DNA from: a virus | Taxonomy: Duplodnaviria; Caudoviricetes | Strand: one strand, 5' to 3' | Virus record (IMG/VR): IMGVR_UViG_3300028833_000061 | Span: 137,402-201,401 of that record | DNA length: 64,000 bases | Shown here: positions 1 through 64,000 of the stretch, in pieces | Position numbering within the stretch: the first letter of the stretch is position 1 | Layout: each line of letters opens with the position of its first letter | Made by a program: the position numbers and the translations under genes | The notes under the pieces: model-generated | What the model was told of the DNA's origin: nothing | Databases searched by the model: none | The model's input: the letters and a program-made list of their open reading frames with translations, nothing else

Positions 1-562
1 TGAAGTACAATACCGTATTTTTCGCTATGTTTCCTACGCTACCGGCTGTCAGGCACGTAACTGGAACAATGAAACAGTAGTACCCATCAGCCTTGTATAC
101 ACCTTTAGGCACGCTGCTGCTGCTGCTTGTTACTGGAGAATATGTAGTCGTACTGTCTACCGAAAACTGCAAACCTGTTATAGTCTCGAATACAGAGCCA
201 GCTGAAACTACATACGTTCTCGGATCTGTAACGCGTACTACGACAGATCCTTTTGCCGCAGTACCGAGCTTTCCTGCCATGTTGAAATTCGTAAGGATTC
301 TGTTCAGGTCGTCGGTGTCGATGCCTTTTCCGTTGTTGAATCCTTCGATCAACGAAACAAGGGATGAGCGTTCTCGCTGTATTTCGGCTTCTTTCGAAAA
401 CAAAGCAAAAATATGCGCGTCAGGACGTATTAGCAAGTCGCGAAGAGCGGTTCCTTCACGAAGATCGAGGTACGGATAGGCCGTTCTGATCTGATCGAGA
501 AGCGTTTGCTCCGCCTTTGTCCTGTCAGAGTCTGTTATGTCGGCAAGACTTATGCTGTTCAT
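1..562 (-). CDS. Baseplate J-like wedge protein (runs off the window edge; not in the ORF track)
   Basis: Manual translation from ATG at 562, which overlaps the upstream TGA as ATGA: MNSISLADITDSDRTKAEQTLLDQIRTAYPYLDLREGTALRDLLIRP...GTAAKGSVVVRV...VPVTCLTAGSVGNI. These motifs are typical of baseplate J, and the gene follows a gp25-like gene. Confidence 0.75.
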   Translation of the reverse strand, partial: MNSISLADITDSDRTKAEQTLLDQIRTAYPYLDLREGTALRDLLIRPDAHIFALFSKEAEIQRERSSLVSLIEGFNNGKGIDTDDLNRILTNFNMAGKLGTAAKGSVVVRVTDPRTYVVSAGSVFETITGLQFSVDSTTTYSPVTSSSSSVPKGVYKADGYYCFIVPVTCLTAGSVGNIAKNTVLYF

Positions 563-1071
563 TTAAAAACCCCGTATGTTGTAGGTACGACGAATGTCAC
601 GCTGTCGCCTGCTACAGAACGAATTGACACATGTATGCGTATTGTTCTGGTTACAGTATCTAGAGTCACGTCTACTATCCTGCTTTCTTGCAGCTTTTCG
701 TCGTCTGGCTGATCTCCATATCTGGCGGCATTGGATTCGTCGTCGTGCTTTATCTTGTCCTGTGTCTTGAAATTGGCCGTGTTGGCCATCAGATCTACAT
801 AAGAAAGGCCTGGTACGTTTCCCCTAGAGCATACGTCCACAAGGTTTGTTCCTATATACTTGTTAAACACATCACTGCCTGTGAGTGTTGTAAACAGAAC
901 GACATACCGCTGCACAAGCTTTTGAATGCCTGAAACAGCCTTTGTCTGGTTTTTCGATGCGGATGGTGTAAGTTCCTGGTACTCCGTACTTGGAGTAACC
1001 ATAGACTGGAGACATTCTATGTCTAGCTGTCTCTTGTAATAATTTGTCGTTGTTTTGACGCTCGTCTGCAT
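559..1071 (-). CDS. Baseplate wedge protein, gp25/GPW-like
   Basis: VSGIQKLVQRYVVLFTTLTGS...IGT motif, C-terminal IRIHVSIRS strand, 170 aa, directly upstream of baseplate J. Confidence 0.7.
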   Translation of the reverse strand: MQTSVKTTTNYYKRQLDIECLQSMVTPSTEYQELTPSASKNQTKAVSGIQKLVQRYVVLFTTLTGSDVFNKYIGTNLVDVCSRGNVPGLSYVDLMANTANFKTQDKIKHDDESNAARYGDQPDDEKLQESRIVDVTLDTVTRTIRIHVSIRSVAGDSVTFVVPTTYGVFK

Positions 1072-1083
1072 ATGACTTATGCA

Positions 1084-1482
1084 CTACTCGGTTGTATCCG
1101 GCTTGGCAACGTTAAGCTTTGTTACCTCGAGCGAATTCAATCCACTGTTTATGAAACCGACATCGTCGTTGAAAACAACGTCCACGTCAGTCTTCTTGGT
1201 ACATGCTCGCAACAGCGCCTTTTTCCACATAGCCATGAATCCGACTATTATTCTAAGACGGACGCCCTCCTTCTCCTCGTCGTTCTCAGGATTTGAAACA
1301 AGATTTACCCACTCGTTATTGTAACTATCTGTGTTGAACAAGTCGTCAAGCAGGTCTTTCAGCGAATCATAATCGCCTAGCGTGTCCATGAACGGGGTCT
1401 GCTCCTTGTTGCCTAGAAGCTGTTCTCCAAGCTCCTTGAAAGCATCCTTCAAGGTCGCTATTGTCTTGTCTATATCGCTCAT
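1084..1482 (-). CDS. Hypothetical protein (132 aa)
   Basis: ATGA-coupled to the sigma gene and tiles with the operon. Confidence 0.6.
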   Translation of the reverse strand: MSDIDKTIATLKDAFKELGEQLLGNKEQTPFMDTLGDYDSLKDLLDDLFNTDSYNNEWVNLVSNPENDEEKEGVRLRIIVGFMAMWKKALLRACTKKTDVDVVFNDDVGFINSGLNSLEVTKLNVAKPDTTE

Positions 1483-2189
1483 GACAAAGCAATGTCCTGT
1501 ATCATCCTGCCAATCGCATCGGCTCTTTGAGATACCCTCGGAGCACTTATTCCAAGCCTATTCGCTATTTGGGCCGTAGAGGCCGGTCTTTTTCCGTGCG
1601 ACCCTGTTCTAAGATCGTACAAAAGTTGGTCGTCCGGGCCTAGCGACATATACACGGCATCTGCTGCAAACGGTACCGTGCTTGGCGTATATACGCCGGG
1701 CTGCTGTGCCTGCTCCTCGTTTGCTACGTCGTTCATTTCAAAACGGCCTGTGTTGATCGACGCCGCGACCTGATGACGTATGCGCTGTATTCTCTTTGGA
1801 GATATTCCAATCTCGTCTGCCAACTCGATGTCGGTAGGGGCTCTGCCGAGCTCGTCTTCTAGCTGCTTGGATACTCTGTCTATCTCCGCAGCGTGCCGTA
1901 TGGCAAGTTCTGGAGCCTTCACATCCCTTAGACCCTGGCCATACCTTGAAAGCTGCTTCAAGTTTGTCGTAACCCATGACTGCAGTTTTGCTCCGCTCAT
2001 AGGGTTGAACGTCTTTACCGCTTTTACGGCAATAGCCTTCGCCTTAGACCGAAGATGGGTCTTCGGACCCTCGTATCGCATTATTTCCGAATTTATAGTA
2101 GGCATCAACGCATCAAGAACCCCGGACATGTTTTCCGGGGTCTGGTCGACAACCCATTTATCGTATGCTTCCTGGTAGCTACTCTTCAT
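1479..2189 (-). CDS. Sigma-70 family RNA polymerase sigma factor
   Basis: Region 2 AVKAVKTFNPMSGAKLQSWV, region 3 LEDELGRAPTDIELADEIGIS, region 4 HTH STAQIANRLGISAPRVSQ. Start moved to ATG 2189 (MKSSY) to avoid overlap with the hub gene. Confidence 0.85.
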   Translation of the reverse strand: MKSSYQEAYDKWVVDQTPENMSGVLDALMPTINSEIMRYEGPKTHLRSKAKAIAVKAVKTFNPMSGAKLQSWVTTNLKQLSRYGQGLRDVKAPELAIRHAAEIDRVSKQLEDELGRAPTDIELADEIGISPKRIQRIRHQVAASINTGRFEMNDVANEEQAQQPGVYTPSTVPFAADAVYMSLGPDDQLLYDLRTGSHGKRPASTAQIANRLGISAPRVSQRADAIGRMIQDIALS

Positions 2190-2197
2190 TTGCCTGG

Positions 2198-2226
2198 ATA
2201 ATACTACTAAATCCGTGTTATTGCCA
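2198..2226 (-). promoter_or_regulatory. Putative sigma70-type promoter for the sigma gene
   Basis: TGGCAA-N17-TATTAT, with the -10 ending 8 nt before the ATG at 2189. Confidence 0.45.
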
Positions 2227-2247
2227 CACTTTATTGACCGGCTTATC

Positions 2248-3825
2248 TCATTCAGCCGTAGCGCCGTCTCCAAACACTTTATTTTCTGGCATTTTTCCTC
2301 CTATGTCCGGAGGGTCTCCGCAGTATGCCATATTTACTGTAAACCTGCACGTTCCTCCAGAGCTGGACCCCTCGACTACAATACCCGTAACCATGCCGGT
2401 TATGTCCTTTCCTCCGGTACCGACAGATACCGATGCAAACGTACCTATGCCAGGGAAACTGTCTGCCACTAGCGCGCACGACGCAGACACAATCTGTCTT
2501 GCCTTATACTGCTGGCAGAAGAGCGCCTCGGCCGTAACATTATGAACATCGTCAAGAATGGTGATAGACGCTGACTTGCTGTTACCGACAACATTTATAG
2601 AATCTGCTGGATCCTCTACGTGATCTCTCGGTACGACGTTATCGTCTTCAGAATGTGTAGAAGTTTTTCCGCTGCTTGCAGGATTTGACACCAGCTTTGC
2701 AGCCAGTCCTAGCATCTTTCCAAGAAAGTCGGGAGTCGTCGTGTTTATTATCGCTCCCTTTGACGAATAATAAAACATGGTGTCGCTAGAGGCATTTGCC
2801 GACGCATCCAGTGGCCTGAAGCTGCCAAGGGTACTTACTATAGTAGTGTCGGCATTCGTCGAAGTCAGACGTATTCCACAGATAGGGGACGTGTCGGGAG
2901 ATATTTTCACACTCTCTATTATTTCATCTGGTATTGCAGTTACACTTTCTCGACCAGCCCACGGGTTAAGCTTCTCCAGAGATGCCCGTTCGTCGTCATA
3001 GTTTATACGAATATAGAATCCAAGCATTCTCGCAAGAACAAGCACGGCGTCAAGCGGAACAGAGTTTCTAAGATCAAAAAACTGGTAGGCAAGCATAACC
3101 TTGCAGGCCTTTTCAAGCGCAGACATATCTGCGTTTCCCCAGTTTATGCCAGCAGAATCAACATAAGGAAGACCTAGAGAATCGTCTATATACTCTGAAA
3201 GCTTTACGTTATACACCTCTGCGGCAGACTCTATGTTCCACCTTACTCCGCCTTCCCTGGATCCTCGGTCATCTATCATCTCCTTCAGCTTTTCAGTTAC
3301 GCTATCGCCAATCTCTATAATTCCACCTCCGTCGATATCATTTGCGAATTTTTCAAAGTCAAGACCACTCACATAGAAAAATCCAGGTGTAGACCTAAGC
3401 CTGCACATGGGATGTTCTATCTGAAGAATAACACCACCAGGACTAGTCTTATTCTGTGGCTGCAGCGTGACGTTTGTTATTTTCCATCCGTCCAACGTCA
3501 TACTGGTTAAAGGAGCCGAAAATCCGCCAGAGATAACCTCTTCAACGGTTATAGTCACACTTACACTGTTGCTGCTGTCATCTCCCTCCTTGAGATCGTT
3601 AAGAATATCGAACGTCTTAGTTTCGGCGCTTCTGCTGGGGTCGTCGCTCTTGTACGCCTCGAACGTTTCCTCAGAAGAATAGTTAAGAGGAAGAACCAGG
3701 TTTGCATATGGAATTATGTTTATACCCCACGCAACACTGAAACTATTTGCGTGACAAATCCCTTCAAGACCCGGCACAGACACAGTGGCGTCTACGTTAA
3801 GTATTCTGTAAGAGTCAGCCGCCAT
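2248..3825 (-). CDS. Baseplate hub protein (gp27/late control D-like), putative
   Basis: ~525 aa, beta-rich, downstream of the tape measure; C-terminal GMVTGIVVE...FTVNMAY is hub-like. Likely start MAADSY at 3825. Confidence 0.5.
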   Translation of the reverse strand: MAADSYRILNVDATVSVPGLEGICHANSFSVAWGINIIPYANLVLPLNYSSEETFEAYKSDDPSRSAETKTFDILNDLKEGDDSSNSVSVTITVEEVISGGFSAPLTSMTLDGWKITNVTLQPQNKTSPGGVILQIEHPMCRLRSTPGFFYVSGLDFEKFANDIDGGGIIEIGDSVTEKLKEMIDDRGSREGGVRWNIESAAEVYNVKLSEYIDDSLGLPYVDSAGINWGNADMSALEKACKVMLAYQFFDLRNSVPLDAVLVLARMLGFYIRINYDDERASLEKLNPWAGRESVTAIPDEIIESVKISPDTSPICGIRLTSTNADTTIVSTLGSFRPLDASANASSDTMFYYSSKGAIINTTTPDFLGKMLGLAAKLVSNPASSGKTSTHSEDDNVVPRDHVEDPADSINVVGNSKSASITILDDVHNVTAEALFCQQYKARQIVSASCALVADSFPGIGTFASVSVGTGGKDITGMVTGIVVEGSSSGGTCRFTVNMAYCGDPPDIGGKMPENKVFGDGATAE

Positions 3826-4306
3826 CTCTCGACCTCCTGACAGCCTCAAGTTGCGCTACAAGCGCAAGCAAACACGAAACCTCGGTGCTGTTTCCGTCTA
3901 GCGAGACAACTCCAATTCGTTCAAGTACATCCAGCATAGAATCTATATCGTCAAATCCAGTCTTAGCAAACAGCACTCTGGATGCCACGGAAGGCTCTAT
4001 AGAATTTACAGACACCTGTACATACTTGTAGTCATCGGGCAGCGGCGTAACTCTTTTATCATAGAACGTGACGAACCTCGCAAAATCTACACGGTCAAGC
4101 ATCCTACAAATAGAATTCACGATATCTAGCCTGCCTTTTATCCCTGCGCCTGCAAAAAGCCTGTTCTCGATTATATCTCCAAGTCTGGCAGGTATGCTAA
4201 GCGGAACGAACTTCTCATCGATATAGAACTCGCCATCCAGGCCTTCTATATCGGAGTACATTCTGTTTAAAAGAAGTGTCTTAATGTGATTTACCATTTT
4301 AATCAA
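3815..4306 (-). CDS. Hypothetical tail/baseplate protein (163 aa)
   Basis: Overlaps both neighbours in the tail operon. Confidence 0.55.
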   Translation of the reverse strand: MIKMVNHIKTLLLNRMYSDIEGLDGEFYIDEKFVPLSIPARLGDIIENRLFAGAGIKGRLDIVNSICRMLDRVDFARFVTFYDKRVTPLPDDYKYVQVSVNSIEPSVASRVLFAKTGFDDIDSMLDVLERIGVVSLDGNSTEVSCLLALVAQLEAVRRSRDGG

Positions 4307-4781
4307 GTGAAGTCATGAACGTCAGTGTGACTGTAACCGCGTTCAATCCGGGGTCGTACCCCTTTATGTACATCGAAATAAGGAATCCTGTCGAATACTT
4401 ACCGTCCTTGCCTATCGTAATGCCTACCTTTTCTCCCTTTGAAACTCTATTTTCATCGTACCAATCGGATATCGTGCCAATAACTGACACGTTGTCACCT
4501 GTCGAACAGCTCTGTGTGACGCCTAAGAATATCAAAACGGTTACAGAGCTTCTGCTCGTTCCAACATCGCTTCCGTATGCAAATACATAGTTTCTTTTTC
4601 CGAAGCACGGCATTACAGAATACCTTTCAGCACACGCAGCGCTAAAATCAAGCACAAACGCATTATTGTTACTCAAATCGTCAGTAAGTCCATCTATATG
4701 GACTATTGACGACGCATCTAATCCGTCTGTCGGGTACCGTACTACGGTTCCCTTGTCTATCTCTCCAAAAATGTCTTCCAT
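4299..4781 (-). CDS. Tail-tube-like baseplate protein (tube paralogue)
   Basis: Shares DIFG, AFVL and FGK segments with the tube protein at 12487-12957 and follows the tape measure. Confidence 0.5.
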   Translation of the reverse strand: MEDIFGEIDKGTVVRYPTDGLDASSIVHIDGLTDDLSNNNAFVLDFSAACAERYSVMPCFGKRNYVFAYGSDVGTSRSSVTVLIFLGVTQSCSTGDNVSVIGTISDWYDENRVSKGEKVGITIGKDGKYSTGFLISMYIKGYDPGLNAVTVTLTFMTSLD

Positions 4782-4796
4782 GGCTACTGTTCTAGA

Positions 4797-7700
4797 TTAC
4801 AAGGATGGATTTACTGCCGGAGCTGACGATGAGTCTGATACCTCAACCGAGCATCCAGGAACGATTGATACGAATATAGGATTGTCCGACGAAGACCCGA
4901 TAGAAGCCTGTTCTGACTCGCCCTGTTTCACATTAACGTCGTCTAGCTTATAACTGCCGCCTGTGCCCCTTTGCTCTTCTGTTTTAGCTGCCTCCTCTGT
5001 GCTTCCTACGTGCTTTCCTGCAGTGGCTGTAGCTGACTCTTCACGTATGATTTCAGCGTTTTCACTCATACTTCCGCCTTCTACCGGAGCTTCTGCACCG
5101 CCAGCTACTGTAGGGGTAGACCCCTTGCCAGGTACATCTTTTCCGCCAGCAACAGCGTTAAGTTCGTTGGTAATGGCTTCTTCGTTGTCGACTATCTTGT
5201 CTTTCCAGTCTTCAGAGACATTGCCTTCTTCGTCTAGTATTCCAAACTTTGTAAGAATACCCTTTACCTTGGCTATGCCAGCAGCCTTCTCTTCGTCGGT
5301 AGTGCCAGGCTTGAACATCATATCAATTGCTTCATCGAGATTGCCGGTAGTAAGTCCGCTTATCACAGCCTGCGACATCGTCATATATGCAGCCGGTGCG
5401 TTTTCGTCGACCATAGCCTGTATATGCTTTCCAAGCATCTCAAGGTATTCGCCAGTAGACAACACCCTCTTATCGAGAGACTTGAGCGAACCAGACAACT
5501 TGTTTGCGGCAACCATCGCACCACCAAAACCAGAATCTGCCGCATTTGCTGTAGCAACTGTCTCTACTACACCACCCATGTCTGCATCTGATGCAGCCAG
5601 TGCAGTTCCGCCAACCGTTTCAAGAGCAGAAAGAAACTTCTCCTTGTCCTCATCCCCTAGGGCGGCTACAGCCTTGTATAGATCTTCTCCACTAAGTCCG
5701 GAAAGAGCAGCGAGGGCTGAACCTTCTTCGGCGCCTTCTGCCGCTTTCTTGGCAGCCTCTGAGAACATTGTGTCCACGGTAGCTCTGTTGTAGCTCCTGT
5801 CTCCTATTGTAACTACGTCCTGAAACGCTGTTTCGGAACCCATGACCTTGATAAGAGTGCGGGCGTCTGTACCAGAAAAAACCTTTTTCTTCTCTCCGTT
5901 CTCGTCTTCAATTTCCAAAGCAGACAAGGCTGTGTCGAGCTTCTCGTTTACTTGATTATCAGCAAACACATCCGCATACTCCGAGTTAGGTCCAGTCAGC
6001 TCGCCAAGCTCTCTGTAGGCCTCTTGCATCTTCTCGTCCCTGTCCGGGCCTGTAGCGTTCTTGGCCTCCTCGAACTTCTTTCTTACGCCTTCAAGCTTTG
6101 CCTTGAATTCGGCAGCCTTCTCTTTTCTCTTGTTCGTCTGGTCGGCGTCATACTTCGCAGACCACTCCTCCTTTGTGTCTCCGAAGCCCAGCTCCTTTAT
6201 CTCTTCGTCTGTCTTGCCTTCTGCCTTGAGCTCGTCTCTTTTCGCTTTGTATTTCTCGTATTCGGCATCTTTTACGCTGTCATACTTCTTATCCTTGAAA
6301 TACTTGTCTCCAAACGCCTGCTCGTCTTCCGCGAGTCCGACAAGTGTGTCAATGATTGCCTCTCCGCCTTCGAATACAAGACCACGCTGATTCTCGTCCA
6401 AGTGCCCAGCTCCGGCATAGTATCTCCTGTCAACAGAAATACCGGTCTCACTCGCACGAATCTCGTCCGCTATCATTCTAGCCGTCTTCGTGCTAGATCT
6501 AGCCGTATGGATGTCTGGGCGTGTGAACGTACTATTGGTGTATACGAGCGCTACAGTGTCATCAGAGGTCAGAACGCCTCCATCGGCCGACAACTCGTTC
6601 AACGCATTGACAACCGCTTCGTCAGAGCCATCTCTAAGTGCATCCTGCACTATCTTCGCCGTCTTCGCATCTACCTTTGTAAGACCTGAATCCCTTAGCT
6701 GCGTCAGTACCTTTCTAGCGTCGGCAGCCCGTATTCCGTCAGACGCGTCTCCTCCGTGGGATTCTATTATCTCCTTTATGCGATCTTCATTGGTCAAAGC
6801 AGTTTTCGAGTCCAGCTTCCTGTTTGCAAACTCATTCGTTACAGCATCCGCAGCGGCTGCAGTGGCATTGGTTCTAAGCATAGTCACGAAATCTGAATCG
6901 CCTAGATTCCCGGACATCTCCTCGAACACTCGTAAAGCAGCACCTACGCCACCATCCTTGTCGTCTTTGTGCTCCTGCATAGCCTTAAGCATATATTCCT
7001 CTAGAGCGCCTGCGCCTGCGATCTGTCCTGCATGATCGTGTAATGCCTTTTGTATCTCGGCAAATTTGGCCTGGTTTGCTTTTTGTTTGATGTCTTCGCT
7101 CTTGTAGCCTGCATCCTTTGCCATGTTCGTGGCCATGTCGAGACCGGTATTTGCGATTGTCCTTTCCATGATGGACCGGTCTTCCCTTGCCGATGCCTGC
7201 AGTCCTCTATCCAGAAGATCATTCAACGCTTCAGGGTCGTTTCCTACGGCATCCGCAAACATTTTGTATGTCGTATCGTTGAATATATCCTCCCTCGTAA
7301 GCCCCATTGCGTCGGCTACCATCGAAACAGCCATAGACATGCTCCTCTGGTCGCCGCTGGAAAACAACTGTCCTATTCTATGTGCAGTGGTGCTGTCACG
7401 GGCTATGACGCCCTTCATCATCGCATATTCGAAAGCTGTCATGGCCTTGTTGGCCGAAGACCCTGCGAACTCTATCGCGCGCCAGTTTGCCCTGGCCTTC
7501 AATCGCTGCACCTGCACCGGATTAAGGCCAGCTCCGCCATCCTGCATGTTCGCGAGCTCATTTGCGAGAAATCTTTGCGATATTCCTTGTACGGTAGGAG
7601 TATTTACATACCCGCCTGCGACATCTGCCGGAGAGTATCCCATAGCTTGTTGCACGCCTGCCATTCCTGTCGCAAGCATATTGCCTACAACCTGATGGTC

Positions 7701-8693
7701 GAGTCCGTTCATCTGGCCAAGCGCCTGCAGTCCTCGTGTCTGATTTACAACACGTTGCAGCGCGTCGGCAGACATATTGGACCAGCCGCCTCCTGTTATC
7801 TGGTTAAGCATTCGCTTTGCTGCGTCTGCGCTTCCAAACAGATCTCTAAACGCCTCGAGCGTCTTTATCGCCTGCTTTCCTACGGTTTCGAATCTAGCAC
7901 CGAGATCCTCTCCTGCACCGGCCGACGCTGCTACTTGCTCAAGCACACTGGATACGTCAGATATTGAAAATCCGCGCATGAAGTCTTCGTTGCGTATAAA
8001 CGTATCGCCTTTGTACATGGAAGCACGTGCCGCACGAGTATAATCATTCACTACACCGCTAGCTCTGTCGCTCCAAGTGTTTGACAGAACATTCCTGTCC
8101 TGCATCATTATACTCCTCGACTCAGGACTTAACCGAGACATCGTCAGCGCTTCGCTTCGCTGCGCAGCACGGATTCCCTCTAGACCGTAATCCTCTACGC
8201 CGAATATCCCCTGGAATATGCTTATAGCTGTATCAGACAGCCCGGACTCGTCGTTCAGTACCGACTTTTCAAGCTCATCAAGTTCGGCCTGCCTTGCAGA
8301 ATCGTTTCCGGCAGCTCGTCTTGCAAGTCCGGTGAGAACCTTTCCAAACGCCTTTCTTGACTGCAGCCTGCTGTTTCTTACGGCTCCTCCCATGCGCTTT
8401 GCGTTGTCAGAGAACCTACCATAGGCATATGCACCTAGTTCTCCGGCGTTAGGCTCGTTCCACGAAGGAATCCTGAACGGATTTCGCATCCCAAGCATGC
8501 TACGAGTAACATAATCCATGATGACAGAACCGAATTCGCCAAGCATGCCTGAACCGCCGCCGACGGTTGTATTATACGGATCTACAAACGGATCATCCTG
8601 GCCGGCAAAACCATACGTTCCAACGGCAATATCTCCATATATGTCGTTGGCCCTGGCCCTATTGGCTCCTCCGTAGTAGTATCCTTGGCTCAT
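4797..8693 (-). CDS. Tail tape measure protein
   Basis: 1298 aa, Ala/Gly-rich and helical, directly downstream of the frameshifted chaperone pair. Confidence 0.75.
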   Translation of the reverse strand: MSQGYYYGGANRARANDIYGDIAVGTYGFAGQDDPFVDPYNTTVGGGSGMLGEFGSVIMDYVTRSMLGMRNPFRIPSWNEPNAGELGAYAYGRFSDNAKRMGGAVRNSRLQSRKAFGKVLTGLARRAAGNDSARQAELDELEKSVLNDESGLSDTAISIFQGIFGVEDYGLEGIRAAQRSEALTMSRLSPESRSIMMQDRNVLSNTWSDRASGVVNDYTRAARASMYKGDTFIRNEDFMRGFSISDVSSVLEQVAASAGAGEDLGARFETVGKQAIKTLEAFRDLFGSADAAKRMLNQITGGGWSNMSADALQRVVNQTRGLQALGQMNGLDHQVVGNMLATGMAGVQQAMGYSPADVAGGYVNTPTVQGISQRFLANELANMQDGGAGLNPVQVQRLKARANWRAIEFAGSSANKAMTAFEYAMMKGVIARDSTTAHRIGQLFSSGDQRSMSMAVSMVADAMGLTREDIFNDTTYKMFADAVGNDPEALNDLLDRGLQASAREDRSIMERTIANTGLDMATNMAKDAGYKSEDIKQKANQAKFAEIQKALHDHAGQIAGAGALEEYMLKAMQEHKDDKDGGVGAALRVFEEMSGNLGDSDFVTMLRTNATAAAADAVTNEFANRKLDSKTALTNEDRIKEIIESHGGDASDGIRAADARKVLTQLRDSGLTKVDAKTAKIVQDALRDGSDEAVVNALNELSADGGVLTSDDTVALVYTNSTFTRPDIHTARSSTKTARMIADEIRASETGISVDRRYYAGAGHLDENQRGLVFEGGEAIIDTLVGLAEDEQAFGDKYFKDKKYDSVKDAEYEKYKAKRDELKAEGKTDEEIKELGFGDTKEEWSAKYDADQTNKRKEKAAEFKAKLEGVRKKFEEAKNATGPDRDEKMQEAYRELGELTGPNSEYADVFADNQVNEKLDTALSALEIEDENGEKKKVFSGTDARTLIKVMGSETAFQDVVTIGDRSYNRATVDTMFSEAAKKAAEGAEEGSALAALSGLSGEDLYKAVAALGDEDKEKFLSALETVGGTALAASDADMGGVVETVATANAADSGFGGAMVAANKLSGSLKSLDKRVLSTGEYLEMLGKHIQAMVDENAPAAYMTMSQAVISGLTTGNLDEAIDMMFKPGTTDEEKAAGIAKVKGILTKFGILDEEGNVSEDWKDKIVDNEEAITNELNAVAGGKDVPGKGSTPTVAGGAEAPVEGGSMSENAEIIREESATATAGKHVGSTEEAAKTEEQRGTGGSYKLDDVNVKQGESEQASIGSSSDNPIFVSIVPGCSVEVSDSSSAPAVNPSL

Positions 8694-8705
8694 TCAGTGT
8701 CTCCG

Positions 8706-9152
8706 CTACTTATCTGCTTTTTCAGTTTCCTTGGCCTCCTGAGCTTTCTTTTTAGCTTGCTCAGCCAGCTCGCGCTGCCTTTTCTTGTATGCGTTATAGT
8801 ATTCTGCCAATTCTCTTCCGTTTGTCGGTCTGCCCATAGCTCTGTTAGCTTCTACTTTAGACTTCTTAACAGCATCGCGATGCTGGTGCATTCCTATGTA
8901 TGGAAGTATGTCGAAAGCCTTTTTCGCTGCATCGTTGGCTCCAGAAAGAGCCTTCGAGTCCTTCGGGCCTGAAGCCCATGAAGCTTTGGCTACGTAATCT
9001 GAAAGCCGTATGTTAAGCAGATCCTTCGTTTCAAGTACGTCTCTCACAAACCCTTTCGTTATTTCTGAATGCGGAAGCCTTAAAGACGTATTCGCAGTGT
9101 GGTCTATGCAGTGCACGCGCTCTACTTCCCGGTAGACCCACCGGGATTCCAA
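8706..9152 (-). CDS. Tail assembly chaperone, gpT-like C-terminal part (reached by -1 frameshift)
   Basis: The TTG 'start' is the first -1 frame codon after the slippery heptamer A_AAT_TTT in the upstream ORF. Confidence 0.7.
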   Translation of the reverse strand: MESRWVYREVERVHCIDHTANTSLRLPHSEITKGFVRDVLETKDLLNIRLSDYVAKASWASGPKDSKALSGANDAAKKAFDILPYIGMHQHRDAVKKSKVEANRAMGRPTNGRELAEYYNAYKKRQRELAEQAKKKAQEAKETEKADK

Positions 9153-9820
9153 AAATTTTCATCTCTAGAAGCTCCAACCATCTTCCAGTATTTAGCCTCA
9201 AACTCTACAAGAGCTGCACCAAGTGCAGAGATTAGAGACTCTGGCTTGCTGCGCCATATATCCAAGTCAGCCTCCCAAGCCGGCGGATGTACACCATCGA
9301 GGTCCTCAGTAAATTTCAGAGGCTTCTTCATTTCGGCGTACTCTACGCCATTAATTTCTGCCACCTGTGCAACAAGAAGGGCGGCTAACGACGTATCTGA
9401 CACATCTGCCTTCGTTACGAACTTTCCGTCAATCCCGCTCTTATGCATATATGCCAATATAGCCTCGGTCTCGTCTACGCTTCTCGACCTAAACTTCACC
9501 CTTAGATTTCCGCCGAAAAGATCAACGGTCTGCACAAACCTATTACCGGTTGTCACGGCCTTAAGAAACTCCAGCTTGTCGCTGTTTGTTATAGTGACGC
9601 GCTCCTGGGTCTTGTCGAGCACGGTCCTGTCATCATCTGCGTTGTCAGCAGATCGAACTAAAGTGTCGAACTTCTTGACCGTGGACGTATCTGTATCTGT
9701 CACGCCCTTCAATGGAACATATGTATCGTTCGACGGATTCTTTGCTGCAGTGTTTTCTTGCGGGCCTTGCGCCTGCGTGGGCTGGGCGCCTGCGTTTTCT
9801 TTTGTTTCGGTTATTTTCAT
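9122..9820 (-). CDS. Tail assembly chaperone (gpG-like)
   Basis: 232 aa, upstream of the tape measure, ends with a slippery site and hairpin. Confidence 0.7.
   Translation of the reverse strand: MKITETKENAGAQPTQAQGPQENTAAKNPSNDTYVPLKGVTDTDTSTVKKFDTLVRSADNADDDRTVLDKTQERVTITNSDKLEFLKAVTTGNRFVQTVDLFGGNLRVKFRSRSVDETEAILAYMHKSGIDGKFVTKADVSDTSLAALLVAQVAEINGVEYAEMKKPLKFTEDLDGVHPPAWEADLDIWRSKPESLISALGAALVEFEAKYWKMVGASRDENFWNPGGSTGK
9127..9158 (-). other. Programmed -1 ribosomal frameshift signal
   Basis: A AAT TTT (9158-9152), 5-nt spacer, stem TCCCGGT/ACCGGGA (9146-9127). Confidence 0.75.
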
Positions 9821-9829
9821 TTTTGCTGG

Positions 9830-12397
9830 CTATTTTTTCTTGTTCTTGGATTTTGAATCATCTTCGTCGTCGTCAGGATGCAGTACTGGAACTACAAAAT
9901 CTGACAACGGATCTAGCTCTATCATGTATTCGTCTCGTTCTTCCTCAATGTCTATATTATCATATTCATTGTCGCAAAGCATTGAAACGGTTTTATCTTT
10001 AGTTCCTTCTTTTATCTTGCGCTCGATCTTTATCTGATTCAGCGTAGGATCCTTGAATTTTTTGAGGTGTGCATACTTGCCGTCTTTAACGGCTGAAGTA
10101 CCTGGCCACGGATATCGTCCGTCGACTGGATGATCCTCGCCCCACTCCGAAAGCGAAAGATTCTTATCTCCGCTCTTTCCTTTTAGATCCTCGACTAGCG
10201 GATATATCTCGTTCTCTACAAGCACAGACCAGTATGGCTGGTACAACATAAACTTGCCGAACCTGTCTGTTATGTCTGAACTCTTCGCAGTACCGCACTC
10301 CTTCGACGACCTGAATGAGAACAGCGATTTGGATATCGTGCTTGTAGGACTCAGAGGAGAACTCGTGAATATCTTGTTTGATGCCGTAGCAAATTTCTCG
10401 AGGTACGATGTAAACCTGCTGCTGTAGTCCTGGCCGAAGTCGAGCCATATAGGAACACCAACCTGCCCAGATGTCGTAAACACGACGCCTCCCGAACCGG
10501 AAACAATGGCGGTATCCCCTACAATAGCCGCAGTTCCTCCGTTAAACATCGCTCCGCACCCTGAACCAGACAGCATAATACCGTTGGCAGCTGACATTCC
10601 GGCTCTATCTCCGTCTATCATTACTAGGTTGTCGCTTACGATGCTCGTCGTAGTCTTGGAATACACGGAGGCATCGTCGGCTAATATTGCAACGCCGGAA
10701 TCCTTTGCCTTTATGACAATTCCTGTGCCATCATACTCTTCGCCTTTATTGGACGAGCCCTTGACTTTCTGCTTTGAGAAGCTTTCAAGAACAATGCTCC
10801 CTCTGTCTTCAGTATCATCAGAGCCTGCGGCTATCCTTACGTTGCAATCTGCATGTATTGTAACGTCATTGTCAGAAGCGAGTATGTCTACGCTCTTAAG
10901 CGCCTTGACGACAGCGTCATCACCAGCCATTGCCACGAAAGATCTTCCAGGCTGAATATTTATGTTTCCGCATGCGCTTATGGTTATACTACCGCCCTCC
11001 ATAACTATCTCTGAACCCCAGGCATCCCTTATGATTATCGCACCGGACGGAAGACAATACACTCCTGCCTTCCTTCCGACGTTTTCCTCGAGGTTGTCTT
11101 CCTTGATTGACTTAGCAGACGTACCTGACTCATCCTGCAAAGGATCCAGGTCCTTTACTTCCTTAAGGTAAAATTCGTCATTGTCGCTAGATGAGCCGCT
11201 TTTCTCTACATACTCAAGAAATCTGGCATACGACTGCTTGTATTCGTGCACCATCCTGTCTGCAAGAGCAATCGCATCGTAATGCCCAGAACTTTTTTCG
11301 TCGCTGTCCTTTGGCTTTACAAACTTGACGACGTCCTTTCGTTCTATGTCTGCACTGTCTATTCCTTCTGGATCGTCAAATTCACGTATCCTTATAGGAA
11401 CTGGTATCATATCGCTTCTCTCTAAAGCGAATCCTCCCGCCGACCTGTACAGTAGTCTTCCATTGTCATTGATATGAAGCTGCATAAGGCCCAGATCATC
11501 CGGCTCCTTGTCAGCCGTAGTACGCAGCGTCTTGCTGTCGTCCTTATCGCAGTCTGGAGACCTGGACAAGAAACTGCTTATTATTCCGCCCAGGTATCCC
11601 TTGTATGTTCTAAGCCTGTATTTTCCTACAGGACGATTCTCGTCCTCGTCGTCCGGTCGCTCTGCCTTTATGCCATAGCCGCCCTTACGTTCGCCAAGGT
11701 ACGGGGCAAAGAAAGCCTCCTCTGTTATATAACCGCCGTCTAGAAATGCTTTTTTAAATCCAGATATATCATACTGTCTGAAATTCTTCGAAACTATCTC
11801 TACGCAGTTATCTACTATGGAAGCAGATACACGAGCCTGGCCGCCTCTTAGAGACATCGTGAGCGTATCTCCGTCCAAGCCTACGCCATACTCGTTCAAT
11901 CTTACAAAATCACCTGGGAATACATCGCCAGGCCTGTGGTTTCCGGCCCAGAAAGAAGTACCGTCGTTTTTCTCTATTGGGTCGGAATATATAAGCTCTG
12001 TATTTGTATTTGGTCCTTCAAACAGTGTCAAAAGCTGCTTGAGACGATCTTCTGGCTTTTTATCCTTCTCTAGGTTGAACGCACGTGTATCCAAAGTACC
12101 TAAAATATAGCCTAGGCCACTTGAATCAGCATTCAACATAACAACAACGACAGATCCCTCTTTTGGCATATCGCAATCTGCATATCCAAAAGGAGATCCC
12201 TGTGCCGTTCTGGCCAACGTGCATGTTCGATTTCCTACGCCTGATATAGCGACAAGAAAATCGTATGAGCCAACTCCAGTTCTGATTATAGTACCGACAC
12301 GCAGCCTGCCGGCTTTAAGCTGGGCGACATCATCCATAACACGATGCAGCTCTTCTGTGATCTTAGAAACCTGTTCTCTTGAAAATGTGTCTTCCAT
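9830..12397 (-). CDS. Central baseplate spike (gp5/gpV/VgrG-like)
   Basis: N-terminal OB-fold-like MPKEGSVVVVML...GYILGTL; beta-helix repeats SEIVMEGGSITISACGNINIQPG...VTIHADCNVRIAAG. Confidence 0.7.
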   Translation of the reverse strand: MEDTFSREQVSKITEELHRVMDDVAQLKAGRLRVGTIIRTGVGSYDFLVAISGVGNRTCTLARTAQGSPFGYADCDMPKEGSVVVVMLNADSSGLGYILGTLDTRAFNLEKDKKPEDRLKQLLTLFEGPNTNTELIYSDPIEKNDGTSFWAGNHRPGDVFPGDFVRLNEYGVGLDGDTLTMSLRGGQARVSASIVDNCVEIVSKNFRQYDISGFKKAFLDGGYITEEAFFAPYLGERKGGYGIKAERPDDEDENRPVGKYRLRTYKGYLGGIISSFLSRSPDCDKDDSKTLRTTADKEPDDLGLMQLHINDNGRLLYRSAGGFALERSDMIPVPIRIREFDDPEGIDSADIERKDVVKFVKPKDSDEKSSGHYDAIALADRMVHEYKQSYARFLEYVEKSGSSSDNDEFYLKEVKDLDPLQDESGTSAKSIKEDNLEENVGRKAGVYCLPSGAIIIRDAWGSEIVMEGGSITISACGNINIQPGRSFVAMAGDDAVVKALKSVDILASDNDVTIHADCNVRIAAGSDDTEDRGSIVLESFSKQKVKGSSNKGEEYDGTGIVIKAKDSGVAILADDASVYSKTTTSIVSDNLVMIDGDRAGMSAANGIMLSGSGCGAMFNGGTAAIVGDTAIVSGSGGVVFTTSGQVGVPIWLDFGQDYSSRFTSYLEKFATASNKIFTSSPLSPTSTISKSLFSFRSSKECGTAKSSDITDRFGKFMLYQPYWSVLVENEIYPLVEDLKGKSGDKNLSLSEWGEDHPVDGRYPWPGTSAVKDGKYAHLKKFKDPTLNQIKIERKIKEGTKDKTVSMLCDNEYDNIDIEEERDEYMIELDPLSDFVVPVLHPDDDEDDSKSKNKKK

Positions 12398-12400
12398 TCC

Positions 12401-12416
12401 TTTTAGTATACTAAAA
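12401..12416 (-). promoter_or_regulatory. 16-bp palindrome containing -10 TATACT, 7 nt upstream of the spike ATG
   Basis: TTTTAGTATACTAAAA is a perfect palindrome immediately after a terminator. Confidence 0.45.
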
Positions 12417-12422
12417 ACATCT

Positions 12423-12457
12423 AAAAAAAAGAAGCGGGCAAAGGCCCGCTCCTTTTT
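12423..12457 (-). terminator. Intrinsic terminator after the tail tube gene
   Basis: Stem AGCGGGC/GCCCGCT followed by a T8 run on the - strand. Confidence 0.8.
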
Positions 12458-12486
12458 GAGTCATCTCCTTGCGGAGAAAACCTACG

Positions 12487-12957
12487 TTACTCATTTCCAA
12501 GATAGTGGAATACGCCTCCAGCGTTCTCCGTGAAGAACGTATCCTGTGCCTGGCCCTGTATAGAGAACTGGGTCCATATTGCATGCTGGCAGACCACCGT
12601 TGTTGCCTGGTTTGATCCTTGCAGAATTTTTATCTTCGTGCCTAGATCGCATGTCTGGTCAGGTGTGAACGTAATCGTAACAGCCGTAGGAATGCAGTCT
12701 TCGATGCTTGTCTTAACGCCCTTCGCAAGCTCGCCAGCTCCAGCTACATGGCTGAACGAGAATGTGCCCTGTGCAACGCCTTTGGCCATGATAACGTCCT
12801 TTCCAAACGTAAGCACTGGCTGTACCGGCATGTTATATGTGACGTTGGCACCTAGAACGAAAGCGTCTCCGCTCGTTCCTGACACCGTTATCGTTGCCAT
12901 GTTCTGATCTATAACCACGAAGTTTCCTACTTCATTTCCAAAAATGTCTGATGCCAT
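12487..12957 (-). CDS. Tail tube protein
   Basis: 156 aa, beta-rich, directly after the sheath, SD AAGGAG, followed by a terminator. Confidence 0.7.
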   Translation of the reverse strand: MASDIFGNEVGNFVVIDQNMATITVSGTSGDAFVLGANVTYNMPVQPVLTFGKDVIMAKGVAQGTFSFSHVAGAGELAKGVKTSIEDCIPTAVTITFTPDQTCDLGTKIKILQGSNQATTVVCQHAIWTQFSIQGQAQDTFFTENAGGVFHYLGNE

Positions 12958-12999
12958 GTTTAACTCCTTGTTTTAATCGTTCGATCGTTGTCAGACTTG

Positions 13000-15054
13000 C
13001 TAGACCAATCCAACGGTCGCCTCTGTGGTTTCAGTTACTTCAGTGCTGACGTCGACGGTCAGATACAGATCCATCTCGTTGAACGGAGCAGGCAGAACCA
13101 CGACAACGTGTGCGATAATTCTAGTTGCATTGGTAGGGTCGACATTGATGCTCTCGATACGGCCATCGAGGATCTGAGATCCAACAAGATCGTTTGACGC
13201 TGTGTTGTGTGCAAGATAGTACAGACGAGCCAGGATATCTGCCCTTATTCTCCTGATCAACGATGGCGTCACATTGTACGATCCCTTGTATCCTTCGATC
13301 AGCGAATCGAACTGGTACGTGATGTTATCGAAGTTGACGACCATGGACAGCTCTGACTTCGCTAGCACGTTGGATGACACACCGGTCGTGATCTGCTTCC
13401 TGACATACACCGCGTCACCGGCCTGATCCTGCTTCATCACAAGGCAGCCTCCGGCCGCAGCAGTATCAAGGTCTGCGTCGGTAAACACAGCATAGGTATC
13501 AGGAACATCGTCTACTCCAGGTATGACCGCGTTGGTGATCGGCGCTTGAGGAACAACGCTGGCCTTCATGCCCGCGATGATAGGAGCAGCGAACAGCGAG
13601 CTGTACGTCTCTCCACCGAATTTATATGTCTTCGGGAACACGTCGACGGCTCTGTGTGTGCCATAGCTCTTAGCAGCGCCTGCAGCAGCGGCGGCCGTCT
13701 CGTGGCTCGTAAGCGTATGAGTAATCGTAGCATCGACCGTCTCGCCATCTACGAAGGCATACTCGTCATCTACGCCAGACTCAGGATCGACATACTTCGT
13801 CTTGGTGAGTATAGACGTCCTGTTCATCTTTCTCGCAGCTACGAACTTGCGTCCATCAGCCAGCTCGATGACATCTCCCTCGACTGCGTCAGGCGCGCCG
13901 CCGTCAGCCTTGACCACAACATATTTCACTCCGTTCTGCGAATACACGCCGAGTCCGGTCACTTCGAAGTCGGTGGTTGTGCTGTCTTCAACCGCAGAGC
14001 ACAAAAACGCTGTTCTCCAGTGTTTCACATTCTCGTTAGACATGTTTGTGACATGTGCGACAACGGCAGTGAGAACACCTGCGTCCTGAGACATTGGAAC
14101 CAGGTAGTACAGCGTCTTGTTGTGTCTTGACAGCTCAAGAGCCCGCGTGAATTCAGCGACTGATTCACCGCCTGTGACGTAGTAATACACAACGAACGCG
14201 CCGCCAACGAATGCGTTGAACACGCCCATTGCAATCGGGTTGGCAGGATCTGCCTTTCCTAGCACGTCCTCGACGTCAGCCATCGATGTAGCGACATGAA
14301 TTCCAACAGACGCAGACTTGTGCAGAGTTCTGTATCCGACGGCAACATCTGCCACGAGAACAAGCCTGTTGTTATCACCGATCTTTACAGTCGTATTGGT
14401 GCCAATCTCTACGACTTCAGATGTAACCTTGGACGGCTCGACCTTGACCGATGCAAACTTTCTGCAGATATAAACCTCTGCGTTTCCGTCGCTTACAAAA
14501 TCTGGAAGGCCGTCGACAAGCGTAACAACAGTGTCTGCGCCATCAATCTCGATCTTAAGGATGTTCACGAACTCCCAAGACCCGTCTCCTGTTGTAGGCC
14601 TGAAGGCAATGACATCAGTCAGAGCAACCGGAGATGCGAGATCTGGATCAACTGATTTTCCAATCAACTTCTTTCCGTTGAATCTCAGCACTCCATCGAG
14701 ATAATCTCCGACGACTGTAACGTCAGCAAGCTCTCCGAGCTCGTAGAACGAAACACCAGGAAGAAGATTGATGTAGGCATTTTCCGCGTAAACCTCGACA
14801 CTTGCCTCATCGAGCACGTTTACGGCTGAGACCTCGAACGGCTCTTTGATCACAAGATTAGTCCTGCTGTCGTCGGCTCCGGCCTTCTTCGCCTCGAAGT
14901 AGTGCCTTGTGAGCTGCTCCCTCTCGTCAACGTCGCTGTATCTGTGAAGGTCGTACTGTGGTCCAAACACAAACACATTCTGATCAAGCGGAGTACCAGC
15001 CGTAGGGGTTCCCCAATTCTGGAACACTCTGAATTTGCTGCTGTAATTTGCCAT
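13000..15054 (-). CDS. Contractile tail sheath protein
   Basis: 684 aa with a sheath-like C-terminal domain (YVRKQITTG..SELSMVVNFD..GSYNVT..IIAHVVVVLPAPFNEMDLYL); sheath-tube gene order. Confidence 0.85.
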   Translation of the reverse strand: MANYSSKFRVFQNWGTPTAGTPLDQNVFVFGPQYDLHRYSDVDEREQLTRHYFEAKKAGADDSRTNLVIKEPFEVSAVNVLDEASVEVYAENAYINLLPGVSFYELGELADVTVVGDYLDGVLRFNGKKLIGKSVDPDLASPVALTDVIAFRPTTGDGSWEFVNILKIEIDGADTVVTLVDGLPDFVSDGNAEVYICRKFASVKVEPSKVTSEVVEIGTNTTVKIGDNNRLVLVADVAVGYRTLHKSASVGIHVATSMADVEDVLGKADPANPIAMGVFNAFVGGAFVVYYYVTGGESVAEFTRALELSRHNKTLYYLVPMSQDAGVLTAVVAHVTNMSNENVKHWRTAFLCSAVEDSTTTDFEVTGLGVYSQNGVKYVVVKADGGAPDAVEGDVIELADGRKFVAARKMNRTSILTKTKYVDPESGVDDEYAFVDGETVDATITHTLTSHETAAAAAGAAKSYGTHRAVDVFPKTYKFGGETYSSLFAAPIIAGMKASVVPQAPITNAVIPGVDDVPDTYAVFTDADLDTAAAGGCLVMKQDQAGDAVYVRKQITTGVSSNVLAKSELSMVVNFDNITYQFDSLIEGYKGSYNVTPSLIRRIRADILARLYYLAHNTASNDLVGSQILDGRIESINVDPTNATRIIAHVVVVLPAPFNEMDLYLTVDVSTEVTETTEATVGLV

Positions 15055-15059
15055 GTGAA

Positions 15060-15782
15060 TTAAACTCCTTGTCCTTTTCCTTGTCTTGGTTTATCAAGGT
15101 CTGTTCTTAATATATCACGAGGTATTTTATCTTGTAAAGGTTTAAAAATAATATCCTGAAGAACGGGTGCCTCAGGCCGCGTTCCAGTCATGTCGATGAA
15201 TTCAAATTCAAAGCTGCATGTGCTTACCCACTGTTCTTTAGATGCACCCTGCATCTTTTCTATCGGAGTCTGCGCCACCGGTCTAAACTTAGACAGGCAG
15301 TAGTCCTTCTTGATAGGATATGAAAAATTCCATAAATAGTCTAGGGTGTTGTCGCACAGCACGTTGGCCTCTCCAGAGGTCTTTGCAATATGCGCAAACG
15401 AAACAACTCCAGATACCTGCCGCATAAAGTACGTTGTTCCTGTTTTTCCTTCTATTCCGTACGGCAATCTACCTGTTGGATATTCGAACTTAAGAGGGCT
15501 TAACTTGACTATTATAGCCGGCCTGAACTCTGGATGTTCATCCTCCCATCGCATCTCCTTGTCTATCCATATGCCGGTTTTATTTTTATCGTAGTCGAAT
15601 CTGCGCTCAGGACACCCTTTTATGAACTCGGATCCCGTCTTGTAATATTGGCGTATGACATCTACGAACAAACCATACAAAACACTGCTGTGCTTTGTAA
15701 GCTCGCATATAAGCTTCTTATCCTCTATCGAGTGGTCGAAATATATCTCGAATGGCTCTACGTCAAGCGGCTTCTCGTTCAT
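15060..15782 (-). CDS. Tail terminator/neck protein, putative
   Basis: Lies between the neck genes and the sheath; RPAIIVKL...SFAHIAKTSGEA pattern. Confidence 0.5.
   Translation of the reverse strand: MNEKPLDVEPFEIYFDHSIEDKKLICELTKHSSVLYGLFVDVIRQYYKTGSEFIKGCPERRFDYDKNKTGIWIDKEMRWEDEHPEFRPAIIVKLSPLKFEYPTGRLPYGIEGKTGTTYFMRQVSGVVSFAHIAKTSGEANVLCDNTLDYLWNFSYPIKKDYCLSKFRPVAQTPIEKMQGASKEQWVSTCSFEFEFIDMTGTRPEAPVLQDIIFKPLQDKIPRDILRTDLDKPRQGKGQGV
15109..15138 (-). promoter_or_regulatory. Putative internal promoter for sheath/tube
   Basis: TTTACA-N18-TATATT with a TG extension, in an AT-rich patch at the 3' end of the upstream CDS. Confidence 0.4.
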
Positions 15783-16561
15783 CTTGCAGTTTCGATCTTG
15801 TAGATTTTATCGGAGACAGGTGCCTCGCTGACAACAAGTGACTGTACCAGAGGTATTCTTCGCAGCTCCGCTATCACAGACGCCTTGTTTACATAGTATC
15901 TCTTGTCAGAACCTATATCAACTATAACATCATTTTTCTTTGCGACTATACTGGAAGCCATTCTCACTTCAAATATCTTTCTCTCCAGAGTACCTGCACC
16001 TTCATCGACGACGTCGTGGTTTGAGTCTGAAGAAAACGTCATCCACATATCATACGGTCCGTTGTACGGGTTAATCCTGCCAGTTCCAAAACACTGGTCA
16101 CAGTCAGCGAACCTAATCTCACCTGTTATAGGATCTCTGCACTTCAAGCAAGGTGGCCCAAACGTAGTGACTGTAAACAGCTGACCGGCTGTTCCTGCCA
16201 TTTTTTTCATATGCAAGACCTCTTTTCGCATTATGTCTCTTGCGATCAGAAAGTCCTTTCTATTCAAATCACCGTACGGATTAACAACACTAGAAAAATA
16301 TTTCGTATTGTCTGCAACAAGTACAACTCTGAAATATAGCACAGAAGACTTGTTTATAAGGCGCCTTCTGTCTTCCTTGTAGAAATATCTATCTACAATC
16401 GGACCGGAGATGTCTATCCACGGGCCTGTAATAGATGTGGCCTGCTCTACTCTGAACACCCACGGAGGAGCGACATTGAAATCGCCAGATACGCGCCACG
16501 TAAACAGAAAGCCTGCCCCGTAGCTAGGAAAAATATCTACACTGGATATCACAGTGTCCAT
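15779..16561 (-). CDS. Head-closure/neck protein with a Zn-finger insertion
   Basis: CLKC...CDQCFGTG; beta-barrel-like C-terminus KKNDVIVDIGSDKRYYV; head-tail module position. Confidence 0.55.
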   Translation of the reverse strand: MDTVISSVDIFPSYGAGFLFTWRVSGDFNVAPPWVFRVEQATSITGPWIDISGPIVDRYFYKEDRRRLINKSSVLYFRVVLVADNTKYFSSVVNPYGDLNRKDFLIARDIMRKEVLHMKKMAGTAGQLFTVTTFGPPCLKCRDPITGEIRFADCDQCFGTGRINPYNGPYDMWMTFSSDSNHDVVDEGAGTLERKIFEVRMASSIVAKKNDVIVDIGSDKRYYVNKASVIAELRRIPLVQSLVVSEAPVSDKIYKIETAR

Positions 16562-16992
16562 TAGAAAGTAGCAAACCCGTTAGACGCGTTTATACTTCTC
16601 TTGTTCTGCCTCACCCACAGCTTATACTCTTCCCAAAGCCTGGCTGACGCTGCATCGTACGCCTGCGCCTTATTATCGTCGTCGACAGTTAAGCCGCCTG
16701 CCTGATACTGCAAATGATTTCTGCGGTATCTGTTTGCAGCTATTGCCAAGAGATTTCCGACAGTACCCTTTAGAAGATTGAACCTGAACGGATTGCGATC
16801 ATAGTCTATGTTTCCTATGTATGGCGGCTGCTCGTTCCAATAATCCTGCGCATACGTCAACGCCTGTCGTATCTCCTCAGGTGTAAATTCATAATCGTCA
16901 AGAAGCGTGTTCAGCTCTGGCTCGTTGTCGCGAAGCCAGAATCTTATGTCGTTCTCGACTAAAAAAGTGTCACCGCCCTGCAACTTCGCCAT
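16561..16992 (-). CDS. Head-tail adaptor (connector) protein
   Basis: 143 aa, helical, IRFWLRD...EEIRQAL...YQAGGLTVD, after the capsid genes. Confidence 0.6.
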   Translation of the reverse strand: MAKLQGGDTFLVENDIRFWLRDNEPELNTLLDDYEFTPEEIRQALTYAQDYWNEQPPYIGNIDYDRNPFRFNLLKGTVGNLLAIAANRYRRNHLQYQAGGLTVDDDNKAQAYDAASARLWEEYKLWVRQNKRSINASNGFATF

Positions 16993-16994
16993 GA

Positions 16995-17528
16995 CTAGTT
17001 ACCCGAATTACCAGACTGTTTGTCTGACGACGAAGACCTGCCACGTATGTCAGGAACCTTCATGGCATTTACTCTGTCTGCGGCAGCGTCATATTTGTCT
17101 TTCAAAGAAGTCAACGTATTATCAGTATACTGCTTTATATCAGGCCAGTAATTTCCAAGAGCGAATCCACCTGCGCCTATGCCTGCGTAAAGCGCCCATC
17201 TCTTTATCTTGTCTACAAGAGATTCTTCCTCGTCGTCATCGTCTTCATCTTCGGGCTGCATCGCTGCAGGCATAGGTACTCCGTACATAGGATTCTGCCT
17301 GTAGAAATCTCTTGAGTCTCCTCCGTCGTCAAAAAACATAAGTTTACTGGCCTTCTTTTCAAGCGCCTCGGCAAACCCTTCGTAAAAGTCTTCTGGGCTC
17401 AAACTACCTAAGTTCTGGTATTCGGCCTGCTTGACACAGAATTCTGCTATATCTGGATCTACGCCTCTTTCAACAAGTGAACACGTAAATCCATGCTTCA
17501 TCAGCGCATTTTGCTCGTAGTTATTCAT
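16995..17528 (-). CDS. Putative internal head protein with GF/KxA motifs and one hydrophobic helix
   Basis: KHGFTCSLVERGVDP..VKQA; FYEGFAEALEKKAS; ALYAGIGAGGFALG. Confidence 0.55.
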   Translation of the reverse strand: MNNYEQNALMKHGFTCSLVERGVDPDIAEFCVKQAEYQNLGSLSPEDFYEGFAEALEKKASKLMFFDDGGDSRDFYRQNPMYGVPMPAAMQPEDEDDDDEEESLVDKIKRWALYAGIGAGGFALGNYWPDIKQYTDNTLTSLKDKYDAAADRVNAMKVPDIRGRSSSSDKQSGNSGN

Positions 17529-17582
17529 TTTGTATGTGTAGATGTTTGTTAGCGTCGTATCAAATATTACACCCTTTCATAT

Positions 17583-17615
17583 AAAAAAGCCACCGGCTTT
17601 TTACACCGGTGGCTT
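17583..17615 (-). terminator. Intrinsic terminator after the major capsid gene
   Basis: 10-bp stem AAGCCACCGG/CCGGTGGCTT plus a T run. Confidence 0.85.
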
Positions 17616-17648
17616 GAGGTACGAGAGCCTTGTGGACTCTTACGACTC

Positions 17649-18614
17649 TTACGACTCCTGCTTCTTGCTGTTGAAGATGGCGAGCGCAACGCCGGCAACG
17701 TTTCCGATGCCGACACCGCCGAGCCAGTAGGAGAACATCTCGATGAAGTATGCCTCCTTCTTCATGTACATCGTCCAGTCCGTGAGATAGAACGCACGGC
17801 CGAGGAACTTAGGAGCAGCGAAGAAGAACACGTAGCCGTCTGGGATCAGGTCGTCCTTGATAGTGAAGAGGACCTTGACGCCCATGAACTTGTCGATCGT
17901 CAGACCGTCGGTGAAGAAGGTCTGGGAGAGATCGCCACCAACCTCGTCGCGGCCGAAGGTGAGCAGCTCGCCCGCGGTGATCTCGTTCATGAGGCAGAGA
18001 TCGTTGCGGAGGCGGTACTTGCCCTCCTTGTTGCCACGAGGAAGCATGTTGCGAGCTTCCGCGAACGTACGACGGTTGAGGCCGCCCTCGAACTCCATCT
18101 TCTGGATCTTGCCAGTCATATGGTTGCGGCCGTCCTCGTCGCAGTCGTTGACGATCGAGTAGCAGAGCTCGATGAACTTGCGGTCGTACTCCGTGTGGGC
18201 ATCCTTGAGCGCATTGTCCGTGAGGATCTTGCGGATGTCCATGCGGGTCGTGCGGAGCTCGTCGATGTCCTTCTGGAACTTCGGCGTGAGCAGACGCGCG
18301 AACGGGATGCGGAAGTTCGTCGACTCGATGTACTCGGCATCGGGCACCGTCTGGAACGGAACGAACTTGGCTCCAGGGGAGTCAGGCTCGAGCTCGATGG
18401 TGATCGAGAGGCCCTCCTGCATGCCACGATCGAGCATGTCGTCGGTAGCCTGCTCCGGAGGAAGGATCTTCATTGCGAAGGAATCCTCGCGGAGGCCCGT
18501 GCGGATGTAGTCGGTCGAAGCCTGAGCGGTCTTCTCGATGTTGTTGGAATTCTCGCGAGTGAGCTCGCCGAGAATCGCGTTGTTCATGACGTCTGTAGGA
18601 ACGTTCTGTGTCAT
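17649..18614 (-). CDS. Major capsid protein (HK97 fold)
   Basis: 321 aa; LREDSFAMKILPP, FMGVKVLFTIKDDLIPDGYVFFFAAPKFLG, GVGIGN; strongly C/G-ending codons; SD GAAAGGA; follows the protease and scaffold; followed by a terminator. Confidence 0.85.
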   Translation of the reverse strand: MTQNVPTDVMNNAILGELTRENSNNIEKTAQASTDYIRTGLREDSFAMKILPPEQATDDMLDRGMQEGLSITIELEPDSPGAKFVPFQTVPDAEYIESTNFRIPFARLLTPKFQKDIDELRTTRMDIRKILTDNALKDAHTEYDRKFIELCYSIVNDCDEDGRNHMTGKIQKMEFEGGLNRRTFAEARNMLPRGNKEGKYRLRNDLCLMNEITAGELLTFGRDEVGGDLSQTFFTDGLTIDKFMGVKVLFTIKDDLIPDGYVFFFAAPKFLGRAFYLTDWTMYMKKEAYFIEMFSYWLGGVGIGNVAGVALAIFNSKKQES

Positions 18615-18634
18615 TGTATGTTTCCTTTCCTAGC

Positions 18635-19183
18635 TTAGATGCCCGTGAACTGGATCACAGTCCTGTTGGCACCGCGGCGCCAAGGCAGGCCATCCTTGCC
18701 ATCCTTTGCAATGGCATTGTTGACCCAGCGAGTGAACGGAGGAACGGTAACAACCGCAACCGCGTTCTCCTCGGTGCCCTTGGAGAGCATGCCGTCCTTG
18801 ACCGTGAGGAAGTCGCCGACCTTGAAGTCGTCGCCGTCGTAGACATCGGTCTGGTACTCTTCCTTGCGGAGGAGGAGGCCGGTGAGACGAGGCTGAGACT
18901 GGATGACGTTGGAGCGCATGTCGGGCTTCTGTGTGATCGCAATGTCACCAGCCTCGTACACGACGCCACCAGCCATCGCGGCCTGCGTGTCAGCGTAGTC
19001 CTGAAGAGCAATGTAGACCAGCTTCTGAGAGCCGTCTGCAAGCTCGAATGCGCCCTTGTCGTTCGCCTGAATGATTGAACCGCGGACGATCTTCTCATTC
19101 GCTTCGGCGGGGTCTACAGGAAGGGTCTTGTCAACCTGTGCCATCGAATAGGTGGCGCCCTTAATAGGTGTGAACCATCCCAT
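18635..19183 (-). CDS. Capsid decoration/cement protein, putative
   Basis: 182 aa directly upstream of the MCP; FKVGDFLTVKDGML..AVAVVT beta-tulip-like pattern; biased codons. Confidence 0.6.
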   Translation of the reverse strand: MGWFTPIKGATYSMAQVDKTLPVDPAEANEKIVRGSIIQANDKGAFELADGSQKLVYIALQDYADTQAAMAGGVVYEAGDIAITQKPDMRSNVIQSQPRLTGLLLRKEEYQTDVYDGDDFKVGDFLTVKDGMLSKGTEENAVAVVTVPPFTRWVNNAIAKDGKDGLPWRRGANRTVIQFTGI

Positions 19184-19204
19184 GGTTGTACTCCTTTGTT
19201 TTGT

Positions 19205-19573
19205 TTAGTCAATCGTACCTGTATTTCCTCCACGAGGGAAGAAAATCCGTTCGAAAGGATCGTCGCCGGTACTCACGGCAATCTTTTCGTTTGAAGCGAC
19301 CCCGAGAGAATCAGGCCCGATTTCTCCGGCAAGCTTCTCAACGTAGTCGAAAATCAATTCAGGTGCCTCCGCAACCTTGTCGATGAAAGCACTCTCGTTT
19401 GTCTTTGAGAGAAGGCCTCTCTCGACAAGTACGGAGGCAGCCTTCGTTGCGCGCTCTACGAATGCAGACTTCTTGGCCTCGGCCTCCGCAAGCTTTTCGA
19501 GCTTGGGCTCCGTCTCCTCGATGTACTGCACGGCCTTCTGGGCCAGCGCGTTGTAAGACTGCTCCGTAATCAT
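19205..19573 (-). CDS. Small helical head-assembly (scaffold-like) protein
   Basis: Start MITEQ at 19573; six K-x-A motifs (KLA, KSA, KAA, KVA, KLA, KIA). Confidence 0.55.
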   Translation of the reverse strand: MITEQSYNALAQKAVQYIEETEPKLEKLAEAEAKKSAFVERATKAASVLVERGLLSKTNESAFIDKVAEAPELIFDYVEKLAGEIGPDSLGVASNEKIAVSTGDDPFERIFFPRGGNTGTID

Positions 19574-19583
19574 CGATTGCACC

Positions 19584-20879
19584 TTACTTTCCGAGGTGAG
19601 CAACAAGCAGCTTGGAAGCGGCGGCGATCTTGCTCATCATAGAGGCTCTCTTGTATATGAGAGATGCCTGCTTGCTGACGGGCTTCTTGGAGATCTTCTT
19701 GGCCGCAACCTTCTTCGCGGAGGCCTTCTTGGCAGATGCCTTCTTTGCAGAAGCCTCCTTCTCACCGTCGTCAGCCTCGGGCTCCGCCTCTGGCTCCTCT
19801 CCGGATGGCTCAGCTGAAGTATCTACAGCGGCCTCGTCGCCGCCCTCGGCTGCCTCGTCTCCGACGCCGACATCCAGGCCTAGCTCCTCCGCCGCCTCGG
19901 GCTCCTCGGCCGCGAGCTCCTCGACGATTTCTGCGAGATCCTCCTCGGTGAGAGCTCCAGACTCAAGCTGTGACATCAGGACCTGTGCAACCGCATCCTC
20001 TGGAAGCATCTCGCCGTCATCGGCTACGTCAGCTTCCGCGGCAACGTCTGCTGGAACGTCCTCGGCCGCTGGCTCCTCTGGAACTGCCTCCGGCTCCTGG
20101 GCTGCCATTGCCGCAATGGCGGCATCTGCTTCGTTAGCGCCTAGATCCTGTGCCTGCTTGATGCGAACATACTGAGCGGCTGCGCGCTGTCCTGCTACAT
20201 ATTCCTGAGCTGCACGCTGACCAGCTGCATATTCCTCTGCTGCCTTCTCCTGCCCTGAGATGAAGTTGAAGACATCCTCTGCCTGCTTGGCTCCGGCCTG
20301 CTTGGCCATAACCTTCTCCGCAAGATCTGCTCCCTCCTTTTCTGCGAGCATGGCGCACGCGAGTTTGGCGAGAATATCTGTTGTAAGCTCAAGATTCAGT
20401 TCGGGAGCGCCAGCAGACTTCGTATCCGGCTTGGACTCGACCTTCTTCTCCTTCTTCTGTTCTACCGCGGGAGCGGCGGCCTGCTTCGTCTGAGCGGCCT
20501 GCTTCGTCTGAGCAGTCTGCTGTCCGTGGATCAGAGAAAGGATGTCGTTGACAAGAGTCTTCTGCGCAGACGCCTCCTTGGCATTTGCATCGGCTGTCTC
20601 GAGCGGCTTCTCCTCTGGGTTGACGATTGACTCGTCGGACTCGAACAGGTCGCCGGCCGTGATAGGACGATCGTCGCCCTTGCCTTCTGTTGAACGAGTT
20701 GACTCTGGACCCATCGATCCGTCATTCACCTCGGGATCCTCCTTCGGCAGAGTAACGTCCTTGTCGTTCTCCGCACCGGGCATGTTGTCGGGATCCTCTC
20801 CCGAAATTTCAGCGAGCTTTGCCTGTGCACGCTTCGTCATAGCCTGCACTTCCTTGAGCATCTGAGAGTATGTTGCCAT
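19584..20879 (-). CDS. Capsid scaffolding protein, putative
   Basis: Acidic, Ala-rich, low complexity, between the protease and MCP, with more than a dozen KxA motifs; start MATYSQ at 20879. Confidence 0.65.
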   Translation of the reverse strand: MATYSQMLKEVQAMTKRAQAKLAEISGEDPDNMPGAENDKDVTLPKEDPEVNDGSMGPESTRSTEGKGDDRPITAGDLFESDESIVNPEEKPLETADANAKEASAQKTLVNDILSLIHGQQTAQTKQAAQTKQAAAPAVEQKKEKKVESKPDTKSAGAPELNLELTTDILAKLACAMLAEKEGADLAEKVMAKQAGAKQAEDVFNFISGQEKAAEEYAAGQRAAQEYVAGQRAAAQYVRIKQAQDLGANEADAAIAAMAAQEPEAVPEEPAAEDVPADVAAEADVADDGEMLPEDAVAQVLMSQLESGALTEEDLAEIVEELAAEEPEAAEELGLDVGVGDEAAEGGDEAAVDTSAEPSGEEPEAEPEADDGEKEASAKKASAKKASAKKVAAKKISKKPVSKQASLIYKRASMMSKIAAASKLLVAHLGK

Positions 20880-20884
20880 GTTTT

Positions 20885-22435
20885 TTATTCCTTCTGCATG
20901 TCTTGAAGCGCTCCTAGCGCCGTCATGCATTCTGCTATTTTAGATGTTTTTTGGTTCGAAGTTTCGCCACATCGGCTGGTTATGACTGCGTCTATAGCAG
21001 CTAGTTTGTAAGCAGCGTATTTCTCCGCTAATTTCTTAGTTACATAACCATTTAAAATCTTTAATGAAGAATTGTCAACAACAAAATTAGGTTTAGTTCC
21101 TTTTATTGTCGCGGACACTACAGAATCCTCTAGCGAGTCAATGCAAGACGCTTCCTTCAGCTCCTCTTTCAACTCAAAAAGATTCTGTCTCGAGATCGGA
21201 AAAGAGCATCCAAGTGGCCACGCGTCAAAATTTAGATCGTTGCACAGTTTCTGCAAACAGGACGTATCTTTAGCCTCTTTAAGTACTTCAGCAACTTTCT
21301 GCGAAACACCGTTTAAATAAGGCTTAACTGTGTTGAAGTCATCTCCCATCGCATACTTGAAGAAAGACGTCGAATCCATGACAACGCCAGCATCGCCTAG
21401 AACCCTGAAGGCTGCTCCAGGATCAAGTTCGCGAAGCTTGTCTATTGTTGAATCTTTCAAAGGATGTGATGCTATCTTGCACAGCTGTACAAGAAACTTG
21501 TCGCGCGCCGAATCTGCAGAGGCTGTCTTTGTTATAAATCCAACATACTTGTCGTGCATGTCTATAAGCTGATTGGCATACGCTAGTTTCCTGAGTCCAG
21601 AAGGAGACGTGATCGCCAGCCTGTCTGACGCCTCTACACCATAGTATTCAGCAAGCTTCACGGAATCGAACGGAAGCGTGTACGACGCCTCCTTCTCTTC
21701 TTTGTCGTCGTCTTTGTCCTTCTCTTTATTTTCCTCGTCCTTGTTGTCCTTGTCCTCGTCTTCCTCGTCTGGCATTACTTTCATAAGATCCCACGCGATT
21801 CTATCTGCTGGCTTACCTACAAACGAGATATCGAAGAACTTAGGTTCGTCGTTGAACGTAAATATATGCCTTCCGTCCTCCATCATTTCTCCAAGATGGT
21901 CACGGACATGCTCGCACTCAAGCTCGTCTCCCGCGTGCTTTCTCTTCGCGCCGCAAATAGAGCAACGATCATGGTCTACCATGCAAGCCATCGAAAAGCA
22001 GATCTCGCCATCGCGCTCTAGACGCTCAAGCTCTGGAGCTGCCTTCTCTCTGTCAGCATGTATGAACAGCTCTACACGATCCATCATATCGTTAAAAGCA
22101 GAAGCAATTATATCGCCTATGGACTTCTTGGGGTCCTTATTCCTGTGATGCCTGAATACGTGTCCGAACTCTACAAAAGTCGGATGATACTTCTTGCACG
22201 CCTCACGAGTAAAACCGTCACCGTTCCTGTTTGCTCTGTATGCCTCTGTGTCACCAAGTGCTACAACGTGAATACCTACATGATTCTTGTCTGGCTTCAG
22301 TTCATCGTAGCTCTTACCAAAAATAGTCTCTGTCTCTTTCTTTTCAGCTGTCTTTACAGAATTGCCGGAGTCGACAATCTCCATGCCGACTCCTATGTCA
22401 GGATCGAACTGCGATGACTGTATCAGCTTTATCAT
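20885..22435 (-). CDS. Prohead maturation protease (HK97/assemblin clan) with a Zn-finger and a long C-terminal extension
   Basis: NRNGDGF, VFRHH (His), FSMAC (Ser), CSICG..CEH, FFDISFVGKPAD. Confidence 0.8.
   Translation of the reverse strand: MIKLIQSSQFDPDIGVGMEIVDSGNSVKTAEKKETETIFGKSYDELKPDKNHVGIHVVALGDTEAYRANRNGDGFTREACKKYHPTFVEFGHVFRHHRNKDPKKSIGDIIASAFNDMMDRVELFIHADREKAAPELERLERDGEICFSMACMVDHDRCSICGAKRKHAGDELECEHVRDHLGEMMEDGRHIFTFNDEPKFFDISFVGKPADRIAWDLMKVMPDEEDEDKDNKDEENKEKDKDDDKEEKEASYTLPFDSVKLAEYYGVEASDRLAITSPSGLRKLAYANQLIDMHDKYVGFITKTASADSARDKFLVQLCKIASHPLKDSTIDKLRELDPGAAFRVLGDAGVVMDSTSFFKYAMGDDFNTVKPYLNGVSQKVAEVLKEAKDTSCLQKLCNDLNFDAWPLGCSFPISRQNLFELKEELKEASCIDSLEDSVVSATIKGTKPNFVVDNSSLKILNGYVTKKLAEKYAAYKLAAIDAVITSRCGETSNQKTSKIAECMTALGALQDMQKE
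21049..21078 (-). promoter_or_regulatory. Possible internal promoter for the scaffold-capsid operon
   Basis: Perfect TTGACA with an AT-rich, non-consensus -10, in an AT-rich patch at the 3' end of the protease gene. Confidence 0.3.
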
Positions 22436-22438
22436 CGT

Positions 22439-24121
22439 CTACTTTCCCTCGTTAAAATCAGTGTGTGCCTCGTCTGGATACAACGCATTTCCAAGTCTCT
22501 GCAAACCGTCAAGGACCAGACCGCCGCCAACCAATCCAGCAACGCCAGTGCCTACAGCTCCTGGTCTTGTATTTTTATCAGCAAGACTTCTAATCCACCG
22601 CGTGTACCACGGACGTGCACTTAGATCGGCAACCTCTGCATTAAGTTTCGGAATAGTACCAAGCGTCTCGGCATTTCCAGCCGTATCGGTAGCTACAGTT
22701 TTTCCGCTGGCGTCAGTTTTACCGGTAAGACCTTCCAATCTACCTCTAAGTCTATCAATCTCGCTATCTAGAGTCTTTAGGTTAGCATGCCCGATCCCGC
22801 CGTCTCCTTTGCCAGATTGGATATCACGCAATCTTGCCCTGTCTCTTTCAAGACCTATTGGCTCTGTAACAACACGCCTTCCATCACCATCTCGAAGCGG
22901 CTCATTATCAGTTGGTGGTGTTTTTGTGCCAGGATGTTTAGCCCTTTTTGCCTGTTCGCGCGCTATCGCGTCTGCTCTATCCTGTGTAACCACATTAAAA
23001 TCGCCTGCCTCAAGTCTCGGATCTAGACCCTGCCCCTCAACTACAGCATCAATATCGGCAGGGAATCTAAGCCAGGGGCTATACTTTCTAGCGGCTTCCT
23101 GTATATTTTCTCCAACAGCGCGATCAGCACGTCCGACACCGTATGGAGACTCGCGTATACTTTCATTAGGCACGAGTGGCTTAAGACTTAGATTTCCATT
23201 CCTATCTATAGTTGCAACGTCACCGAATACTTTTGCAAGTCCTTCAGCTCGTGCGCGTGCCGCATCAGCAAACTCAAGACGCGGATCACGTACAGTAGCG
23301 TTTTGTCCGCCACCACCTTCTCCTGCTATTTCATCAAGAGCCTGAGCGCGCATTTCATCTGCGTATATTTTGTATATATCAGGCATATCTATAGCCATAG
23401 CCGCCTCGGTCGCAGCTCTTGCAGGCGTCATCATTTTAGTATTTTTTGTGGTATCGTCTATTACGCTGCGTGCAAGATCTCTATCGCTATTGCTAATATC
23501 TCGGTTTAAAAGACGATCCTCTTCTGCGATCCGTGACCTAAGGTACCTCATGGTGTCGTCTAGCTCGGCGACCTGTCCAACAACAGAAATGTTGTCCTTC
23601 CATCCGGGTGTTTCAGTCAAGGCAGCTCTCTGAAGCTCTCTATCGTGCAAAACTTCGCGAAGCCTATCTAGGCGATCACTTCTACCTGGAAAATCTGCAG
23701 AAGCTGCAACATTATTGGCCCTAATCTGCCTAAGAGCCTTTAGGCGCTCACTTATTTGAGGCATGACATCCTGAAGAACTCGTGCGTCTGCTGTAGAGTT
23801 CTCGATGAACGCAAGCTCTTCTGGCGTTATTTCTCCACGAGCGATTCTATCTTGAAGCTCAGCTGCCTCGTTTGCTAGCGGCTGTCTTCTTTCCTCGAGT
23901 CTATCAATTTTATCACGCAGTCTCTTAGCACGGTTATTTGCTCTGCTCAACGCCATTCTTGGAGTGTTAAGAACGGCAGCAGCACCGGCGCCGGCTCCTG
24001 CGGCTAGCTCGCCAAGCGCAACTCCTGCGCTAGGGCCTTCCGACGGTGCTGGAGAAACGGCATCTACGCTGTCCTCGAATTTCTCGTCGCCATCTATAGG
24101 CACAAACATGTTATCAGCCAT
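22439..24121 (-). CDS. Hypothetical coiled-coil protein with Gly-rich hydrophobic segments at both ends
   Basis: 560 aa; GVALGELAAGAGAGAAAVL and GAVGTGVAGLVGGGLVL. Confidence 0.6.
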   Translation of the reverse strand: MADNMFVPIDGDEKFEDSVDAVSPAPSEGPSAGVALGELAAGAGAGAAAVLNTPRMALSRANNRAKRLRDKIDRLEERRQPLANEAAELQDRIARGEITPEELAFIENSTADARVLQDVMPQISERLKALRQIRANNVAASADFPGRSDRLDRLREVLHDRELQRAALTETPGWKDNISVVGQVAELDDTMRYLRSRIAEEDRLLNRDISNSDRDLARSVIDDTTKNTKMMTPARAATEAAMAIDMPDIYKIYADEMRAQALDEIAGEGGGGQNATVRDPRLEFADAARARAEGLAKVFGDVATIDRNGNLSLKPLVPNESIRESPYGVGRADRAVGENIQEAARKYSPWLRFPADIDAVVEGQGLDPRLEAGDFNVVTQDRADAIAREQAKRAKHPGTKTPPTDNEPLRDGDGRRVVTEPIGLERDRARLRDIQSGKGDGGIGHANLKTLDSEIDRLRGRLEGLTGKTDASGKTVATDTAGNAETLGTIPKLNAEVADLSARPWYTRWIRSLADKNTRPGAVGTGVAGLVGGGLVLDGLQRLGNALYPDEAHTDFNEGK

Positions 24122-24143
24122 CTTTCACGCTCCAGTTAAATCG

Positions 24144-25001
24144 TTATCTAATCTTTCCAAATGTAAAAAGCCTGCGAAGACCTCGCAAGGCATCTCCTTT
24201 GTAATCTCTTGCTGCGTTTCCTACTTGGAATCCTAGAGTATTAAAAGTTCCCGTGTCTTCCTCTCTGAACAGAACTTTATCTGTGTCTGGCATCAATACC
24301 GGATCGTCACTCCACGGAACAGGTACGCTTACCATCTGAAATATGGTACCGTTGTTGTTTCTATATCCGATTTCATTCCTGTCCGACGCATCATACAGTC
24401 TTCTTGCAACAGCTTCACGGCCTGCAATCTGCTGCGGTATGATTCCGTCTACGACCTCTCTGGTGATGTAGAACGGAACGCCTGCCACAGGCTTCCCGTC
24501 TGATCCACGAAGTGTCACGCCTCTGTCCTGGGCTATCATGGCGGCCTCTGTCCACGGAGTAGAATCAGGATGCTTCTCGTGAGATGCTGTAGCTACGGCA
24601 GCTAGATATTCAAGTCTCTCTGGAGATGGTATCTCGCGCTTTGAAGACACATCTGGTGTCTCTACCGTTGTACCATCCTCTGATACGACAGGCTTCACGG
24701 AATCAGGCACTGGAATGCGTATTGTGTCTTCCTCTGGCTGCTGTTTGCCTGCGCCTGGATCAAACGAGCTGGAATTCCAGTTATCATATGCAAAGCCTGC
24801 CGCTGTGCCTAGTCCTGCGCCTGTCAAAGCGGACAGCAGATACTCCTTAAGCTGATTCTGGTCCTTGTCTTTTGGCCTGAGCGCCTGTACGAGAAGACCG
24901 AGACCGGCCCCGCCAAGCGCTCCAGTCATAGCACCGCTAGCTGCCTTCTTCTCGGCACTGGAAAAACTACCTATTGCAGCAAGATCGTTCTTTGTAATCA
25001 T
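24144..25001 (-). CDS. Putative internal head protein, glycine-zipper type
   Basis: N-terminal EKKAAS, then GALGGAGLGLLVQAL and ALTGAGLGTAAGFAY. Confidence 0.6.
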   Translation of the reverse strand: MITKNDLAAIGSFSSAEKKAASGAMTGALGGAGLGLLVQALRPKDKDQNQLKEYLLSALTGAGLGTAAGFAYDNWNSSSFDPGAGKQQPEEDTIRIPVPDSVKPVVSEDGTTVETPDVSSKREIPSPERLEYLAAVATASHEKHPDSTPWTEAAMIAQDRGVTLRGSDGKPVAGVPFYITREVVDGIIPQQIAGREAVARRLYDASDRNEIGYRNNNGTIFQMVSVPVPWSDDPVLMPDTDKVLFREEDTGTFNTLGFQVGNAARDYKGDALRGLRRLFTFGKIR

Positions 25002-25008
25002 CTCTCGC

Positions 25009-26259
25009 CTATGCCCGTCCTGTGAGTTTTATTGCTTCGCGCTGCTTCTTCTCTAGGTCTGTCCACGTATTTGCGTCGTACGGACTTATAGCTATGGAAT
25101 TCACAGCCTGTCTAAGTACTGACCTCGTAAGTTCCTTGTCGTTAGCGAGTTCAGGAGATATGTGCAGCAACGTCTGGTAGATCGACGCAACCGTGTCTGG
25201 ATCGGCTTCCGCTATTATCTTGTCTCTTGCCATAAGATCCTGCAGCATCATAGCACGCACAACATTCTCTGTCGTTCGCTTTGTCTCGTCGTTCTCACTA
25301 GCCTGGTTGTCGAAAAGAGCAGAATCCAGATCGAAAGCGTCTGAATGTACTAATCCTTGCGTACCAGTCGTAAGACCCTTGCCAAACGCGAGGCGTCCGA
25401 CCATCGAGGCCTTCTTCTCGTTAAACAGTGATAAAAAAGTACTTGGGCCCTCCTCTTTCTCCCCTATAAACGCAGTCGTTATCTCTGAGTTCATTTTCTC
25501 GGCCTGCTTGTGCATGCTGTCTGCCTGGGCGCGCATGTCTTTCATCGAAGACAGAGTCTCGGCCATATCCTCTGCTGTCTTTATCTCGTCGGAAAGATCA
25601 GAATCGTCAACAAGAGATGCCTTGCACTTTGCTTCCTTGAACTGAGCGGGTAAAACCTTGTCAAGCTCCTTGACGATATCCTTGTTTGCAGACTCCTTGA
25701 AGCGGGCATACTTCTCTACGCCGCCTTTCTTAACAGTCTCAGCAAGCCCATAAAGCTGTGTAACAAGATCGCTCTTCATCATGCCTGCAATGTTAGCTGC
25801 AAAATCTGCGGCATTCTTTACAAGCTTCATCTGATTGACTAGGAGATAAGCCAGATTATCTCGTGACAACCCTGTGGTCTTCTCCTCGTTCTCTGCAGCC
25901 TTCTCGACTACATCATCCTCATGTGCAATGTAATCATAGGCGGGCTTACTGTAGTCGAAGTAAATGTGATTGACCTCTGCGGTCTTCTCCTCCTTGCCAA
26001 GAACCTTGTCTGCGTCTAGCATCATCGCTGCAACCTTGTCCTTGTGTGCAAGAGGAAAAGAAGCGGTTTTGTCGGCAGCTTGCTTGTACTGGTTAATTGT
26101 AATAGCAGTATTTAACGTCTCAACAAGACGATCTGTCTGATCGCTGTTGAACTCATGAGCTGCTGCAGACTTGCAAACAGCCTCGTCAGGCGTGCTTCCC
26201 TCGTTGCAGAACTTTACCGCGTCCTCTAGCGCTGATCTTAATTTGTCTTCAAATGCCAT
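25009..26259 (-). CDS. Helical KxA-rich putative internal head protein
   Basis: 416 aa; KSA, KQA, KTAS, KTA, KAA, KEA, KKAS. Confidence 0.6.
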   Translation of the reverse strand: MAFEDKLRSALEDAVKFCNEGSTPDEAVCKSAAAHEFNSDQTDRLVETLNTAITINQYKQAADKTASFPLAHKDKVAAMMLDADKVLGKEEKTAEVNHIYFDYSKPAYDYIAHEDDVVEKAAENEEKTTGLSRDNLAYLLVNQMKLVKNAADFAANIAGMMKSDLVTQLYGLAETVKKGGVEKYARFKESANKDIVKELDKVLPAQFKEAKCKASLVDDSDLSDEIKTAEDMAETLSSMKDMRAQADSMHKQAEKMNSEITTAFIGEKEEGPSTFLSLFNEKKASMVGRLAFGKGLTTGTQGLVHSDAFDLDSALFDNQASENDETKRTTENVVRAMMLQDLMARDKIIAEADPDTVASIYQTLLHISPELANDKELTRSVLRQAVNSIAISPYDANTWTDLEKKQREAIKLTGRA

Positions 26260-26278
26260 CTTGGTCTCCTTAGAATCC

Positions 26279-27235
26279 TTAAAATTTACTTGCTATCAGC
26301 TTGTTCAATTCAGCGTTCGCCGCCTCAGTGTCCGCCGCCGGCAGAGCGGTCTTTTCTATGGCTGCCTCGGCCTCCAAAGTGTCCTTGATGGCCCTCATCA
26401 TAGCAGGCTGTGCATCCACCTCCTTTGCAGCTCCTATCACCTGTGGAGACGCCTTGTACAATATTGCCATTAACGTCCTGGTTGTGTCAAGGCCGGTTTC
26501 TCCAGATTCCTTTGATTCCTTCAGCATCTTGGTCTGGCTCGTCAGAGCAGATAGAAGCTTGGCCATCGACTCATGTCCTATACGTCCCTCGAACATCGAC
26601 ATGAACACACGAGACTGCGCTACGCGCCACATCTCGTCCAGCATATATTCCTGACTGTCGTTGCGCTTTCCGTGCGCATCCTTCCACAGCCATATCGACG
26701 TTAGAGTATCGTATCCCATCAAAGCGCCAATCATCTTCCACAGCTGCTCAGGCGGAGTCTCGTCGTCCATTTCTCCTGACGGAAGAGCAAAATACTGTCT
26801 AAGCTGGCACGATGGATGAAGCCTGCCGTTGTCAAGCCTCACGTTAAAATACATCTTCTCGTAGGCTACAAACGCATCCTCGTCTATAGTTCCGCCACCT
26901 ATATCCAAAGAAATAACACTGTAGTTTACAGCAGTTAAAAGAAGAGGCTCCAGACGATATTTCACGTCTGAGGGCCTAGTTCCCTGATACCAGACAGACG
27001 CCATACGCATATTCATCTGTGCCGGATTGAGGCGCCTTCCGTGCTTAAGCGCAGAGAGATAATCTACCTGCCTTTTTATCCACGGATCGTCGACGTACAT
27101 CGAATACTCGGGATCTGGTCTGTACCCCGGGTTGTCGAATAACGCCACAGCTACCGAATTTCGCCAGTCAGGCTCGAATTGGCAAGGATTGTCTATTGGC
27201 GTAACTATTGTCTGTTCGCCAATCTTCAAGATCAA
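26279..27235 (-). CDS. Hypothetical protein (318 aa)
   Basis: ATGA-type overlap with the upstream gene; globular composition. Confidence 0.6.
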   Translation of the reverse strand: MILKIGEQTIVTPIDNPCQFEPDWRNSVAVALFDNPGYRPDPEYSMYVDDPWIKRQVDYLSALKHGRRLNPAQMNMRMASVWYQGTRPSDVKYRLEPLLLTAVNYSVISLDIGGGTIDEDAFVAYEKMYFNVRLDNGRLHPSCQLRQYFALPSGEMDDETPPEQLWKMIGALMGYDTLTSIWLWKDAHGKRNDSQEYMLDEMWRVAQSRVFMSMFEGRIGHESMAKLLSALTSQTKMLKESKESGETGLDTTRTLMAILYKASPQVIGAAKEVDAQPAMMRAIKDTLEAEAAIEKTALPAADTEAANAELNKLIASKF

Positions 27236-27603
27236 CCGCCCTTCGTGAAGAACCTTACAAGCGTAAATATAAGCTCTATGAGAGCTCCAGTAGATGTAAC
27301 GGCAATAAAATACAGCAGCTTCTTCTGCGCGTCGAACTCGGTACGGATCTCCGTGACCTGCGTAGTAAGCGGCTTTGCCGTCTGCGTTCCCTTGTGGACC
27401 ATTCCGTCAAGGTCATCTACCTGGCGCTGCAGCTGATGATACTCAAGATCAAGCTCCGCGATCTTCTTCTCGAGCTCCTGAGCCTTTCTTGTGTTTTCGT
27501 CGATCTGCTTCTGGTTTCTGCGGATAGACTCCTCCAGAACCCCATTCTGCTTAGCCAATTCCAGAAGCCTGGCTCCTGGAAGCTCGATAACCTCTTCTGC
27601 CAT
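27232..27603 (-). CDS. Coiled-coil protein with a C-terminal TM helix (XhlA-like architecture)
   Basis: Heptad region, then LLYFIAVTSTGALIELIFTLVRFF. Confidence 0.5.
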   Translation of the reverse strand: MAEEVIELPGARLLELAKQNGVLEESIRRNQKQIDENTRKAQELEKKIAELDLEYHQLQRQVDDLDGMVHKGTQTAKPLTTQVTEIRTEFDAQKKLLYFIAVTSTGALIELIFTLVRFFTKGG

Positions 27604-27614
27604 CTTACAACCTC

Positions 27615-29939
27615 CTACACCGACACGGTGTCTGCATCGTCCCCGCCAACCGACTTCTTCTTGAGATCGAGAGTCAGCTTGCCGAGCGTCTTGAACGTGC
27701 TTCTAAGCACATCTTCCATCTCGACTACGTCGTCAGTGCCGTAGCGAGAAATGAAATCGTCGTGCTTCCAGTAGTACAGGAACAGCACACGGCCAAGACG
27801 GTCGAGAGTCTCCATGAACTGCGGAATGTATGAATCGATCACGTTGCCAGTGTCGTAGACACGGCTGAGACCACCGATTGTAGCCTGGTCGAATACGTTC
27901 TTCTGACCAAGCTCGGCCGCCTGCTGTGCAAGCTGCTGTGCCTCCTGGTCGATCGGCAGCTCCTGGTTCTGCTCCATCTCGCCGCCGACGTTTTCGCCCT
28001 GCACGTTCTCGTATGGATCGCCACCAGGAACTCCTGAGAGCTGCCCCTGCGTCTCGTCGACATAAGGCATCTGGTATACAGGCATTCCGGTGTATGGATC
28101 TGTCGTGGCTCCAGGCATCTGAGGCTGAGGCATGTCAACTCCTACAAACGGAGACATCTGCGCAAACTTGATGACATATTCCTCGCTGCCTGCGTTCTCT
28201 GCCTTCTTGAGCATCTTCTTTGCTTGATCATATCCAAGTCCGAGGCGTGTAACCAGAGTAACGCATGCCTGCTTGTAATTGTCGAATTCTACAGCGGAAT
28301 GTCTGTCGAAATTAAGACGGAAGCCGTGGCTGTTGTGTGCAAGACGCAGCGTATGATGTGCATTCTTGAGCATGTAGTCGAACATGGTCGACTCGCTTCC
28401 GAGCGAAACATCCTCCGGCTTCGCGTCGCGATCGTAGTGCTCCCACGTCTCGTCGTCCCTCTTCGCGCGCTTCTTGTAAAGTTTCAGGCACTTCCAGTCG
28501 GAAGGAATAACTAGATATTCGTCGTTGCGCTTCGGGCGTCCGCTAAATTCTGCAAGCTCGATGTTGTCTACAGTCCAAAGATCCCCGCTCGTAATGCTAC
28601 AACGGAAAGAAGGACGGCCATCCGAGTTTCCAAAGAACTCCTTCACGTCGACAGGTCCGATAAACGTATCCTCCGGGCTGACAAGCAATATCCTATCCCC
28701 GTTCTCTATATCGCCGATACTCTTTGCACTGTCATAGGCCTTGCCTTCCGGGCCAGGATCACCGGCATCGCCGTCGGTCTTTACATACACCTTCTCGTTC
28801 GACCACACCCTTCCAGTGCGTCCATCGTCAGGAAAATACACTAGAGTACGATTAGCCTTGTACTCCTTATCGCCCTGTGCAGCTCCATCCTCATAAAGAA
28901 CATAGCCTTTCTTGAATTCGCCACCTGGCATCAGCACTTCGTACACGCCAGGCTTGTCCGGCGAAGCCATGTACTTAGTATACTCCGTCGTGTATGCGAT
29001 AGACTTCTCGTCGTCCTTGCGCTTGTCTGTGATCGTAAAGCCGTTCTCTACGATATCCTTGGCATCCTCCGTGCCGCGAGGAGTATCTGTAACCTTGACA
29101 TCGAAATCAGGCTTCTCCTCTGCCTGCTTCTTGATAAGGTAGCAGTCCTTTGCGAACTTGTCGGTATAGAATGCTGACGGTCCTTCGTAGAACTTCATGG
29201 CAGCCTCGGCCATCTTGAAGTTCTCGAACGATTTCATCATTGAAATAACGGACTTAGGTCCGCCAATCTTCTCTGCATAATCCTTGAAGAGATCTGCCGA
29301 AGCTGACTTCTCCACGGCCTGCTTGTGAGTAACGGCACCGACGAAACCAGCCCACGCCTTGTTGAACTCTGGATCTTTCTTGGCTGCTTCCTTCGTAGCA
29401 AGCTGCATGTTTGCCCATGCGTCCTGGAAAGACCACGGCTCGTTTGCCTCAGAAACCTTCTCGTTATGATATCCAAGCGGGCCACTCGATGGATGCTGGA
29501 GAAAATCGAAATCAGGATCCTCGAAATCCTGCTGTACATCCTCAGGAGCGCCTGTTCCTAATTCTACGGCCTGACGATTCGTGATGTTGTCGATCCATTC
29601 CTCGGTCAACGGTACGAATGAGTTCGTGCGCTTGTTGAGGATCATGTCGACTCCCTTCACCTGGCTGTTAAGGAAGAACGCAGGAACATAATAATAGTCC
29701 TTGCCAACCTTAAAACCGAAAATGCCAACCGCACGAGAACCGTCGTCTTCTCTCTCTACAGTCTCGAAACCAAGCATGTACTTCATCAGGCCAGGAGCCC
29801 TGTCCTGAATGAATGCATACGCGATCTTATTAAAATCCTGCTCGAACTGTGTATCGTCTGGATTTAGCTGACCCTCTTTGTAAAAGGCCGTGTTACCTAC
29901 ACGTTTCAGCAAAGAATTAAAGCTTGGCTTATTTGTCAT
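27615..29939 (-). CDS. Large putative virion/internal head protein (774 aa)
   Basis: Biased codons, own promoter, KEA/KQA/KSAS/KKQA/KFA motifs, and a Pro/Gln/Met-rich DPYTGMPV segment. Confidence 0.6.
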   Translation of the reverse strand: MTNKPSFNSLLKRVGNTAFYKEGQLNPDDTQFEQDFNKIAYAFIQDRAPGLMKYMLGFETVEREDDGSRAVGIFGFKVGKDYYYVPAFFLNSQVKGVDMILNKRTNSFVPLTEEWIDNITNRQAVELGTGAPEDVQQDFEDPDFDFLQHPSSGPLGYHNEKVSEANEPWSFQDAWANMQLATKEAAKKDPEFNKAWAGFVGAVTHKQAVEKSASADLFKDYAEKIGGPKSVISMMKSFENFKMAEAAMKFYEGPSAFYTDKFAKDCYLIKKQAEEKPDFDVKVTDTPRGTEDAKDIVENGFTITDKRKDDEKSIAYTTEYTKYMASPDKPGVYEVLMPGGEFKKGYVLYEDGAAQGDKEYKANRTLVYFPDDGRTGRVWSNEKVYVKTDGDAGDPGPEGKAYDSAKSIGDIENGDRILLVSPEDTFIGPVDVKEFFGNSDGRPSFRCSITSGDLWTVDNIELAEFSGRPKRNDEYLVIPSDWKCLKLYKKRAKRDDETWEHYDRDAKPEDVSLGSESTMFDYMLKNAHHTLRLAHNSHGFRLNFDRHSAVEFDNYKQACVTLVTRLGLGYDQAKKMLKKAENAGSEEYVIKFAQMSPFVGVDMPQPQMPGATTDPYTGMPVYQMPYVDETQGQLSGVPGGDPYENVQGENVGGEMEQNQELPIDQEAQQLAQQAAELGQKNVFDQATIGGLSRVYDTGNVIDSYIPQFMETLDRLGRVLFLYYWKHDDFISRYGTDDVVEMEDVLRSTFKTLGKLTLDLKKKSVGGDDADTVSV

Positions 29940-29969
29940 TTAACAACCCCTTGTTGCTTGCTCCACTTA

Positions 29970-29998
29970 AAAATAACAGATATGGAAATTATTTTCAA
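29970..29998 (-). promoter_or_regulatory. Putative sigma70-type promoter
   Basis: TTGAAA-N17-TATTTT with a TG extension. Confidence 0.5.
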
Positions 29999-30004
29999 TT
30001 TATA

Positions 30005-31876
30005 CTAATACGTGTAACCACCTTTTCTTCTTACCCCAGGGTCAAAATAATTTCCAAATTCAACACCCTTGGCCAATCCAGGTATAGGATTGGTACTATG
30101 TATGTCTGACGTAGATCCATGCTGTGCGTCGTCTATCAGTCTCTGTTTCAAATACGTAGTTCCAAGCCTGGACACCCAATCTCTATCGGTACCGGTTGAT
30201 TTTACTATCGACTGCATGATTGGCATAACATCTATAGGACGATCGTTGGCCACGATGTCGTCTCCTACTCCAAACTTATCCAGGTCTTTAGCGACCCGAC
30301 GCGTTATCTTTGTGCCTATAGTGTAATGCAGCGCAGGCTGCTCAAGATACTTGCCTACAAGAGACGATGCCTTGCCACGCACAGAATCAGGTCTCGGCGA
30401 ATATCCACGAGACCATGTAGTATACGTAGTGACATCTCCTGGCAGAAGCTTCCCCTCAGAATCCTCGTTCTCTATCTCGACGTGATTTACAAGTGCTCTT
30501 GCGATAGATTCAACGTTACGCCTATGCGCCGAATATCCAGAGTCGCGAATGGCCTGTGTGAATCTTTCTGCGAAATACCTGCGTCCTTCGCCTATACCCT
30601 TGTACTTCACGACGTCCTTAGGATCTAGCACTCCATCGGAAATCTGATCTCCTGCCTCAAGCTCATCTCCATTCTTAACAAGAAGAGAATATCCAGGCGC
30701 AACATAATGCTGTTCGCCGCCTATTACAACGTACTCTCCGCCCTGCGGTGCCTTCTCTATGGAATCTACAGTTCCATCCTTTTTCGCAACTACAGCTCTA
30801 TCAGGATAATTTTCAGGCACTGTTGTGAGTGCCTTTATCATATTAAAGCCCTGGTATTTGCCGGCGCCGCTAGTAAGGCGACCTGAATGCTTTGTTGACA
30901 GACCAGCCTGTGCAATTCTCTCACTTATGGCGGAAGCCGCAGTAACACCGAGATTATAGCCAATCTCAGGAAACTTTCCGTTCTCTCGTATTCCTGCACA
31001 GTGTGCGCAAATTCCGCTGCTTGCCTGACACGTGACAGGTGACCTCACGGCTATGTCTTTTACACCGTCCTTTACAAAATCCTGTATGGTTGCCTTCGTG
31101 ATAACTTCGCCTGCCTTATGGCCACCGGCATCATATGCAAGTACCGATCCTATGTTGTCTTTGTCGGTAGCAGACACCGGCATGCCATACTTTGATCCGC
31201 AATCATCCTCTGTCACAACCTGATCTATGGCAAGAGAAGCCAACAGCTTTCCAAGTTCTCCTCCCTTTCGTGTCGCCTGTTTACCTGCGACAACACCGTT
31301 TCTGGCACCGTAAGAGCCAGCCCATAACTCAGCAGGAGAAAGCCCGTCAGCGTATGAATGCCTAATAAACATAGGTATCGGCTTGCCCTTGGTGTCGGTA
31401 TACACACCAGGAGAAGCAAGTAACGCTCCTAACTGAGCCTTGTTTCCTCTCGCCTTGGATTTTACCTGCATCGCGAAAGGGTTGTCATTCTTCAGTGCAG
31501 AATCATATGCACTGTCAAACATAAGACCAGTCATATCTGTATATAACTTGTCCAGAAGAGACCTCTTCTCGTCTTTTGATAACGACTTATCAGCAAGAAT
31601 CCTATTCTCCTGCTCGTCCATCATCTTGTAGACGGCAGACCTGTCAAACGGCGGAAGAGTATCTGACAGCCTAAGCGTTACTCCGCTTTCTACGGCTCCT
31701 CTGTTTCCAAGCTTAAGAAGCTTGTACGATATATCTTTGTATTTGTCCGGTTGCTCGTTTGCTATTTTCGACAGCAACTCGCTGATCCCGTCGGCACCCA
31801 TGACCCTTGTATAGTCACGGTACTCCGGCGGGATCGCATCATTTACGAATATCTGACCTACTGTCGTGCTTAGCAT
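30005..31876 (-). CDS. rpoC: DNA-directed RNA polymerase beta' subunit, C-terminal part
   Basis: STTVGQ, KARGNKAQL, bridge helix SYADGLS...YGARNG...GGELGKLL, VTEDDCG, Zn site RSPVTC..GICAHC, trigger loop GVTAASAISERIAQAGLSTKH. Confidence 0.95.
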   Translation of the reverse strand: MLSTTVGQIFVNDAIPPEYRDYTRVMGADGISELLSKIANEQPDKYKDISYKLLKLGNRGAVESGVTLRLSDTLPPFDRSAVYKMMDEQENRILADKSLSKDEKRSLLDKLYTDMTGLMFDSAYDSALKNDNPFAMQVKSKARGNKAQLGALLASPGVYTDTKGKPIPMFIRHSYADGLSPAELWAGSYGARNGVVAGKQATRKGGELGKLLASLAIDQVVTEDDCGSKYGMPVSATDKDNIGSVLAYDAGGHKAGEVITKATIQDFVKDGVKDIAVRSPVTCQASSGICAHCAGIRENGKFPEIGYNLGVTAASAISERIAQAGLSTKHSGRLTSGAGKYQGFNMIKALTTVPENYPDRAVVAKKDGTVDSIEKAPQGGEYVVIGGEQHYVAPGYSLLVKNGDELEAGDQISDGVLDPKDVVKYKGIGEGRRYFAERFTQAIRDSGYSAHRRNVESIARALVNHVEIENEDSEGKLLPGDVTTYTTWSRGYSPRPDSVRGKASSLVGKYLEQPALHYTIGTKITRRVAKDLDKFGVGDDIVANDRPIDVMPIMQSIVKSTGTDRDWVSRLGTTYLKQRLIDDAQHGSTSDIHSTNPIPGLAKGVEFGNYFDPGVRRKGGYTY

Positions 31877-32553
31877 TACCTAGCCGACCTGGCAACCGCT
31901 TTGTTGTAGAACGCGGCAACCTTGGCGGTAGGAACACCGCGCTGTACGCATCTGACGACGAATCCCTGTGTAAACGGATCCAGTCTTGCAAACATATCTT
32001 CAGCGCGTTTCTGTCTCTCTGCGGCGGATGCCTGCTTTTGCAGATTGCTTGCTGCAACGGCTGCTACGTACCTAGGATCGACGCCTCGTTCCTCGCAACG
32101 CTTCACAAAACCAGCCTGGTATGCCCTTGTCTCTGTGCTGTTCATTTCTGATGTCTTCTCCTGCTCGTCATTCGAAGAGTCTTCGTTTTTCTTCTTTTTC
32201 TTGTTCTCCTCGTCTGCCACATGCTTATCATAGTCCTTGGCGTACCCTCTAAGGCGCTTATCCTCGAGATAGTTGACAAGCTTCGCCCATCCGGCACCAT
32301 TTAGCATTCCAGCTCCACCGCCAGCAAGGCCACCAACAACAGTTCCAGCAGGACCACCAGCCGACCCAATCATCGCCCCAAGAACACCGCCAAGCGCGCC
32401 ATCCACTCCCATATTCCACTTATAGTTACTTGCACGACCGTTAAGATATCTCTCATAATCTGATGCGTCGTCGAACTCGGGCAAATTCAAGAGTCTTCTG
32501 GCGGCTGCATACTCCTCTGGTGTCAGTCTCTTAGCTTTCTTCTGCATGTGCAT
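31876..32553 (-). CDS. Glycine-zipper protein with two GF motifs and KxA sites
   Basis: MQKKAK; GALGGVLGAMIGSAGGPAG..; AYQAGFVKRCEERGVDP..KQAS; FTQGFVVRCVQRGV. Confidence 0.6.
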   Translation of the reverse strand: MHMQKKAKRLTPEEYAAARRLLNLPEFDDASDYERYLNGRASNYKWNMGVDGALGGVLGAMIGSAGGPAGTVVGGLAGGGAGMLNGAGWAKLVNYLEDKRLRGYAKDYDKHVADEENKKKKKNEDSSNDEQEKTSEMNSTETRAYQAGFVKRCEERGVDPRYVAAVAASNLQKQASAAERQKRAEDMFARLDPFTQGFVVRCVQRGVPTAKVAAFYNKAVARSAR

Positions 32554-32557
32554 TCTC

Positions 32558-33103
32558 CTAGCTTAAAGCGGACATGAGCATGTTCTTCAGATCCTTGACC
32601 TCATCAGCCAAAGCCTGATTTCCGTTGTCAGGAGCAGGCTGTGCCTGAGGCTGTGCGGGTGCTCCGCCGTTTATCTTCTGAGCAAGCTTAGATATCTTGT
32701 CAAACGCAGCAAGAAGCTGTGAGAATGTCAGCTTGATGTATGGCTCACCTTCTGGAGACATCTCCTCTCCGCCAGCAGGCGGAGGTTGCATGCCTGCTGC
32801 AGCTGGGTCTCCTGCCGGAGGTGCAGGAGGCATACCTCCCTGAGGAGGCATTCCGCCACCCATCATTGACGGATCTATTGGCATTCCAGTGCTTGGATCA
32901 ATCGGCATGCCCGTGCTTGGATCGACTGGCATACCCGTGGCCGGGTCAATCGGCATACCTGTGGCCGGGTCAATCGGCATTCCAGTTGCAGGATCTACCT
33001 GTTGTCCGCCACCCTGTGCGGCTGGATCTCCTCCTGCCGGAACAAAAGCCTGCTTCTTGAAGCCGGCTTTAACCTTAGCCAGCAAATCTTTGTCTAGAGC
33101 CAT
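32558..33103 (-). CDS. Pro/Gly/Met-rich repeat protein with a KAGFKKQA leader
   Basis: MALDKDLLAKVKAGFKKQA followed by DP[AS]TGMP[IV] repeats. Confidence 0.65.
   Translation of the reverse strand: MALDKDLLAKVKAGFKKQAFVPAGGDPAAQGGGQQVDPATGMPIDPATGMPIDPATGMPVDPSTGMPIDPSTGMPIDPSMMGGGMPPQGGMPPAPPAGDPAAAGMQPPPAGGEEMSPEGEPYIKLTFSQLLAAFDKISKLAQKINGGAPAQPQAQPAPDNGNQALADEVKDLKNMLMSALS
32871..32998 (-). repeat. Tandem 24-bp / 8-aa repeat DP[AS]TGMP[IV], five copies plus a partial
   Basis: Directly visible; the copies differ mostly at synonymous positions. Confidence 0.9.
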
Positions 33104-33112
33104 TTGTTGTCC

Positions 33113-33685
33113 TTACTTTTTGTATCTTATCACGTTAGACCGCTTCCTGCCGTCCTTGCTTAGTATCAGAAAAATAAATTCAGACGCAGCTGAACACTCG
33201 TTATTGTTCCAACCGCCGTATCCGTCCTTTATATTCTTCCAGCTCCTGGACGTCCTTGACGTTGAAATCCAATCCATCTTACCACATTTATAGATATTAT
33301 CAAACCTGTATCCGAAAACTGCCAAGGCTGACGCGTCGTTATCCGCAAGGCCCCATTCCTTAAGTGTTCTGCGAAATCTCGCTCTGGCCCACGCGTAAGA
33401 GAACTTACTGCCTACTGTGACTCTAAGATTTCGTATCTGCACTCCGGCGTGTTCTACCGCCTTCGAGCCGTCTACTCCGCCATACACCCATTTAAGCTTA
33501 GAAAAATCAACCTCGTCGCCCGACTTTTTGTTGTCATTTGCCGTGTCCGGGACAACAAACAGGTCCGCGTCTGGCTGCGTGGCATTTGACGTTTCTGGAT
33601 CAACGCCAAGCTTCTTCAGGATCCTGTTTATGAATCTCTGAAGTTCTTTCTTGATTTTATCTTTTAACTTGCTCATGGTGCTCAT
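33113..33685 (-). CDS. Hypothetical Trp-rich protein (likely start ATG 33676)
   Basis: VDFSKLKWVYGG...GKMDWISTSRTSR; has its own promoter. Confidence 0.6.
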   Translation of the reverse strand: MSTMSKLKDKIKKELQRFINRILKKLGVDPETSNATQPDADLFVVPDTANDNKKSGDEVDFSKLKWVYGGVDGSKAVEHAGVQIRNLRVTVGSKFSYAWARARFRRTLKEWGLADNDASALAVFGYRFDNIYKCGKMDWISTSRTSRSWKNIKDGYGGWNNNECSAASEFIFLILSKDGRKRSNVIRYKK

Positions 33686-33714
33686 ATAGTAACAGTTAAA
33701 AAAAGATTTAACAA
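33686..33714 (-). promoter_or_regulatory. Putative sigma70-type promoter
   Basis: TTGTTA-N17-TACTAT with a TG extension. Confidence 0.5.
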
Positions 33715-33721
33715 TATAAAC

Positions 33722-34159
33722 CTAAGCGACCATACGCCATCCAGGAAGACCATACTTGTCCGTCGCATCCTTTAGCACGTTCGCAACGAGATACAACTTC
33801 CACCTCTTCCACTGCCACCATCTGAATTTCTTTCTTGCTATAAGCCTTGTATTGTCCTTGAGCTGTTTATTCACAAGATGAAACTCATCCAACGTGCCAC
33901 CCTTGTAATACTTCAAATCGTGTATTGCAACAGCCTCCAGATCGTCTCGCAACAGACTAGACAATATATACCTTATATACGCAGGAAACCTGTCCGGTCC
34001 GACGCCGTTATACTGCTCTCTAAGAACTTCCTCAGGATAAGAATCAAAGATGTCCGCCCCACTCAGTCCGAGTGCTTTTGCAGATTTCACAAGATCCATT
34101 ATGTCTGGAAGCGGGCGGAGAGACTCCGCCTCTACGGTCGTTAGCTCAGAATTACTCAT
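33722..34159 (-). CDS. Phospholipase A2-like / DUF1353-like HD protein
   Basis: YNGVGP...AVAIHDLKYYKGG..., basic and Trp-rich C-terminus. Confidence 0.5.
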   Translation of the reverse strand: MSNSELTTVEAESLRPLPDIMDLVKSAKALGLSGADIFDSYPEEVLREQYNGVGPDRFPAYIRYILSSLLRDDLEAVAIHDLKYYKGGTLDEFHLVNKQLKDNTRLIARKKFRWWQWKRWKLYLVANVLKDATDKYGLPGWRMVA

Positions 34160-34165
34160 GCTGAA

Positions 34166-34194
34166 AAAGTATCACAGTAGCCAAAAAGAAGCAA
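34166..34194 (-). promoter_or_regulatory. Putative sigma70-type promoter, leaderless
   Basis: TTGCTT-N17-TACTTT with a TG extension; ATG 6 nt after the -10; no SD. Confidence 0.5.
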
Positions 34195-34215
34195 CAGCTT
34201 GCATTATAATTGAAA

Positions 34216-34246
34216 CAGAACCTGGGCCGTAAAAGCCCAGGTTCTG
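34216..34246 (-). terminator. Terminator-like hairpin
   Basis: Perfect 12-bp stem CAGAACCTGGGC/GCCCAGGTTCTG. Confidence 0.7.
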
Positions 34247-34264
34247 CATCCGTACACCTACATA

Positions 34265-35455
34265 CTACGGTCTAGTCGATTCCTCGCCAAGCCCTATAAG
34301 AAGGCGAAGCTCCTCAGGTGTTAGCTTTCTTTTCTTGTTGCGAGAGCCTGTATCAACACCGTCTATCCCGCGAAGGAGCAAATAACCCTGTGGAGATATC
34401 GAGCCCAGTGGAGCTGCGTTACCAGACGCAGACGTCTGCGGCTTACCCGCTGTCTCCTGAAGCTTCTTATACTGCTCGATTACCTGTCTTGCTTTCTCTT
34501 CTTCACGCAGTCTCTGAAGATCCGCCTCATCCTGTTCCTTAGCAAGCTGCTCCGCCTTTGCTTTCGATGCGAACGACTTGTCTGCCTCAGAGCCGGCCCT
34601 GAGCTTCTGAGACTGCTCCTGTGCGGCAAGTATTTGTCTGAGCAGCGGCGACATTGTTATGCCTGCTATTTCATCAGATCCGTTACCTGCCGTAGAGCCC
34701 CACAAAGGAACGTCAACTGTCTCTTTTACAATGCGACTTGGTTTAAAACCATCAGGAAATAGCTCACGCTGCTTAGCATTGGCTGCCTCTATAAGCTCGT
34801 TGTCATGCTTTATTTTGTTCGCCTTTTGAAGCCACTCCGCATACAGTTTCTTGTTCATCGCCGCTTCTCGTTTGGCGAGATTCCGATTCAGCTCAATTGC
34901 TCGATTATTAGCTTCTCTTACATCTTGGCCCATCAAATATCTCGTTGGATGAAGCAATCCACCATATGTATTTTGTCTTACCTCTTCCTCCGACATCACA
35001 GGTGCTCTCTTAAGCTTTATAGGCTTAAAAGGCGGTGGATAGCTAATCAGTTCCTGATCTTTGACTTTTTCGCCTCTGACAGGATATGAAATGTTTACAG
35101 AAGCATTATTAAAACCGTTAGTTATGGAGGCTAAACCACCTGGAAGTGTAACAAATCTATCTGTAGCAAGCGGACCGGCAGCATCTGGAGGAAGTATGTG
35201 GTTGATCATTGCTGGATCAGACAGTCTGAATGTCACTGGCTCGGTAGACGACAGATCGTAAAAGCCGCTCTTAAGCTTGTCCTCCTCTTCGCCAGGAGCG
35301 AGACGTACTCCTCCTCCAAGAGGACCTGTTGGCCTGTCAAGACTGCTAGGAGATGTGTCCTCAGGTTTAAGCGGAAGGCCACCGGGCAGTACAACCATGT
35401 CGGCTGCCAACTTCCTCATCGCAGACACGAAGCCATTCTTGAAATTATTCGTCAT
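34265..35455 (-). CDS. Leader-bearing putative capsid cargo protein (396 aa)
   Basis: MTNNFKNGFVSAMRKLAA leader; SD CAGGAG. Confidence 0.65.
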   Translation of the reverse strand: MTNNFKNGFVSAMRKLAADMVVLPGGLPLKPEDTSPSSLDRPTGPLGGGVRLAPGEEEDKLKSGFYDLSSTEPVTFRLSDPAMINHILPPDAAGPLATDRFVTLPGGLASITNGFNNASVNISYPVRGEKVKDQELISYPPPFKPIKLKRAPVMSEEEVRQNTYGGLLHPTRYLMGQDVREANNRAIELNRNLAKREAAMNKKLYAEWLQKANKIKHDNELIEAANAKQRELFPDGFKPSRIVKETVDVPLWGSTAGNGSDEIAGITMSPLLRQILAAQEQSQKLRAGSEADKSFASKAKAEQLAKEQDEADLQRLREEEKARQVIEQYKKLQETAGKPQTSASGNAAPLGSISPQGYLLLRGIDGVDTGSRNKKRKLTPEELRLLIGLGEESTRP

Positions 35456-35553
35456 GTTTACTCCTGTAGATGGATTAAATCTGTTTAAAGAATACCATAG
35501 CTAAAAAAAAAGCAAAAGACTATTTATTATAGATGAGGAATTATGGAGGTGTT

Positions 35554-36792
35554 CTACCATTCTTTGTCTATATTCTTCTCGAGCCACCCGCCACGCTGAT
35601 GCCTGTTACCGTGCACCTTGTGCACTATATTCGTTCCGTTTATGTGATAGCCATTATAACCGAGATGGTCTCCCTCTGCAGGAATTACTCGAATACCAAT
35701 CCTCGTGTTGTTCGATATCACGATCTTCTTGCCGTTCTTAAGCCTAAGTACGATCTCGTCGTGGCCATCTGTCTTATCTGGAGTAAACGACTCGACCTCT
35801 CCTTCGCCAGACTCGTAGGTCTCACTCTTAGAGGATGCCTTCTTCTCAACGACCTTGTCGATGTTTCCTGAGCTGAAGCCCATGGACCCATACTTCTTGT
35901 TATCGAATTCAACGACGAACGACTTCCAGCCGTGCTTGTTTTCAGGGTCTATGCGCACGATCGTGCCTATATGGCCCTTCTGTTGGCATCTGATGTTGTC
36001 TGAAACCTTTACACGATCCCCGACTGAGAACGACTTCTCCTTTTCCTTCAGCTCATCCTCGGTAGGAAACTTTGAGTTCGGAAACAGCTTCTTTAGGTCG
36101 AGCGAAGAGGCCTTCTTCTCTGCCACGTTGTATACGAGCTTCCTGTAGCCTTTCGCGTTCTTCGGAGTGGCGTCCTCGAACCCTGCTGACAGGGCGGCCC
36201 GTATCGACGGTTCGTTGTCTGCGAACGCCTCCCACAATAGCCTTTTGACATTCTCCTTCCTGGCTTTCCTGACGGCCGCCTCCACCATGATCTTGGCTAG
36301 ACCGTTTCCACGGGCCTCCGAAGAAACGGCAATTATATTGTGAGGAGGAAGTTTCCTGCCTCTCTTGTCCTTGCGCGAGTAAAACTCCTGGAACCCTACG
36401 GGATCGCCTTTTCCGTCAACTACGACCTGCCTGTCGAACAGTATGTCGTCTGGTACCTTGCGAAGGAAGTCAGGATGTCTTGGAACAAGGTTTGCCCTGT
36501 CGTCGAAGTCAAGCTTGTCGAACACCTTGAGTGTGTCCTCGTACGTTGGATCCTTCTTGAGGCTATACGATTCGGCCTTCTTGCTCCAATCCTCGTACGG
36601 ATCAGCTCCGTGTTCCAGCTCCCATTTTATCTGAGCTTCCCTAGCATTCCTTACTGCAGGATTGCCGTTGTTGCTTATGCCAGACGCACCGTCCGTTACG
36701 ATGAAGAAGTTCAGGCCTTGCTTCTTTGCAAGCCTGTTCACGGCGTCAACCAGCTTACGTGCCTTAATCAGCTTTTTCTCTTCCGGTGTCAT
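35554..36792 (-). CDS. Four-domain polyprotein: small domain / GNAT acetyltransferase / SH3-KOW-like / DUF3465-like OB fold
   Basis: GNAT IAVSSEARGNGLAK..DNEPSIRAALSAGF; FSVGDRVKV..GTIV..FVVEFD; GEVE..HDEIVLRLKNGKKIVISNN..GDHL..VH..H..GWL. The domains are separated by KKA. Confidence 0.75.
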   Translation of the reverse strand: MTPEEKKLIKARKLVDAVNRLAKKQGLNFFIVTDGASGISNNGNPAVRNAREAQIKWELEHGADPYEDWSKKAESYSLKKDPTYEDTLKVFDKLDFDDRANLVPRHPDFLRKVPDDILFDRQVVVDGKGDPVGFQEFYSRKDKRGRKLPPHNIIAVSSEARGNGLAKIMVEAAVRKARKENVKRLLWEAFADNEPSIRAALSAGFEDATPKNAKGYRKLVYNVAEKKASSLDLKKLFPNSKFPTEDELKEKEKSFSVGDRVKVSDNIRCQQKGHIGTIVRIDPENKHGWKSFVVEFDNKKYGSMGFSSGNIDKVVEKKASSKSETYESGEGEVESFTPDKTDGHDEIVLRLKNGKKIVISNNTRIGIRVIPAEGDHLGYNGYHINGTNIVHKVHGNRHQRGGWLEKNIDKEW

Positions 36793-37097
36793 TAAAATCT
36801 AAACTGAAAGCCGGTAACAGGTGCTCCGCTTCCATGTCTTATGTTAAGCGCGTTCACCAAAGGTTTGAAAACCCACTGATTCCTCTGCAGCCAGTTAGGC
36901 TTTTTATAGTGCTCAAGTCCGGGAAGATCTGTTTCTTTCGGCGAATCAGACAAAGAAGCAGCAGAAGACACTGCCTGTAGTCCAGCTGTAGCTGGTGCGT
37001 GTCCTCCCATCCATACAGACGCGAAAGGCAGTGACAAATCTGGCTTCTGCTCTTCTGCCAGCTTGTCCATGAATCCGCGTTTAAAATTTTCCGTCAT
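36792..37097 (-). CDS. Leader-bearing putative cargo protein (101 aa)
   Basis: MTENFKRGFMDKLA leader. Confidence 0.6.
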   Translation of the reverse strand: MTENFKRGFMDKLAEEQKPDLSLPFASVWMGGHAPATAGLQAVSSAASLSDSPKETDLPGLEHYKKPNWLQRNQWVFKPLVNALNIRHGSGAPVTGFQFRF

Positions 37098-37160
37098 TTT
37101 TAAAACCTTTATGCTACTATATCACATAAAGAGCAATTTTAACACACAAAGGGCCTGCAG

Positions 37161-38048
37161 ATGACAAACAACTTCAAACGCGGTTTTACAGACGCTATCA
37201 GCACAATGCAGAAACAGGCCGCACTATCGTGGCGCCCATGGAGGTGGGGCAAAAACAACGCAGAAACGGGAAACAAGTACAACTGGGGAGATTTATGGAC
37301 TGGGCTTGGGGCCGCCGGTGCCCAGACGATGAAAGCAATGTCTCGTGCCGGACACGATCTTGCTAGAGGCGCAAGTTCTCTTCTAGGGCAAAGTGACTGG
37401 GTTGATAAAATAAACAAATCCGAAAAATATACAGATAATTTCTGGAACGAACATACTCCTGGCGGACAGGACTCTGTAAACACATTTGAATACGACCCGG
37501 GTGCGAGACAGGCACTAAGAGCAACTGAATTGATAGGTGCTACTCTTCCTGGTGCGGTCGCAGGGCCATATGGTTTGCTTGCCACGACTGCTGCAACAAA
37601 GGCGGGAACAAGACCGGACACTGGAGTGAAGAGCATTTCTTGGGATGAAAACGGAAGACCTGTTCCTGAGCTAGTTAATGCGGATCCGGCGTACAAGGCC
37701 TGGGATAATGCAACCGGCTTCATGCCATATACGTGGGTTGGAAACCTCACAGGGGAGGTTAACAACGAGATGGCAGACTCAAACTCAGACAAATACTCGG
37801 CTGGCAATGTCGTTGGAGCCGGAGCAACCGGGCTTACCATGGGTGCCATCGATAGAGCGCTTCGATACGCTGGAAGAAAATGGCCAGCCTTAACCGCTGC
37901 CGGAGCAACTCTTGCAGGAGCAGGTACTGGAGCCTGGAGAGCAAAGCCATTCTTGCGCGAATGGAATGAAAATCTAGACACCCTACGTGGAGACGCAGAA
38001 ACAGCGCGCCCCGACGTACTTCTGCACAGAACAAACCCTCAAAGGTAA
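37161..38048 (+). CDS. Leader-bearing Gly/Ala-rich putative cargo protein (only supported + strand gene)
   Basis: MTNNFKRGFTDAISTMQKQAA leader; several Gly/Ala hydrophobic stretches. Confidence 0.7.
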   Translation: MTNNFKRGFTDAISTMQKQAALSWRPWRWGKNNAETGNKYNWGDLWTGLGAAGAQTMKAMSRAGHDLARGASSLLGQSDWVDKINKSEKYTDNFWNEHTPGGQDSVNTFEYDPGARQALRATELIGATLPGAVAGPYGLLATTAATKAGTRPDTGVKSISWDENGRPVPELVNADPAYKAWDNATGFMPYTWVGNLTGEVNNEMADSNSDKYSAGNVVGAGATGLTMGAIDRALRYAGRKWPALTAAGATLAGAGTGAWRAKPFLREWNENLDTLRGDAETARPDVLLHRTNPQR

Positions 38049-38077
38049 AAAAAGCCGACGATTTTTACGTCGCCGGC
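38047..38077 (-). terminator. Terminator between convergent genes
   Basis: Bulged GCCGACG/CGTCG(CC)GGC hairpin next to an A7 run. Confidence 0.5.
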
Positions 38078-38096
38078 TCTGTAGTTGTGTAGGCCG

Positions 38097-38546
38097 CTAA
38101 GTTTGCGTGGTTGTTTGAACCTTTTTTATCTTTTCAACGTATGGATCCGTAGATTTCTTTAGCCAGCCCTGAGGACCACCGTTGTGTATTCGAATAAGCA
38201 CTTCGATGGTTGCGGGTTTTCCTGTGCGACGAGTATATGCCGAACCGTACCGAGTAAGATACGCTCTTGCAACCTCATAGGACTTAGCCCTGTCCTTCAT
38301 GTCGTTCAGGGTATATGAAAGGCGGGAGTCGGTCAAGTAGGGCTGCTGGATCTGAAGGCAACCGACAGATAGCTTTCCGTTGGTGTCGGTGACGACCACG
38401 TCGGTCCTGCCGTTGCTTTCAACAATAGCAACTGCATCGAGAAACGACGTCCAGTCGGCGTCGGTAGTCGGAATAGTCGAAAGGTCGATTCCGAAGGAGT
38501 TGATGACCATGCAGAACGCCACGACCATGGCTGCGAGTTTTTTCAT
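38097..38546 (-). CDS. Secreted lysozyme-fold muramidase (destabilase/i-type-like)
   Basis: Signal peptide MKKLAAMVVAFCMVINSFG; catalytic VESNG, GCLQI, RIHNGGPQG. Confidence 0.8.
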   Translation of the reverse strand: MKKLAAMVVAFCMVINSFGIDLSTIPTTDADWTSFLDAVAIVESNGRTDVVVTDTNGKLSVGCLQIQQPYLTDSRLSYTLNDMKDRAKSYEVARAYLTRYGSAYTRRTGKPATIEVLIRIHNGGPQGWLKKSTDPYVEKIKKVQTTTQT

Positions 38547-38669
38547 TTGTTTTTTTTTTGTTAAAAAGAATCACGGGCATCAGGAATTGATGTCCGCTTC
38601 TTTTTACCAGGTATCCAACCCGGCATTATATTATAACGCTCAAAAGTCTATTTTTATTCTTACGCAGCA

Positions 38670-40301
38670 CTACAGACCAAACTTCTTCAAGGCCAACGAT
38701 ACAGAATCTCTAGTGTCTCTTCCTGGCCATCCCTGTGCCTTGTCTATGTCCTTAAGCCAGTTGGGATTGGCCCTGTAATAAGGTTCAAAATAGTCTGAAT
38801 TCAATCTACTTAGATTATCTATCCATCCATACGTAGGATTGTACACCATCTCATGTCCCAAGACCGTGGTTGGCGTAAAGACAGAAGGACCGACCTCGTC
38901 GAAGAATCTAAGCATCTCGCTACGAAGCTTCTGAGCTTTCGCGTCATCGACAGCAGTCGTACTACCGGCATCGGTTGGTCTAAGTCCACCAGTCTTTCCT
39001 ATGTCAGAAACCGCTGTATCTACGTAATTTGTCCCTAGTGGCGTCAACGCATTTGCGTCAAAATCCCACAGGCCTCCGGACATACCAAAGTCAGCTGGCC
39101 TTGAAGAGTCTCCAAACCCGCCATTTACATAAGCGGATATGGAATTCCTGAACATAGGATATTTTCCTGTCTGCTGTACTACTGCTCTTAAAACAGCCTC
39201 ATCCAGAGCATTATCAGCGGCCCACTGCCTGTCCTCGTCTGACATTCCGCTGTCACCAGCCCACGCCCCCATCATAGGAGCCCAGCTGTAAGCCATGTTT
39301 CCTATAGACGGATCCATGCTAAAACTGGTGTTCTCGTCTGTAGGAAGCATGGATGCGGCCAACGACGTGAACCTACTCTGACGTGGTGCATATCCTACGC
39401 CGTCTCTGGCATACGTCTCTCTGCCGACAGGCGTCTTCTCTAGCGCAGATGCTTTAGATGCATTGAAAAACGGCGTTCCGGCGTAATCAGCCTCTTGCAT
39501 AGGAGCGCCTTCGCCTCCTGGAGACATGAACGGAACATTGAACCTTAGAGGACGATAAGCCGTTGCCGGCTTGCCTTTGGTGCTATGATTGTTCTTCTCT
39601 GCAGCGGCCGCCGCGTCTCTGTTAACCTTTGCGTAGTCCTTCGGTGTCTGTGCACCCATCATCTCATCAAGGACCGCGATGTTGTCGTCATTTCTCTTTG
39701 CCATAGAATACGCGGCACCACCGTATTTCTGCATTCTACGGCGTTTCTTGTTCCTGCTTCTCCTATCTAGAAACAGATACGTGAGAAGAGCTGTTGTGGC
39801 AAGACCTCCCCAAGTCCACGGACTCTTCCAGTCGACAGACCAGCCACCGTTCGTCTGCTGAGGCGTTGTCGTATTTACAGGATTAGTATTAGGAACATCT
39901 GGAACACCTGCATCAGTACCAGCAGAATCAGCAAGAAGGCTCTCGTCCACTGTAGACTGAGATGGCTGCGGAGGTGCATCGACCTGTGGAGCGGGCGCTG
40001 GCGCTGTTTCTGGTGGATTTACGCTTGCTGTTGGAGCCGCTCCAGGTCTGAACAGTCCTCCGGTCTCTCTCTTTGCCGTGGTTCCAACGGCAGAAGCGGC
40101 CTGCTGTGGCGTGTAGGCCTGACCTTTTGCTCCAGTTGCCTTCCATGCCCTCTGGGCAGCGTCCTGAACAATGTCCTTTCCTACAAGATTGAACATCCTC
40201 TTCTCCCCGTCATTATAGAACAACCACGGCGGAACTGAGTCAGTAGCATAGTCCTTCGTTAGAATGCGTTCGGCTGTCGTCTTCGGTCTTTGAATGGCCA
40301 T
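38670..40301 (-). CDS. Hypothetical single-TM protein (543 aa)
   Basis: WTWGGLATTALLTYLFL followed by a basic RRSRNKKRRR stretch; Pro-rich linker. Confidence 0.6.
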   Translation of the reverse strand: MAIQRPKTTAERILTKDYATDSVPPWLFYNDGEKRMFNLVGKDIVQDAAQRAWKATGAKGQAYTPQQAASAVGTTAKRETGGLFRPGAAPTASVNPPETAPAPAPQVDAPPQPSQSTVDESLLADSAGTDAGVPDVPNTNPVNTTTPQQTNGGWSVDWKSPWTWGGLATTALLTYLFLDRRSRNKKRRRMQKYGGAAYSMAKRNDDNIAVLDEMMGAQTPKDYAKVNRDAAAAAEKNNHSTKGKPATAYRPLRFNVPFMSPGGEGAPMQEADYAGTPFFNASKASALEKTPVGRETYARDGVGYAPRQSRFTSLAASMLPTDENTSFSMDPSIGNMAYSWAPMMGAWAGDSGMSDEDRQWAADNALDEAVLRAVVQQTGKYPMFRNSISAYVNGGFGDSSRPADFGMSGGLWDFDANALTPLGTNYVDTAVSDIGKTGGLRPTDAGSTTAVDDAKAQKLRSEMLRFFDEVGPSVFTPTTVLGHEMVYNPTYGWIDNLSRLNSDYFEPYYRANPNWLKDIDKAQGWPGRDTRDSVSLALKKFGL

Positions 40302-40310
40302 AGTAGGCTC

Positions 40311-43300
40311 CTACATGTCTAAAATTTGAACTGGATCGTTCATTCCTATGAGACCTTGTCTGTAGGCCTCCTTGGCATCTTTCGCTGTTCTGAATACCTT
40401 GGGCCTCTTCCTCGTCGCAGGCCTTGTAAGATTGTACAGTCCCATCACCTGCTCGTTCTCAGGCTTGTATCTTGGAGACGACAAATCTGTAAGCGAAATT
40501 AGATTCTTGGATGGAAGCATCTTCTCGTATGCTTCCCTGACAGCCTTGTCAGACGACGGCACGTGAATGTTAACCTGGTCTCCGTCGAAATCTCCAGCCA
40601 TTGGCGATGCGCTGAACGGGCTTATTCGTATCGACTTTCCGTCAACAAGCGACGGTTTGTATGCCATGATGTTGAACTTGTGCCATGTCGGAGCCCTGTC
40701 CATCAAAACAGGCCTGTTTGCCATCTCCTCCTGAAGCGCATTAAGCGCTGTGTCGTCCCTGCCTCTTATCATATTTACAGCCTGAACGGGACTGTACCCG
40801 CGTCTAACCAACCGACGCTGTACATATGGCTTATACATCTCCCACGCAATATCCTTCGGTATGCCGATCTGGTCCATATCCAGGTTTTCATCTGGAGTTA
40901 TGACCGCTCGTCCTACATTGTCGAGGTTCTTGGCTATGATCTTGGCCTGGAACATAGAAAATTTCGGAGAACCTGTTCCTATAACCTGCCTTATGGCTCC
41001 TTTGATGTTCTTGGACTGTCCCTCTGGCGTTATTGGGTCTCCAAGTCCAAACACAGCGGCTACAGACTTGTACAGGTTCAGCCTCTCGTCCGCTAGAGAT
41101 TCGTCTGCAACAGATCCCTTCAGCGCAGAATAATTCTCGGCGTTCTCTATGACGTCCTTGTATAGATCGTTAAGATCCGATACTAGTTGCGTATCGCCAA
41201 GTTTAGACACGGGCCTGAACTTCGGAGGTATGACAGGAACCTTTGTTATCATCCAATCCTTGGGCTCAAGGCCCTGCTCCTGCATCGATTTAAGATATCC
41301 AAGTACCTTTACCGCGTTGTCTCTTCCGGCGCCTCTCTTGTTCTGGATGTCATTTCTGGCTGCCGATATTGCCTTGTCGACGTCAATGGCCTCAAGCGCT
41401 GACTTTATCGCCTCTCCGCCAGTCTTTCCATTCAACTTCTCTGTGCCTGACAAAATCTTCTCAAGCTGATCTACTGTAAGACCAAGTACACGCCTTACAG
41501 GCTCCTCCATTATAGGATTCGGTATAGGCTCTGGAAGCTTTATAGCTGACCACCTGAGACCGTCTGGACCGCCTGTCTTCCCGAGGTCAAACAAACCGCC
41601 GTCTACAGGCTTCAGATCTGAATTCATCATCTTGGAATTCTTTATAATTCTATTGCCTGCCATCTCGTCGATATCTTTGTCCGTAAGAGGAAGTATAGAC
41701 GTCTTGCTTCCCTTCTCTACGACATTTATTCCTCCGGCCTTCAGCGTCTCCAGGAATTTGTTGTATATGAAAGGAACACCAGGTTCAGGTACTGGAAGCC
41801 CTAATCTAAGTTTGTTCCAGTACTCCTCGTTCTTCGTGCCGCGGATCGTCATCATATCCTTTAGATTCTCTGTCGCGCCGTGTGACAAAAGAGCCGTCCT
41901 GTCGAGACCCGAGACCCTTTTGGCTCCTGAAAATCCGCCTCTTGCCGGTGCTTCGTCCTGAGTATATGCAGCATCGTTTCCTCTGGCAGACAGCTTTTTC
42001 TCTGCGAGATGGTGGAACGCCTGAATGTATACGTAGCCATCACCGATGTTGTGCAGCGTCTTTCCGGTACTTGGGTCAAATATGTCCGAAGAATCCTTGA
42101 CTCCGGCAGCATCAAGCTGTGCCTTCGCCCAAGTCGCCCATCCCTCCTCAGGAGGAAGCTGTGGGATGCGTACCTGCTTTCCGGTCTTCTTGGCAACCTT
42201 GCCAAGAGCTATCTCGATAAGCTGATTCGGGGCAACTCGTGACAGGAATCCCATAGGATTCATTAGAATCTCGTAAGGCTCGTTCGTAACCGCGTCACGA
42301 GGCATCTCGTCGTCTGGACGGACTTCTCCTATTGTACCCTTGAGAGCGTCATGAGGAGACAGCTTGTCTGCTACCTGCTTTGGCGGCGTAGTCACGACAT
42401 TTACCTTGGCGCCGCTTGGCGTCATTACAGCATCGACAACAGTGCCAGGCCAGTCGTGCTCCCACACCTCTGATCTATCTGTAAACGAATTACGCAGCGT
42501 CTTTGACAGCTTGCCGAGCATTGCATCTTTCGCAGACAGAAGCTTCGGCCCGATAGATACGATTATAGGATCGCCTTTGTGAAGTACGGTTCCAGGCTTG
42601 GCTATTCCATTGTCGTCTATGTTTTCAAGCTGCTGCTTCGTAAAAGCCTGCGGGAATGCCGCCATGTACTTCTTCTTGTCTATAAGCACGCCGTTCTTCT
42701 TGTCCGTGTCAAATCCGAACAGCTGTTCGGTAGCCAGCTTCTTGGCCGCAGTCTCGGATATGACTATCGCGTCCTCGAAGTTGCCTGACTTGCCTGACGG
42801 CATAATTGCTACCTTCAGGTTGACGCCCGTATTGAACGATCCTGTTTTCTTGTCCGTGAAGTTGGAGTGGGCTATCAAATCGCCCTTTCTAACGCTCTGC
42901 CCGACCTCAACGGCAGGAAACGTCGAGAACGACGACATTCTATTATGTGGATAGTACTTTACAAGATCGTACGTCCTCTTCTTGCCATCTGCACCCTTTA
43001 CGACGACACTGTCGTCGTTCACAGCAGTCACGACTCCGTCTTCATTGGCTGTGACGGAGCCTATTCTCTTTCCATAATGCTCAAGAAAAGTCTCTTTTCC
43101 ATCAGGCATCAAAGACGCGACTAGAGGAACCTCTCCCTTTGCCATCGGAAGATACTGCTCCCAGAACTTTGTAGCATAGAACTGTCTTGCGCCCTGGACG
43201 CCTGTCGGCATTGGATTGAAGTTGGTTGTCGTAGTAGACATGGACGAGAAATCGGGCACCATGTACGAAACCTCGTTCCTTGCCACCTTGGTAGGAACGT

Positions 43301-44741
43301 TATCCTTCATTGCATACAGGAATTTCGAATTGGGATCCTGTCCAGGAAATGCAACACCACCATCGACAGCCTTTGCCAGGCTTACAAACTCCTTCTTGCC
43401 CGTCTTCAGATTTATAAACTTCGAGTACAGCTGGCCGTCTTTTCCTTTATATGTATTGGAGGCGGCTCTGACATCCACACCCGCATTCATCGACTCAGGG
43501 CCAGCAACAGGATCAACAAATCCAAGATAATCTCCCTGCACATCCCTTGCTTCTGCAGTAACGGCATCTGGAGATCCGATTCCGCCTTGGCCCATCTTGG
43601 TTATGCGGTTCATCTGAACATAGTTCGATATCGGATTTGCCTCTTCGCCAGGAAGCGCAAGACCCGTTCCGCTCAAGAAATGCTCGATGTACGGATTCAG
43701 CGCGCCTCTCGGAATCCTTCCAAGATTACGATCGCGCTTAGCCTTCCACAACAGCTGCTGCGTAAGCTTTCCAGAGTCCTTGTCGACACGTTCCTTAAGA
43801 AAGTCCTCTATCGAATAGACGCTAGAATACCTAGGAGAGTCTCTTCTGTCAGGCTGTTCGTCGCCCCTGGATATGTTTATTACCTTCTGCGAGGCGCGTA
43901 GGAGAAGCTCTGGCGTGATTCCCTTGGTATCTACAAGACCCATAGTGCGCTGGACGACATCCTCGTCCATTCCACACTGTGCAAGGGAATCCTTAACGTA
44001 TCTCGCCATCTCAAACTCATTGGCAAGAGCATCCGCCTTCTTGCCTGCAAGTCTGCGATATAGCCTCTTCATAGCCTGAGAGTCGTGCTTCTTTGCGTTC
44101 TCAAGCGTTACGTCGTTGCCCCAGTACTTTGCGATTGTCTTGTCGTCTACGCCTATGCCCTTAAGCACTGGATACAACGGTATGTGACCCTGGCCAACCT
44201 GCATGCTGAACACGCCTGTCTCTGGATTCATCTCTATTCTGAATCCAGGGCCTGTTCCAGGTTTTACATTGAATTGGGCCTCGTACTCTCCAGACGTCTT
44301 TCGTCTTGCGTACACGCCAGGACGAAGTCTCGACTGATTGACTACAGTGTACTCATTTCCATTAGAAATTATCGTACCTCTGTCCGTGTAATACGGCACG
44401 TTCATTATAACGTCATCACGCTCGTCTATGACCTTGTTGCTCTTCTTGTCGATAAGTTTCCACGTTCCAGACATCCTCGTCTGGAGCTTACGGTTCTTCA
44501 GAAGAGCGTCCTTCTGCTGTGCTATGGTGAAGCTCTGAGGACTGGTATACCTTACGTTGTCCAGCTCGATCCTGTAGTCGTCGTTCTCAACAGGAAACCG
44601 TTTCTTTACAGAATCCAGAAGTCCATCATATATGAACTGACGTGTCTTTTTTGTGTCATCGAACTGGCGCAGGTCGTCAGGAACGTCGGACACCGTGCCC
44701 GCCGCCTGCTTTTGTGCCAGTGGTATGCTGTCGAGAAGCAT
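40311..44741 (-). CDS. rpoBC: DNA-directed RNA polymerase, beta fused to the N-terminal part of beta' (carries the catalytic site)
   Basis: Beta motifs: NFEDAIVISE, ADKLSPHDALKG, NPMGFLSR, HHLAEKKLSAR, GAKRVSG. Beta' motifs: VPVIPPKFRP, DLNDLY, GRAVITP, DRAPTWHK, AGDFDGDQ (40578-40598). Confidence 0.95.
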   Translation of the reverse strand: MLLDSIPLAQKQAAGTVSDVPDDLRQFDDTKKTRQFIYDGLLDSVKKRFPVENDDYRIELDNVRYTSPQSFTIAQQKDALLKNRKLQTRMSGTWKLIDKKSNKVIDERDDVIMNVPYYTDRGTIISNGNEYTVVNQSRLRPGVYARRKTSGEYEAQFNVKPGTGPGFRIEMNPETGVFSMQVGQGHIPLYPVLKGIGVDDKTIAKYWGNDVTLENAKKHDSQAMKRLYRRLAGKKADALANEFEMARYVKDSLAQCGMDEDVVQRTMGLVDTKGITPELLLRASQKVINISRGDEQPDRRDSPRYSSVYSIEDFLKERVDKDSGKLTQQLLWKAKRDRNLGRIPRGALNPYIEHFLSGTGLALPGEEANPISNYVQMNRITKMGQGGIGSPDAVTAEARDVQGDYLGFVDPVAGPESMNAGVDVRAASNTYKGKDGQLYSKFINLKTGKKEFVSLAKAVDGGVAFPGQDPNSKFLYAMKDNVPTKVARNEVSYMVPDFSSMSTTTTNFNPMPTGVQGARQFYATKFWEQYLPMAKGEVPLVASLMPDGKETFLEHYGKRIGSVTANEDGVVTAVNDDSVVVKGADGKKRTYDLVKYYPHNRMSSFSTFPAVEVGQSVRKGDLIAHSNFTDKKTGSFNTGVNLKVAIMPSGKSGNFEDAIVISETAAKKLATEQLFGFDTDKKNGVLIDKKKYMAAFPQAFTKQQLENIDDNGIAKPGTVLHKGDPIIVSIGPKLLSAKDAMLGKLSKTLRNSFTDRSEVWEHDWPGTVVDAVMTPSGAKVNVVTTPPKQVADKLSPHDALKGTIGEVRPDDEMPRDAVTNEPYEILMNPMGFLSRVAPNQLIEIALGKVAKKTGKQVRIPQLPPEEGWATWAKAQLDAAGVKDSSDIFDPSTGKTLHNIGDGYVYIQAFHHLAEKKLSARGNDAAYTQDEAPARGGFSGAKRVSGLDRTALLSHGATENLKDMMTIRGTKNEEYWNKLRLGLPVPEPGVPFIYNKFLETLKAGGINVVEKGSKTSILPLTDKDIDEMAGNRIIKNSKMMNSDLKPVDGGLFDLGKTGGPDGLRWSAIKLPEPIPNPIMEEPVRRVLGLTVDQLEKILSGTEKLNGKTGGEAIKSALEAIDVDKAISAARNDIQNKRGAGRDNAVKVLGYLKSMQEQGLEPKDWMITKVPVIPPKFRPVSKLGDTQLVSDLNDLYKDVIENAENYSALKGSVADESLADERLNLYKSVAAVFGLGDPITPEGQSKNIKGAIRQVIGTGSPKFSMFQAKIIAKNLDNVGRAVITPDENLDMDQIGIPKDIAWEMYKPYVQRRLVRRGYSPVQAVNMIRGRDDTALNALQEEMANRPVLMDRAPTWHKFNIMAYKPSLVDGKSIRISPFSASPMAGDFDGDQVNIHVPSSDKAVREAYEKMLPSKNLISLTDLSSPRYKPENEQVMGLYNLTRPATRKRPKVFRTAKDAKEAYRQGLIGMNDPVQILDM

Positions 44742-44747
44742 CGTAGT

Positions 44748-45071
44748 CTAGATCTCTCCGTCTTCGTGCAACTTGGCTATTGCGTCGGCAATAAGTCTCT
44801 TCTTTTCGTTAATAACGTCCTTAGCACCGCTATCTGATCCTACAAGCCTTACACGCCCGCCTATTAAGTTATCGCCGCTCTTCTTCTTTTTCTTGGATGA
44901 ACCTTTCTCGTCCTGCATGGCGATTATTGTATCGATCTTCTGCTCCAGGTCTCTGTTTGTCTTGTCTGTGTTGATAGACAGGTTTGCGAGCGTCTCGCCG
45001 GCAGAGCGCATCATGTCCAAAATTCCCGCTTTCTTGCAGAAAAACGAGTATCCTAGTTCTTTTGCTGTCAT
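44748..45071 (-). CDS. Small protein with a leader-like N-terminus
   Basis: MTAKELGYSFFCKKAG. Confidence 0.55.
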   Translation of the reverse strand: MTAKELGYSFFCKKAGILDMMRSAGETLANLSINTDKTNRDLEQKIDTIIAMQDEKGSSKKKKKSGDNLIGGRVRLVGSDSGAKDVINEKKRLIADAIAKLHEDGEI

Positions 45072-47053
45072 TTTTGTCCACCCTTATTTGGCCGCAAAAT
45101 CTGGGTAGGAACATCGATATAGCGTTCTGGAAACTCAGGATCTTTTCCTGAATACCAACCGCTGTCACGATCCATCTGCGGTTTACCAGTGCCTGGAACA
45201 AGTATACGGGTCATTCCTTTAGGAACTGGAACTACATCGACATCATCACCAGCTGTCAACGCTCTTGGTTTCGCATCGGGACGTGAATTTCCATTAGGAA
45301 ACTCAAGGTCTTCTACATTCCACAGATTAGGATTCCTGCGTTTAACGGCTGCTTGCGTTGGAGCAGGCGCTGGTGCGGCCGGAGCAGGCACTGGAGCGGC
45401 CGGAGCAGGCGCTGGTGCAGCAGAAGCAGTCGATGGAGCCTCATTCTGTGCAGGAGCGGGTGCTGCAGGAGCTGGTGGCTCGACAGGCTCTATTCCGGCT
45501 TCTCCACCAACGCGATACTCCTTACCAGTAGTCGGATCTACAAATGTGCCGTCTTGTCCAGGAGTCACGCCAGGCGTGGCATATCCCTCGCCTTGATTTT
45601 CATTGACAGCATCGGCAGGATTTTGCTGACCGACGATCTTACCGATACGTTTCTTCAATCTATCTGCAAAGATCCTCTTGCCCCATGCTGTGTCAGCGAT
45701 AAGACTGCCGAGTCCACCGAAGAACCAATCTGCCGCGGGCTGTATCAGCTTGCCAAGCCATGTGTCTCCAAAGCCAGTACCGTTATACCAGTCACGGGCC
45801 TGCACCCTCGTAATATTCTTACGCTGTTCTCTGTAACGATCGTCCATGACGGCGTTCATAAGCTTATCTGATGTTTCAGGGGCATTGAACTGGCCGAGAA
45901 CCGCTCGCTGTACGGAATCTAGCTTAGTAGGATCGAGCGACGGCGCGCCAGGAGTGCCATACGTCCACTGTGTCGGATCTGTACCTGGCATGCCCATTCC
46001 GGAAAACAGCGCATCCACGACTTCGTACGGGTCATAATTTTCCGGTACTTCAGCAATCTTCTCGTTAGGCCACTTAGTAGACATAAGCGTAGCCATTATC
46101 GTCATACCGGCCACTGCATCTACAACATCTATGCGTCTTTCGGCGCTTGCTGTCTTGAACACTATGTTCTTTACTCTGGTGCGGTCGACTATATTCGAGT
46201 CCGAGTCCTCCTCGTCGAACTTCTTGTCGAGGAACTTCTTCGTAAGATACGACGATGCAGCTGCAAGCAAGATAGCGGTCGCTCCAGCAACTCCTAGTGC
46301 GTCAGATGCGAAGCCGCCGTTATTGTTCTCCGGCTCTTCGGACGGGGTAGTCATCGAATGCCATGCACGTTCTCCGAGCGACGGAGTCACGACAGGCTTT
46401 ATGTCCGAATAAGTTCCGACATATTCTTTTGCCTCCTTGACCTCGGATGTCTTCGTAAGAAAATCGATATACTCCTTCTGTGCTGCCGCAATCTCTCGTT
46501 CTAGTCTCTTTCTCTTGAGATAATCATATGTCTGCTGCGTCAGATACCATCCGAGGCCAGCACCTGCTACTCCAAGCGCGCCACCCACAGATATATCACC
46601 AACACGCTCAAGAAACTCTGGAGAATACGACTCTCTGTATGGCTTCTCCTCCTGTGCGCATTTGCTTAGACTGTGATCGTCATCCTCGCACACGACGTCA
46701 AATCCGCTAGCAAAAGTGCCATCGCTGTTTCTAGCCTGACGAAGCGTCGCCTTCCCGCAGTTTGAATTCTCTATGTCAGAAAAGCTGTCCCTCGCAGACG
46801 CCATCTTTGGAGTTGTAATAACGAGAGTGTCGCTTGAAATTCTAGGCTTCTTACGCCTTTTCTCCTTCTTCTTGTCCTCTATCGCATCCAAGACGTCCTT
46901 GACCATGGCAAGTGTCGCATACGCGCCTGCTCCCATGGCCATGCCCCTAAGGCCGGTCTGTATCGCAGGATTGCGCTCCATGAACTCAGCCGTATCATCC
47001 TTCTTGTCGTTATAGAAGTTTACAAGATTCTGTTTTATCTCAGATGCTGTCAT
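45068..47053 (-). CDS. Multi-module membrane-helix protein with KxA sites (661 aa)
   Basis: Three Gly/Ala hydrophobic helices, each followed by basic residues, separated by KMAS/KCA/KEA/KTAS; Pro-Ala-rich tail. Confidence 0.65.
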   Translation of the reverse strand: MTASEIKQNLVNFYNDKKDDTAEFMERNPAIQTGLRGMAMGAGAYATLAMVKDVLDAIEDKKKEKRRKKPRISSDTLVITTPKMASARDSFSDIENSNCGKATLRQARNSDGTFASGFDVVCEDDDHSLSKCAQEEKPYRESYSPEFLERVGDISVGGALGVAGAGLGWYLTQQTYDYLKRKRLEREIAAAQKEYIDFLTKTSEVKEAKEYVGTYSDIKPVVTPSLGERAWHSMTTPSEEPENNNGGFASDALGVAGATAILLAAASSYLTKKFLDKKFDEEDSDSNIVDRTRVKNIVFKTASAERRIDVVDAVAGMTIMATLMSTKWPNEKIAEVPENYDPYEVVDALFSGMGMPGTDPTQWTYGTPGAPSLDPTKLDSVQRAVLGQFNAPETSDKLMNAVMDDRYREQRKNITRVQARDWYNGTGFGDTWLGKLIQPAADWFFGGLGSLIADTAWGKRIFADRLKKRIGKIVGQQNPADAVNENQGEGYATPGVTPGQDGTFVDPTTGKEYRVGGEAGIEPVEPPAPAAPAPAQNEAPSTASAAPAPAPAAPVPAPAAPAPAPTQAAVKRRNPNLWNVEDLEFPNGNSRPDAKPRALTAGDDVDVVPVPKGMTRILVPGTGKPQMDRDSGWYSGKDPEFPERYIDVPTQILRPNKGGQK

Positions 47054-47054
47054 T

Positions 47055-47363
47055 CTAATCCTCCAACGTGTACTCGACCCACTTCAAAAGACGCATCCAG
47101 GTCGTAGACCCGTCGCTACGCTGCATCTTATCGGTCTTGTCGCTAGATACTGTAACTATGCCCGCGTATACCTTATTAAGCAGATCCTTCTCAACTTCGG
47201 TGCACTTAGCTCTTTGTTCAGGGTCAAGAAGATCGAATACCTCTATTCTAACACGGGATATTACTACGTCCTTGTGTCCCTCAAGCTTAGATACAGCATA
47301 AGCCAGGTCGGCCTCGCCGATCGGCATCGCTATTGGCATTCTAGTAGGTGGCTTAAGCGGCAT
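47055..47363 (-). CDS. Hypothetical protein (102 aa)
   Basis: Tiles with the operon. Confidence 0.55.
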   Translation of the reverse strand: MPLKPPTRMPIAMPIGEADLAYAVSKLEGHKDVVISRVRIEVFDLLDPEQRAKCTEVEKDLLNKVYAGIVTVSSDKTDKMQRSDGSTTWMRLLKWVEYTLED

Positions 47364-47374
47364 TTCTACAAAAA

Positions 47375-47749
47375 CTATGCAAATTCCTCAGGATTCATAA
47401 GACGACTTTTCATAGCGTTCATAACATTGTTGTATGTGTCCCTTGTTGCTATCAGACGTTCTGTCTTCTTGCTGTCCTTCTTCATGGATCTGTCCAAGTA
47501 GTGCAACATCGCGCCTACAGGAACGCCGGCAAGCACCGACAAGGCTATCGCATTCGTCAGAGTACCGCTTACAGCACCTGATGTAACTCCATAAGCCTTG
47601 CCAAGCACGTCAAGCACACCCGAGGACTTGATCATGCCATCAAGGCCGATGTCCTTCGGTGTCTTTCCACAGGACGCAGTCTTGCGCATTATTCCAAACT
47701 TAATGCACTGCAGTCTCTCTTCGTCTGTCAAGTAATCCTTAAAGTTCAT
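47375..47749 (-). CDS. Small membrane-helix protein with KTAS
   Basis: IKFGIMRKTAS; AIALSVLAGVPVGAMLHYL. Confidence 0.55.
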   Translation of the reverse strand: MNFKDYLTDEERLQCIKFGIMRKTASCGKTPKDIGLDGMIKSSGVLDVLGKAYGVTSGAVSGTLTNAIALSVLAGVPVGAMLHYLDRSMKKDSKKTERLIATRDTYNNVMNAMKSRLMNPEEFA

Positions 47750-47782
47750 TTTTCGCCTTCCTGCTATTAAAGCACAAAAACA

Positions 47783-48136
47783 CTAGTATGTATACAAGTC
47801 GCTGCCGTAGCGCCTATGTGGATCTGGATTCGCCTTGTTGTACTTCATGTTGCCATACAATCCTCCGGCTACGGTCGCCATCCCCTTCCAGAAGGAATTA
47901 CTGCCCAGATAGTTCGCAAGCATGTTTCCTCCAAGAGCCCCCACAGCGACATTGGCAAGTCTCCCATAAGGTTGCGTAACTGGCAAGCCCGTATTGACTA
48001 TCTCCTGTTTAAGGGTGTGCTGCTGCATAGGCGTAAGCCAATCATTCGCAGAAATATGGCGCATCACGTCACCTACAGTAGGCTGAAGTTCTATAAGCTG
48101 CGCAAGCTTCAAAAGTCCTGGCATCGCTCTAGCCAT
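47783..48136 (-). CDS. Glycine-zipper protein
   Basis: LLKLAQ; VAVGALGGNMLANYLG..GMATVAGGLYG. Confidence 0.55.
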   Translation of the reverse strand: MARAMPGLLKLAQLIELQPTVGDVMRHISANDWLTPMQQHTLKQEIVNTGLPVTQPYGRLANVAVGALGGNMLANYLGSNSFWKGMATVAGGLYGNMKYNKANPDPHRRYGSDLYTY

Positions 48137-48442
48137 TTACTCAGCTCCTTCCGTCTGTTCCTCGATCTCTTCCAGCTCTGCCATCGCCTGATCATACGCA
48201 GAGTTGCTCTTTAGAATAGTGTCATACGGTATTCCTAGCCACATAGACAGGCCTACGTCGTCAACAAGATACCACTTTCCAGCCGGGTGCTTAAGCGGAG
48301 GAACAACAACAGTAGATCCTGGAGATACGACAAGGATACGCTCACCGTACACTACAGGATTGGCGTATTCAGGCTGTCCCTTTCCTCTGAAAATGCAGCA
48401 GCCTGAACACAGAACGGCCAAAGCTGTGAGCAAGACTCTCAT
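48137..48442 (-). CDS. Lipoprotein (possible o-spanin)
   Basis: MRVLLTALAVLCSGC lipobox-like signal; Pro-containing body. Confidence 0.55.
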   Translation of the reverse strand: MRVLLTALAVLCSGCCIFRGKGQPEYANPVVYGERILVVSPGSTVVVPPLKHPAGKWYLVDDVGLSMWLGIPYDTILKSNSAYDQAMAELEEIEEQTEGAE

Positions 48443-49176
48443 TTGAAAAGCTCCGTATCCTCGTCAAACCAGATGGAGACCTTGGTAGGCACCTCTAGCT
48501 CCTTCACGGATTTCTTAACCTTATTGAACGAGTCCTTGTACGATATACCCTTACCTATCAGACGGATAATGGCGTTGGTTAGCTCGCCTCCTGCAGCGTC
48601 TCCGTACGAATACTGTCCGTCTGAGCATCCTCCCCAGTGGAGCAGCCTTACGCCTGACTTCCTCGCGGTCCTGGCCATAAACACGTGTGGATTGCCGACC
48701 TGCTGGTAGTTTGTTCCTGAATTACAGCAATCTGTAACCATGAATACTCTGCATTTTGCATTCGACAGTATATTCCAGATCTCGTTGTCAACGATCTCTC
48801 CGTCATCTACGCACAGCGTCTCGTCAAGACCATCGACCTCTCCGGGATCCTTTGACCTAATCTGGCCTCCATGGCCAGAGAAAAAGAATATAAACAATCC
48901 TGAGTCGTCTGTACCGTTAACGGCGTTCACGAGCTCGGCCAGCACTGCTCCTTTTGTAGCCTGCCGATCCACTAGAAGAGTCTTCTTCTTGGCAGGCACC
49001 TTCTTATATATGTTGGTTGCATCCAGGCTTGCGCCTGGACAGGCACCGAACTTACGGCTGATGCCGACTCCTACCGACAGAAGGCGAATCTTGTCCTTGG
49101 GGGACCCAAGACTGCCTGTCAGCAGTCTTATCACCCAGTTTATCGATTTTCCAAACCAACTGTCGTTATTGACCAT
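48439..49176 (-). CDS. Metacaspase / caspase-like peptidase (C14)
   Basis: FFFSGHGGQ (His), DGLDETLC, VTDCCNSG (Cys); likely start MVNND at 49176. Confidence 0.9.
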   Translation of the reverse strand: MVNNDSWFGKSINWVIRLLTGSLGSPKDKIRLLSVGVGISRKFGACPGASLDATNIYKKVPAKKKTLLVDRQATKGAVLAELVNAVNGTDDSGLFIFFFSGHGGQIRSKDPGEVDGLDETLCVDDGEIVDNEIWNILSNAKCRVFMVTDCCNSGTNYQQVGNPHVFMARTARKSGVRLLHWGGCSDGQYSYGDAAGGELTNAIIRLIGKGISYKDSFNKVKKSVKELEVPTKVSIWFDEDTELFK

Positions 49177-49405
49177 CTGTACACCCGTTGTACTTCTCGT
49201 ACAGCTCGCGTCTTTCCGCAGCAAGATAGTTTGCATCTGTAACGCGACCTTCCCGTAACGCCTGTGCAAGCTGCTTTTCCTTTCTGTCTATCGCTGCCTT
49301 CAGCTTTCTACACTTGCTAGTACGATAACGGAAGAAACTGTAGACCATGTCTACAATCTTCGTAAAAGCGCCTGCGATTGAAAAGACGGAAAAAGAAAAA
49401 GCCAT
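49166..49405 (-). CDS. Small protein with a hydrophobic N-terminus and coiled coil
   Basis: MAFSFSVFSIAGAF..KLKAAIDRKEKQLAQAL; overlaps the metacaspase start. Confidence 0.5.
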   Translation of the reverse strand: MAFSFSVFSIAGAFTKIVDMVYSFFRYRTSKCRKLKAAIDRKEKQLAQALREGRVTDANYLAAERRELYEKYNGCTDGQ

Positions 49406-49445
49406 CCAAAAAAGCCCTCGTGCAGCATATTAGCCTATAATCGGC

Positions 49446-49868
49446 CTAACTGCAACTGGCTTTTGTGAATTTCTCGCACACCTCGTCGTCAAGCCACCTG
49501 GACCGCTCAAGATCGGAGCACCATCCGACGCTCTTGCCTGATCCTTCCTTGAAGCATGCACAGTCCCCGCAGTGGTGATGCGGAGACTCGGCATGCTTCA
49601 CACGATCATGCTCCTCAGCCTTCTTGGCGTCGTTAAACCTGTCCAGAGTGCCTACCAGATATCCTGTTATACGCCTGATGCGGTCAAACGGACGATTCAA
49701 GAAAGTATACTTTATGTCTATGTACTCTGGATCTTTCTCGTCTATGGTTATATCGATCCTCTTTAGTGCATGGCTGCTGCCATACTGCTCTATAGCCCTA
49801 TCCAAATAAGCCTGCTTTTCGTCGTCAGACATCTCTCCTCCGACGACATTTATCTCAATGTTATTCAT
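49446..49868 (-). CDS. Stand-alone class III ribonucleotide reductase (NrdD) glycyl-radical domain with a Cys-rich tail
   Basis: RIRRITGYLVGTLDRFNDAKKAEEHDRVKH; then CGDC..C..C; SD AGGAGG before ATG 49868. Confidence 0.8.
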   Translation of the reverse strand: MNNIEINVVGGEMSDDEKQAYLDRAIEQYGSSHALKRIDITIDEKDPEYIDIKYTFLNRPFDRIRRITGYLVGTLDRFNDAKKAEEHDRVKHAESPHHHCGDCACFKEGSGKSVGWCSDLERSRWLDDEVCEKFTKASCS

Positions 49869-49897
49869 GGATGCCTCCTGGTTGATCACGAGAGAGT

Positions 49898-49926
49898 AGT
49901 ATACCACCAGGAAACACTAGAACGAA
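49898..49926 (-). promoter_or_regulatory. Putative extended -10 promoter
   Basis: TTCGTT-N17-TATACT with a TG extension. Confidence 0.45.
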
Positions 49927-49937
49927 GACAAAGTTAT

Positions 49938-50798
49938 CTACAAGAAATTAACAGCCACCAAATGTACTTCTACGGATGCTTTTTGTCTGAAAAAAGCATC
50001 CCCAGCAACATGAAATGACCCATGCAGAAGCAAATTATCGGTAGCGGGCTTATACACTACAGGAAAGTCCTCATACAATGGATACTCAACATTGTTTGTA
50101 TCATAACCTCCCTTTCGCTCCATTGTTATCTTGGCAGCCCTACTAAAAATCTCTGACCTGGAACCGTCTACGTCGATCTCCAACCTTGCGTCCCAGTCAT
50201 AGCTTATTCTCGTTGCAGTATATGTTTTTCCTGTTGCAAGAAGTTTGAATACAAGCTCAATCTCTACAAGATCCAAAGACGTCGCAGAATACAGCATGTT
50301 CACGTTGCACAAACTGCCTACAGCCTCCGTCAGGTCTATATCGAAGTTAACAGTCTGATTCGGTGTCTGCAGCGCACTGGCTGGACGATACAACAAAGAA
50401 CTGCCCGACGGTACGACAAAAGTAGCGTGTTTAACTGCTGGTGTTAGCTCTGAATACCGTAGAATTGGCGTAACGTCTACGCCATTTGGAATGACGGAAT
50501 TATCAGGAAACTGATAGTTTTCGTTTTTAAAATCTACCGGCGCCCACCCTATATGTCTGTCCCATGCATATAACGGCTCCACGCTTGGAAGTACAACAGG
50601 AGTATCTGTGTATGTGGTTGTAAGACCTGCGAACGATTCCGGGCGTATCCTCTGGTTTGAAACAAGAACCAGCGTGCTGGACGTGTCTAATACAGGCACA
50701 TCCGATCCCTGTACCAGATCTCCGCCAAGACTGGGCAGAACTACCGGCGTTCTTCTTATTTCTTCTTTCAGGTCTAGTGCATTCATTCCACGGTCCAA
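49938..50798 (-). CDS. Beta-rich fibre-cluster protein (286 aa)
   Basis: Last gene of the fibre/adhesin cluster; internal TPVVLPS duplication. Confidence 0.5.
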   Translation of the reverse strand: MDRGMNALDLKEEIRRTPVVLPSLGGDLVQGSDVPVLDTSSTLVLVSNQRIRPESFAGLTTTYTDTPVVLPSVEPLYAWDRHIGWAPVDFKNENYQFPDNSVIPNGVDVTPILRYSELTPAVKHATFVVPSGSSLLYRPASALQTPNQTVNFDIDLTEAVGSLCNVNMLYSATSLDLVEIELVFKLLATGKTYTATRISYDWDARLEIDVDGSRSEIFSRAAKITMERKGGYDTNNVEYPLYEDFPVVYKPATDNLLLHGSFHVAGDAFFRQKASVEVHLVAVNFL

Positions 50799-53700
50799 AC
50801 GGGCATTCCTCTGTCAACATATCCAGCAGGCATTTCTATGCCTGAGCATGTATTTCCTTCGACGTCAATCCTATCTACTGAAACTCCGAGATCAGACAAG
50901 CACTCAGAGACTATATGGGTGGCTGTGAGCAGTTTCGTAACGGCAGGATCCGCGTCTACGAAATAAACCTTGCCGTTATACTTAACAAGATCATTCTCGA
51001 AACGCTTAGATACGACATATTCCTCCGCTGCATCTACCGTTTTATGCGTATAGTTAAACGGTACGGCGATATTAGATCTCGCTTGCTGCACATCATAATT
51101 TCTCACAAAATCCGATACGACTGCATTCTTGTATTCCGCTGTCTTGTCTGATACCACATAGAGCTTTGCAAAATCACGCAGCCCATCGGAAAGACCATAT
51201 ACCGTTCTGAGCGCTACGAACAGCAGTAGATTGATGTAATCAAACATGTGCGACTTATCTGAAAATCCACGAGTAGATGCAAGATAGTACATGACCGCAG
51301 CAACGGCCCGCTTGAAATTAGCGTCAGACTCCTGCACGAACATAAATCCAGATTCTGTCGCATATGCCTGCTGTGCCGCCATCATCTCGGCCTCGGAGGT
51401 ATCTTTTGGAAATCCTATGGATGAAAAATCCGTAAGCCTGAATGTGTCGCACCACTCTGGCCTGGCCAGAGGAGGGCGATCGAACTCGCTCGTATCGGAC
51501 GCCGTCGTGTGCAACCTGACAAACGAAGCACGGTCGCCTATGTCCGGCATGTTCTCTACCGCTACGACATATTCGAACTTGCCTCCGCCTACAGTGGTCG
51601 ACTCCGATACTCTGACACGCTTGTTTCTTGTAAGCACCTTCTCCTTGTCGCCGTTAACAGACGACATGTAGGATCCCGGGTAGACAACGCGGTAATGCGG
51701 ATCAAACTCATTATTACCGTTACCATACACCTTTCCGTCGCTACTGCCAGTGACGGTGTAGTTATAGCTGTTCGTGAAATAGCATACGTCGAACACAGGA
51801 TCCAGTCCAAGCCTCCTGCACCTGTCGATACGGCAGGCGTGGAAGTTGCCTCTTCCTACGAGCACACCGTCTGCCCACTCAGGAACCGGCTGGTCATGCA
51901 CCCTGCACGAAACGAATGTTCCGTCTATGCTTCCCTTCCAGTAGGGCACTATGTCGCACATATAAAAAGAGCCGTCAAGACGCAGCTCGTCTATCTTCGA
52001 GAAATCGGCCATGCAGTTTACAAACTTTGCAGGACCTACCGACACGAACTTATTCATAAGTCTGAAATACTTTACGACATGCGCGGTATCGTCGCGAAGT
52101 ATCGGAGCGTAGTTCGTTCCAACCTTCGCCGGATCATACGTTACACTTCTTCCACCGATGTATGACTTAACAACGCCATTTACACGTGCAACATTGTTTC
52201 CGCTTACATAGAAACTGGTGTCGGCCGGCATCGATATCGAAGAAACAGTGGCCGCTCCTATGAAATTTATATTTATGCGCTCTGAAATCGGATATACGTT
52301 GCCACAGCCTACGGAGTATGTCTTCGTGCCGATCACGTCTATGTCGAACGGCAGGGTTCTATCGTTCCTTGACGCCTGTGCAGTATGGAATCCAGGCATT
52401 GGATTGTAATATAGCTCTCCGGTAATCTCTCCGAAACTTCCTTTCGTAATAACCTTGTACTCTATGTTAGCAAGATACATCTCCGTTGCACGCTCTATCG
52501 CCTTTGAGACAGTGGCAAGAGGATATCTGCTAGACCCGTAGGTGTGTCCGCCATCAGAACCCTTGTCTGTGACGTAAAACTTCCTCTTGGTGGCTATTTC
52601 AACATGATGTATGCCCGGAGTGGCAGTGAAGCGTAGATAGTTTGAAGGTGGCACAGATTCGCCATCTATTGTCACAGAATCCACGTCACCATATATAGTA
52701 AGCTCGGCGTCAGATCCTGCGGCATATACTCTTGCCCTCGGATTCACTGACCCGAAACCACTCGTTATGGATGCAAGTACGACAGACGTCGTGCTTTCGT
52801 TAACACGAACCTCGTTAGGCCCTATGCTAATAAGCCCCTGGTTGCGATCAACTCCGTTGTACGACCTTGCAGTAGATCCCAGTATGTCGTACTTCTCGTC
52901 GATTTCGAGTAATTCTGGAAAATCAACGGCTACAGACTCGATGGATTCTCCTGTGCAATACAATCTGTCAGACGCCTTTGTAGGCATCAGCGTAGCTGGA
53001 TCAACTCCTGGCCTGTGCAACCCAGGCAGATCATATACATTGTCTATGTACTCCAATCTTCCAGTCGCTGAATATCTTGACGCAACCTTGCCAGTCCTTA
53101 TGAACGACAAATCGTCTCCGACATCAAAACAGTAGTCTGGTCCAGTTCCTACCATCCTCGGGTCATCGCCAAGCGAACGCACCTGATAATCATAATCATA
53201 ACCCGTCCTGTGGCTACCTACACAGCGTCTGTACGTTATATTGCGTAGTTGTTTTCGTATGGATACCCACGCATCCTGATAGGCCTCAACCATATCATCG
53301 CCGTATCTCTCTCTATTTCCTGGGTTGTATGGGTCCTCGAAAATAGTTTTAGGAAAAGCCGCGGCCCAGCCTATGTACGACAACCAGCTGTTGTACATGT
53401 AAGAATTTATAACCAGTGTTTTCGACTTAACATCCCTGTCCTGGTATTTTTCGCTTGTAGTACTCACGTTTCCTACAAACGCGCAGTTGATAATGACGCC
53501 TCTTGCAGGAAACCCGCAGGCTGTGTTGTAAAAAATGCAGTTCGAGATTCTTGCGGCGTATACTATAGGACCAGCACCGTATATGTGATACGATGAATTG
53601 TTGTATCCTGCAAAGTAGCACCGATCGAAGCATCCTTTAAGATCGCTGAATCTCGTGCCCTTCTGCGGATCGTTGTCGTCATACGGTACGCCGTCTCTGA

Positions 53701-54625
53701 ATCTGTAGCTCTTGAACACAGTGCTTGTGCCCATGAACGTGCAGCCTGTGACGAATTCTGAATTTCTTAGCTCCGGCGCGTTTACAAAATAGCAATTTTC
53801 AACTCGCTCTGGAGTCTCGAGCGATCCCTCAGAGATCGGAAGACTTGTTGGATTGTATCGAGCGTTCCAATTCAGCCTGGCAGCTACGGTCGTACCCACA
53901 AACTTGCTGAACGTGGATCCTCTCGGTGCACCCCAGCACACGCCGGACATAAGCTTGTACGGCATATACAGACCGCAGTATACCTGAATATATCCAAATT
54001 CCTTCGTTTCATACGCAGCACCCCAGCCTGGTACGCACCACGAGGCCCTGTCCCTTTCTCCATCCTTAAGACCGGCATACGGGTCTATATCGGGTATCCT
54101 AATGCCTATAACGGTGTCACCGCCAGACGTGTTCACAAGCGTTATATTCCTCGTGCCGCTGTTCCAATACTTAGAATGCTTGCTTGTCCTTATCGCCCTC
54201 CACCTTGTAGTGCCGTCCGGCATGTACACGAAGTCGTGTGGTGCATCGAATACAATCGGTGCATAATAATCACCTGGATCCTGCAGCTCGATTCTTACTT
54301 CGTCGTCAAGGCCCTTGTCCAGTATTTCGACCGCAAGAAGGGTGACATATGTAAGATCAGACGGAAACACAGTAGAATAATAAGCGCTGGTGGCCGACCC
54401 GTCTATTATCCATTCTCCGCTGGTATCGTTCTCATTCACTATAAGGTTGCCGCTCGAATCGACATACTTACACTTTACGGCCCAATCATATGACGTCATG
54501 TACAGCTCCAGGGACTGCCCAGGAGTTACTTCGATCTCGGAGCGCCCTTCTATTCTCTCGAACAGCGCTCTTCTTCCGGCTGGATCTACGGTATCGTATA
54601 CCCTTGCTATGCGGAGAGTAGTCAT
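50783..54625 (-). CDS. Right-handed beta-helix (pectin-lyase-like) tailspike/adhesin
   Basis: xCxF rungs (ENCYF, TGCTF, DRCYF, SNCIF, INCAF); D-x-x-G..R...IGPNE; FYVTDKGSDG..GS..PLATVSKAI. Confidence 0.6.
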   Translation of the reverse strand: MTTLRIARVYDTVDPAGRRALFERIEGRSEIEVTPGQSLELYMTSYDWAVKCKYVDSSGNLIVNENDTSGEWIIDGSATSAYYSTVFPSDLTYVTLLAVEILDKGLDDEVRIELQDPGDYYAPIVFDAPHDFVYMPDGTTRWRAIRTSKHSKYWNSGTRNITLVNTSGGDTVIGIRIPDIDPYAGLKDGERDRASWCVPGWGAAYETKEFGYIQVYCGLYMPYKLMSGVCWGAPRGSTFSKFVGTTVAARLNWNARYNPTSLPISEGSLETPERVENCYFVNAPELRNSEFVTGCTFMGTSTVFKSYRFRDGVPYDDNDPQKGTRFSDLKGCFDRCYFAGYNNSSYHIYGAGPIVYAARISNCIFYNTACGFPARGVIINCAFVGNVSTTSEKYQDRDVKSKTLVINSYMYNSWLSYIGWAAAFPKTIFEDPYNPGNRERYGDDMVEAYQDAWVSIRKQLRNITYRRCVGSHRTGYDYDYQVRSLGDDPRMVGTGPDYCFDVGDDLSFIRTGKVASRYSATGRLEYIDNVYDLPGLHRPGVDPATLMPTKASDRLYCTGESIESVAVDFPELLEIDEKYDILGSTARSYNGVDRNQGLISIGPNEVRVNESTTSVVLASITSGFGSVNPRARVYAAGSDAELTIYGDVDSVTIDGESVPPSNYLRFTATPGIHHVEIATKRKFYVTDKGSDGGHTYGSSRYPLATVSKAIERATEMYLANIEYKVITKGSFGEITGELYYNPMPGFHTAQASRNDRTLPFDIDVIGTKTYSVGCGNVYPISERININFIGAATVSSISMPADTSFYVSGNNVARVNGVVKSYIGGRSVTYDPAKVGTNYAPILRDDTAHVVKYFRLMNKFVSVGPAKFVNCMADFSKIDELRLDGSFYMCDIVPYWKGSIDGTFVSCRVHDQPVPEWADGVLVGRGNFHACRIDRCRRLGLDPVFDVCYFTNSYNYTVTGSSDGKVYGNGNNEFDPHYRVVYPGSYMSSVNGDKEKVLTRNKRVRVSESTTVGGGKFEYVVAVENMPDIGDRASFVRLHTTASDTSEFDRPPLARPEWCDTFRLTDFSSIGFPKDTSEAEMMAAQQAYATESGFMFVQESDANFKRAVAAVMYYLASTRGFSDKSHMFDYINLLLFVALRTVYGLSDGLRDFAKLYVVSDKTAEYKNAVVSDFVRNYDVQQARSNIAVPFNYTHKTVDAAEEYVVSKRFENDLVKYNGKVYFVDADPAVTKLLTATHIVSECLSDLGVSVDRIDVEGNTCSGIEMPAGYVDRGMPVWTVE

Positions 54626-55177
54626 CTATCCTACAAAATACTTATTTATGTAAATCTTCCCTAGAAAATATCTAACTGCAAAGTACGCTATCTGATTGGC
54701 CGTGTTTACCCTGAAGTCCGCAGGGTCGCTTAGATTTACGATGTTCTCGTTCGTAAACACTATCCTGCATGCAGGATCGCTTATCTTAACCCAGAACTCT
54801 ATCGAATACGCCTGATCGCCTGCGAGATTTTCGAGGTTCTTGAATGTAAATGATTCCGTGCTGGTACTCGTAACGGTAGCGAAATACACATGATACGTAT
54901 TATCGACTTCTATGTTCCCTCCCTCGGAAAGAGTACCCTCGTTGATGTTCTTTACCTTTAGAACGTTCGGTACGACGGAAGCTATCGTTATCGATATCTT
55001 TCCATCCTTTATATCAACTCCAGGGCCTGGAACCAACAAATCCTGCTTCTTCGACAGTGTCTTGTCTATACTGTCGAGACGTTTGTCTCTTTTTGCAAGA
55101 AGCTCGTCGATGTCACCGACGAGATAAACCCTGTCGTTAAATTTTATCTTATGATGCAGTACGCCTTCTGTATTCAT
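54626..55177 (-). CDS. Tail-fibre-associated protein (183 aa)
   Basis: KKQDLLVPGPGVDIKDGKIS fibre-type motif; beta-sandwich-like C-terminus. Confidence 0.55.
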   Translation of the reverse strand: MNTEGVLHHKIKFNDRVYLVGDIDELLAKRDKRLDSIDKTLSKKQDLLVPGPGVDIKDGKISITIASVVPNVLKVKNINEGTLSEGGNIEVDNTYHVYFATVTSTSTESFTFKNLENLAGDQAYSIEFWVKISDPACRIVFTNENIVNLSDPADFRVNTANQIAYFAVRYFLGKIYINKYFVG

Positions 55178-55202
55178 TGCTTGCCTTACCTAGTGCCATT
55201 AC

Positions 55203-57728
55203 TCACCGTTTTGTCTTGCCTACGAACGTTATCTTTGTCCTAGACGGATCTGCACCTGCTCGACATCCTGTCGAAGACTTGTACCCTATCCAGCCCCACG
55301 TTCCACTCCACTCATAATACCCCCAGAACGAACAACCCCACAAGTACCTGTTGATTTCCAAATTTTTCTGACACTCGCTATCACAATCGGCCGTGCACTT
55401 CATGACCGATCTTTTTCCTGCGGTAGTTGAGGCCACCTCGTTGCCGTTTGGAAGCGTAGAGACATATACACACGTTCCCGTAGTAGTCGCCAGATGGTAC
55501 TTAGGTGTTACTTTCGGCTTTAAAACTGTGTCTTTCGGCGGTTTAGGCGTAGGAGTTGGTTTCGGTTTTAAATTTAACGGAATATAACAATATTCTGGCG
55601 AACACACTACATACCTGATCGGATCTTCCGCCGTACCTGAGCCAACGGGATGAAGCGCACAAGGCCGCCCGTGCTTTATAGCCAAGTAACAGATGTCCCC
55701 GTTCGGAGGATCATTGTCGCTAGGAGTGACACAAATGCACGAGATTTCATTCCACTTCATTCCATCCGGGCATGTTCGTTCTGGGCATTTCCAATAATCT
55801 CCAGAAGAAGGAACGCAACGGCATTTTTCCTTAGACCAAGACGTACCTTCACCGCAAGGCACGCTAGGTCCCAGACATTTCTGTGTATTGTTACCAGGCC
55901 CTCCCCCTGCACCATAGTACATTTCTTTGATTACCTTGTGAAATTCAGGATCGTTCTTCGATACTTCGGACGTCGGGCGCAAGTAATCAGTCAACCACTT
56001 GATTATCTTGAACACATCCCCATCGAAGATATTTACTCCTCCTGGAACATTCGCACCAATGCCCATGCTGTCGTAGTAATTTTGGAGCGTGACGGCTATG
56101 CCCATAAGAGTATCTATGTCAGGCTCCTCCTCTATGATATTTACGATGTCCTCCCTCATCCTTTCTACTACGTCCGGGTCGTACACTATATATCTGGGCG
56201 TTGAAACATTGCCAGTAATATCTGTCCCGCTCGGATATCTAAGGAACACATGTCCGTTTATTGCGACGTCTCCCCGAGCCACCGCGGATCTCACTGCCTC
56301 GACCGAGTCCCTCAGTCTCTTAAGTGGATTTCCATAAAACGTAACAAGTCCGTCATACAGTATAGTCACCTGTATGTCATACTCGCCTTCCGTCTCTTCT
56401 TCATAGATGATTTCAGACCCAGTACTGGTGGTGGTCGTCCAGGCGTTGTACAGATTGTCAAAATCAGTTTTGTGATTCCACGCGCATGTTGGACATACGC
56501 TCTCTCTCAACGACCTAGTAACTTCAGACGTTGAAACAGCAGCCTCATAAATGGAGTGTGCGGATACATTATCAGTAGAAATAGTTCCTTGCCTGACGTT
56601 ACTGGCAGAGATCACCACTCTTATGCCGTAGGGGTCATTTTCAGTCGGAGGATCTGAGTACACATCAAAATCGCACATATGCACATGGATCTGTTCTCCG
56701 TCAAACGAGAACGTGCCAATGCTGCTTGACGATCCATCGTAGTCACGCGTCTTATCAAGAAACCAAGGCTTAAATTCTGTGTCGAACCTTGCCGAATCCT
56801 CGCTTGATGGATAGTTACCACCATGCAACTGGCTATAGAGGATTTTGTACTCCAACACGGCATCTCTCAATATTTTATACAGCGAGCCGTCGGTTGTCGT
56901 AACTTGAACACCTATAGAAGAATCAGGCTCATCCTCGAAAGCAGCCAAATACTCTTTTTCACTTTCGGACAACCCCGTCATATGAGCTATGGCTTCGTCT
57001 AGATCGTTAAACAGAAGACCGCCTGCAGGAAGAACAGATATACCAAATCTACCATCCTGCTCATCCAGTTTTCCATGGTCTGAATCAGACTCGGACACCA
57101 CCCTTGTTCCGCCGCCGAGAACTTCAGCGACGCGAACTATGTCTCCATCCACTACATTCGTATAGTACAGATCTCCAGAGCTTTCTTGAAATATACAGTC
57201 GCGTAGTGTGCCGAATTTATTAACATGCGTCATATTGCTGTTCCTGAACAACACGCCGACCATGTCGTTCCGCTCGAGAGGGCATGCTCCGTTGATACTG
57301 ATCTCGCCGTACATAATCGCGCACGAGACGATCCTTGCGTTATCGTGTACAGTACACTGATCAAGGAGGCAGTTGTTCGCGTACACACCACCTGATACAT
57401 CGCACTTCAGTATCTGGCTTTTTTCGCATACACAATTATCGAGACTACAGGACTCTATTACGCATCCTTTTAGACGACACCCCGTAAACAATATGCCATG
57501 CTGGTTGAATACGACAGTGCCCATATCAACCGTAACACCGTCGCATACAAGCGTGCCATCGACATTCTTCGCCTTGATCGGAGGATCTACCGGTTTTTCA
57601 ATGTACTCATCCTTGGCATCAATGCCAACTACGTCAGTGCCGTCCCTGCGTACAAGAACGACAGCGTCGAGATCGACGAAAGCGTCCGTTTCTTCAGTAT
57701 CAGTCAGTGAGTCCATTTGTGACAGCAT
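55203..57728 (-). CDS. Fibre-cluster protein with a beta-solenoid N-terminus and Cys-rich C-terminus (841 aa)
   Basis: Cys-laddered pentapeptide-like rungs; CGEGTSWSKEKCRCV / CPDGMKWNEISCICV repeats; PKPTPTPKPP linker. Confidence 0.55.
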   Translation of the reverse strand: MLSQMDSLTDTEETDAFVDLDAVVLVRRDGTDVVGIDAKDEYIEKPVDPPIKAKNVDGTLVCDGVTVDMGTVVFNQHGILFTGCRLKGCVIESCSLDNCVCEKSQILKCDVSGGVYANNCLLDQCTVHDNARIVSCAIMYGEISINGACPLERNDMVGVLFRNSNMTHVNKFGTLRDCIFQESSGDLYYTNVVDGDIVRVAEVLGGGTRVVSESDSDHGKLDEQDGRFGISVLPAGGLLFNDLDEAIAHMTGLSESEKEYLAAFEDEPDSSIGVQVTTTDGSLYKILRDAVLEYKILYSQLHGGNYPSSEDSARFDTEFKPWFLDKTRDYDGSSSSIGTFSFDGEQIHVHMCDFDVYSDPPTENDPYGIRVVISASNVRQGTISTDNVSAHSIYEAAVSTSEVTRSLRESVCPTCAWNHKTDFDNLYNAWTTTTSTGSEIIYEEETEGEYDIQVTILYDGLVTFYGNPLKRLRDSVEAVRSAVARGDVAINGHVFLRYPSGTDITGNVSTPRYIVYDPDVVERMREDIVNIIEEEPDIDTLMGIAVTLQNYYDSMGIGANVPGGVNIFDGDVFKIIKWLTDYLRPTSEVSKNDPEFHKVIKEMYYGAGGGPGNNTQKCLGPSVPCGEGTSWSKEKCRCVPSSGDYWKCPERTCPDGMKWNEISCICVTPSDNDPPNGDICYLAIKHGRPCALHPVGSGTAEDPIRYVVCSPEYCYIPLNLKPKPTPTPKPPKDTVLKPKVTPKYHLATTTGTCVYVSTLPNGNEVASTTAGKRSVMKCTADCDSECQKNLEINRYLWGCSFWGYYEWSGTWGWIGYKSSTGCRAGADPSRTKITFVGKTKR

Positions 57729-60700
57729 ACCTTCTTATCAGTTCTATGACAAGCCGATTGATGGCATTCGACGTGAGATAGCCACCTTCAAGCGCTATTT
57801 CCTCCTGGGTGTCTATCATACCGATAAGTCTGTCTGTAGCTTCCTGCGTATAGCTGACGACAGCCGCCATGTTCGAATTCGCGTCCGCCAAAGTACCGGC
57901 CAGATTAGCACGGTCTATCGCACTCTTGACCAGATCAAGAGCATAGGCCTCGTTGACACGGTCGTTTGTATATGCAACAGCGGTAACATTCGTGATAACA
58001 CGTGTTATCTCTCCACGATCATCTAAAATACGATTAAGCTTGTTCTCGATCACATCGTCAAGATTCGCGTACGAAGTCACTGTGCGCCTGTAATTCACTG
58101 TCTCGCCCAGCGGACTGATCTTCATATTCAGTTCGGTCCCGTCTATGGCTGCAGAGGTGTAATCGTACAAAAATATTCCTGAATTGAAGTTTCTATTTGT
58201 AGCATTGACGGCGGAATTAATCTGGACATGACTGGAGCCTATCGTATAGGCACAACGGGTATGAACAACGTTCAGCGCCTTGGAGGCGTCAAGCACATAC
58301 TCGTACGCTGTTTCCGATGTTTTCTGGTCTGGCACCGTAGCTGTGCCATACGTCATTCTGTCATGAATAGTCGCATACGTTACAAACCACCTGATACGCT
58401 TTATAAAGCGCTCGTACAGTTCGTCGAAATCGGCTTTTCCGCGAATATAGTCTAATAGCGTATCAAAACCGCTTACATAGTTGTCGTCGTCAGCCGAATA
58501 TCTAAGAAGAAGCCCGAGGCGTGGACTTCCTTTCCTATTCCATTCCAGATTGTAATCAGCGGAATCATCGCCTGTCGACAGCGTAACGTCGATGATAAGC
58601 GGCAAAACGATGTCATTGATACGATTCGTACCATCGACGACGTTAACAGAAAGCGGAATCGATGTAGTCTTAAGCGCAGAAACGGCAGTATTATCGTCGT
58701 ACAATGAAAGCCCGCAACCGCTGTTCGGCATCATAACTCCGGCAGGCCCTGGGGACTGTAGAGTGTTCAGCACGTGAGGATAATTCATGTTATAAGTACC
58801 GGCACTGTAAGTAGTCGCGGCCGTCTGTGGAAGCGCTATAAGTCTTACGCCGCTGTAATCCTTCTGTAATATGCTGTCGTCTGAAAATACGCGATGCACA
58901 TTGAATGTATATGGCGTCTGCAGCCTGCACCACTTTCCGTTGTACGCACTCTCATATGCCGCCTCACTGCCATAGGCGTCAGAATAGTCAATCAGCTGGC
59001 CCATCGTCAGCATCCATTTAACCCCAGTTCCAGGAGCTGCCCTAGTGACATCTGTCCGATACAGGCCATTATTAAGGTTTTTTCCGCCTATGATTAAAGA
59101 CGTCCACCCAGACCCGTACGATTTTCCGTTTACAGTAGTGGATTTTCCACTCAGAAAATTAGTGAGTGAAACAAGAGAGTCCTCTGAAAAATCTATATAA
59201 ACCGTCTGCGGAACAAGTGAATCCTGCACATAACCAGTATCAGGATCGTCAACCAGCGCGTTTGTGTATGAAAAAAGCTGCACTACGGAGCTAGTAGGAG
59301 CATACGTTATAGGAAATCCCAGCCTGACACCGGCGTCCTTAACGGCAGTCATTTCGACATTCGACACGACAAATATTGAATCGTTCAGCGCATTAAACCA
59401 CTGCTTGACGGAATTTGTAACATATTGCTCTGTATCGGCGTTCGCTTCAACGATTCTGTTCGTTATATCATCGTACAGTCGCTCTGTAACCTCTACGCCT
59501 CGTTCTATTCTGGCAAGACTGTTGGTAGAGTCATCAAGAACAGTCTCTGCATACTCAAGACGCGACGATACCGCCGAATCTAGGATTGCCTCAATCACAG
59601 ACACGTCGCCAGATACTGCCTGGACAGCGTTGCTCCATGACTCCACCGTATCGAAGAACGAATCTCTGAACGGGAAGAAAACATTCGATACCGTATTAAG
59701 AAGTTCTGTCGACGCAACTACATTGCTCGAGAAGAACTCGCGCTCATCTGCCAGACCGGACTCGATCGTGCTGGCGACAATATTATTCCAGTCATTCGAT
59801 ACCCTGTTCAGATGCCACTCAGTTATAACAGGAGACATCGGGCCGTACGGGACGGTATTCGTGTCGTAGTTTCCATACATCTTCATGTATGCCGCAGGAT
59901 AATCCGTGCCGTCGTATGTCAAAGAATACACGACGAACTTGTTGTCAAAATTGCTGTAGTCAGACCAGTCGTCCGTGTATGCGTGTCCTGAAGACGATAG
60001 ACACACGTAAAAAAACGAATCAGTGCCAGGATCAAGCACTATGGGAGAATCATCCGTCGCCTCGAACAGCTTTCTACCGAGTTCGTTGGCAGCAGAAGGC
60101 GTATATATCAGCGCAACTCTGAACGCGTTGCCCCTTGACGGCTTCGGCACATACTTCTCAAACAAGACAAGCACTGCGTTCGTACTTGAAACTCCCTCGG
60201 CATAGCCATCTACCGTCGTACCGTTTATCTGTCTGTATGCAACTCTTTGAACACTGTAATCGCTTTTAAGGAGATTGGCGATAACGTCCCTTTCTTCTTT
60301 TACGACTGGAAGATCGCCAAGGCCGAGCTGCTTGAATACTAGATCCGCACGAGCAACATCGCTCAGGCCCCTAGGAACTTCAGCGGTATAATATGTTTGC
60401 TCTAGAAGCTCCAAAAGATTTTCTCTGTCAAATATGATCTCAAGACTTCCATCGGCGATCTCAGGACTATAGGCAGAAACGCGCACATTGAACGAGACCT
60501 TATCTGATCTGACAACGACACTTACAGCCTCTGCGACCTCAAGCCCGTAGGCACGTCCTCCAATGCTTGAAATATAGTTATTCTTAGCAGAATCAAACAG
60601 CTCATCTATCACCGCCGCGCTTCCGCTTTGTTCTATATAGTCGTCTACGGCCTGGCGTATCGTACTGTCAGTGTAGTCTGAGACGATGTCTATGACGGCA

Positions 60701-60930
60701 TTTGTATCAAGTCCAGGCCGAATGTCCATGCCATTGACAATATCTATAACAGACTGTGTATTTATAGATCCTTGTCCAATCTCAGAGACAGCATTGCTGA
60801 TTGCGCCTGCTATCGAAGACATCGTAGGAATGTCGTTTGTAAACGAAACCTCCCACAGTGTCTCCGCACACGCATTTGCCGAAAAGACAGCAACCGCAAA
60901 AAATGTCAAAAGCCGCTTCATTGTCATCAC
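57700..60930 (-). CDS. Large signal-peptide-bearing fibre-like protein (1076 aa)
   Basis: MKRLLTFFAVAVFSANACA signal; DTNAVIDIV-type repeats; coiled-coil middle. Confidence 0.6.
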   Translation of the reverse strand: MMTMKRLLTFFAVAVFSANACAETLWEVSFTNDIPTMSSIAGAISNAVSEIGQGSINTQSVIDIVNGMDIRPGLDTNAVIDIVSDYTDSTIRQAVDDYIEQSGSAAVIDELFDSAKNNYISSIGGRAYGLEVAEAVSVVVRSDKVSFNVRVSAYSPEIADGSLEIIFDRENLLELLEQTYYTAEVPRGLSDVARADLVFKQLGLGDLPVVKEERDVIANLLKSDYSVQRVAYRQINGTTVDGYAEGVSSTNAVLVLFEKYVPKPSRGNAFRVALIYTPSAANELGRKLFEATDDSPIVLDPGTDSFFYVCLSSSGHAYTDDWSDYSNFDNKFVVYSLTYDGTDYPAAYMKMYGNYDTNTVPYGPMSPVITEWHLNRVSNDWNNIVASTIESGLADEREFFSSNVVASTELLNTVSNVFFPFRDSFFDTVESWSNAVQAVSGDVSVIEAILDSAVSSRLEYAETVLDDSTNSLARIERGVEVTERLYDDITNRIVEANADTEQYVTNSVKQWFNALNDSIFVVSNVEMTAVKDAGVRLGFPITYAPTSSVVQLFSYTNALVDDPDTGYVQDSLVPQTVYIDFSEDSLVSLTNFLSGKSTTVNGKSYGSGWTSLIIGGKNLNNGLYRTDVTRAAPGTGVKWMLTMGQLIDYSDAYGSEAAYESAYNGKWCRLQTPYTFNVHRVFSDDSILQKDYSGVRLIALPQTAATTYSAGTYNMNYPHVLNTLQSPGPAGVMMPNSGCGLSLYDDNTAVSALKTTSIPLSVNVVDGTNRINDIVLPLIIDVTLSTGDDSADYNLEWNRKGSPRLGLLLRYSADDDNYVSGFDTLLDYIRGKADFDELYERFIKRIRWFVTYATIHDRMTYGTATVPDQKTSETAYEYVLDASKALNVVHTRCAYTIGSSHVQINSAVNATNRNFNSGIFLYDYTSAAIDGTELNMKISPLGETVNYRRTVTSYANLDDVIENKLNRILDDRGEITRVITNVTAVAYTNDRVNEAYALDLVKSAIDRANLAGTLADANSNMAAVVSYTQEATDRLIGMIDTQEEIALEGGYLTSNAINRLVIELIRRYAVTNGLTD

Positions 60931-61626
60931 CTACTTTAGCTGGTTGGTAGTGCCGTTCTTTATGTATCTGGCCATCGTCTTTATCATTTCAAGCATATCC
61001 GATGCATCCATGTTGTCACTCTCGATATCACTGTTTATTATGAAATCGAGATCATTGACTCCTCCGCCGAAACGTTTCGATGTGTTTTCTGTCGCAGATA
61101 CTCTCGCGTCCAGCCTGGCCATCTCATTGGTAACATCGTCGTACGACTTCTCAACTCTGACATGCGATAGAAGATACACGCAGTCGCTCACATAGCCCTC
61201 GAGCTCGTGAAGTGTAGTCGGTGGATTGTTGGTATATTCCTCGTAGAAGTGCTCGTCTCCTATTACGATGAAGAAATTGCGAAGATCCGTTATCGACTTG
61301 CCTACAAACCACTCTGTGGCGAACGGGTCCGTGTATGTGTTGACTCCGTATGCCGGATACTGCTGTCCGAACTCTGATACGTAATTCGTAGGCCAAGCAA
61401 ACACGATAACTCCGTCATTGCCGGAAAAAGTGACGCCTGTTTCGTCTACTTTGCTTGTCCCAAGGACAACACCGTCGGCACGAAGCACATCCGTCGTAGC
61501 GCTTCCAACGTAAAACGAATCGACATTAAGTACTCCGTTTGTATCTACCGAAACAACCTTGTTGTCGGCAATCACGGCGAGTCCAAGCGCAATCAATATC
61601 ACAGAAACACAACTTAGTCTTGACAT
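60931..61626 (-). CDS. Signal-peptide-bearing protein (231 aa)
   Basis: MSRLSCVSVILIALGLAVIA, then VVSVDTNG. Confidence 0.6.
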   Translation of the reverse strand: MSRLSCVSVILIALGLAVIADNKVVSVDTNGVLNVDSFYVGSATTDVLRADGVVLGTSKVDETGVTFSGNDGVIVFAWPTNYVSEFGQQYPAYGVNTYTDPFATEWFVGKSITDLRNFFIVIGDEHFYEEYTNNPPTTLHELEGYVSDCVYLLSHVRVEKSYDDVTNEMARLDARVSATENTSKRFGGGVNDLDFIINSDIESDNMDASDMLEMIKTMARYIKNGTTNQLK

Positions 61627-61627
61627 C

Positions 61628-62344
61628 TCATTTACCTTTCATGTTTAAAAGATCCGCAATGACGCCTACAGTCTTTTCAGCTATATCGGCATCGGTTGAA
61701 AGCGCCTTAAGCCTGTTTTCAAGATCCTTGCGGTGCCTCTTCTTGGCCTCCTTGGTATCATCGTCAGTGCTGTCTTCCATTGCAGCGTCGACGACCTTCT
61801 GCGCACGGATATACCTGTTGTGCCTTCTGTACGGATCAACATACATAACCTGGGCCAGTTTCTCGTCAGGATACGTAACCGCGAACCCGTTTATAAGCCC
61901 TTCCCTGTTATACAGCATTTCAGATATCTCGTCCTCCGATAGAACGCCTATTGACGCAAGAAAAGCGCTGGCTTCCTCTATAGAATCGAAGTCATACGCC
62001 ACCTGCTTGTTCTGAACGTGTACGGCTGTCGAAGACCAAGCTGCCTTGTTTATGCCAGATATTACTGGCTCATCGCGCTCGCAGTCGCTCTTTTTCTTTT
62101 TCTCGTCGATCTTCTTGCCCTTGTTGCGCCCGGCAAGGTAAGACGCAAGAATTATCATTGGTATGACCTGCGCCTTCTTCTCTTCCAATCCGTCGTGTTT
62201 TGTAGCTGCGAAGTGGCGCGCATCCTCCTTTGATATACTGTTCGCTGCGCGCACTACGCTCTCTGGCGCATTCTTCAGTTTTCCGTTGAGATATGCCACA
62301 ACCATGCCGAAGAATCTCTGCTGGCTCTTTGACTTCGCAGGCAT
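61628..62344 (-). CDS. DUF3008-like N-terminal domain fused through KKA/KAA to further modules
   Basis: MPAKSKSQQRFFGMV...FAATKHDGL-EEKKA; start at 62344. Confidence 0.6.
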   Translation of the reverse strand: MPAKSKSQQRFFGMVVAYLNGKLKNAPESVVRAANSISKEDARHFAATKHDGLEEKKAQVIPMIILASYLAGRNKGKKIDEKKKKSDCERDEPVISGINKAAWSSTAVHVQNKQVAYDFDSIEEASAFLASIGVLSEDEISEMLYNREGLINGFAVTYPDEKLAQVMYVDPYRRHNRYIRAQKVVDAAMEDSTDDDTKEAKKRHRKDLENRLKALSTDADIAEKTVGVIADLLNMKGK

Positions 62345-62351
62345 CGTGATA

Positions 62352-62681
62352 TCATGTCCTTCTCTTCGACCCAACCGTAGTTGGCTTCACGCCAGGAGTG
62401 TTCCACTTTTTCTCAAGACGTTTGACTCTATTTTCCGTGCCTTCTCCTGCAGAATAGTCGGCAAGCCTCTGCTTCGTACCTGGCTTAGTGGTTGTAACTC
62501 CATACTGTTCTACAGGTGGCGGGTCCTCAAGCCCAAACACTTTCTTAGCCGCTATCTCGACACTTTCCTTCCAGCTCGGTCGCTCCTCTTCTGGATTATC
62601 GAGATATTTAAGCACAGGAAGCCGCATTGCCGCGGCTTTTGTCATATAGTCAACAAACCCCTGTTTGAAGAAAACTGTCAT
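62352..62681 (-). CDS. Leader-bearing putative cargo protein (109 aa)
   Basis: MTVFFKQGFVDYMTKAAA. Confidence 0.65.
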   Translation of the reverse strand: MTVFFKQGFVDYMTKAAAMRLPVLKYLDNPEEERPSWKESVEIAAKKVFGLEDPPPVEQYGVTTTKPGTKQRLADYSAGEGTENRVKRLEKKWNTPGVKPTTVGSKRRT

Positions 62682-62708
62682 ATACAGCGATCAACATGCG
62701 TGCAACAC

Positions 62709-63284
62709 TTATACTGCCTGAACCTCTTCCTCGGGCTGCGCTGCTACCGGTGCTGCGGCTGGAGCAGCAGCTGGAGGTGGTGTAGCGGCAGGAGCGGCAG
62801 GAGCAGCCGCAGTGGCTGCTGCAGGAGGTTCAACTGCCGGAGCGGCGGGAGCTGCCGCAACAGGAGCCGGTGCAGGCGCAGGAGGCTCAGCTGCAGGAGC
62901 GGCTGGCGGAGGAGTTGCTTCAGCAGCTGTAGGAACCGCGGTCTGTGCTACGCCGCGGTTTTTAAGATATTTCTTAGCTTGTGCGTCGTTCTTGTGCCAC
63001 TGCCTGCCCTGGTCGTCAACGATCCAATCAGCAGGGAGCTTTCTTCCAGAAGGCATCATACGAAGTTTTACATCCGATGGAGTGTGGAATGGTTCCCATT
63101 CCGCGCTTGTGTAGTCGTATTCTGGTGCAGCCGATATCTTGATCAGGCTGTCGAGTGCCTCCAGACGCATTCCTGTCGGCTCCTCAGCTTCTGCCTTCTT
63201 TACGTAAGGCATGGTACGTCCGTTGACGTATGATGCCAGCTTGTTCATGTAGTCCGTGAATCCTGCCTTGAATGCTTCTGTCAT
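62709..63284 (-). CDS. Leader-bearing putative cargo protein with a Pro-Ala tail (191 aa)
   Basis: MTEAFKAGFTDYMNKLAS; SD AAGGAG. Confidence 0.7.
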   Translation of the reverse strand: MTEAFKAGFTDYMNKLASYVNGRTMPYVKKAEAEEPTGMRLEALDSLIKISAAPEYDYTSAEWEPFHTPSDVKLRMMPSGRKLPADWIVDDQGRQWHKNDAQAKKYLKNRGVAQTAVPTAAEATPPPAAPAAEPPAPAPAPVAAAPAAPAVEPPAAATAAAPAAPAATPPPAAAPAAAPVAAQPEEEVQAV

Positions 63285-63317
63285 TTCCTAGTCTCCTTTG
63301 TTCAGCGAATTTCTACC

Positions 63318-63346
63318 ATTCTACTAGTTAAAATCTAAACAAGCAA
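63318..63346 (-). promoter_or_regulatory. Putative sigma70-type promoter
   Basis: TTGCTT-N17-TAGAAT. Confidence 0.55.
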
Positions 63347-63358
63347 CAGTCTACCTGC

Positions 63359-63685
63359 TTAAGATCTTTTCAGCAAAGTCCCTCTCTTGAGTGGATCCTC
63401 GGCAAGAACAGGCATAGCTCTTGGAATCTTCTCTCCTACAACTGGCGGCTCCTCCATGATAGCCGGGGGCTTCCTTCTGATAGATATAGTCACATCTGGA
63501 GACGTCGTTCGTCTCCCGGATATCCTTGGGTCGGGCTTTATATCTCTTGTAAACGGTTTTCCGAAATCAATCGGTCGTTTCACTATAGGAGTAGCAGGCT
63601 GTGCTGCTGGCTGAGCCGCCCGCTGTATCGCCTGGCCATATTTTTCCATGTATGCAACAAATCCTGCCTTAAATGCCTCTGTCAT
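63359..63685 (-). CDS. Leader-bearing putative cargo protein (108 aa)
   Basis: MTEAFKAGFVAYMEKYG; SD AAGGAG. Confidence 0.65.
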   Translation of the reverse strand: MTEAFKAGFVAYMEKYGQAIQRAAQPAAQPATPIVKRPIDFGKPFTRDIKPDPRISGRRTTSPDVTISIRRKPPAIMEEPPVVGEKIPRAMPVLAEDPLKRGTLLKRS

Positions 63686-63726
63686 CTTCTATTCTCCTTG
63701 TTGATGATCTGCTTGATCTACATTTA

Positions 63727-64000
63727 TCACCAAGAAATAGGCGTCGTTCTGCCTTTCTCGGCATGAAGTTTCTCTATTCCACGACGCTCTCTATCTGTAA
63801 ATGGCGTAGTGTCATTCGGGTCCGCTCTTCTATATGTACCTGTTTTCTTGTCATATACTACTCTGAACTTCCTTGGCTGTGCCGCTGGACGAGCCGCTGG
63901 CTGTGCCGCTGGGCGAACCGCGGGCTGTGCCGCTGGACGTACTGCAGGCTGTGCCGCTGGACGTACTGCAGGCTGTGCCGCTGGACGTGCCACTGGGCGT
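63727..64000 (-). CDS. 3' part of a protein with RPAAQPA[VA] repeats (starts outside the window)
   Basis: Frame is open to the window edge; about five 24-bp repeats at 63875-63990. Confidence 0.6.
   Translation of the reverse strand, partial: RPVARPAAQPAVRPAAQPAVRPAAQPAVRPAAQPAARPAAQPRKFRVVYDKKTGTYRRADPNDTTPFTDRERRGIEKLHAEKGRTTPISW

What the first reader, a model, noticed from the sequence alone, without database searches (positions are those of the whole stretch)
30005..44741. Unusual RNAP architecture: beta fused to beta'-N, with beta'-C encoded 8.4 kb away
Seen: the 1476-aa ORF runs from the beta C-terminus (GVPFIYNKFLETLKAGGINV) directly into the beta' N-terminus (ILPLTDKDI..KPVDGGLF, junction near 41710). 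It ends at KEAYRQGLIGMNDPVQI, and the 623-aa ORF resumes at STTVGQ. Known: beta-beta' fusions occur in Helicobacter and Wolbachia, and beta' is split in cyanobacteria, where the TTxGR motif stays on RpoC1. Here that motif starts the second chain, so this looks like an independent split in the same linker region. The layout differs from phiKZ-type splits. The catalytic aspartates are on one chain and the bridge helix and trigger loop on the other. No alpha or omega gene is recognisable in the window.
Basis: partly seen in the sequence, partly recalled or inferred. Interest (0 to 1): 0.8.

Follow-up and report, generated by a model that had tools for sequence, protein, structure and literature searches.

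The report
Fused-and-split two-chain phage RNA polymerase
This uncultured 201-kb sheep/goat-gut phage makes its only RNA polymerase from two proteins (all of beta joined to the front half of beta-prime, and the back half of beta-prime separately) plus its own sigma factor and no alpha or omega. At least 150 sequence clusters of phage proteins share this layout, but no paper I could search describes it.

Summary
ORF 40311-44741(-), 1476 aa, is a complete beta. An 8-residue linker joins it to beta-prime residues ~17-552 (E. coli numbering), which include the AGDFDGD metal site. ORF 30005-31876(-), 623 aa, starts at the TTVGQ motif and carries the bridge helix, trigger loop and second zinc site.

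It is not an assembly error. A ~95.6%-identical goat-gut contig from another study keeps the frame open across the junction. All 150 best database relatives align across the junction in one piece, and 145 end at the same C-terminus. dN/dS is about 0.05.

This is the genome's only RNA polymerase. No alpha or omega is detectable. A sigma-70-family gene lies in the window at 1479-2189.

The same layout occurs in Salmonella phage Arash, where both chains and the sigma are abundant virion proteins, and in Vibrio phages D69, D148 and D181. The 8.4-kb spacing is a variable cassette, 0.6-8.4 kb in relatives.

New here: sister phages encode the whole enzyme as one ~2070-2150-aa chain. The split lies ~15 residues upstream of the cyanobacterial one. 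Relatives carry many inteins.

This scan had already reported the layout on other genomes. I found no paper that describes it.

The parts
40311..44741 (-). Gene for the beta::beta-prime-N fusion chain (1476 aa, P0001)
   Evidence: ORF and translation. Pfam Rpb2_3, Rpb2_6, Rpb1_1 and Rpb1_2. Mapped to Salmonella RpoB 115-1337 and RpoC 166-550. dN/dS 0.054 against the relative L021.
41709..44741 (-). Beta module (residues 1-1011). E. coli lineage insert SI2 is absent.
   Evidence: BLASTP pieces 103-236, 352-779, 778-857 and 887-1007 against RpoB.
41697..41720 (-). 8-residue linker VEKGSKTS joining the beta C-terminus (GINV) to beta-prime (ILPLTDKDI)
   Evidence: Pairwise alignment with the RpoB C-terminus plus the RpoC N-terminus. 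Coordinates.
40314..41696 (-). Beta-prime N-terminal module (residues 1016-1476). It lacks the four-Cys zinc-binding domain, holds AGDFDGD at 1382-1388 (DNA 40578-40598), and ends at about E. coli beta-prime 552.
   Evidence: There is no Cys in residues 1010-1100.
30005..31876 (-). Gene for beta-prime-C (623 aa, P0002). TTVGQ at residues 4-8, bridge helix ~191-219, second zinc site C226/C283/C290/C293, trigger loop ~317-352. No SI3 insert.
   Evidence: AlphaFold model mean pLDDT 79.7. The whole length aligns to bacterial beta-prime C-halves and cyanobacterial RpoC2, Z 29-33.
31877..40310 (-). Variable cassette of about 10 co-directional genes between the two polymerase genes. It includes a GNAT acetyltransferase (35554-36792) and a lysozyme/SLT-like ORF (38097-38546). 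It is not part of the enzyme.
   Evidence: PHROG and Pfam scans. No homologs in Arash or D69. Cassette length varies among relatives. The goat-gut strain lacks 37190-38097.
1479..2189 (-). Sigma-70-family factor (236 aa; the ORF is open to 2273), homolog of Arash virion protein gp10. Probable initiation factor of this polymerase.
   Evidence: BLASTP to Arash gp10 at 8e-15. Pfam Sigma70_r3 at 5.8e-12 and a weak r4 hit. Relatives are 233-295 aa. AlphaFold pLDDT 85.9. The listed Foldseek PDB matches (about 50 rows, E 3e-8 to 4e-6) are all sigma factors.
27615..29939 (-). 774-aa gene directly downstream of beta-prime-C. This position is conserved. It is a homolog of Arash structural protein gp218.
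   Evidence: tblastn to Arash gp218 and D69_0266. The same neighbour follows beta-prime-C in L021, L022 and the P0196 contig. Function unknown.

Best explanation
The two ORFs together encode the complete catalytic core of the phage's only multisubunit RNA polymerase, divided differently from any textbook enzyme.

Chain 1 is an unsplit beta tethered by eight residues to the front of beta-prime. That front part carries the clamp helices and the AGDFDGD Mg site and has no N-terminal zinc ribbon.

Chain 2 starts at the surface loop that precedes TTVGR (E. coli beta-prime ~553-571). It supplies the bridge helix, the trigger loop, the second zinc site and the C-terminal clamp part.

These points are shown. 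What follows is inference.
- The core works with a phage sigma-70-family factor (window 1479-2189), and possibly with a second protein that has only sigma region 4, encoded elsewhere in the genome.
- It works without alpha or omega. The covalent beta/beta-prime tether takes over part of the assembly role of the alpha dimer.
- By analogy with phage Arash, core plus sigma are made late, packed into the capsid and injected to start early transcription. Because it is the only polymerase, newly made enzyme probably also transcribes later genes, which would make the phage independent of host RNA polymerase.
- The layout most likely arose by fission of a single-chain beta-beta-prime gene at a split-tolerant loop, possibly through insertion of mobile DNA. 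The gap has since become a variable gene cassette.
For: Domain content and mapping.

The gene is real and constrained:
- An independent goat-gut contig keeps the frame.
- 150 of 150 relatives span the junction in one piece, and 145 of 150 share the C-terminus.
- dN/dS is 0.054.

It is the only polymerase set in a genome that CheckV rates 100% complete: one match each for Rpb2_6, Rpb1_2 and Rpb1_5.

No alpha or omega by Pfam, while all 14 control genomes gave matches.

Sigma.

Virion packaging in a homolog: in Arash, gp206 was the most-detected protein in purified particles (3516 spectra). Gp216 gave 1210 spectra and sigma gp10 gave 467 (PMC10585845).

The genes sit in the head-gene block, and the order beta-prime-C, gp218-like, gp220-like, protease, capsid is conserved with Arash.

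Single-chain sister forms of 2064-2155 aa exist, against 2099 aa for this phage's two chains together. One of them lies on a contig that also carries a terminase.

Trees: the split clade is monophyletic (SH-aLRT 99). Together with ten single-chain forms (98) it excludes Salmonella and phage GN1. Single-chain forms lie between the split clade and the bacteria.

Mobile DNA at work in relatives: inteins, and a homing-endonuclease gene that cuts the D181 fusion gene.

Background: natural rpoB-rpoC fusions in Helicobacter and Wolbachia, and E. coli beta-prime split at the chloroplast site, are cited in PMC7483510.
Against: - No biochemistry exists for any member of the clade.
- Packaging is shown only for Arash, which is ~31% identical. 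The Arash authors themselves note that abundant infection-phase proteins could contaminate particle preparations.
- Sigma dependence is inferred from co-occurrence and fold, not from binding.
- Absence of alpha and omega rests on Pfam-level searches. A very divergent or non-homologous assembly subunit could hide among the many unannotated ORFs.
- The direction of the fission is unresolved. In the concatenated tree the ten single-chain forms are a weakly supported sister group (80), so re-fusion of a split ancestor is as parsimonious. GN1 and P0366 sit on long branches.
- The RNA-library contigs (X1, X4) may be carried-over DNA, so transcription is not shown.
Confidence: 0.8

Rival explanations
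1. The fusion is a precursor. A head-maturation or other protease cuts the linker after synthesis or packaging, so the working enzyme has separate beta and beta-prime-N chains.
For: The genes lie in the head module near the prohead protease homolog (20885-22435). From general knowledge, internal head proteins of large phages are often processed.
Against: The linker is only 8 residues, and the flanks align directly to the beta C-terminus and beta-prime N-terminus. These termini are neighbours in bacterial RNAP, and natural uncleaved fusions work (cited). Arash Gp206 is reported with 100% peptide coverage and 128 unique peptides, which argues against complete cleavage there.
Confidence: 0.06
2. 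The enzyme is not carried in the virion of this phage. It is an intracellular middle/late polymerase, and early genes are read by host RNA polymerase.
For: Virion data exist only for a ~31%-identical relative. There is only one polymerase set, unlike phiKZ, which has a dedicated virion copy. Sigma-70-like consensus sites occur in the region, though no more often than in shuffled sequence.
Against: The genes are embedded in the structural block with conserved synteny to Arash. The sigma homolog of the Arash virion protein is conserved.
Confidence: 0.2
3. The long ORF is an assembly or frameshift artefact that joins adjacent rpoB-like and rpoC-like genes.
For: Bacterial rpoB and rpoC are adjacent, and one indel could merge them.
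Against: An independent goat-gut assembly at ~95.6% identity keeps the frame. Sheep-gut contigs are identical across the junction. 150 of 150 relatives at 39-65% identity cross the junction in one piece. Cultured phages Arash and D69 carry the same gene.
Confidence: 0.01
4. The two beta-prime halves are rejoined after translation by a split intein (trans-splicing), so the mature enzyme is a single chain.
For: Inteins are very common in this clade.
Against: The fusion chain aligns to beta-prime up to 3-4 residues from its end. Chain 2 aligns from residue 1-3. That leaves no room for intein halves of ~100 aa and ~35 aa. Pfam finds no intein or Hint domain in either ORF.
Confidence: 0.01

Closest known systems
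Salmonella phage Arash gp206 + gp216, with sigma gp10 (OQ632216; PMC10585845), and Vibrio phages D69, D148 and D181
   Same: The same fusion and the same cut column in the alignment. Full-length identity is ~31% and ~30%. They share the sigma homolog and the order beta-prime-C, gp218-like, gp220-like, protease, capsid. There is a single polymerase set.
   Different: They are only distantly related: core genes are 25-39% identical. Arash has 9 genes and 4.8 kb between the two genes, with a helicase after beta-prime-C. D69 has 2 small genes and 0.6 kb. The window has 10 genes and 8.4 kb. The paper annotates the chains simply as beta and beta-prime and does not mention the fusion or the split.
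Single-chain beta-beta-prime polymerases of uncultured phages (P0341-P0345, P0349, P0353-P0355, P0360; 2064-2155 aa)
   Same: The same compact enzyme and the same beta/beta-prime-N junction. They share a C-terminal ~120 residues that align in sequence only within these two groups. In the tree they group with the split clade (98).
   Different: Beta-prime is continuous there. In P0341 only ~5 residues separate the parts that match the two window chains. Identity is 25-35%.
RpoBC fusions of Helicobacter and Wolbachia (Zakharova 1999 and Lane & Darst 2010, cited in PMC7483510)
   Same: The beta C-terminus is tethered to the beta-prime N-terminus.
   Different: In the bacteria the whole beta-prime is in the fused chain, and alpha, omega and the zinc ribbon are present (general knowledge). 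Here beta-prime is cut again after the catalytic barrel. Not tested here: no Helicobacter or Wolbachia sequence was in my trees.
Cyanobacterial and chloroplast gamma (RpoC1) plus beta-prime (RpoC2)
   Same: Beta-prime is cut in the linker after the catalytic double-psi barrel. RpoC2 of Synechococcus elongatus PCC 7942 is the best structural match of chain 2 (Z 32.6).
   Different: The cut is ~15 residues further downstream, so TTxGR stays on gamma. Beta is a separate chain. Cyanobacteria-like sequences nest inside bacteria, far from the phage clade.
phiKZ/AR9-type virion and non-virion multisubunit polymerases (PMC7598289, PMC7824862)
   Same: Phage-encoded, no alpha or omega, beta-prime cut after the catalytic barrel, and a virion-packaged form.
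   Different: Those phages have two paralogous sets, beta split into 2-3 pieces and no sigma (PMC7824862). Their sequences are much further from bacteria: PHROG matches of 1e-11 to 1e-18, against 1e-45 to 1e-58 for the bacterial-like families. Here there is one set, an intact and fused beta, and a sigma factor.

Membership tests
Bacterial-type multisubunit RNAP core (beta/beta-prime) | Beta catalytic region (Pfam Rpb2_6) and fork/hybrid-binding region (Rpb2_3) | tested here: met
   Rpb2_6 at 9.9e-34 and Rpb2_3 at 2.3e-4. Mapped to RpoB 115-1337.
Bacterial-type multisubunit RNAP core (beta/beta-prime) | Beta-prime metal-binding motif (N)ADFDGD, bridge helix and trigger loop | tested here: met
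   AGDFDGD at residues 1382-1388 of chain 1. Chain 2 aligns to beta-prime 720-938 and 1154-1283 and structurally to 569-1363.
Bacterial-type multisubunit RNAP core (beta/beta-prime) | Alpha dimer and omega encoded alongside | tested here: not met
   PF01000 and PF01192 give no match in the whole genome at E<=10, while 14 of 14 control genomes match. Very divergent analogues are not excluded.
Bacterial-type multisubunit RNAP core (beta/beta-prime) | Beta-prime N-terminal four-Cys zinc-binding domain | tested here: not met
   About 30 residues are deleted, and there is no Cys in residues 1010-1100. The second zinc site is kept (C226, C283, C290, C293 of chain 2).
Arash-like fused-and-split phage RNAP clade (unnamed) | Beta fused to beta-prime-N, with the chain ending just before TTxG | tested here: met
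   Same cut column as Arash and D69. 145 of 150 relatives end at the same point.
Arash-like fused-and-split phage RNAP clade (unnamed) | Separate beta-prime-C of ~600-630 aa followed by the gp218-like gene, plus a gp10-like sigma | tested here: met
Arash-like fused-and-split phage RNAP clade (unnamed) | Both chains and sigma present in virions | not testable with these tools
   Shown only for Arash by mass spectrometry.
phiKZ/AR9-type phage RNAPs | Two paralogous sets (virion and non-virion) | tested here: not met
   One match each for Rpb2_6, Rpb1_2 and Rpb1_5 in the complete genome.
phiKZ/AR9-type phage RNAPs | Beta split into two or three polypeptides, and no sigma | tested here: not met
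   Beta is continuous and fused. A sigma-family gene is present.
Helicobacter/Wolbachia-type RpoBC | Whole beta and whole beta-prime in one chain | tested here: not met
   The chain stops at about beta-prime 552, and the rest is a separate gene.
Cyanobacterial gamma/beta-prime split | Cut at the same residue, and descent from the cyanobacterial lineage | tested here: not met
   The cut is ~15 residues upstream. Cyanobacteria-like beta-double-prime sequences (P0365, P0356) group with bacteria.
mReC phages (Weinheimer & Aylward 2020, PMC7481178) | Separate beta and beta-prime genes with a Gp23-type capsid protein (PF07068) | tested here: not met
   Beta is fused. The capsid homolog (17649-18614) has no Pfam match at E<=0.01. 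No mReC sequences were available for a direct tree.

The most novel reading that the evidence does not exclude
This clade carries the smallest self-sufficient bacterial-type transcription machine known: two polypeptides plus a sigma factor, with no alpha, omega or zinc ribbon. The covalent beta/beta-prime tether replaces the alpha-dimer assembly platform. The enzyme is injected with the DNA. It descends by gene fission from a single-chain beta-beta-prime polymerase that survives in sister phages. The family is large, common in animal guts and undescribed in print.
Probability: 0.45. Interest if true: 0.75.

Novelty: new variant of a known kind. Interest (0 to 1): 0.62.

Why it matters
Phage-encoded multisubunit RNA polymerases are known mainly from phiKZ-like jumbo phages. 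Those enzymes are so diverged that their link to cellular polymerases is disputed.

This family is much closer to bacterial RNAP: about 30% identity, with sigma retained. Yet it dispenses with alpha, omega and the zinc ribbon, and it re-partitions the two large subunits.

That makes three questions testable with only two or three recombinant proteins:
- How can a bacterial-type core assemble without the alpha platform?
- What does the beta/beta-prime tether contribute?
- How is such an enzyme packaged and injected?

Single-chain and two-chain sister forms coexist, inteins sit at active-site positions, and a homing-endonuclease gene cuts the D181 copy. Together these give a natural series for studying how polymerase genes are split and fused.

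In practical terms, database annotations of these genes as plain 'beta' and 'beta-prime' are misleading. A rifampicin-independent phage transcription system in gut phages bears on host-takeover biology.

Tried and rejected
- Megablast of the 14.7-kb region against GenBank phages gave no match.
- The exhaustive representative search refuses queries over 1200 aa, so I used residues 700-1476.
- phmmer of the first 60 residues of chain 2 against PDB gave nothing. The cyanobacterial cut was placed instead.
- AR9 beta-prime-C was too divergent to align at the cut, and it is attracted to the split clade in the tree by its long branch. I drew no conclusion from it.
- The ~500-1400-aa C-terminal extensions on some beta-prime-C relatives match neither any ORF of this genome nor Arash helicase gp217. 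They have no informative Pfam match.
- The ESM Atlas gave nothing for the conserved 774-aa neighbour.
- The sigma-70 promoter and terminator consensus scan found no more sites than shuffled sequence, so no operon structure is claimed.
- The PF00940 (T7-like RNAP) search found nothing, but its controls cannot match either, so it is uninformative.
- The careful IQ-TREE run did not finish in time, so the quick tree is reported.
- RNA-library contigs cover the region, but DNA carry-over cannot be excluded, so expression is not claimed.
- DNA of the contig that carries the closest fusion relative (P0003) could not be fetched. Gene lengths hint that beta-prime-C is not between the fusion and the 775-aa gene there, but this could not be checked.
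- Five literature searches and readings of three reviews and the mReC paper found no description of the layout. The library holds open-access papers only.

Full report
WHAT IS THERE

The window is the last 64 kb of a 201,401-bp IMG/VR virus record that CheckV rates 100% complete. Nearly all genes in the window are on the minus strand.

ORF 40311-44741(-) encodes 1476 aa, and ORF 30005-31876(-) encodes 623 aa. In the long ORF, Pfam finds beta domains Rpb2_3 and Rpb2_6 followed by beta-prime domains Rpb1_1 and Rpb1_2. In the short ORF it finds Rpb1_5.

Against Salmonella RpoB and RpoC, which have the same lengths as the E. coli proteins (1342 and 1407 aa) and are used here as a proxy for E. coli numbering, the mapping is as follows:
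- Long ORF 103-1007 covers beta 115-1337, without lineage insert SI2.
- Long ORF 1090-1473 covers beta-prime 166-550.
- Short ORF 132-332 and 361-486 cover beta-prime 720-938 and 1154-1283, without SI3.

The junction reads GINV, then VEKGSKTS, then ILPLTDKDI. The last five residues of beta and the first ~16 of beta-prime are replaced by an eight-residue linker at DNA 41697-41720.

The four-Cys zinc ribbon of beta-prime is deleted: there is no Cys in residues 1010-1100. The second zinc site survives on the short chain. The metal motif is AGDFDGD.

An AlphaFold model of the short chain has mean pLDDT 79.7. It aligns over residues 1-623 with E. coli beta-prime 569-1363 (Z 29.4) and equally well with other bacteria. 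The best single match is cyanobacterial RpoC2 (Z 32.6). The C-terminal ~130 residues do not align in sequence with bacterial beta-prime, yet they are the ordinary beta-prime C-terminal region in structure.

IS IT REAL?

Yes.
- Contigs from two sheep-gut RNA libraries and from the probable source DNA run are identical across the junction.
- A goat-gut contig from a different study (39200-44221, 223 substitutions, ~95.6% identical) crosses the junction. Its only indel is an in-frame 3-nt insertion at 39959, in the next gene.
- An exhaustive profile-free search with residues 700-1476 returned 150 representatives at 39-65% identity. All 150 align across the junction in one piece, and 145 end within 25 residues of the same C-terminus. 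None contains the beta-prime-C part.
- Against the 81%-identical relative L021, dN/dS is 0.054.

THE REST OF THE ENZYME

The genome holds one match each for Rpb2_6, Rpb1_2 and Rpb1_5. It holds none for alpha (PF01000) or omega (PF01192), although every one of 14 control genomes matched.

The window does encode a sigma factor at 1479-2189(-).
- It is the homolog of Arash gp10.
- It has Pfam Sigma70_r3 at 5.8e-12 and a weak r4 hit.
- Relatives are 233-295 aa.
- Its AlphaFold model has pLDDT 85.9, and the listed Foldseek PDB matches (about 50 rows) are all sigma factors, including SigA, sigma-S and sigma-32.

A second small protein lies outside the window at genome 117596-118186. It has a very strong region-4 match (72.7 bits) behind a Cys-rich N-terminus.

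RELATIVES AND CONTEXT

The same two-gene layout occurs in Salmonella phage Arash (gp206, 1525 aa; gp216, 606 aa) and in Vibrio phages D69, D148 and D181, at ~30% identity over the full length. TerL, portal, protease and capsid are 25-39% identical to Arash, so the window is a distant member of that unclassified group.

The Arash paper reports virion mass spectrometry. Gp206 was the most-detected protein (3516 spectra), Gp216 gave 1210 spectra and sigma Gp10 gave 467. The paper calls the chains beta and beta-prime without noting the fusion (PMC10585845).

Stand-alone beta-prime-C proteins of 619-630 aa fill the top of a list of 946 clusters. Many sit on 140-203-kb contigs.

The gene after beta-prime-C is conserved. 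It is 774 aa here and corresponds to Arash gp218. The spacer between the two polymerase genes is not conserved:

| Genome | Spacer | Genes in spacer |
|---|---|---|
| D69 | 0.6 kb | 2 |
| P0196 contig | 1.5 kb | 2 |
| Arash | 4.8 kb | 9 |
| L021 | 5.2 kb | 7, including a GNAT |
| This window | 8.4 kb | 10, including a GNAT and a lysozyme-like ORF |

None of the ten genes here has a homolog in Arash or D69. The goat-gut strain already differs by a 906-bp replacement inside the cassette. In two further relatives beta-prime-C is not next to the fusion: none lies in the 4.6 kb to the contig end after P0035, and gene lengths suggest the same for P0003. So '8.4 kb away' describes an insertion hot spot, not a design feature.

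WHERE THE CUT LIES

The window, Arash and D69 are cut at the same alignment column. This falls in the variable loop that corresponds to E. coli beta-prime 553-571, immediately before TTVGR.

Cyanobacterial gamma runs ~64 residues past the end of the phage chain. Cyanobacterial RpoC2 starts opposite residue 15-17 of the phage chain by structure, or about 10 residues in by profile.

Sokolova et al. state that phiKZ-type virion and non-virion beta-prime chains are cut at the cyanobacterial site (PMC7598289). In coliphage EP_H11 I find the cut ~35 residues upstream, with the gene order reversed. Other phages have an uncut beta-prime: Va2, Rhizobium RHph_TM30 and Yersinia GN1. The linker after the catalytic barrel has thus been cut repeatedly, at slightly different residues.

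SINGLE-CHAIN SISTERS AND THE LIKELY ORIGIN

Searching for longer relatives of chain 2 uncovered proteins of 2064-2155 aa that contain beta and a whole, uncut beta-prime. In P0341, five residues separate the parts that match the two window chains. The two window chains sum to 2099 aa. One such protein sits on a contig that also carries a terminase.

The C-terminal ~120 residues of chain 2 align in sequence only with these proteins and with the split clade.

In a 54-sequence tree of the beta-prime-C module, the split clade is one group. The single-chain forms lie between it and a cluster (SH-aLRT 95) of other phages (Va2, TM30, EP_H11) plus bacteria.

In a 2022-column concatenated tree, the split clade is monophyletic (99). 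It groups (98) with ten single-chain forms, to the exclusion of GN1, P0366 and Salmonella. Those ten form only a weakly supported clade (80).

The beta/beta-prime-N fusion is therefore a shared, old feature. Fission of a single-chain ancestor is my preferred reading, but re-fusion is not excluded.

Mobile elements are plainly active in these genes.
- 125 of the 150 fusion relatives carry one to four insertions of 100 aa or more.
- The insertions cluster at recurrent sites, the commonest right after the third catalytic Asp.
- The three sampled include Intein_splicing and LAGLIDADG domains.
- In D181, a free-standing homing-endonuclease gene cuts the fusion gene into 514-aa and 1006-aa ORFs.
- An older proposal holds that split phage polymerase genes arose through mobile introns (quoted in PMC7598289). 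It fits the variable cassette at the fission point.

HOW IT PROBABLY WORKS

Shown: the two chains contain every catalytic module of a bacterial core.

Inferred:
- They assemble without alpha or omega. In bacterial RNAP the beta C-terminus and beta-prime N-terminus are adjacent (general knowledge), and natural fusions function (Zakharova 1999 and Lane & Darst 2010, as cited). The tether plausibly replaces part of the alpha platform.
- Initiation uses the phage sigma.
- By analogy with Arash, core and sigma are packed into the head and injected. Because this is the only polymerase, it likely serves all temporal classes, perhaps with the region-4-only protein as a second specificity factor.

COMPARISON AND NOVELTY

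The enzyme is not a phiKZ-type polymerase, which would have two sets, a split beta and no sigma (PMC7824862). It is not an mReC-type enzyme, which has separate subunits and a Gp23 capsid (PMC7481178). It is not a Helicobacter-type RpoBC and not a cyanobacterial split.

It is a member of an Arash-like clade whose subunit partition I could not find described in any searchable paper.

Earlier agents of this scan reported the same layout on other genomes, with the same conclusion. I reached it independently. This report adds the single-chain sister forms, the structural placement of the cut, the cassette comparison, the strain-level read evidence and the intein site map.

Noticed in passing
genome G000:C1:117596-118186 (-), outside the window: A ~150-196-aa protein with a very strong Sigma70 region-4 match (72.7 bits) behind a Cys-rich N-terminus, and no region 2 or 3. 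It could be a minimal second specificity factor for the phage polymerase.
   Followed up: partly
relatives P0003-P0152, positions given on P0001: 125 of 150 fusion relatives carry 1-4 insertions of 100 aa or more. Recurrent sites are ~400-425, ~600-650, ~775-825, ~900-925, ~1250 and ~1375-1390, the last just after DFDGD. Pfam confirms Intein_splicing and LAGLIDADG domains in two of the three sampled (P0099, P0011). The window's own copy has no such insertion. Beta-prime-C relatives also carry inteins.
   Followed up: partly
P0004 (N-terminus) and P0316: An inorganic pyrophosphatase domain (PF18823) is fused to the N-terminus of a fusion-chain relative. The same domain is listed on a beta-prime-C relative. 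This may couple pyrophosphate removal to transcription.
   Followed up: no
window 35554-36792 (-); L021:6872-7828; P0338: A GNAT acetyltransferase gene sits in the cassette between the two polymerase genes, here and in relative L021. In P0338, GNAT domains are listed on the same protein as beta-prime-C. This may indicate a functional link.
   Followed up: no
P0295-P0315, P0327: Beta-prime-C relatives of 1100-2000 aa carry long C-terminal extensions with no informative Pfam match and no match to this genome or to Arash gp217.
   Followed up: partly
window 44748-45071 (-) and 45068-47053 (-): The 107-aa and 661-aa ORFs directly upstream of the fusion gene overlap by 4 nt. By eye, the 107-aa ORF resembles the C-terminal end of the 829-aa gene upstream of the fusion in relative L021; tblastn gave no match. 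P0003's contig has a 780-aa gene at the same position. The gene is either split here or contains a sequencing error.
   Followed up: partly
window 37190-38097 and 38549: The ~95%-identical goat-gut strain replaces 906 bases with 53 other letters. A T-run at 38549 varies in length between runs. A strong terminator-like hairpin lies at 38080-38051 (-).
   Followed up: no
L024 (Vibrio phage D181) 3022-8536: A homing-endonuclease gene (4848-5465) and small ORFs interrupt the fusion gene. This leaves ORFs of 514 and 1006 aa. It is either a fresh additional split or an unannotated intron.
   Followed up: partly
window 4797-8693, 50783-54625, 57700-60930 (all -): Three very large ORFs (1298, 1280 and 1076 aa). 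The two scanned against PHROGs (1280 and 1076 aa) and the one scanned against Pfam (1298 aa) gave no match. They are probably virion or ejection proteins.
   Followed up: no
genome G000:C1:1695-3461 (-): The portal homolog of Arash gp204 lies at the opposite end of the linear record from the polymerase genes. The 661-aa ORF beside the fusion gene occupies the position that the portal gene has in Arash, but it is not the portal homolog.
   Followed up: partly

Follow-up and report, generated by a model that had tools for sequence, protein, structure and literature searches.

A short N-terminal leader carried by 11 proteins of an uncultured sheep-gut phage, whose genome is a circle of 201,401 bp, is best explained as a capsid-targeting and release tag that resembles the capsid-targeting sequence (CTS) of T4 in a non-T4 lineage and with a different cut motif, an explanation to which we give an even chance of being correct. 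It is favoured because the K-x-A at the end of the tag is the top conserved motif of the head-assembly proteins of this clade, and because it occurs together with a gp21-fold protease, with a placement of the genes beside the portal gene and among the virion RNA polymerase (RNAP) and head-block genes, and with hypervariable bodies. The broader proposal is that, in uncultivated phages of ~150-210 kb with a virion multisubunit RNAP, one folded, K-x-A-ended tag of 26-30 residues loads at least 704 hypervariable families of injected cargo, at about ten per genome, as a counterpart to the T4 CTS that evolved independently, is larger in scale and relies on a new protease specificity; we advance it with slightly less than even confidence.

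The window, the whole stretch of 64,000 nucleotides that was analysed, contains six ORFs for which a first-pass annotation had reported a common leader, and each of these was found at its coordinates and begins M-T-x-x-F-K-x-G-F (Table 1). The profile scan proposed there, carried out with a 24-residue HMM, returned 11 leader copies in the genome at about 33-44 bits, the next match scoring 5.5 bits, and when the entire 201,401-bp genome was searched in six frames, all F[KR].GF matches in real ORFs were N-terminal. Five further minus-strand copies lie just beyond the contig junction (genome positions 730, 1285, 3981, 4754 and 6047); since the contig ends share a 68-bp overlap, these adjoin the cluster at 62-64 kb, and the 311-aa protein starting at position 730 spans the circular junction via a PAAQPA-type repeat. 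Looser versions listed at 33103 and 45071 were detected by neither leader HMM, while of two suspected internal copies the one in the 31876-32553 ORF was weakly detected (12.5 bits) and the one in the 16995-17528 ORF is a likeness by eye only. In the 396-aa protein the leader comprises residues 1-17 and ends in K-L-A-A, and an almost identical homologue (P0016) exists; the 295-aa protein, whose gene is divergent from its neighbour, has a homologue (P0012) on an 80-kb contig.

Table 1. Features of the 64,000-nucleotide window considered here, in window coordinates.
Feature	Coordinates	Strand	Remarks
177-aa protein adjoining the MCP gene	16995..17528	-	N-terminus tag-like by eye, ending in K-Q-A
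Major capsid protein (MCP)	17649..18614	-	Arash gp226 orthologue; conserved K-x-A at residues 28-30
Acidic scaffold-like protein	19584..20930	-	Gene between the protease and MCP genes
Prohead protease (predicted)	20885..22435	-	N-domain with T4 gp21/herpesvirus assemblin fold in the model; C-terminal extension
Head-module protein, 416 aa	25009..26259	-	Arash gp220 orthologue
RNAP beta-prime, C-terminal part	30005..31876	-	Arash gp216 orthologue
225-aa protein with Gly-zipper-like segment	31876..32553	-	Two internal helix-turn-helix tag copies
Leader protein, 396 aa	34265..35455	-	Leader HMM 33.1 bits
Leader protein, 101 aa	36792..37097	-	Leader HMM 44.5 bits
Leader protein, 295 aa, Gly/Ala-rich body	37161..38048	+	Leader HMM 36.4 bits
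RNAP beta fused to N-terminal part of beta-prime	40311..44741	-	Arash gp206 orthologue
Caspase-like C14 peptidase	48439..49269	-	Conserved in leader-bearing relatives
Leader protein, 109 aa, basic body	62352..62681	-	Leader HMM 32.8 bits
Leader protein, 191 aa, Pro/Ala-rich body	62709..63284	-	Leader HMM 38.9 bits
Leader protein, 108 aa, very basic body, pI 10.9	63359..63685	-	Leader HMM 37.0 bits
Leader protein, 311 aa, C-terminal part	63727..64000	-	Starts at genome position 730

Comparison with relatives showed that the leader, about 17-20 residues long in this genome, represents, in shortened form, a helix-turn-helix tag of 26-30 residues with the consensus MT-x-YEQGF-x-x-KCAE-x-GVDG ... 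LL-K-x-A, which is probably folded. The leader had initially been described as an amphipathic helix; it is more than that, being a diverged form of this longer module. A profile scan of related genomes, also suggested at that stage, found 9-11 N-terminal tag copies each in the relatives G4 and G5, and at least 704 protein clusters worldwide (50% identity, E<=1e-3) carry the tag. It is N-terminal in 145 of the best 150 clusters, almost always from residue 1, and its core is near-invariant at G7, F8, K11, C12, A13 and E14. The strict M-T start and the fixed spacing from residue 1 could also reflect another function that depends on the N-terminus. The tag corresponds to no Pfam or PHROG family and was not found in cultured phages; the first-pass annotation knew of no description of the motif, and our literature search likewise yielded none.

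We consider it very improbable, at the bottom of the range of alternatives, that the leaders form an ordinary paralogous family without signal function, alike at the N-terminus through recent duplication or gene conversion. Such an origin would suit G5, where several leaders are near-identical in DNA and 73% of codons at identical residues are the same. In the sheep-gut phage, by contrast, synonymous codons differ freely at conserved residues (TTC/TTT, AAG/AAA, four Gly codons; 52% same codons at identical residues), indicating that the peptide is conserved and not the DNA. Plain paralogy is further opposed by the retention of the tag across genomes of 36-65% GC and in the 704 or more clusters, with their mutual identity below 50%, and by the bodies of close relatives, most of which have no detectable similarity.

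The end of the tag carries much of the argument. K-x-A is found 9-13 residues past the KCAE core in 133 of 145 leaders, where about 8% would be expected from the density in the bodies; P5 is Leu in 83%, and P2 and P1' are variable. Conserved P3 and P1 positions on either side of a variable P2 are typical of a protease site, and similarity between tag paralogues ends directly after K-x-A. The core itself includes K-C-A, so part of the K.A signal in the leaders is structural. Within the sheep-gut phage the earlier expectation of a terminal KxA holds for a bare majority of copies: six of the 11 leaders have K-x-A-[S/A] at residues 15-21, and five deviate (K-[M/L/C]-A-E, two of these with K-x-S, or K-Y-G). 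From these sequence patterns, we regard the K-x-A that terminates the tag as a likely cut site of the head protease.

These same data bear on the alternative that the tag is never removed and serves permanently as a docking or oligomerisation domain, anchoring varied virion or ejection proteins to one structural partner that they share, in the manner of MuF/gp7-type N-terminal head domains or the N-terminal adaptors of tail fibres. In some proteins the helix-turn-helix also occurs internally, in tandem or at the C-terminus, positions as compatible with a general docking module as with a removable signal; the core is conserved as in a folded domain, the five deviating copies lack a clean K-x-A-[S/A] end, and the genomic context is virion-like. 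This alternative nevertheless leaves aside that 133 of the 145 tags end in a motif that protease and scaffold show in excess and at conserved positions, and that paralogue similarity stops exactly there; moreover, neither Phage_Mu_F (PF04233) nor another Pfam domain was detected on the window leader proteins or on 100 relatives. We judge it unlikely, if the strongest of the competing readings.

The K-x-A motif extends well beyond the leaders. In an unbiased scan of all gapped dipeptides, K.A came out on top for the head-assembly proteins at each of the 19 related loci tested (z 4.3-7.6), and the K.A[SA] list is headed by the same three proteins in the sheep-gut phage, G4 and G5, with positionally conserved sites. 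Within the sheep-gut phage, K.A falls at residues 8-42 in 14 of 24 head-block genes as against 23 of 173 others (p = 3.5e-6). The scaffold-like protein contains ten K-x-A-[S/A] sites (2.1 expected), some of them positionally conserved, and this count demands S/A at P1', whereas P1' varies in the wider tag family. Six such sites (1.0 expected) occur in the 416-aa head-module protein, where the one near residue 30 is conserved, and six in the C-terminal extension of the protease; the first internal tag copy of the 225-aa protein ends in K-Q-A-S. The motif is also seen in gp220, gp222 and gp223 of the cultured relative Arash.

According to its structural model, the enzyme expected to read this motif is a gp21-fold prohead protease encoded by the same genome. 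The core of the model (pLDDT about 75-90) has T4 gp21 as its best structural match (5jbl; Z 9.8, rmsd 2.9 A, 139 of 165 residues) and the VZV protease as its second (Z 6.9), and there is a weak match to PHROG 18299. The His/Ser candidates H56, H84, H97, S148 and H176 are invariant in nine homologues, and the genes are ordered protease, scaffold-like protein, two small genes, MCP.

Other enzymes encoded nearby could also act on the tag: a C14 peptidase might cut after Lys, or a GNAT acetyltransferase might modify the N-terminus or Lys. A C14 gene is present in the sheep-gut phage, G4, G5 and L002, adjoins the leader genes and the portal gene in G4, and was not found by tblastn in Arash, the single leader-less genome available for contrast. 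The GNAT gene sits between two leader genes and is translationally coupled to one of them, the start of the GNAT polyprotein gene being overlapped by the stop of the 101-aa leader gene. However, the enrichment of K-x-A in head proteins persists in C14-less Arash, albeit one leader-less genome, which suggests that the motif tracks the gp21-fold protease, and G4 yielded no GNAT orthologue. Next to the leader genes, no radical-SAM gene was seen. A signal for one of these other enzymes is an explanation that we rate as quite unlikely.

The genomic context likewise points to the virion. Leader genes flank the portal gene on either side in the sheep-gut phage and in three related loci (L002, L004 and L005), with one upstream in L006, and other copies sit between the two RNAP genes. 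In purified Arash virions, gp206 has the most spectra of all proteins and gp216 was detected, the RNAP orthologues being within the top five by spectra (PMC10585845). The RNAP subunits of the sheep-gut phage are without tag, and Arash has the protease, the K-x-A pattern and the virion RNAP but no leader, indicating that the tag is dispensable for head assembly and RNAP packaging.

The bodies behind the tag are hypervariable. Portal proteins are 81-96% identical among relatives, whereas most leader-bearing bodies are unrelated; few matches to the bodies were found in related loci by body-only tblastn, and the six bodies in the window have no Pfam or PHROG match. By sequence comparison, the bodies turn over fast. 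Their pI exceeds 8.4 in eight of the 11 leader proteins, compared with 41% genome-wide. Glycine zippers occur in ~12-15% of 100 relatives' bodies, and such bodies could alternatively function in the infected cell's membrane.

Gly-zipper and low-complexity bodies, together with the fast turnover that is typical of host-interaction genes, would also suit a tag that is the shared domain of intracellular or membrane effectors, for example Gly-zipper membrane proteins made during infection, which bind a common phage or host partner and in which K-x-A is incidental. Set against this, all relatives examined have these genes within the structural block and next to the portal gene, the motif at the tag end is that of the head proteins, and no leader copy was found in the replication or early regions of the sheep-gut phage and G5, one copy in G4 (at 49368) being outside the structural block. 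We consider a non-virion role improbable, a shade more so than permanent docking.

Under the targeting-and-release explanation, we infer docking, packaging, cleavage and injection of the tagged proteins. The tag would first dock its protein onto a component of the prohead core, the candidates being the scaffold-like protein, the inner face of the MCP and the portal, and docking would enclose the protein in the head. The gp21-fold protease would then cut after the tag-terminal K-x-A; the same motif would serve it for trimming other head proteins at their N-termini and for cutting both the scaffold and its own C-terminal extension. The freed cargo, mostly basic or Gly-zipper, would remain in the head and be delivered alongside the DNA and the virion RNAP.

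If true, 'tag, package, clip' loading would extend beyond T4 to an unrelated, very diverse lineage of gut and environmental phages, and the new prohead-protease specificity Leu-x-Lys-x-Ala would make mature head proteins predictable across hundreds of genomes. Hundreds of uncharacterised, fast-evolving proteins would become candidate injected effectors (for instance anti-defence, membrane-channel or DNA-coating), and the tag might serve as a means of bringing foreign proteins into capsids. Should it instead be an uncleaved docking domain, it would still be a widespread small protein module absent from Pfam and PHROGs.

The CTS concept is already known from T4 and from SPN3US gp53/gp54; what differs here is the lineage and the motif. 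In T4, according to Mullaney and Black (1996) as cited in PMC5694885, a CTS on IPI/IPII/IPIII and Alt is removed by the gp21 prohead protease. Both systems place a short N-terminal peptide on unrelated proteins encoded by variable cargo genes, with a tag end that is the motif of a gp21-fold protease (K-x-A being the putative cut site here) and that recurs many times in scaffold and protease, where cutting is proposed in our case. The two tags share no sequence similarity and are a putative functional parallel, not homologues: ours ends in K-x-A (P3 Lys, P1 Ala) where T4 uses L/I-x-E, and its ancestral form has 26-30 residues, probably folded as a helix-turn-helix, compared with the 10 residues of the T4 CTS. 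It is borne by 9-11 genes per genome and by no fewer than 704 cargo clusters, in phages of an Arash-like lineage that have a virion multisubunit RNAP.

Among giant phages, SPN3US gp53 and gp54 have identical 15-residue N-termini ending in the cleavage motif of that phage, and the propeptides of inner-body proteins and vRNAP in phiKZ/201phi2-1 are cut at S/A/G-x-E (PMC5694885). The likeness lies in a virion RNAP and many ejection proteins in the head (candidates here), in conserved N-termini ending in the protease motif (a putative one here), and in a protease that processes its own C-terminus (proposed here); giant-phage propeptides differ in being mostly longer than 100 residues, in having no single portable tag, and in motif and family.

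More distant parallels can also be drawn. The maturation sites of herpesvirus assemblin are (V/L/I)-x-A followed by Ser, with the scaffold as the main substrate; the protease fold class is shared (VZV protease, Z 6.9), as are, at the putative sites here, a P1 Ala often followed by Ser and the scaffold as chief substrate, whereas P3 is Lys here, and we know of no N-terminal cargo tag in herpesviruses. In staphylococcal phage 80alpha, the capsid and scaffold proteins have N-terminal extensions that are mimics of ribosomal protein L27 and substrates of the host Prp protease; there, too, unrelated head proteins share a conserved N-terminal peptide that a specific protease removes (proposed in our case). 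Neither the host enzyme nor the L27-like sequence is related to the tag, and the 80alpha system is not known to load cargo. MuF/SPP1 gp7-type head proteins bear variable C-terminal toxin domains, and neither MuF-type modules nor the cargo-loading peptides of encapsulins, which are usually C-terminal, are known to be removed by a maturation protease. What these share with the tag is a conserved address module joined to variable cargo in an HK97-fold shell, enclosure of the cargo being proposed here, and, as with MuF, the genes adjoin the portal gene.

All six ORFs in which the first-pass annotation had recognized a common leader on otherwise unrelated proteins are real, and each starts M-T-x-x-F-K-x-G-F. 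Scanning of the genome with a 24-residue leader HMM returned 11 copies at 33-44 bits, with everything else at 5.5 bits or less, and a six-frame genome scan found the leader core confined to the N-termini of real ORFs. Five further copies (genome positions 730, 1285, 3981, 4754 and 6047) lie just across the contig junction and are therefore contiguous with the cluster at 62-64 kb. Among the weaker resemblances noted at first, the internal copy in a 225-aa protein (31876-32553) was detected, weakly, by the leader HMM; at 33103 and 45071, where looser leaders had been proposed, neither leader HMM detected a copy, and both are excluded from the family. Codons vary freely at the conserved residues of the leader, indicating that selection acts on the peptide; this variation also rules out a DNA-repeat explanation in this genome. 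The remainders of the tagged proteins (hereafter bodies) encoded in the window matched nothing in Pfam or PHROGs, and few leader-protein bodies matched related loci. One leader-bearing protein, of 311 aa, spans the contig junction (window 63727-64000 plus L001:1-730, where L001 denotes this genome past the junction) and contains PAAQPA(V/A)R units repeated in tandem, with a copy number that varies among close relatives (metagenome matches P0007, P0011, P0022 and P0025).

The window occupies the final 64 kb of a contig of 201,401 bp. The contig ends share a 68-bp overlap within a Pro/Ala repeat, from which we conclude that this is either a circular or a circularly permuted genome. Nearly all window genes are carried on the minus strand. 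Among cultured phages, Salmonella phage Arash is the closest relative (RNA polymerase (RNAP) identity of 32%); orthologues of its MCP, portal, protease, gp218 and gp220 are encoded in the window or elsewhere in the genome. In purified Arash virions, both RNAP subunits rank within the top five proteins by spectra (PMC10585845), which makes it very probable that heads of the Arash-like lineage contain RNAP together with many other packaged proteins. The window DNA was found in sheep-gut metagenomes. In one sheep-gut sample, metatranscriptomic contigs matched leader genes exactly at 34258-35132, 36823-37086 and 37155-37523 (within window 33000-39000); these carry no weight as evidence of expression, since contigs alone cannot prove transcription.

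Main features of the window (window positions)
Feature	Position	Remark	Basis
Tail module	about 9-17 kb	-	position + orthology
MCP	17649-18614		
Acidic scaffold-like protein	19584-20930		
Protease, 516 aa	20885-22435		
Further head proteins	up to 29939		
RNA polymerase beta-prime C-part	30005-31876	part of split multisubunit RNAP	
RNA polymerase beta fused to beta-prime N-part	40311-44741		

A profile built from the 11 N-termini showed that, in metagenome contigs, this leader precedes many unrelated bodies. Four leader-bearing contigs are close relatives (portal identity 81-96%); in three (L002, L004 and L005) the portal gene is flanked on both sides by leader genes, and the fourth (L006) has one copy upstream of it. 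Their leader bodies are mostly unrelated to those of this genome, and the repertoire turns over fast beside a nearly invariant portal. The 588-aa gene at the cluster centre is the orthologue of the Arash gene annotated as portal (E 2e-75), and was also called portal-like by a language-model search.

The MCP family has more than 400 members, and complete IMG/VR relatives whose MCP is about 60% identical lack the window-type leader. At the corresponding positions they encode proteins with a 26-30-residue module at the N-terminus, M-T-x-Y-E-Q-G-F-x-x-K-C-A-E-x-G-V-D-G ... L-L-K-x-A. Two such relatives, G5 (151 kb, 36% GC) and G4 (177 kb, 59% GC), carry 11 and 9-11 copies, respectively, all N-terminal and all in the portal, RNAP and head block except one G4 copy (at 49368). 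The window leader is a shortened derivative of this longer module, since intermediate forms (genome position 1285 here, P0035, and L002 at 10828) connect both versions. Searching 1.84 billion cluster representatives with the long-form profile yielded 704 clusters at E<=1e-3 and 70 at E<=1e-10, with the module within the first residues in 145 of the best 150 clusters. Among 100 relatives, glycine zippers make up about 12-15% of the bodies and the rest received no Pfam assignment. The tag itself is covered by neither a Pfam nor a PHROG family. An exact DNA pattern for M-T-E-A-F-K-x-G-F had no match in IMG/VR, profile search of the Arash genome found no leader, and cultured phages gave no match by blastn with the leader region or by tblastn with the 30-residue tag (50,697 records); nor did a full-text literature search with tag fragments retrieve a relevant paper. 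The AT-rich G5 has a tandem array of six leader genes (L053:13142-18580), bordered on one side by the gene for the beta-prime C-part and on the other by the 774-aa gene's orthologue. Their leaders are near-identical in DNA over about 81 bp, and such repeats could drive cargo shuffling through recombination.

The tag ends in the motif that recurs in the head proteins. The G5 paralogues are near-identical through K-Q-A and unrelated beyond. In 133 of 145 distinct leaders, K-x-A falls 9-13 residues past the K-C-A-E core, giving the tag length of 26-30, against a chance expectation of about 8% from the K.A density of the bodies. Leu occupies P5 in 83% of leaders, whereas P2 (between K and A) and P1' (following A) are variable. 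A free P2 flanked by conserved P3 and P1 is typical of a protease site and not of a single helix face. Counting against cleavage at this point, a clean K-x-A-[S/A] end is missing in five of the 11 local tags, and P1' is variable in the wider family.

Independently of the tag, K.A[SA] sites cluster in three head proteins of this genome, namely the scaffold-like protein (10 observed, 2.1 expected), the protease (6 versus 0.7) and a 416-aa protein (6 versus 1.0). In G4 and G5 the orthologues of these three likewise head the K.A[SA] list. Individual sites keep their positions, for example, in the protease, one that follows the catalytic domain and two within the C-terminal extension, and, in the scaffold, D-A-N-A-K-E-A. 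The central helical domain of the scaffold (around columns 240-300 of its alignment A4) is conserved. When all 400 gapped dipeptides were ranked without bias in the head-assembly proteins encoded upstream of the MCP, K.A came first in 19 of 19 loci (z 4.3-7.6), the motif remaining constant even in a group with only 31% MCP identity. Arash gp220, gp222 and gp223 also show the K.A pattern; the Arash mass spectrometry coverage values are uninformative on N-terminal processing, as entries with 100% coverage rest on only two unique peptides. With the leader family excluded, K.A occurs at residues 8-42 in 14 of 24 head-block genes of this genome versus 23 of 173 genes elsewhere (p = 3.5e-6). Such N-terminal sites are kept in the orthologues of the MCP, the protease and the 416-aa, 774-aa and 181-aa proteins, and tail genes have no K.A sites conserved near the N-terminus.

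The N-domain of the 516-aa protease (window 21650-22435), modelled with nine homologues (core pLDDT about 75-90), has as its best structural match the T4 capsid assembly protease gp21 (Z 9.8, rmsd 2.9 A, 139 residues), followed by the varicella-zoster virus protease (Z 6.9). Herpesvirus proteases read V/L-x-A followed by Ser. Foldseek likewise ranks gp21 first; by sequence, the protease had no match in Pfam, and neither it nor the portal had one in the PDB. Proteases of the gp21 fold read P3 and P1, as L/I-x-E in T4 and S/A/G-x-E in phiKZ-like phages (PMC5694885), and a K-x-A specificity would fit this format. A caspase-like C14 peptidase (48439-49269; Pfam E 2e-12), conserved in the tag-bearing G4, G5 and L002 and not found in Arash by tblastn, is a rival but improbable candidate for the processing enzyme; against it, the K-x-A pattern persists in Arash. 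The nine homologues of the protease N-domain share an invariant Cys/His cluster (C151, C158, C161, C174 and H176), which suggests a zinc site; to our knowledge, none has been described for T4 gp21.

We give roughly an even chance to a model in which the tag would dock cargo onto the prohead core, after which the shell would close; the gp21-fold protease would then cleave behind K-x-A, both in the tags and in the scaffold, its own tail and further N-terminal propeptides, and the freed cargo would remain in the head to be ejected together with DNA and RNAP. In favour of this model, the bodies are mostly basic (pI above 8.4 in eight of 11, versus 41% genome-wide), hydrophilic and Pro/Ala-rich, and the Gly-zipper bodies of some relatives would suit channel-forming ejection proteins. 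Co-folding of the leader with the scaffold-like protein and the MCP, run without controls, scored 0.00 and speaks neither for nor against binding. The tag module is also found internally, in tandem and at a C-terminus, occurrences that fit a permanent docking domain equally well; we nonetheless regard that alternative as unlikely. Also counting against the model, Arash has the protease, the motif and the virion RNAP without the tag, which marks the tag as an accessory system; it is absent from the RNAP subunits. That the tagged proteins act in the infected cell and not in the virion is, in our estimate, about as unlikely as a permanent docking domain.

The docking-and-cleavage model follows the same logic as the capsid targeting sequence (CTS) of T4 and the conserved N-termini of SPN3US gp53 and gp54 (PMC5694885), and T4 internal-protein loci turn over fast, as does the leader repertoire here. 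However, the leader is not homologous to the T4 CTS. It differs in belonging to an Arash-like lineage with a virion multisubunit RNAP, in its K-x-A motif in place of L/I-x-E, in being longer and probably folded as a helix-turn-helix, and in scale, with at least 704 cargo clusters.

Several other proteins show related features. A 181-aa protein (window 32558-33103) has an N-terminal stretch of roughly 19 residues ending K-Q-A-F-V-P, followed by D-P-x-T-G-M-P-I repeats; its G5 orthologue keeps this end as K-R-A-Q-F-V-P, and the N-terminus looks like a propeptide outside the leader family. Outside the window, a 348-aa protein (genome 107906-108952) with 13 K.A sites (3.2 expected) and a K-K-C-A-E-Y-G-like internal stretch that G4 and G5 retain may represent a further component of the head core whose gene lies apart from the head block. 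A GNAT acetyltransferase lies within a multi-domain protein (window 35554-36792) with E-K-K-A-S-S at the domain junctions. This protein has the look of a polyprotein processed at K-x-A as well; its gene is flanked by two leader genes and translationally coupled to one. The MCP and the portal protein (L001:1695-3461) both start M-T-Q-N-V-P, and the T-Q-N start is kept clade-wide in both families (MCP alignment A3; portals of L002, L037, L040 and L041). The two may share a second kind of N-terminal signal. Finally, a second small leader, M-K-T-x-A-x-x-x-L-I-K-T-A-[Q/A], likewise ending in K-x-A, occurs on two unrelated portal-cluster proteins (L001:1294-1698 and L001:7010-8179), and its 134-aa carrier has an orthologue in L005.

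Follow-up and report, generated by a model that had tools for sequence, protein, structure and literature searches.

A phage gene of four modules joined at K-K-A sites, candidate cutting points for the phage's own prohead protease

The window, a stretch of 64,000 nucleotides from a 201-kb virus record (Caudoviricetes), contains a variable gene island located between two genes for virion-type RNA polymerases. Along with three leader-bearing ORFs, this island holds an open frame of 412 aa in which four modules are separated by the tripeptide K-K-A, as first observed from the sequence. The features of the island and of this frame are as follows (positions in the window):

31876..40311, (-) strand: variable island of putative cargo genes with a virion-type RNA polymerase gene on either side, holding the polyprotein ORF and three leader-bearing ORFs
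40311-44741 and 30005-31876: virion-type RNA polymerase genes with RNAP domains, flanking the island
34265-35455; 36792-37097; 37161-38048 (+ strand): leader-bearing ORFs in the island
36792..37097, (-) strand: upstream leader ORF of 101 aa, with the leader M-T-E-N-F-K-R-G-F-M-D-K-L-A
35554-36792, (-) strand: polyprotein ORF, open frame of 412 aa
36583..36792, (-) strand: module A, aa 1-70, a small alpha-beta-beta-alpha domain with a D-W-S end
36574..36582, (-) strand: junction 1, K-K-A, aa 71-73, followed by E
36118..36573, (-) strand: module B, aa 74-225, a GNAT N-acetyltransferase, RimJ/RimL-like by Pfam Acetyltransf_3
36109..36117, (-) strand: junction 2, (E)-K-K-A-(S-S), aa 226-228
35845..36108, (-) strand: module C, aa 229-316, a KOW/SH3/Tudor-like beta barrel
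35836..35844, (-) strand: junction 3, (E)-K-K-A-(S-S), aa 317-319
35554..35835, (-) strand: module D, aa 320-412 plus stop, DUF3465-like

In Salmonella phage Arash, a homologue of the RNA polymerase is the top virion protein by spectra (PMC10585845), and given this abundance in virions, the neighboring island plausibly encodes head cargo. The earlier note had described the polyprotein gene as coupled through TAATG to the leader ORF upstream. The stop codon of the leader ORF indeed overlaps the ATG of the polyprotein ORF, but by a single nucleotide only, and in the syntenic relative L003 the upstream leader gene encodes a different protein and lies 22 nt away from the polyprotein gene. The 547-aa leader protein upstream in L003 was also compared with the 543-aa ORF of the window, and the 2 are not homologous. 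The polyprotein ORF itself begins directly with module A and carries no N-terminal capsid-targeting leader of its own. In relatives, the same leader, of the form M-T-x-x-F-x-x-G-F..K-x-A, is fused straight onto these modules, themselves joined by K-K-A (P0007, P0066, P0250, and a 185-aa gene of L005).

Module A is predicted with confidence as a small alpha-beta-beta-alpha unit (aa 1-66, pLDDT 84-92 in the AF2 model, and likewise 84-92 over aa 10-60). It matched no Pfam or PHROG profile, gave no usable feature match in the ESM Atlas (unrelated proteins only, with TM scores near 0.5), and gained no assignment from a VIA structure search with the polyprotein model, which was dominated by module C. 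Many phages encode homologues of it as separate proteins of 64-92 aa, which end at the D-W-S position or shortly after it, and other polyproteins contain the module internally or at the C-terminus.

Module B is assigned by sequence to the GNAT acetyltransferase superfamily. It scores above the Pfam cut-offs of PF00583 (E 1.7e-10, 41.6 bits against a cut-off of 20.7, aa 123-205) and PF13302 (E 1.3e-7, 32.8 bits against 25.4), the matches together spanning aa 123-206, and it contains the acetyl-CoA pyrophosphate-binding loop (R/Q-x-x-G-x-G/A) as R-G-N-G-L-A at aa 161-166. For module C, the confident part of the model (aa 245-315, pLDDT 85-94) predicts a five-stranded SH3-type barrel, an assignment of fold rather than of family membership. 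Structurally it comes closest to DSIF KOW6-7 (Z 9.4, rmsd 1.5 A, 58 residues), followed by Spt5 (Z 8.5) and NusG (Z 8.2), and in Pfam it reaches only E 0.047 against SH3_13. The GNAT and SH3/KOW-like modules read from the letters at the outset are thus borne out by profile and model, respectively. Module D (aa 319-407) falls just below the cut-off of PF11948 (DUF3465; E 2.1e-5, 24.9 bits against 25.0), and its copy in the relative P0010 lies above it with 25.9 bits. Stand-alone forms were found of module B (P0063, P0064) and module C (P0077), the latter also in N-terminal position (P0067, P0069), and module D is joined to many other partners in relatives. The AF2 model is reliable for modules A and C only and says nothing on the GNAT and DUF3465 parts or on junction 2, as its input alignment was partly misaligned.

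K-K-A occurs exactly 3 times in the 412 aa, always between modules, and a sequence check placed the sites precisely where the earlier note had put them. At junction 1, pLDDT drops below 50 over aa 70-78 and homology to relatives stops; at junction 3, pLDDT falls from aa 317 on. The DNA of 2 junctions, GAGAAGAAGGCCTCTTC and GAGAAGAAGGCATCCTC, is identical at 15 of 17 positions, in line with the resemblance remarked on at first reading. All 3 joints fit K-x-A-(S/E/A). The glutamate in front of K-K-A is present at only 2 of them and is dispensable in relatives, which have D-W-S-, Q-L-N-, or S-P-V-KKA. The joints do not conform to a T4- or phiKZ-type site, which is cut after Glu (L/I-x-E or S/A/G-x-E), and their invariant part is K-x-A. 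A K-N-A is also found at aa 211, inside the GNAT fold, and therefore sequence alone cannot define a cut.

The comparison set comprised 122 relatives, in which architectures were typed first in 94 proteins and then in 29 longer ones. About 19 module types are combined into 44 distinct architectures in the 94 proteins, with further architectures among the longer ones, and the spacer between neighboring modules is little more than K-K-A or K-N/Q/E/D-A, K-x-small. In counts over relatives that are not phylogenetically independent, modules with at least 45 residues behind them are followed by K-x-A in 50 of 92 cases, and terminal modules in 4 of 53 (Fisher p = 4e-9); GNAT modules alone give 14 of 14 and 3 of 10, respectively. 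Internal breakpoints of homology point the same way. Over all HSPs the test was noisy (18% versus 3.9% expected), and when it was repeated with HSPs at 70% identity or more, breakpoints lay within 5 aa of K-K-A in 160 of 447 cases, where 19.2 were expected; the control tripeptides KKL, KAK, and GKK showed no enrichment.

That this is an ordinary multidomain protein with 3 K-K-A tripeptides by coincidence is very improbable. Lysine makes up 12% of the protein and tripeptides do recur by chance, but its K and A content predicts 0.40 occurrences (P = 0.008 for at least 3), all 3 are interdomain, and the joint recurs in dozens of relatives. Chance was rejected on this expectation together with the breakpoint enrichment and the module-end counts.

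As the earlier note had anticipated, the segments behave as independent modules whose stand-alone homologues stop where K-K-A sits in the polyprotein, and related phages carry other module combinations joined by K-K-A or K-x-A. A full-length cellular homologue without the linkers had been named as evidence against this view; none of the relatives has the same 4 modules in the same order, the best query coverage being 60%. The protein has 4 unrelated modules on one polypeptide and architectures that are highly variable in relatives, two traits that it shares with the polyvalent proteins. We consider it probable that the ORF encodes a modular cargo polyprotein, with 4 independently folding units of different origin joined by K-K-A.

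A search for related loci among viral contigs yielded none, and locus contexts were taken from the contigs encoding relatives. At the syntenic loci L003 and L005, matching flanks enclose other contents, namely A-B-D in L003 and A-K-D-I in L005. Between the window and L003, the difference is a clean indel of 276 nt comprising one module: module C is missing in L003, GAGAAGAAGGC repeats at both ends, and the left and right boundaries are junction 2 and junction 3. A role for linker microhomology in shuffling, suggested at first reading, is supported by this repeat-bounded indel of a whole module.

The protein may instead be an uncleaved polyvalent multidomain chain whose 4 domains work together, and in which K-K-A (AAGAAGGC) is a flexible basic linker and recombination joint that no protease reads. 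The DNA at the joints fits this: AAGAAGGCN / AAGAAGGC is found at 15 of 16 K-K-A sites, and the lysine codons there are AAG in 30 cases against 2, compared to 291 against 70 elsewhere, so that conservation at the DNA level could contribute. The absence of a leader from the ORF and the joint repeat bounding the indel are in keeping with it as well, and uncut delivery is known for some polyvalent proteins (PMC5512222). Joints in relatives, however, also read KNA, KQA, KEA, KDA, and KKG, so that the amino acid pattern is held while the DNA changes, and all 4 alanine codons are used at the K-K-A sites, although the codon test does not separate selection on protein from selection on DNA. K-x-A-(S/E/A) is moreover concentrated in the protease, the scaffold-like protein, and the capsid protein of this phage, none of which are shuffled cassettes, and another lineage has x-E-S/A around module A. 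We consider an uncleaved chain unlikely. Some junctions of relatives nevertheless carry no K-x-A, such as K-K-S between D and I or A-K-P between A and K, a point against the joint as a protease site.

The proteins in which the motif is concentrated are encoded in the head-gene block of the window:

20885..22435, (-) strand: prohead (capsid-maturation) protease, with a gp21/assemblin-fold N-terminal domain and a long K-x-A-rich C-terminal extension
19584..20930, (-) strand: scaffold-like acidic protein, rich in K-x-A-(S/A/E)
17649..18614, (-) strand: homologue of the major capsid protein, with K-T-A at aa 28-30

The protease ORF matches phrog_18299 (E 7.6e-6), without any Pfam match even at E 10 or any sequence match in the PDB. 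Its core is modeled with pLDDT above 90, and in VIA-align the model matches the fold of T4 gp21 (Z 10.0, rmsd 2.6 A, 132 residues), with herpesvirus proteases next at Z 6-8.7 (VZV 8.7, PRV 8.3); the fold assignment rests on this alignment, as Foldseek gave weak matches (E of at least 0.028). H97 and S148 are invariant in the protease alignment, as is K28 of a K-x-A. The head-gene block is therefore predicted to encode a prohead protease of the gp21/assemblin fold. Grouped at 50% identity, this protein family amounts to about 2,800 clusters, and the cultured Salmonella phage Arash has a member.

K-x-A is found 17 times in the protease versus 4.2 expected, the highest value in the genome, and 18 times versus 8.2 in the scaffold-like protein, whose role is inferred from its composition and its position between the protease and capsid genes. 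Both are among the 6 most K-x-A-enriched proteins of the genome, 5 of which are encoded in the head-gene block (19-30 kb of the window), and in these proteins 55 of 83 K-x-A sites are followed by E, S, or A. Across the C-terminal extensions of 107 protease homologues, 667 K-x-A were counted versus 202 expected (3.3-fold), while 13 control patterns gave ratios of 0.6-1.24. The capsid protein homologue matches the annotated major capsid protein gp226 of Arash (BLASTP, E 5e-24), and the K-E-A of Arash and the K-T-A of this phage share an aligned column near the N-terminus. A tblastn search with a 774-aa head protein against cultured phages returned no match. By sequence, then, the motif at the joints of the polyprotein appears to be the one that also distinguishes the capsid protein, scaffold-like protein, and protease of this phage.

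This concentration in protease, scaffold-like, and head proteins and the 3.3-fold excess in 107 homologues make cleavage by the prohead protease the best reading of the joints, and K-K-A is probably a cutting site of the capsid-maturation enzyme. Two other proteases encoded in the genome count against it, a Peptidase_S8 subtilase (E 4e-45) and a caspase-like Peptidase_C14 (E 2e-12), whose genes lie at 115893-116867 and 48439-49269 of the genome, respectively. Kexin-type subtilases and metacaspases cut after basic residues. The joints could accordingly be cut by the S8 enzyme at the dibasic K-K, by the C14 enzyme with Lys at P1, or by a host protease, possibly in the cytoplasm or after injection, and in the relative L008 an S8 gene lies directly upstream of the polyprotein P0005. 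A dibasic rule is nevertheless a poor fit: the joints keep just their first Lys and their Ala, and between these stand K, Q, L, T, E, N, or others. The motif follows the family of the prohead protease and marks the N-terminus of the capsid protein, and the S8 gene of this phage is located about 57 kb from the polyprotein gene, adjoining a sigma-like gene. We therefore regard cutting by one of these other enzymes as rather improbable.

A second, AT-rich phage lineage has module A flanked by x-E-(S/A) rather than K-x-A, and its cultured member encodes a Peptidase_S77-like protease, on one cultured example per lineage. The proteases of T4, phiKZ, and SPN3US cut C-terminal to Glu, at sites of this x-E type (PMC9026906, PMC10052503).

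Under cleavage by the prohead protease, K-K-A would be one form of a recognition signal, K-x-A-(S/E/A), read by the gp21-fold protease of this lineage. The chain would be produced late, from the island between the virion RNA polymerase genes, and would go into the procapsid, where the maturation protease would act on the 3 joints of the 46.6-kDa polyprotein, cleaving most likely just after the Ala, and yield products of about 8.2, 17.6, 10.3, and 10.5 kDa. These pieces would stay inside the capsid and pass into the host along with the DNA. The joint DNA, almost always AAGAAGGCN, would double as microhomology for the gain, loss, and exchange of modules. The missing leader counts against a role as cargo, as does module A opening 8 leaderless architectures.

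It is possible, and we propose it tentatively, that this gp21-fold family reads K-x-A instead of cutting after Glu, with a universal joint as the result: inserting a small gene of whatever kind after AAGAAGGC within a cargo gene would turn it into a packaged, released, and injected effector. Microhomology-driven exchange would then maintain a cassette library of modules for host take-over and anti-defense, and leaderless chains would ride along via module A or via a translationally coupled leader protein. We found no published description of polyproteins joined by K-x-A.

If the joints are cut, K-x-A followed by S, E, or A would be a readable code for head-loaded proteins and their cut points in many uncultured large phages, so that "hypothetical" multidomain genes, in the hundreds, could be read as sets of discrete injected proteins open to testing one at a time. 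It would also define a second specificity class of gp21/assemblin-fold proteases, nearer to the Ala↓Ser of herpesviruses than to the Glu rule of phages. Assemblin maturation and release sites are x-x-Ala↓Ser; the herpesvirus enzyme has the same fold as the protease described here and would share its small P1 residue if the cut is K-x-A↓S. Assemblin, in contrast, cuts only itself and its scaffold, with no cargo polyproteins, and its sequence similarity to this protease is undetectable. A site that doubles as a recombination joint would, if cut, explain a quick renewal of the injected arsenal. In practical terms, a three-residue joint with a leader would be a short device for packing several foreign proteins into a phage head, something that the capsid-targeting sequence of T4 already permits for single proteins.

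Among known systems, the T4 internal proteins IPI-III and Alt combine a capsid-targeting sequence with processing by gp21 at a short motif (PMC9026906). As here, a portable N-terminal leader is found on unrelated proteins, which in T4 allows their packaging, and protein sets vary among related phages; as proposed here from the genes, nonstructural proteins enter the procapsid, where a protease of the gp21 fold trims them. T4 cuts after Glu, however, while the signal here is K-x-A, and it takes one short leader off single proteins, whereas 3 internal sites would part 4 unrelated domains in a polyprotein ORF that, unlike the T4 proteins, lacks its own leader.

Head or ejection proteins are likewise processed by phiKZ gp175, SPN3US gp245, and in 201phi2-1 (PMC10052503, PMC9026906). 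Giant phages likewise, these carry a virion RNA polymerase and numerous internal head proteins. Their multiple cleavages per substrate, self-cleaved C-terminal part of the protease, and motif repeated in propeptides would have counterparts in the present case. Their motif is S/A/G-x-E or A-x-E instead of K-x-A, and their reported cuts remove and shred propeptides rather than freeing separate folded enzymes; shuffling of cassettes at the sites is undescribed there.

The polyvalent proteins of phages and conjugative elements (Iyer et al. 2017, PMC5512222) similarly unite unrelated effector-type domains, including GNAT, on one phage polypeptide with extreme mosaicism, and for them delivery with the DNA has been predicted and proteolytic processing suggested, as proposed here. 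That processing was ascribed to internal peptidase domains, and no common junction peptide for a capsid protease was described (PMC5512222). The present polyprotein differs in being small (412 aa) and without MuF, peptidase, or ART domains.

For module B, a plausible model is Rac, a GNAT of LUZ19-type phages that, as described in work cited in PMC7824862, acetylates the alpha subunit of RNA polymerase in host take-over. The likeness is one of description, and Rac is an early cytoplasmic protein that is not part of a polyprotein.

The IMG/VR record is 201,401 bp long, with the window forming its final 64 kb, and nearly all genes of the window lie on the minus strand. The ORF encoding the 412-aa polyprotein sits inside an 8-kb stretch that separates two polymerase genes:

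40311-44741: RNA polymerase beta fused to the N-terminal part of beta-prime, multisubunit type
Directly upstream of the polyprotein ORF: ORF of 101 aa with the leader M-T-E-N-F-K-R-G-F-M-D-K-L-A
35554-36792, minus strand: polyprotein ORF, 412 aa
30005-31876: C-terminal part of RNA polymerase beta-prime, multisubunit type
About 17-30 kb of the window: head-morphogenesis block

The earlier note had described the polyprotein as four modules with KKA at their boundaries, and this observation was confirmed in each checkable detail. KKA occurs at aa 71, 226, and 317, placed correctly to the nucleotide, where 0.40 occurrences are expected from the protein's own composition (P = 0.008). The two E-K-K-A-S-S junctions are indeed alike as DNA (15 of 17 positions identical), and the reported overlap with a leader-bearing ORF is present as a TAATG, in which the stop codon of the 101-aa ORF overlaps the polyprotein start codon. 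Pfam places a GNAT domain (module B) at aa 123-206 and a DUF3465-like match (module D) at aa 319-407, 0.1 bit below threshold. In the AlphaFold model, confidence is high for aa 1-66, which form a small alpha-beta-beta-alpha unit (module A), and for aa 245-315 (module C), which matches KOW/SH3/Tudor barrels (DSIF KOW6-7, Z 9.4). Model confidence collapses at aa 70-78, the first junction, and from aa 317 on, the third; the GNAT and DUF3465 parts are uninformative in this model, as the alignment was partly out of register. Module A (36583-36792; also P0078-P0092) has the conserved core V-T-D-G-A-S...N-P-A-V-R-N-A-R and matched no known family, and is a widespread stand-alone phage gene of 64-92 aa.

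Searching 5.8 billion protein clusters yielded 60 relatives of similar length, 33 shorter, and 29 longer. The order A-B-C-D was absent from all of them, with a best coverage of 60% at 76-93% identity; rather, what relatives have in common with the polyprotein is individual, highly identical modules arranged in other combinations, as the earlier note had anticipated. Scored with 19 reference modules, 94 proteins showed 44 architectures.

Module architectures of the polyprotein and related proteins
Polyprotein: A-B-C-D
P0001: A-B-D
P0002: A-C-D
P0018: A-D-other
P0006: D-HExxH unit-B
P0005: transglutaminase-like unit-B-C
P0010: A-HD-D-I

The spacer between adjacent modules is typically KKA alone, with variants KKG, KNA, KQA, KEA, KDA, KKV, and KKS. 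Of 447 internal homology breakpoints in HSPs with an identity of 70% or more, 160 fell within 5 residues of KKA, where 19.2 were expected. These counts, like those for K-x-A below, are not phylogenetically independent, but their effect sizes are large. The control tripeptides KKL, KAK, and GKK were at or below expectation. K-x-A, the general form of the joint, occurs within 14 residues after modules A-D in 50 of 92 cases if at least 45 residues follow, and after 4 of 53 protein-terminal modules (Fisher p = 4e-9). For the GNAT module the figures are 14 of 14 when the chain continues versus 3 of 10 when it ends; in these three exceptions, short remnants of a following module, since lost, are still present. 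Stand-alone homologues end where the joint sits, also as predicted: module A genes, such as an 86-aa gene of Fusobacterium phage JD-Fnp1, end at or just after D-W-S, and the GNAT and barrel modules exist as stand-alone proteins as well. The modules are thus cassettes, and KKA is their joint. A recurrent module of 150 aa (P0003, P0004, P0012, P0020, P0029, P0031) carries an H-E-L-A-H-E (HExxH) motif and always ends in Q-L-N-K-K-A; other cassettes include two transglutaminase/papain-like modules, an HD domain, a Peptidase_M91-like unit, and a helicase.

Two contigs, L003 (172 kb) and L005 (80 kb), share synteny with the window over both polymerase genes and encode A-B-D and A-K-D-I, respectively, at the polyprotein position. 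The window gene and that of L003 are about 90% identical as DNA throughout, except for a single 276-nt gap, which removes exactly module C and ends inside two GAGAAGAAGGC repeats. This one-module indel gives direct evidence that the gain or loss of modules takes place at the linker repeat. The joint is encoded by AAGAAGGCN in 15 of 16 cases, which fits the microhomology idea and means that codon data do not separate constraint on DNA from constraint on protein. The polymerase genes, which are of the virion type, flank a hypervariable island (window 31876-40311; L003:3976-9126; L005:5933-14702) with common flanks and differing contents. The leader-bearing and cargo genes of the island differ in number and kind across the three phages, which makes it a variable cargo island. 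L005 has an additional gene for the leader and a transglutaminase-like module, which overlaps the module A gene (ATGA); P0007, P0066, and P0250 have this leader and module joined through KKA to C-D, D, or a helicase. Modules thus move freely between the separate and fused states.

In T4, phiKZ, and SPN3US, a short cleavage-site motif marks the capsid N-terminus, the scaffold, and the protease's own tail (PMC9026906, PMC10052503). Genome-wide, KKA occurs 39 times (19.9 expected), KQA 30 times (9.3), and E-K-K-A-S 4 times (0.09). When 264 predicted proteins were ranked by K-x-A excess over their own composition, the highest was ORF 20885-22435 on the minus strand (17 versus 4.2 expected, p = 2e-6). 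The rest of the top six were a protein of 348 aa from another part of the genome, the acidic scaffold-like ORF 19584-20930, and proteins of 774, 133, and 416 aa; five of the six fall within the head-gene block (19-30 kb in window coordinates). In these six and the head-block ORFs 24144-25001 and 16995-17528, E, S, or A follows 55 of 83 K-x-A sites, a pattern shared by all three polyprotein joints (K-K-A-E, K-K-A-S, and K-K-A-S).

ORF 20885-22435 has a weak PHROG match to "head maturation protease". Its AlphaFold core (pLDDT >90) is structurally closest to T4 gp21 (Z 10.0, rmsd 2.6 Å, 132 residues), and a series of herpesvirus proteases comes next (Z 6-8.7). From this match, the modeled fold, and the invariance of His97 and Ser148 across 38 homologues, we assign it as the prohead protease. 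The family is large, comprising 2,818 representative clusters at E <= 1e-3, and a K-x-A at aa 28-30 is invariant in the protease alignment. In the poorly conserved C-terminal extension of 107 homologues of 380-700 aa, K-x-A occurs 667 times versus 202 expected (3.3-fold), with more than 2-fold excess in 90% of them. Thirteen control patterns, including K-x-S, R-x-A, A-x-K, S-x-E, and L-x-E, gave ratios of 0.6-1.24, and Ser after K-x-A was 2.6-fold enriched. In the cultured relative Salmonella phage Arash (polymerase 31%, protease domain 39% identical), K-x-A likewise marks head proteins and is in excess in gp220 (10 versus 3.0), gp223 (8 versus 3.0), and the protease gp222 (7 versus 3.2). Its annotated major capsid protein has K-E-A at aa 27-29, and in the alignment this site coincides with K-T-A at aa 28-30 of the capsid homologue encoded in the window. 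K-x-A thus shows, with other residues, the kind of marking known from T4, phiKZ, and SPN3US, and judged by these sequence patterns the joint is probably read by the prohead protease. Of the best protease homologues, about one in three (P0096, P0098, P0099, and others) has 830-900 aa and a protease-domain match split in two; these are probably intein-bearing prohead proteases. At another locus, L004, a gene of 986 aa encodes intein and LAGLIDADG domains.

The favored scissile bond is Ala|Ser/Glu/Ala, since the joint is constant at Lys and Ala, several relatives have K-x-A as their very last residues (e.g., ...Q-K-A), and herpesvirus proteases, relatives in fold, cleave Ala|Ser. Two further proteases encoded in the genome could read the joints instead:

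Genome 115893-116867 (L009:1408-2382), minus strand: Peptidase_S8 subtilase, E 1e-43
Window 48439-49269, minus strand: Peptidase_C14 (caspase domain) protein, E 2e-12

In one relative (L008), a subtilase homologue lies directly upstream of a polyprotein gene. Both the variable middle residue of the joint and the link of the motif to the prohead-protease family argue against either enzyme, which makes the two less likely candidates. The subtilase has a Trp-rich amphipathic C-terminal tail, and its gene adjoins a sigma-factor-like gene.

Module A also occurs within multi-enzyme chains in a second set of relatives, which is AT-rich (P0040-P0059 plus several longer proteins), but there it lacks flanking K-x-A. 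On its C-terminal side, x-E-(S/A/T/G/V) lies no more than about eight residues away in all fused cases (e.g., I-E-S, N-E-A, T-E-S, M-E-S), and on its N-terminal side is x-E-(A/S)-C; joints of this kind are the classical "after Glu" type of site. JD-Fnp1, a cultured member, encodes a Peptidase_S77-like (T4 gp21 family) protease (25.4 bits, cut-off 27) 6 kb from its module A gene. It therefore looks as if the joint varies with the phage's protease while module A stays constant, which is expected of a protease site but not of a structural linker; with the protease typed in one genome per lineage, and the N-side motif perhaps partly module A's own, this contrast is supportive rather than decisive.

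In function, the polyprotein would work like the T4 internal proteins and Alt, and like the ejection proteins of phiKZ-type phages. In architecture, it corresponds to the "polyvalent proteins" described by Iyer et al. (PMC5512222). No description of K-x-A-joined cargo polyproteins was found in the library papers searched for phage polyproteins and prohead-protease motifs. Three features set it apart: the proposed code is K-x-A, whereas T4 and phiKZ-type systems use x-x-Glu; its sites separate unrelated folded enzymes instead of marking where a propeptide ends; and the site doubles as a cassette exchange point.

The 412-aa ORF has no leader of its own. In each of the three syntenic loci, the next gene upstream bears a leader; it overlaps in two, is 22 nt away in the third, and is not the same gene throughout. 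One might guess that the leaderless chain is coupled to, or piggy-backs on, the leader protein. Elsewhere in the island, window 32558-33103 (minus strand) encodes a protein of 181 aa that combines tandem G-M-P-I-D-P-(A/S)-T repeats with a leader-like start (K-A-G-F-K-K-Q-A) and is conserved in L003 and L005 with differing repeat numbers. A further position lies just upstream of the beta-prime C-part gene:

Window 31876-32553, minus strand; L005:14043-14702; L003:8485-9126: position of the window's 225-aa ORF

The L005 and L003 genes at this position contain internal leader-like copies (x-x-G-F-V/I-x-x-C-x-x-R-G-V) separated by K-x-A sites, and from their sequence look like a chain of leaders.
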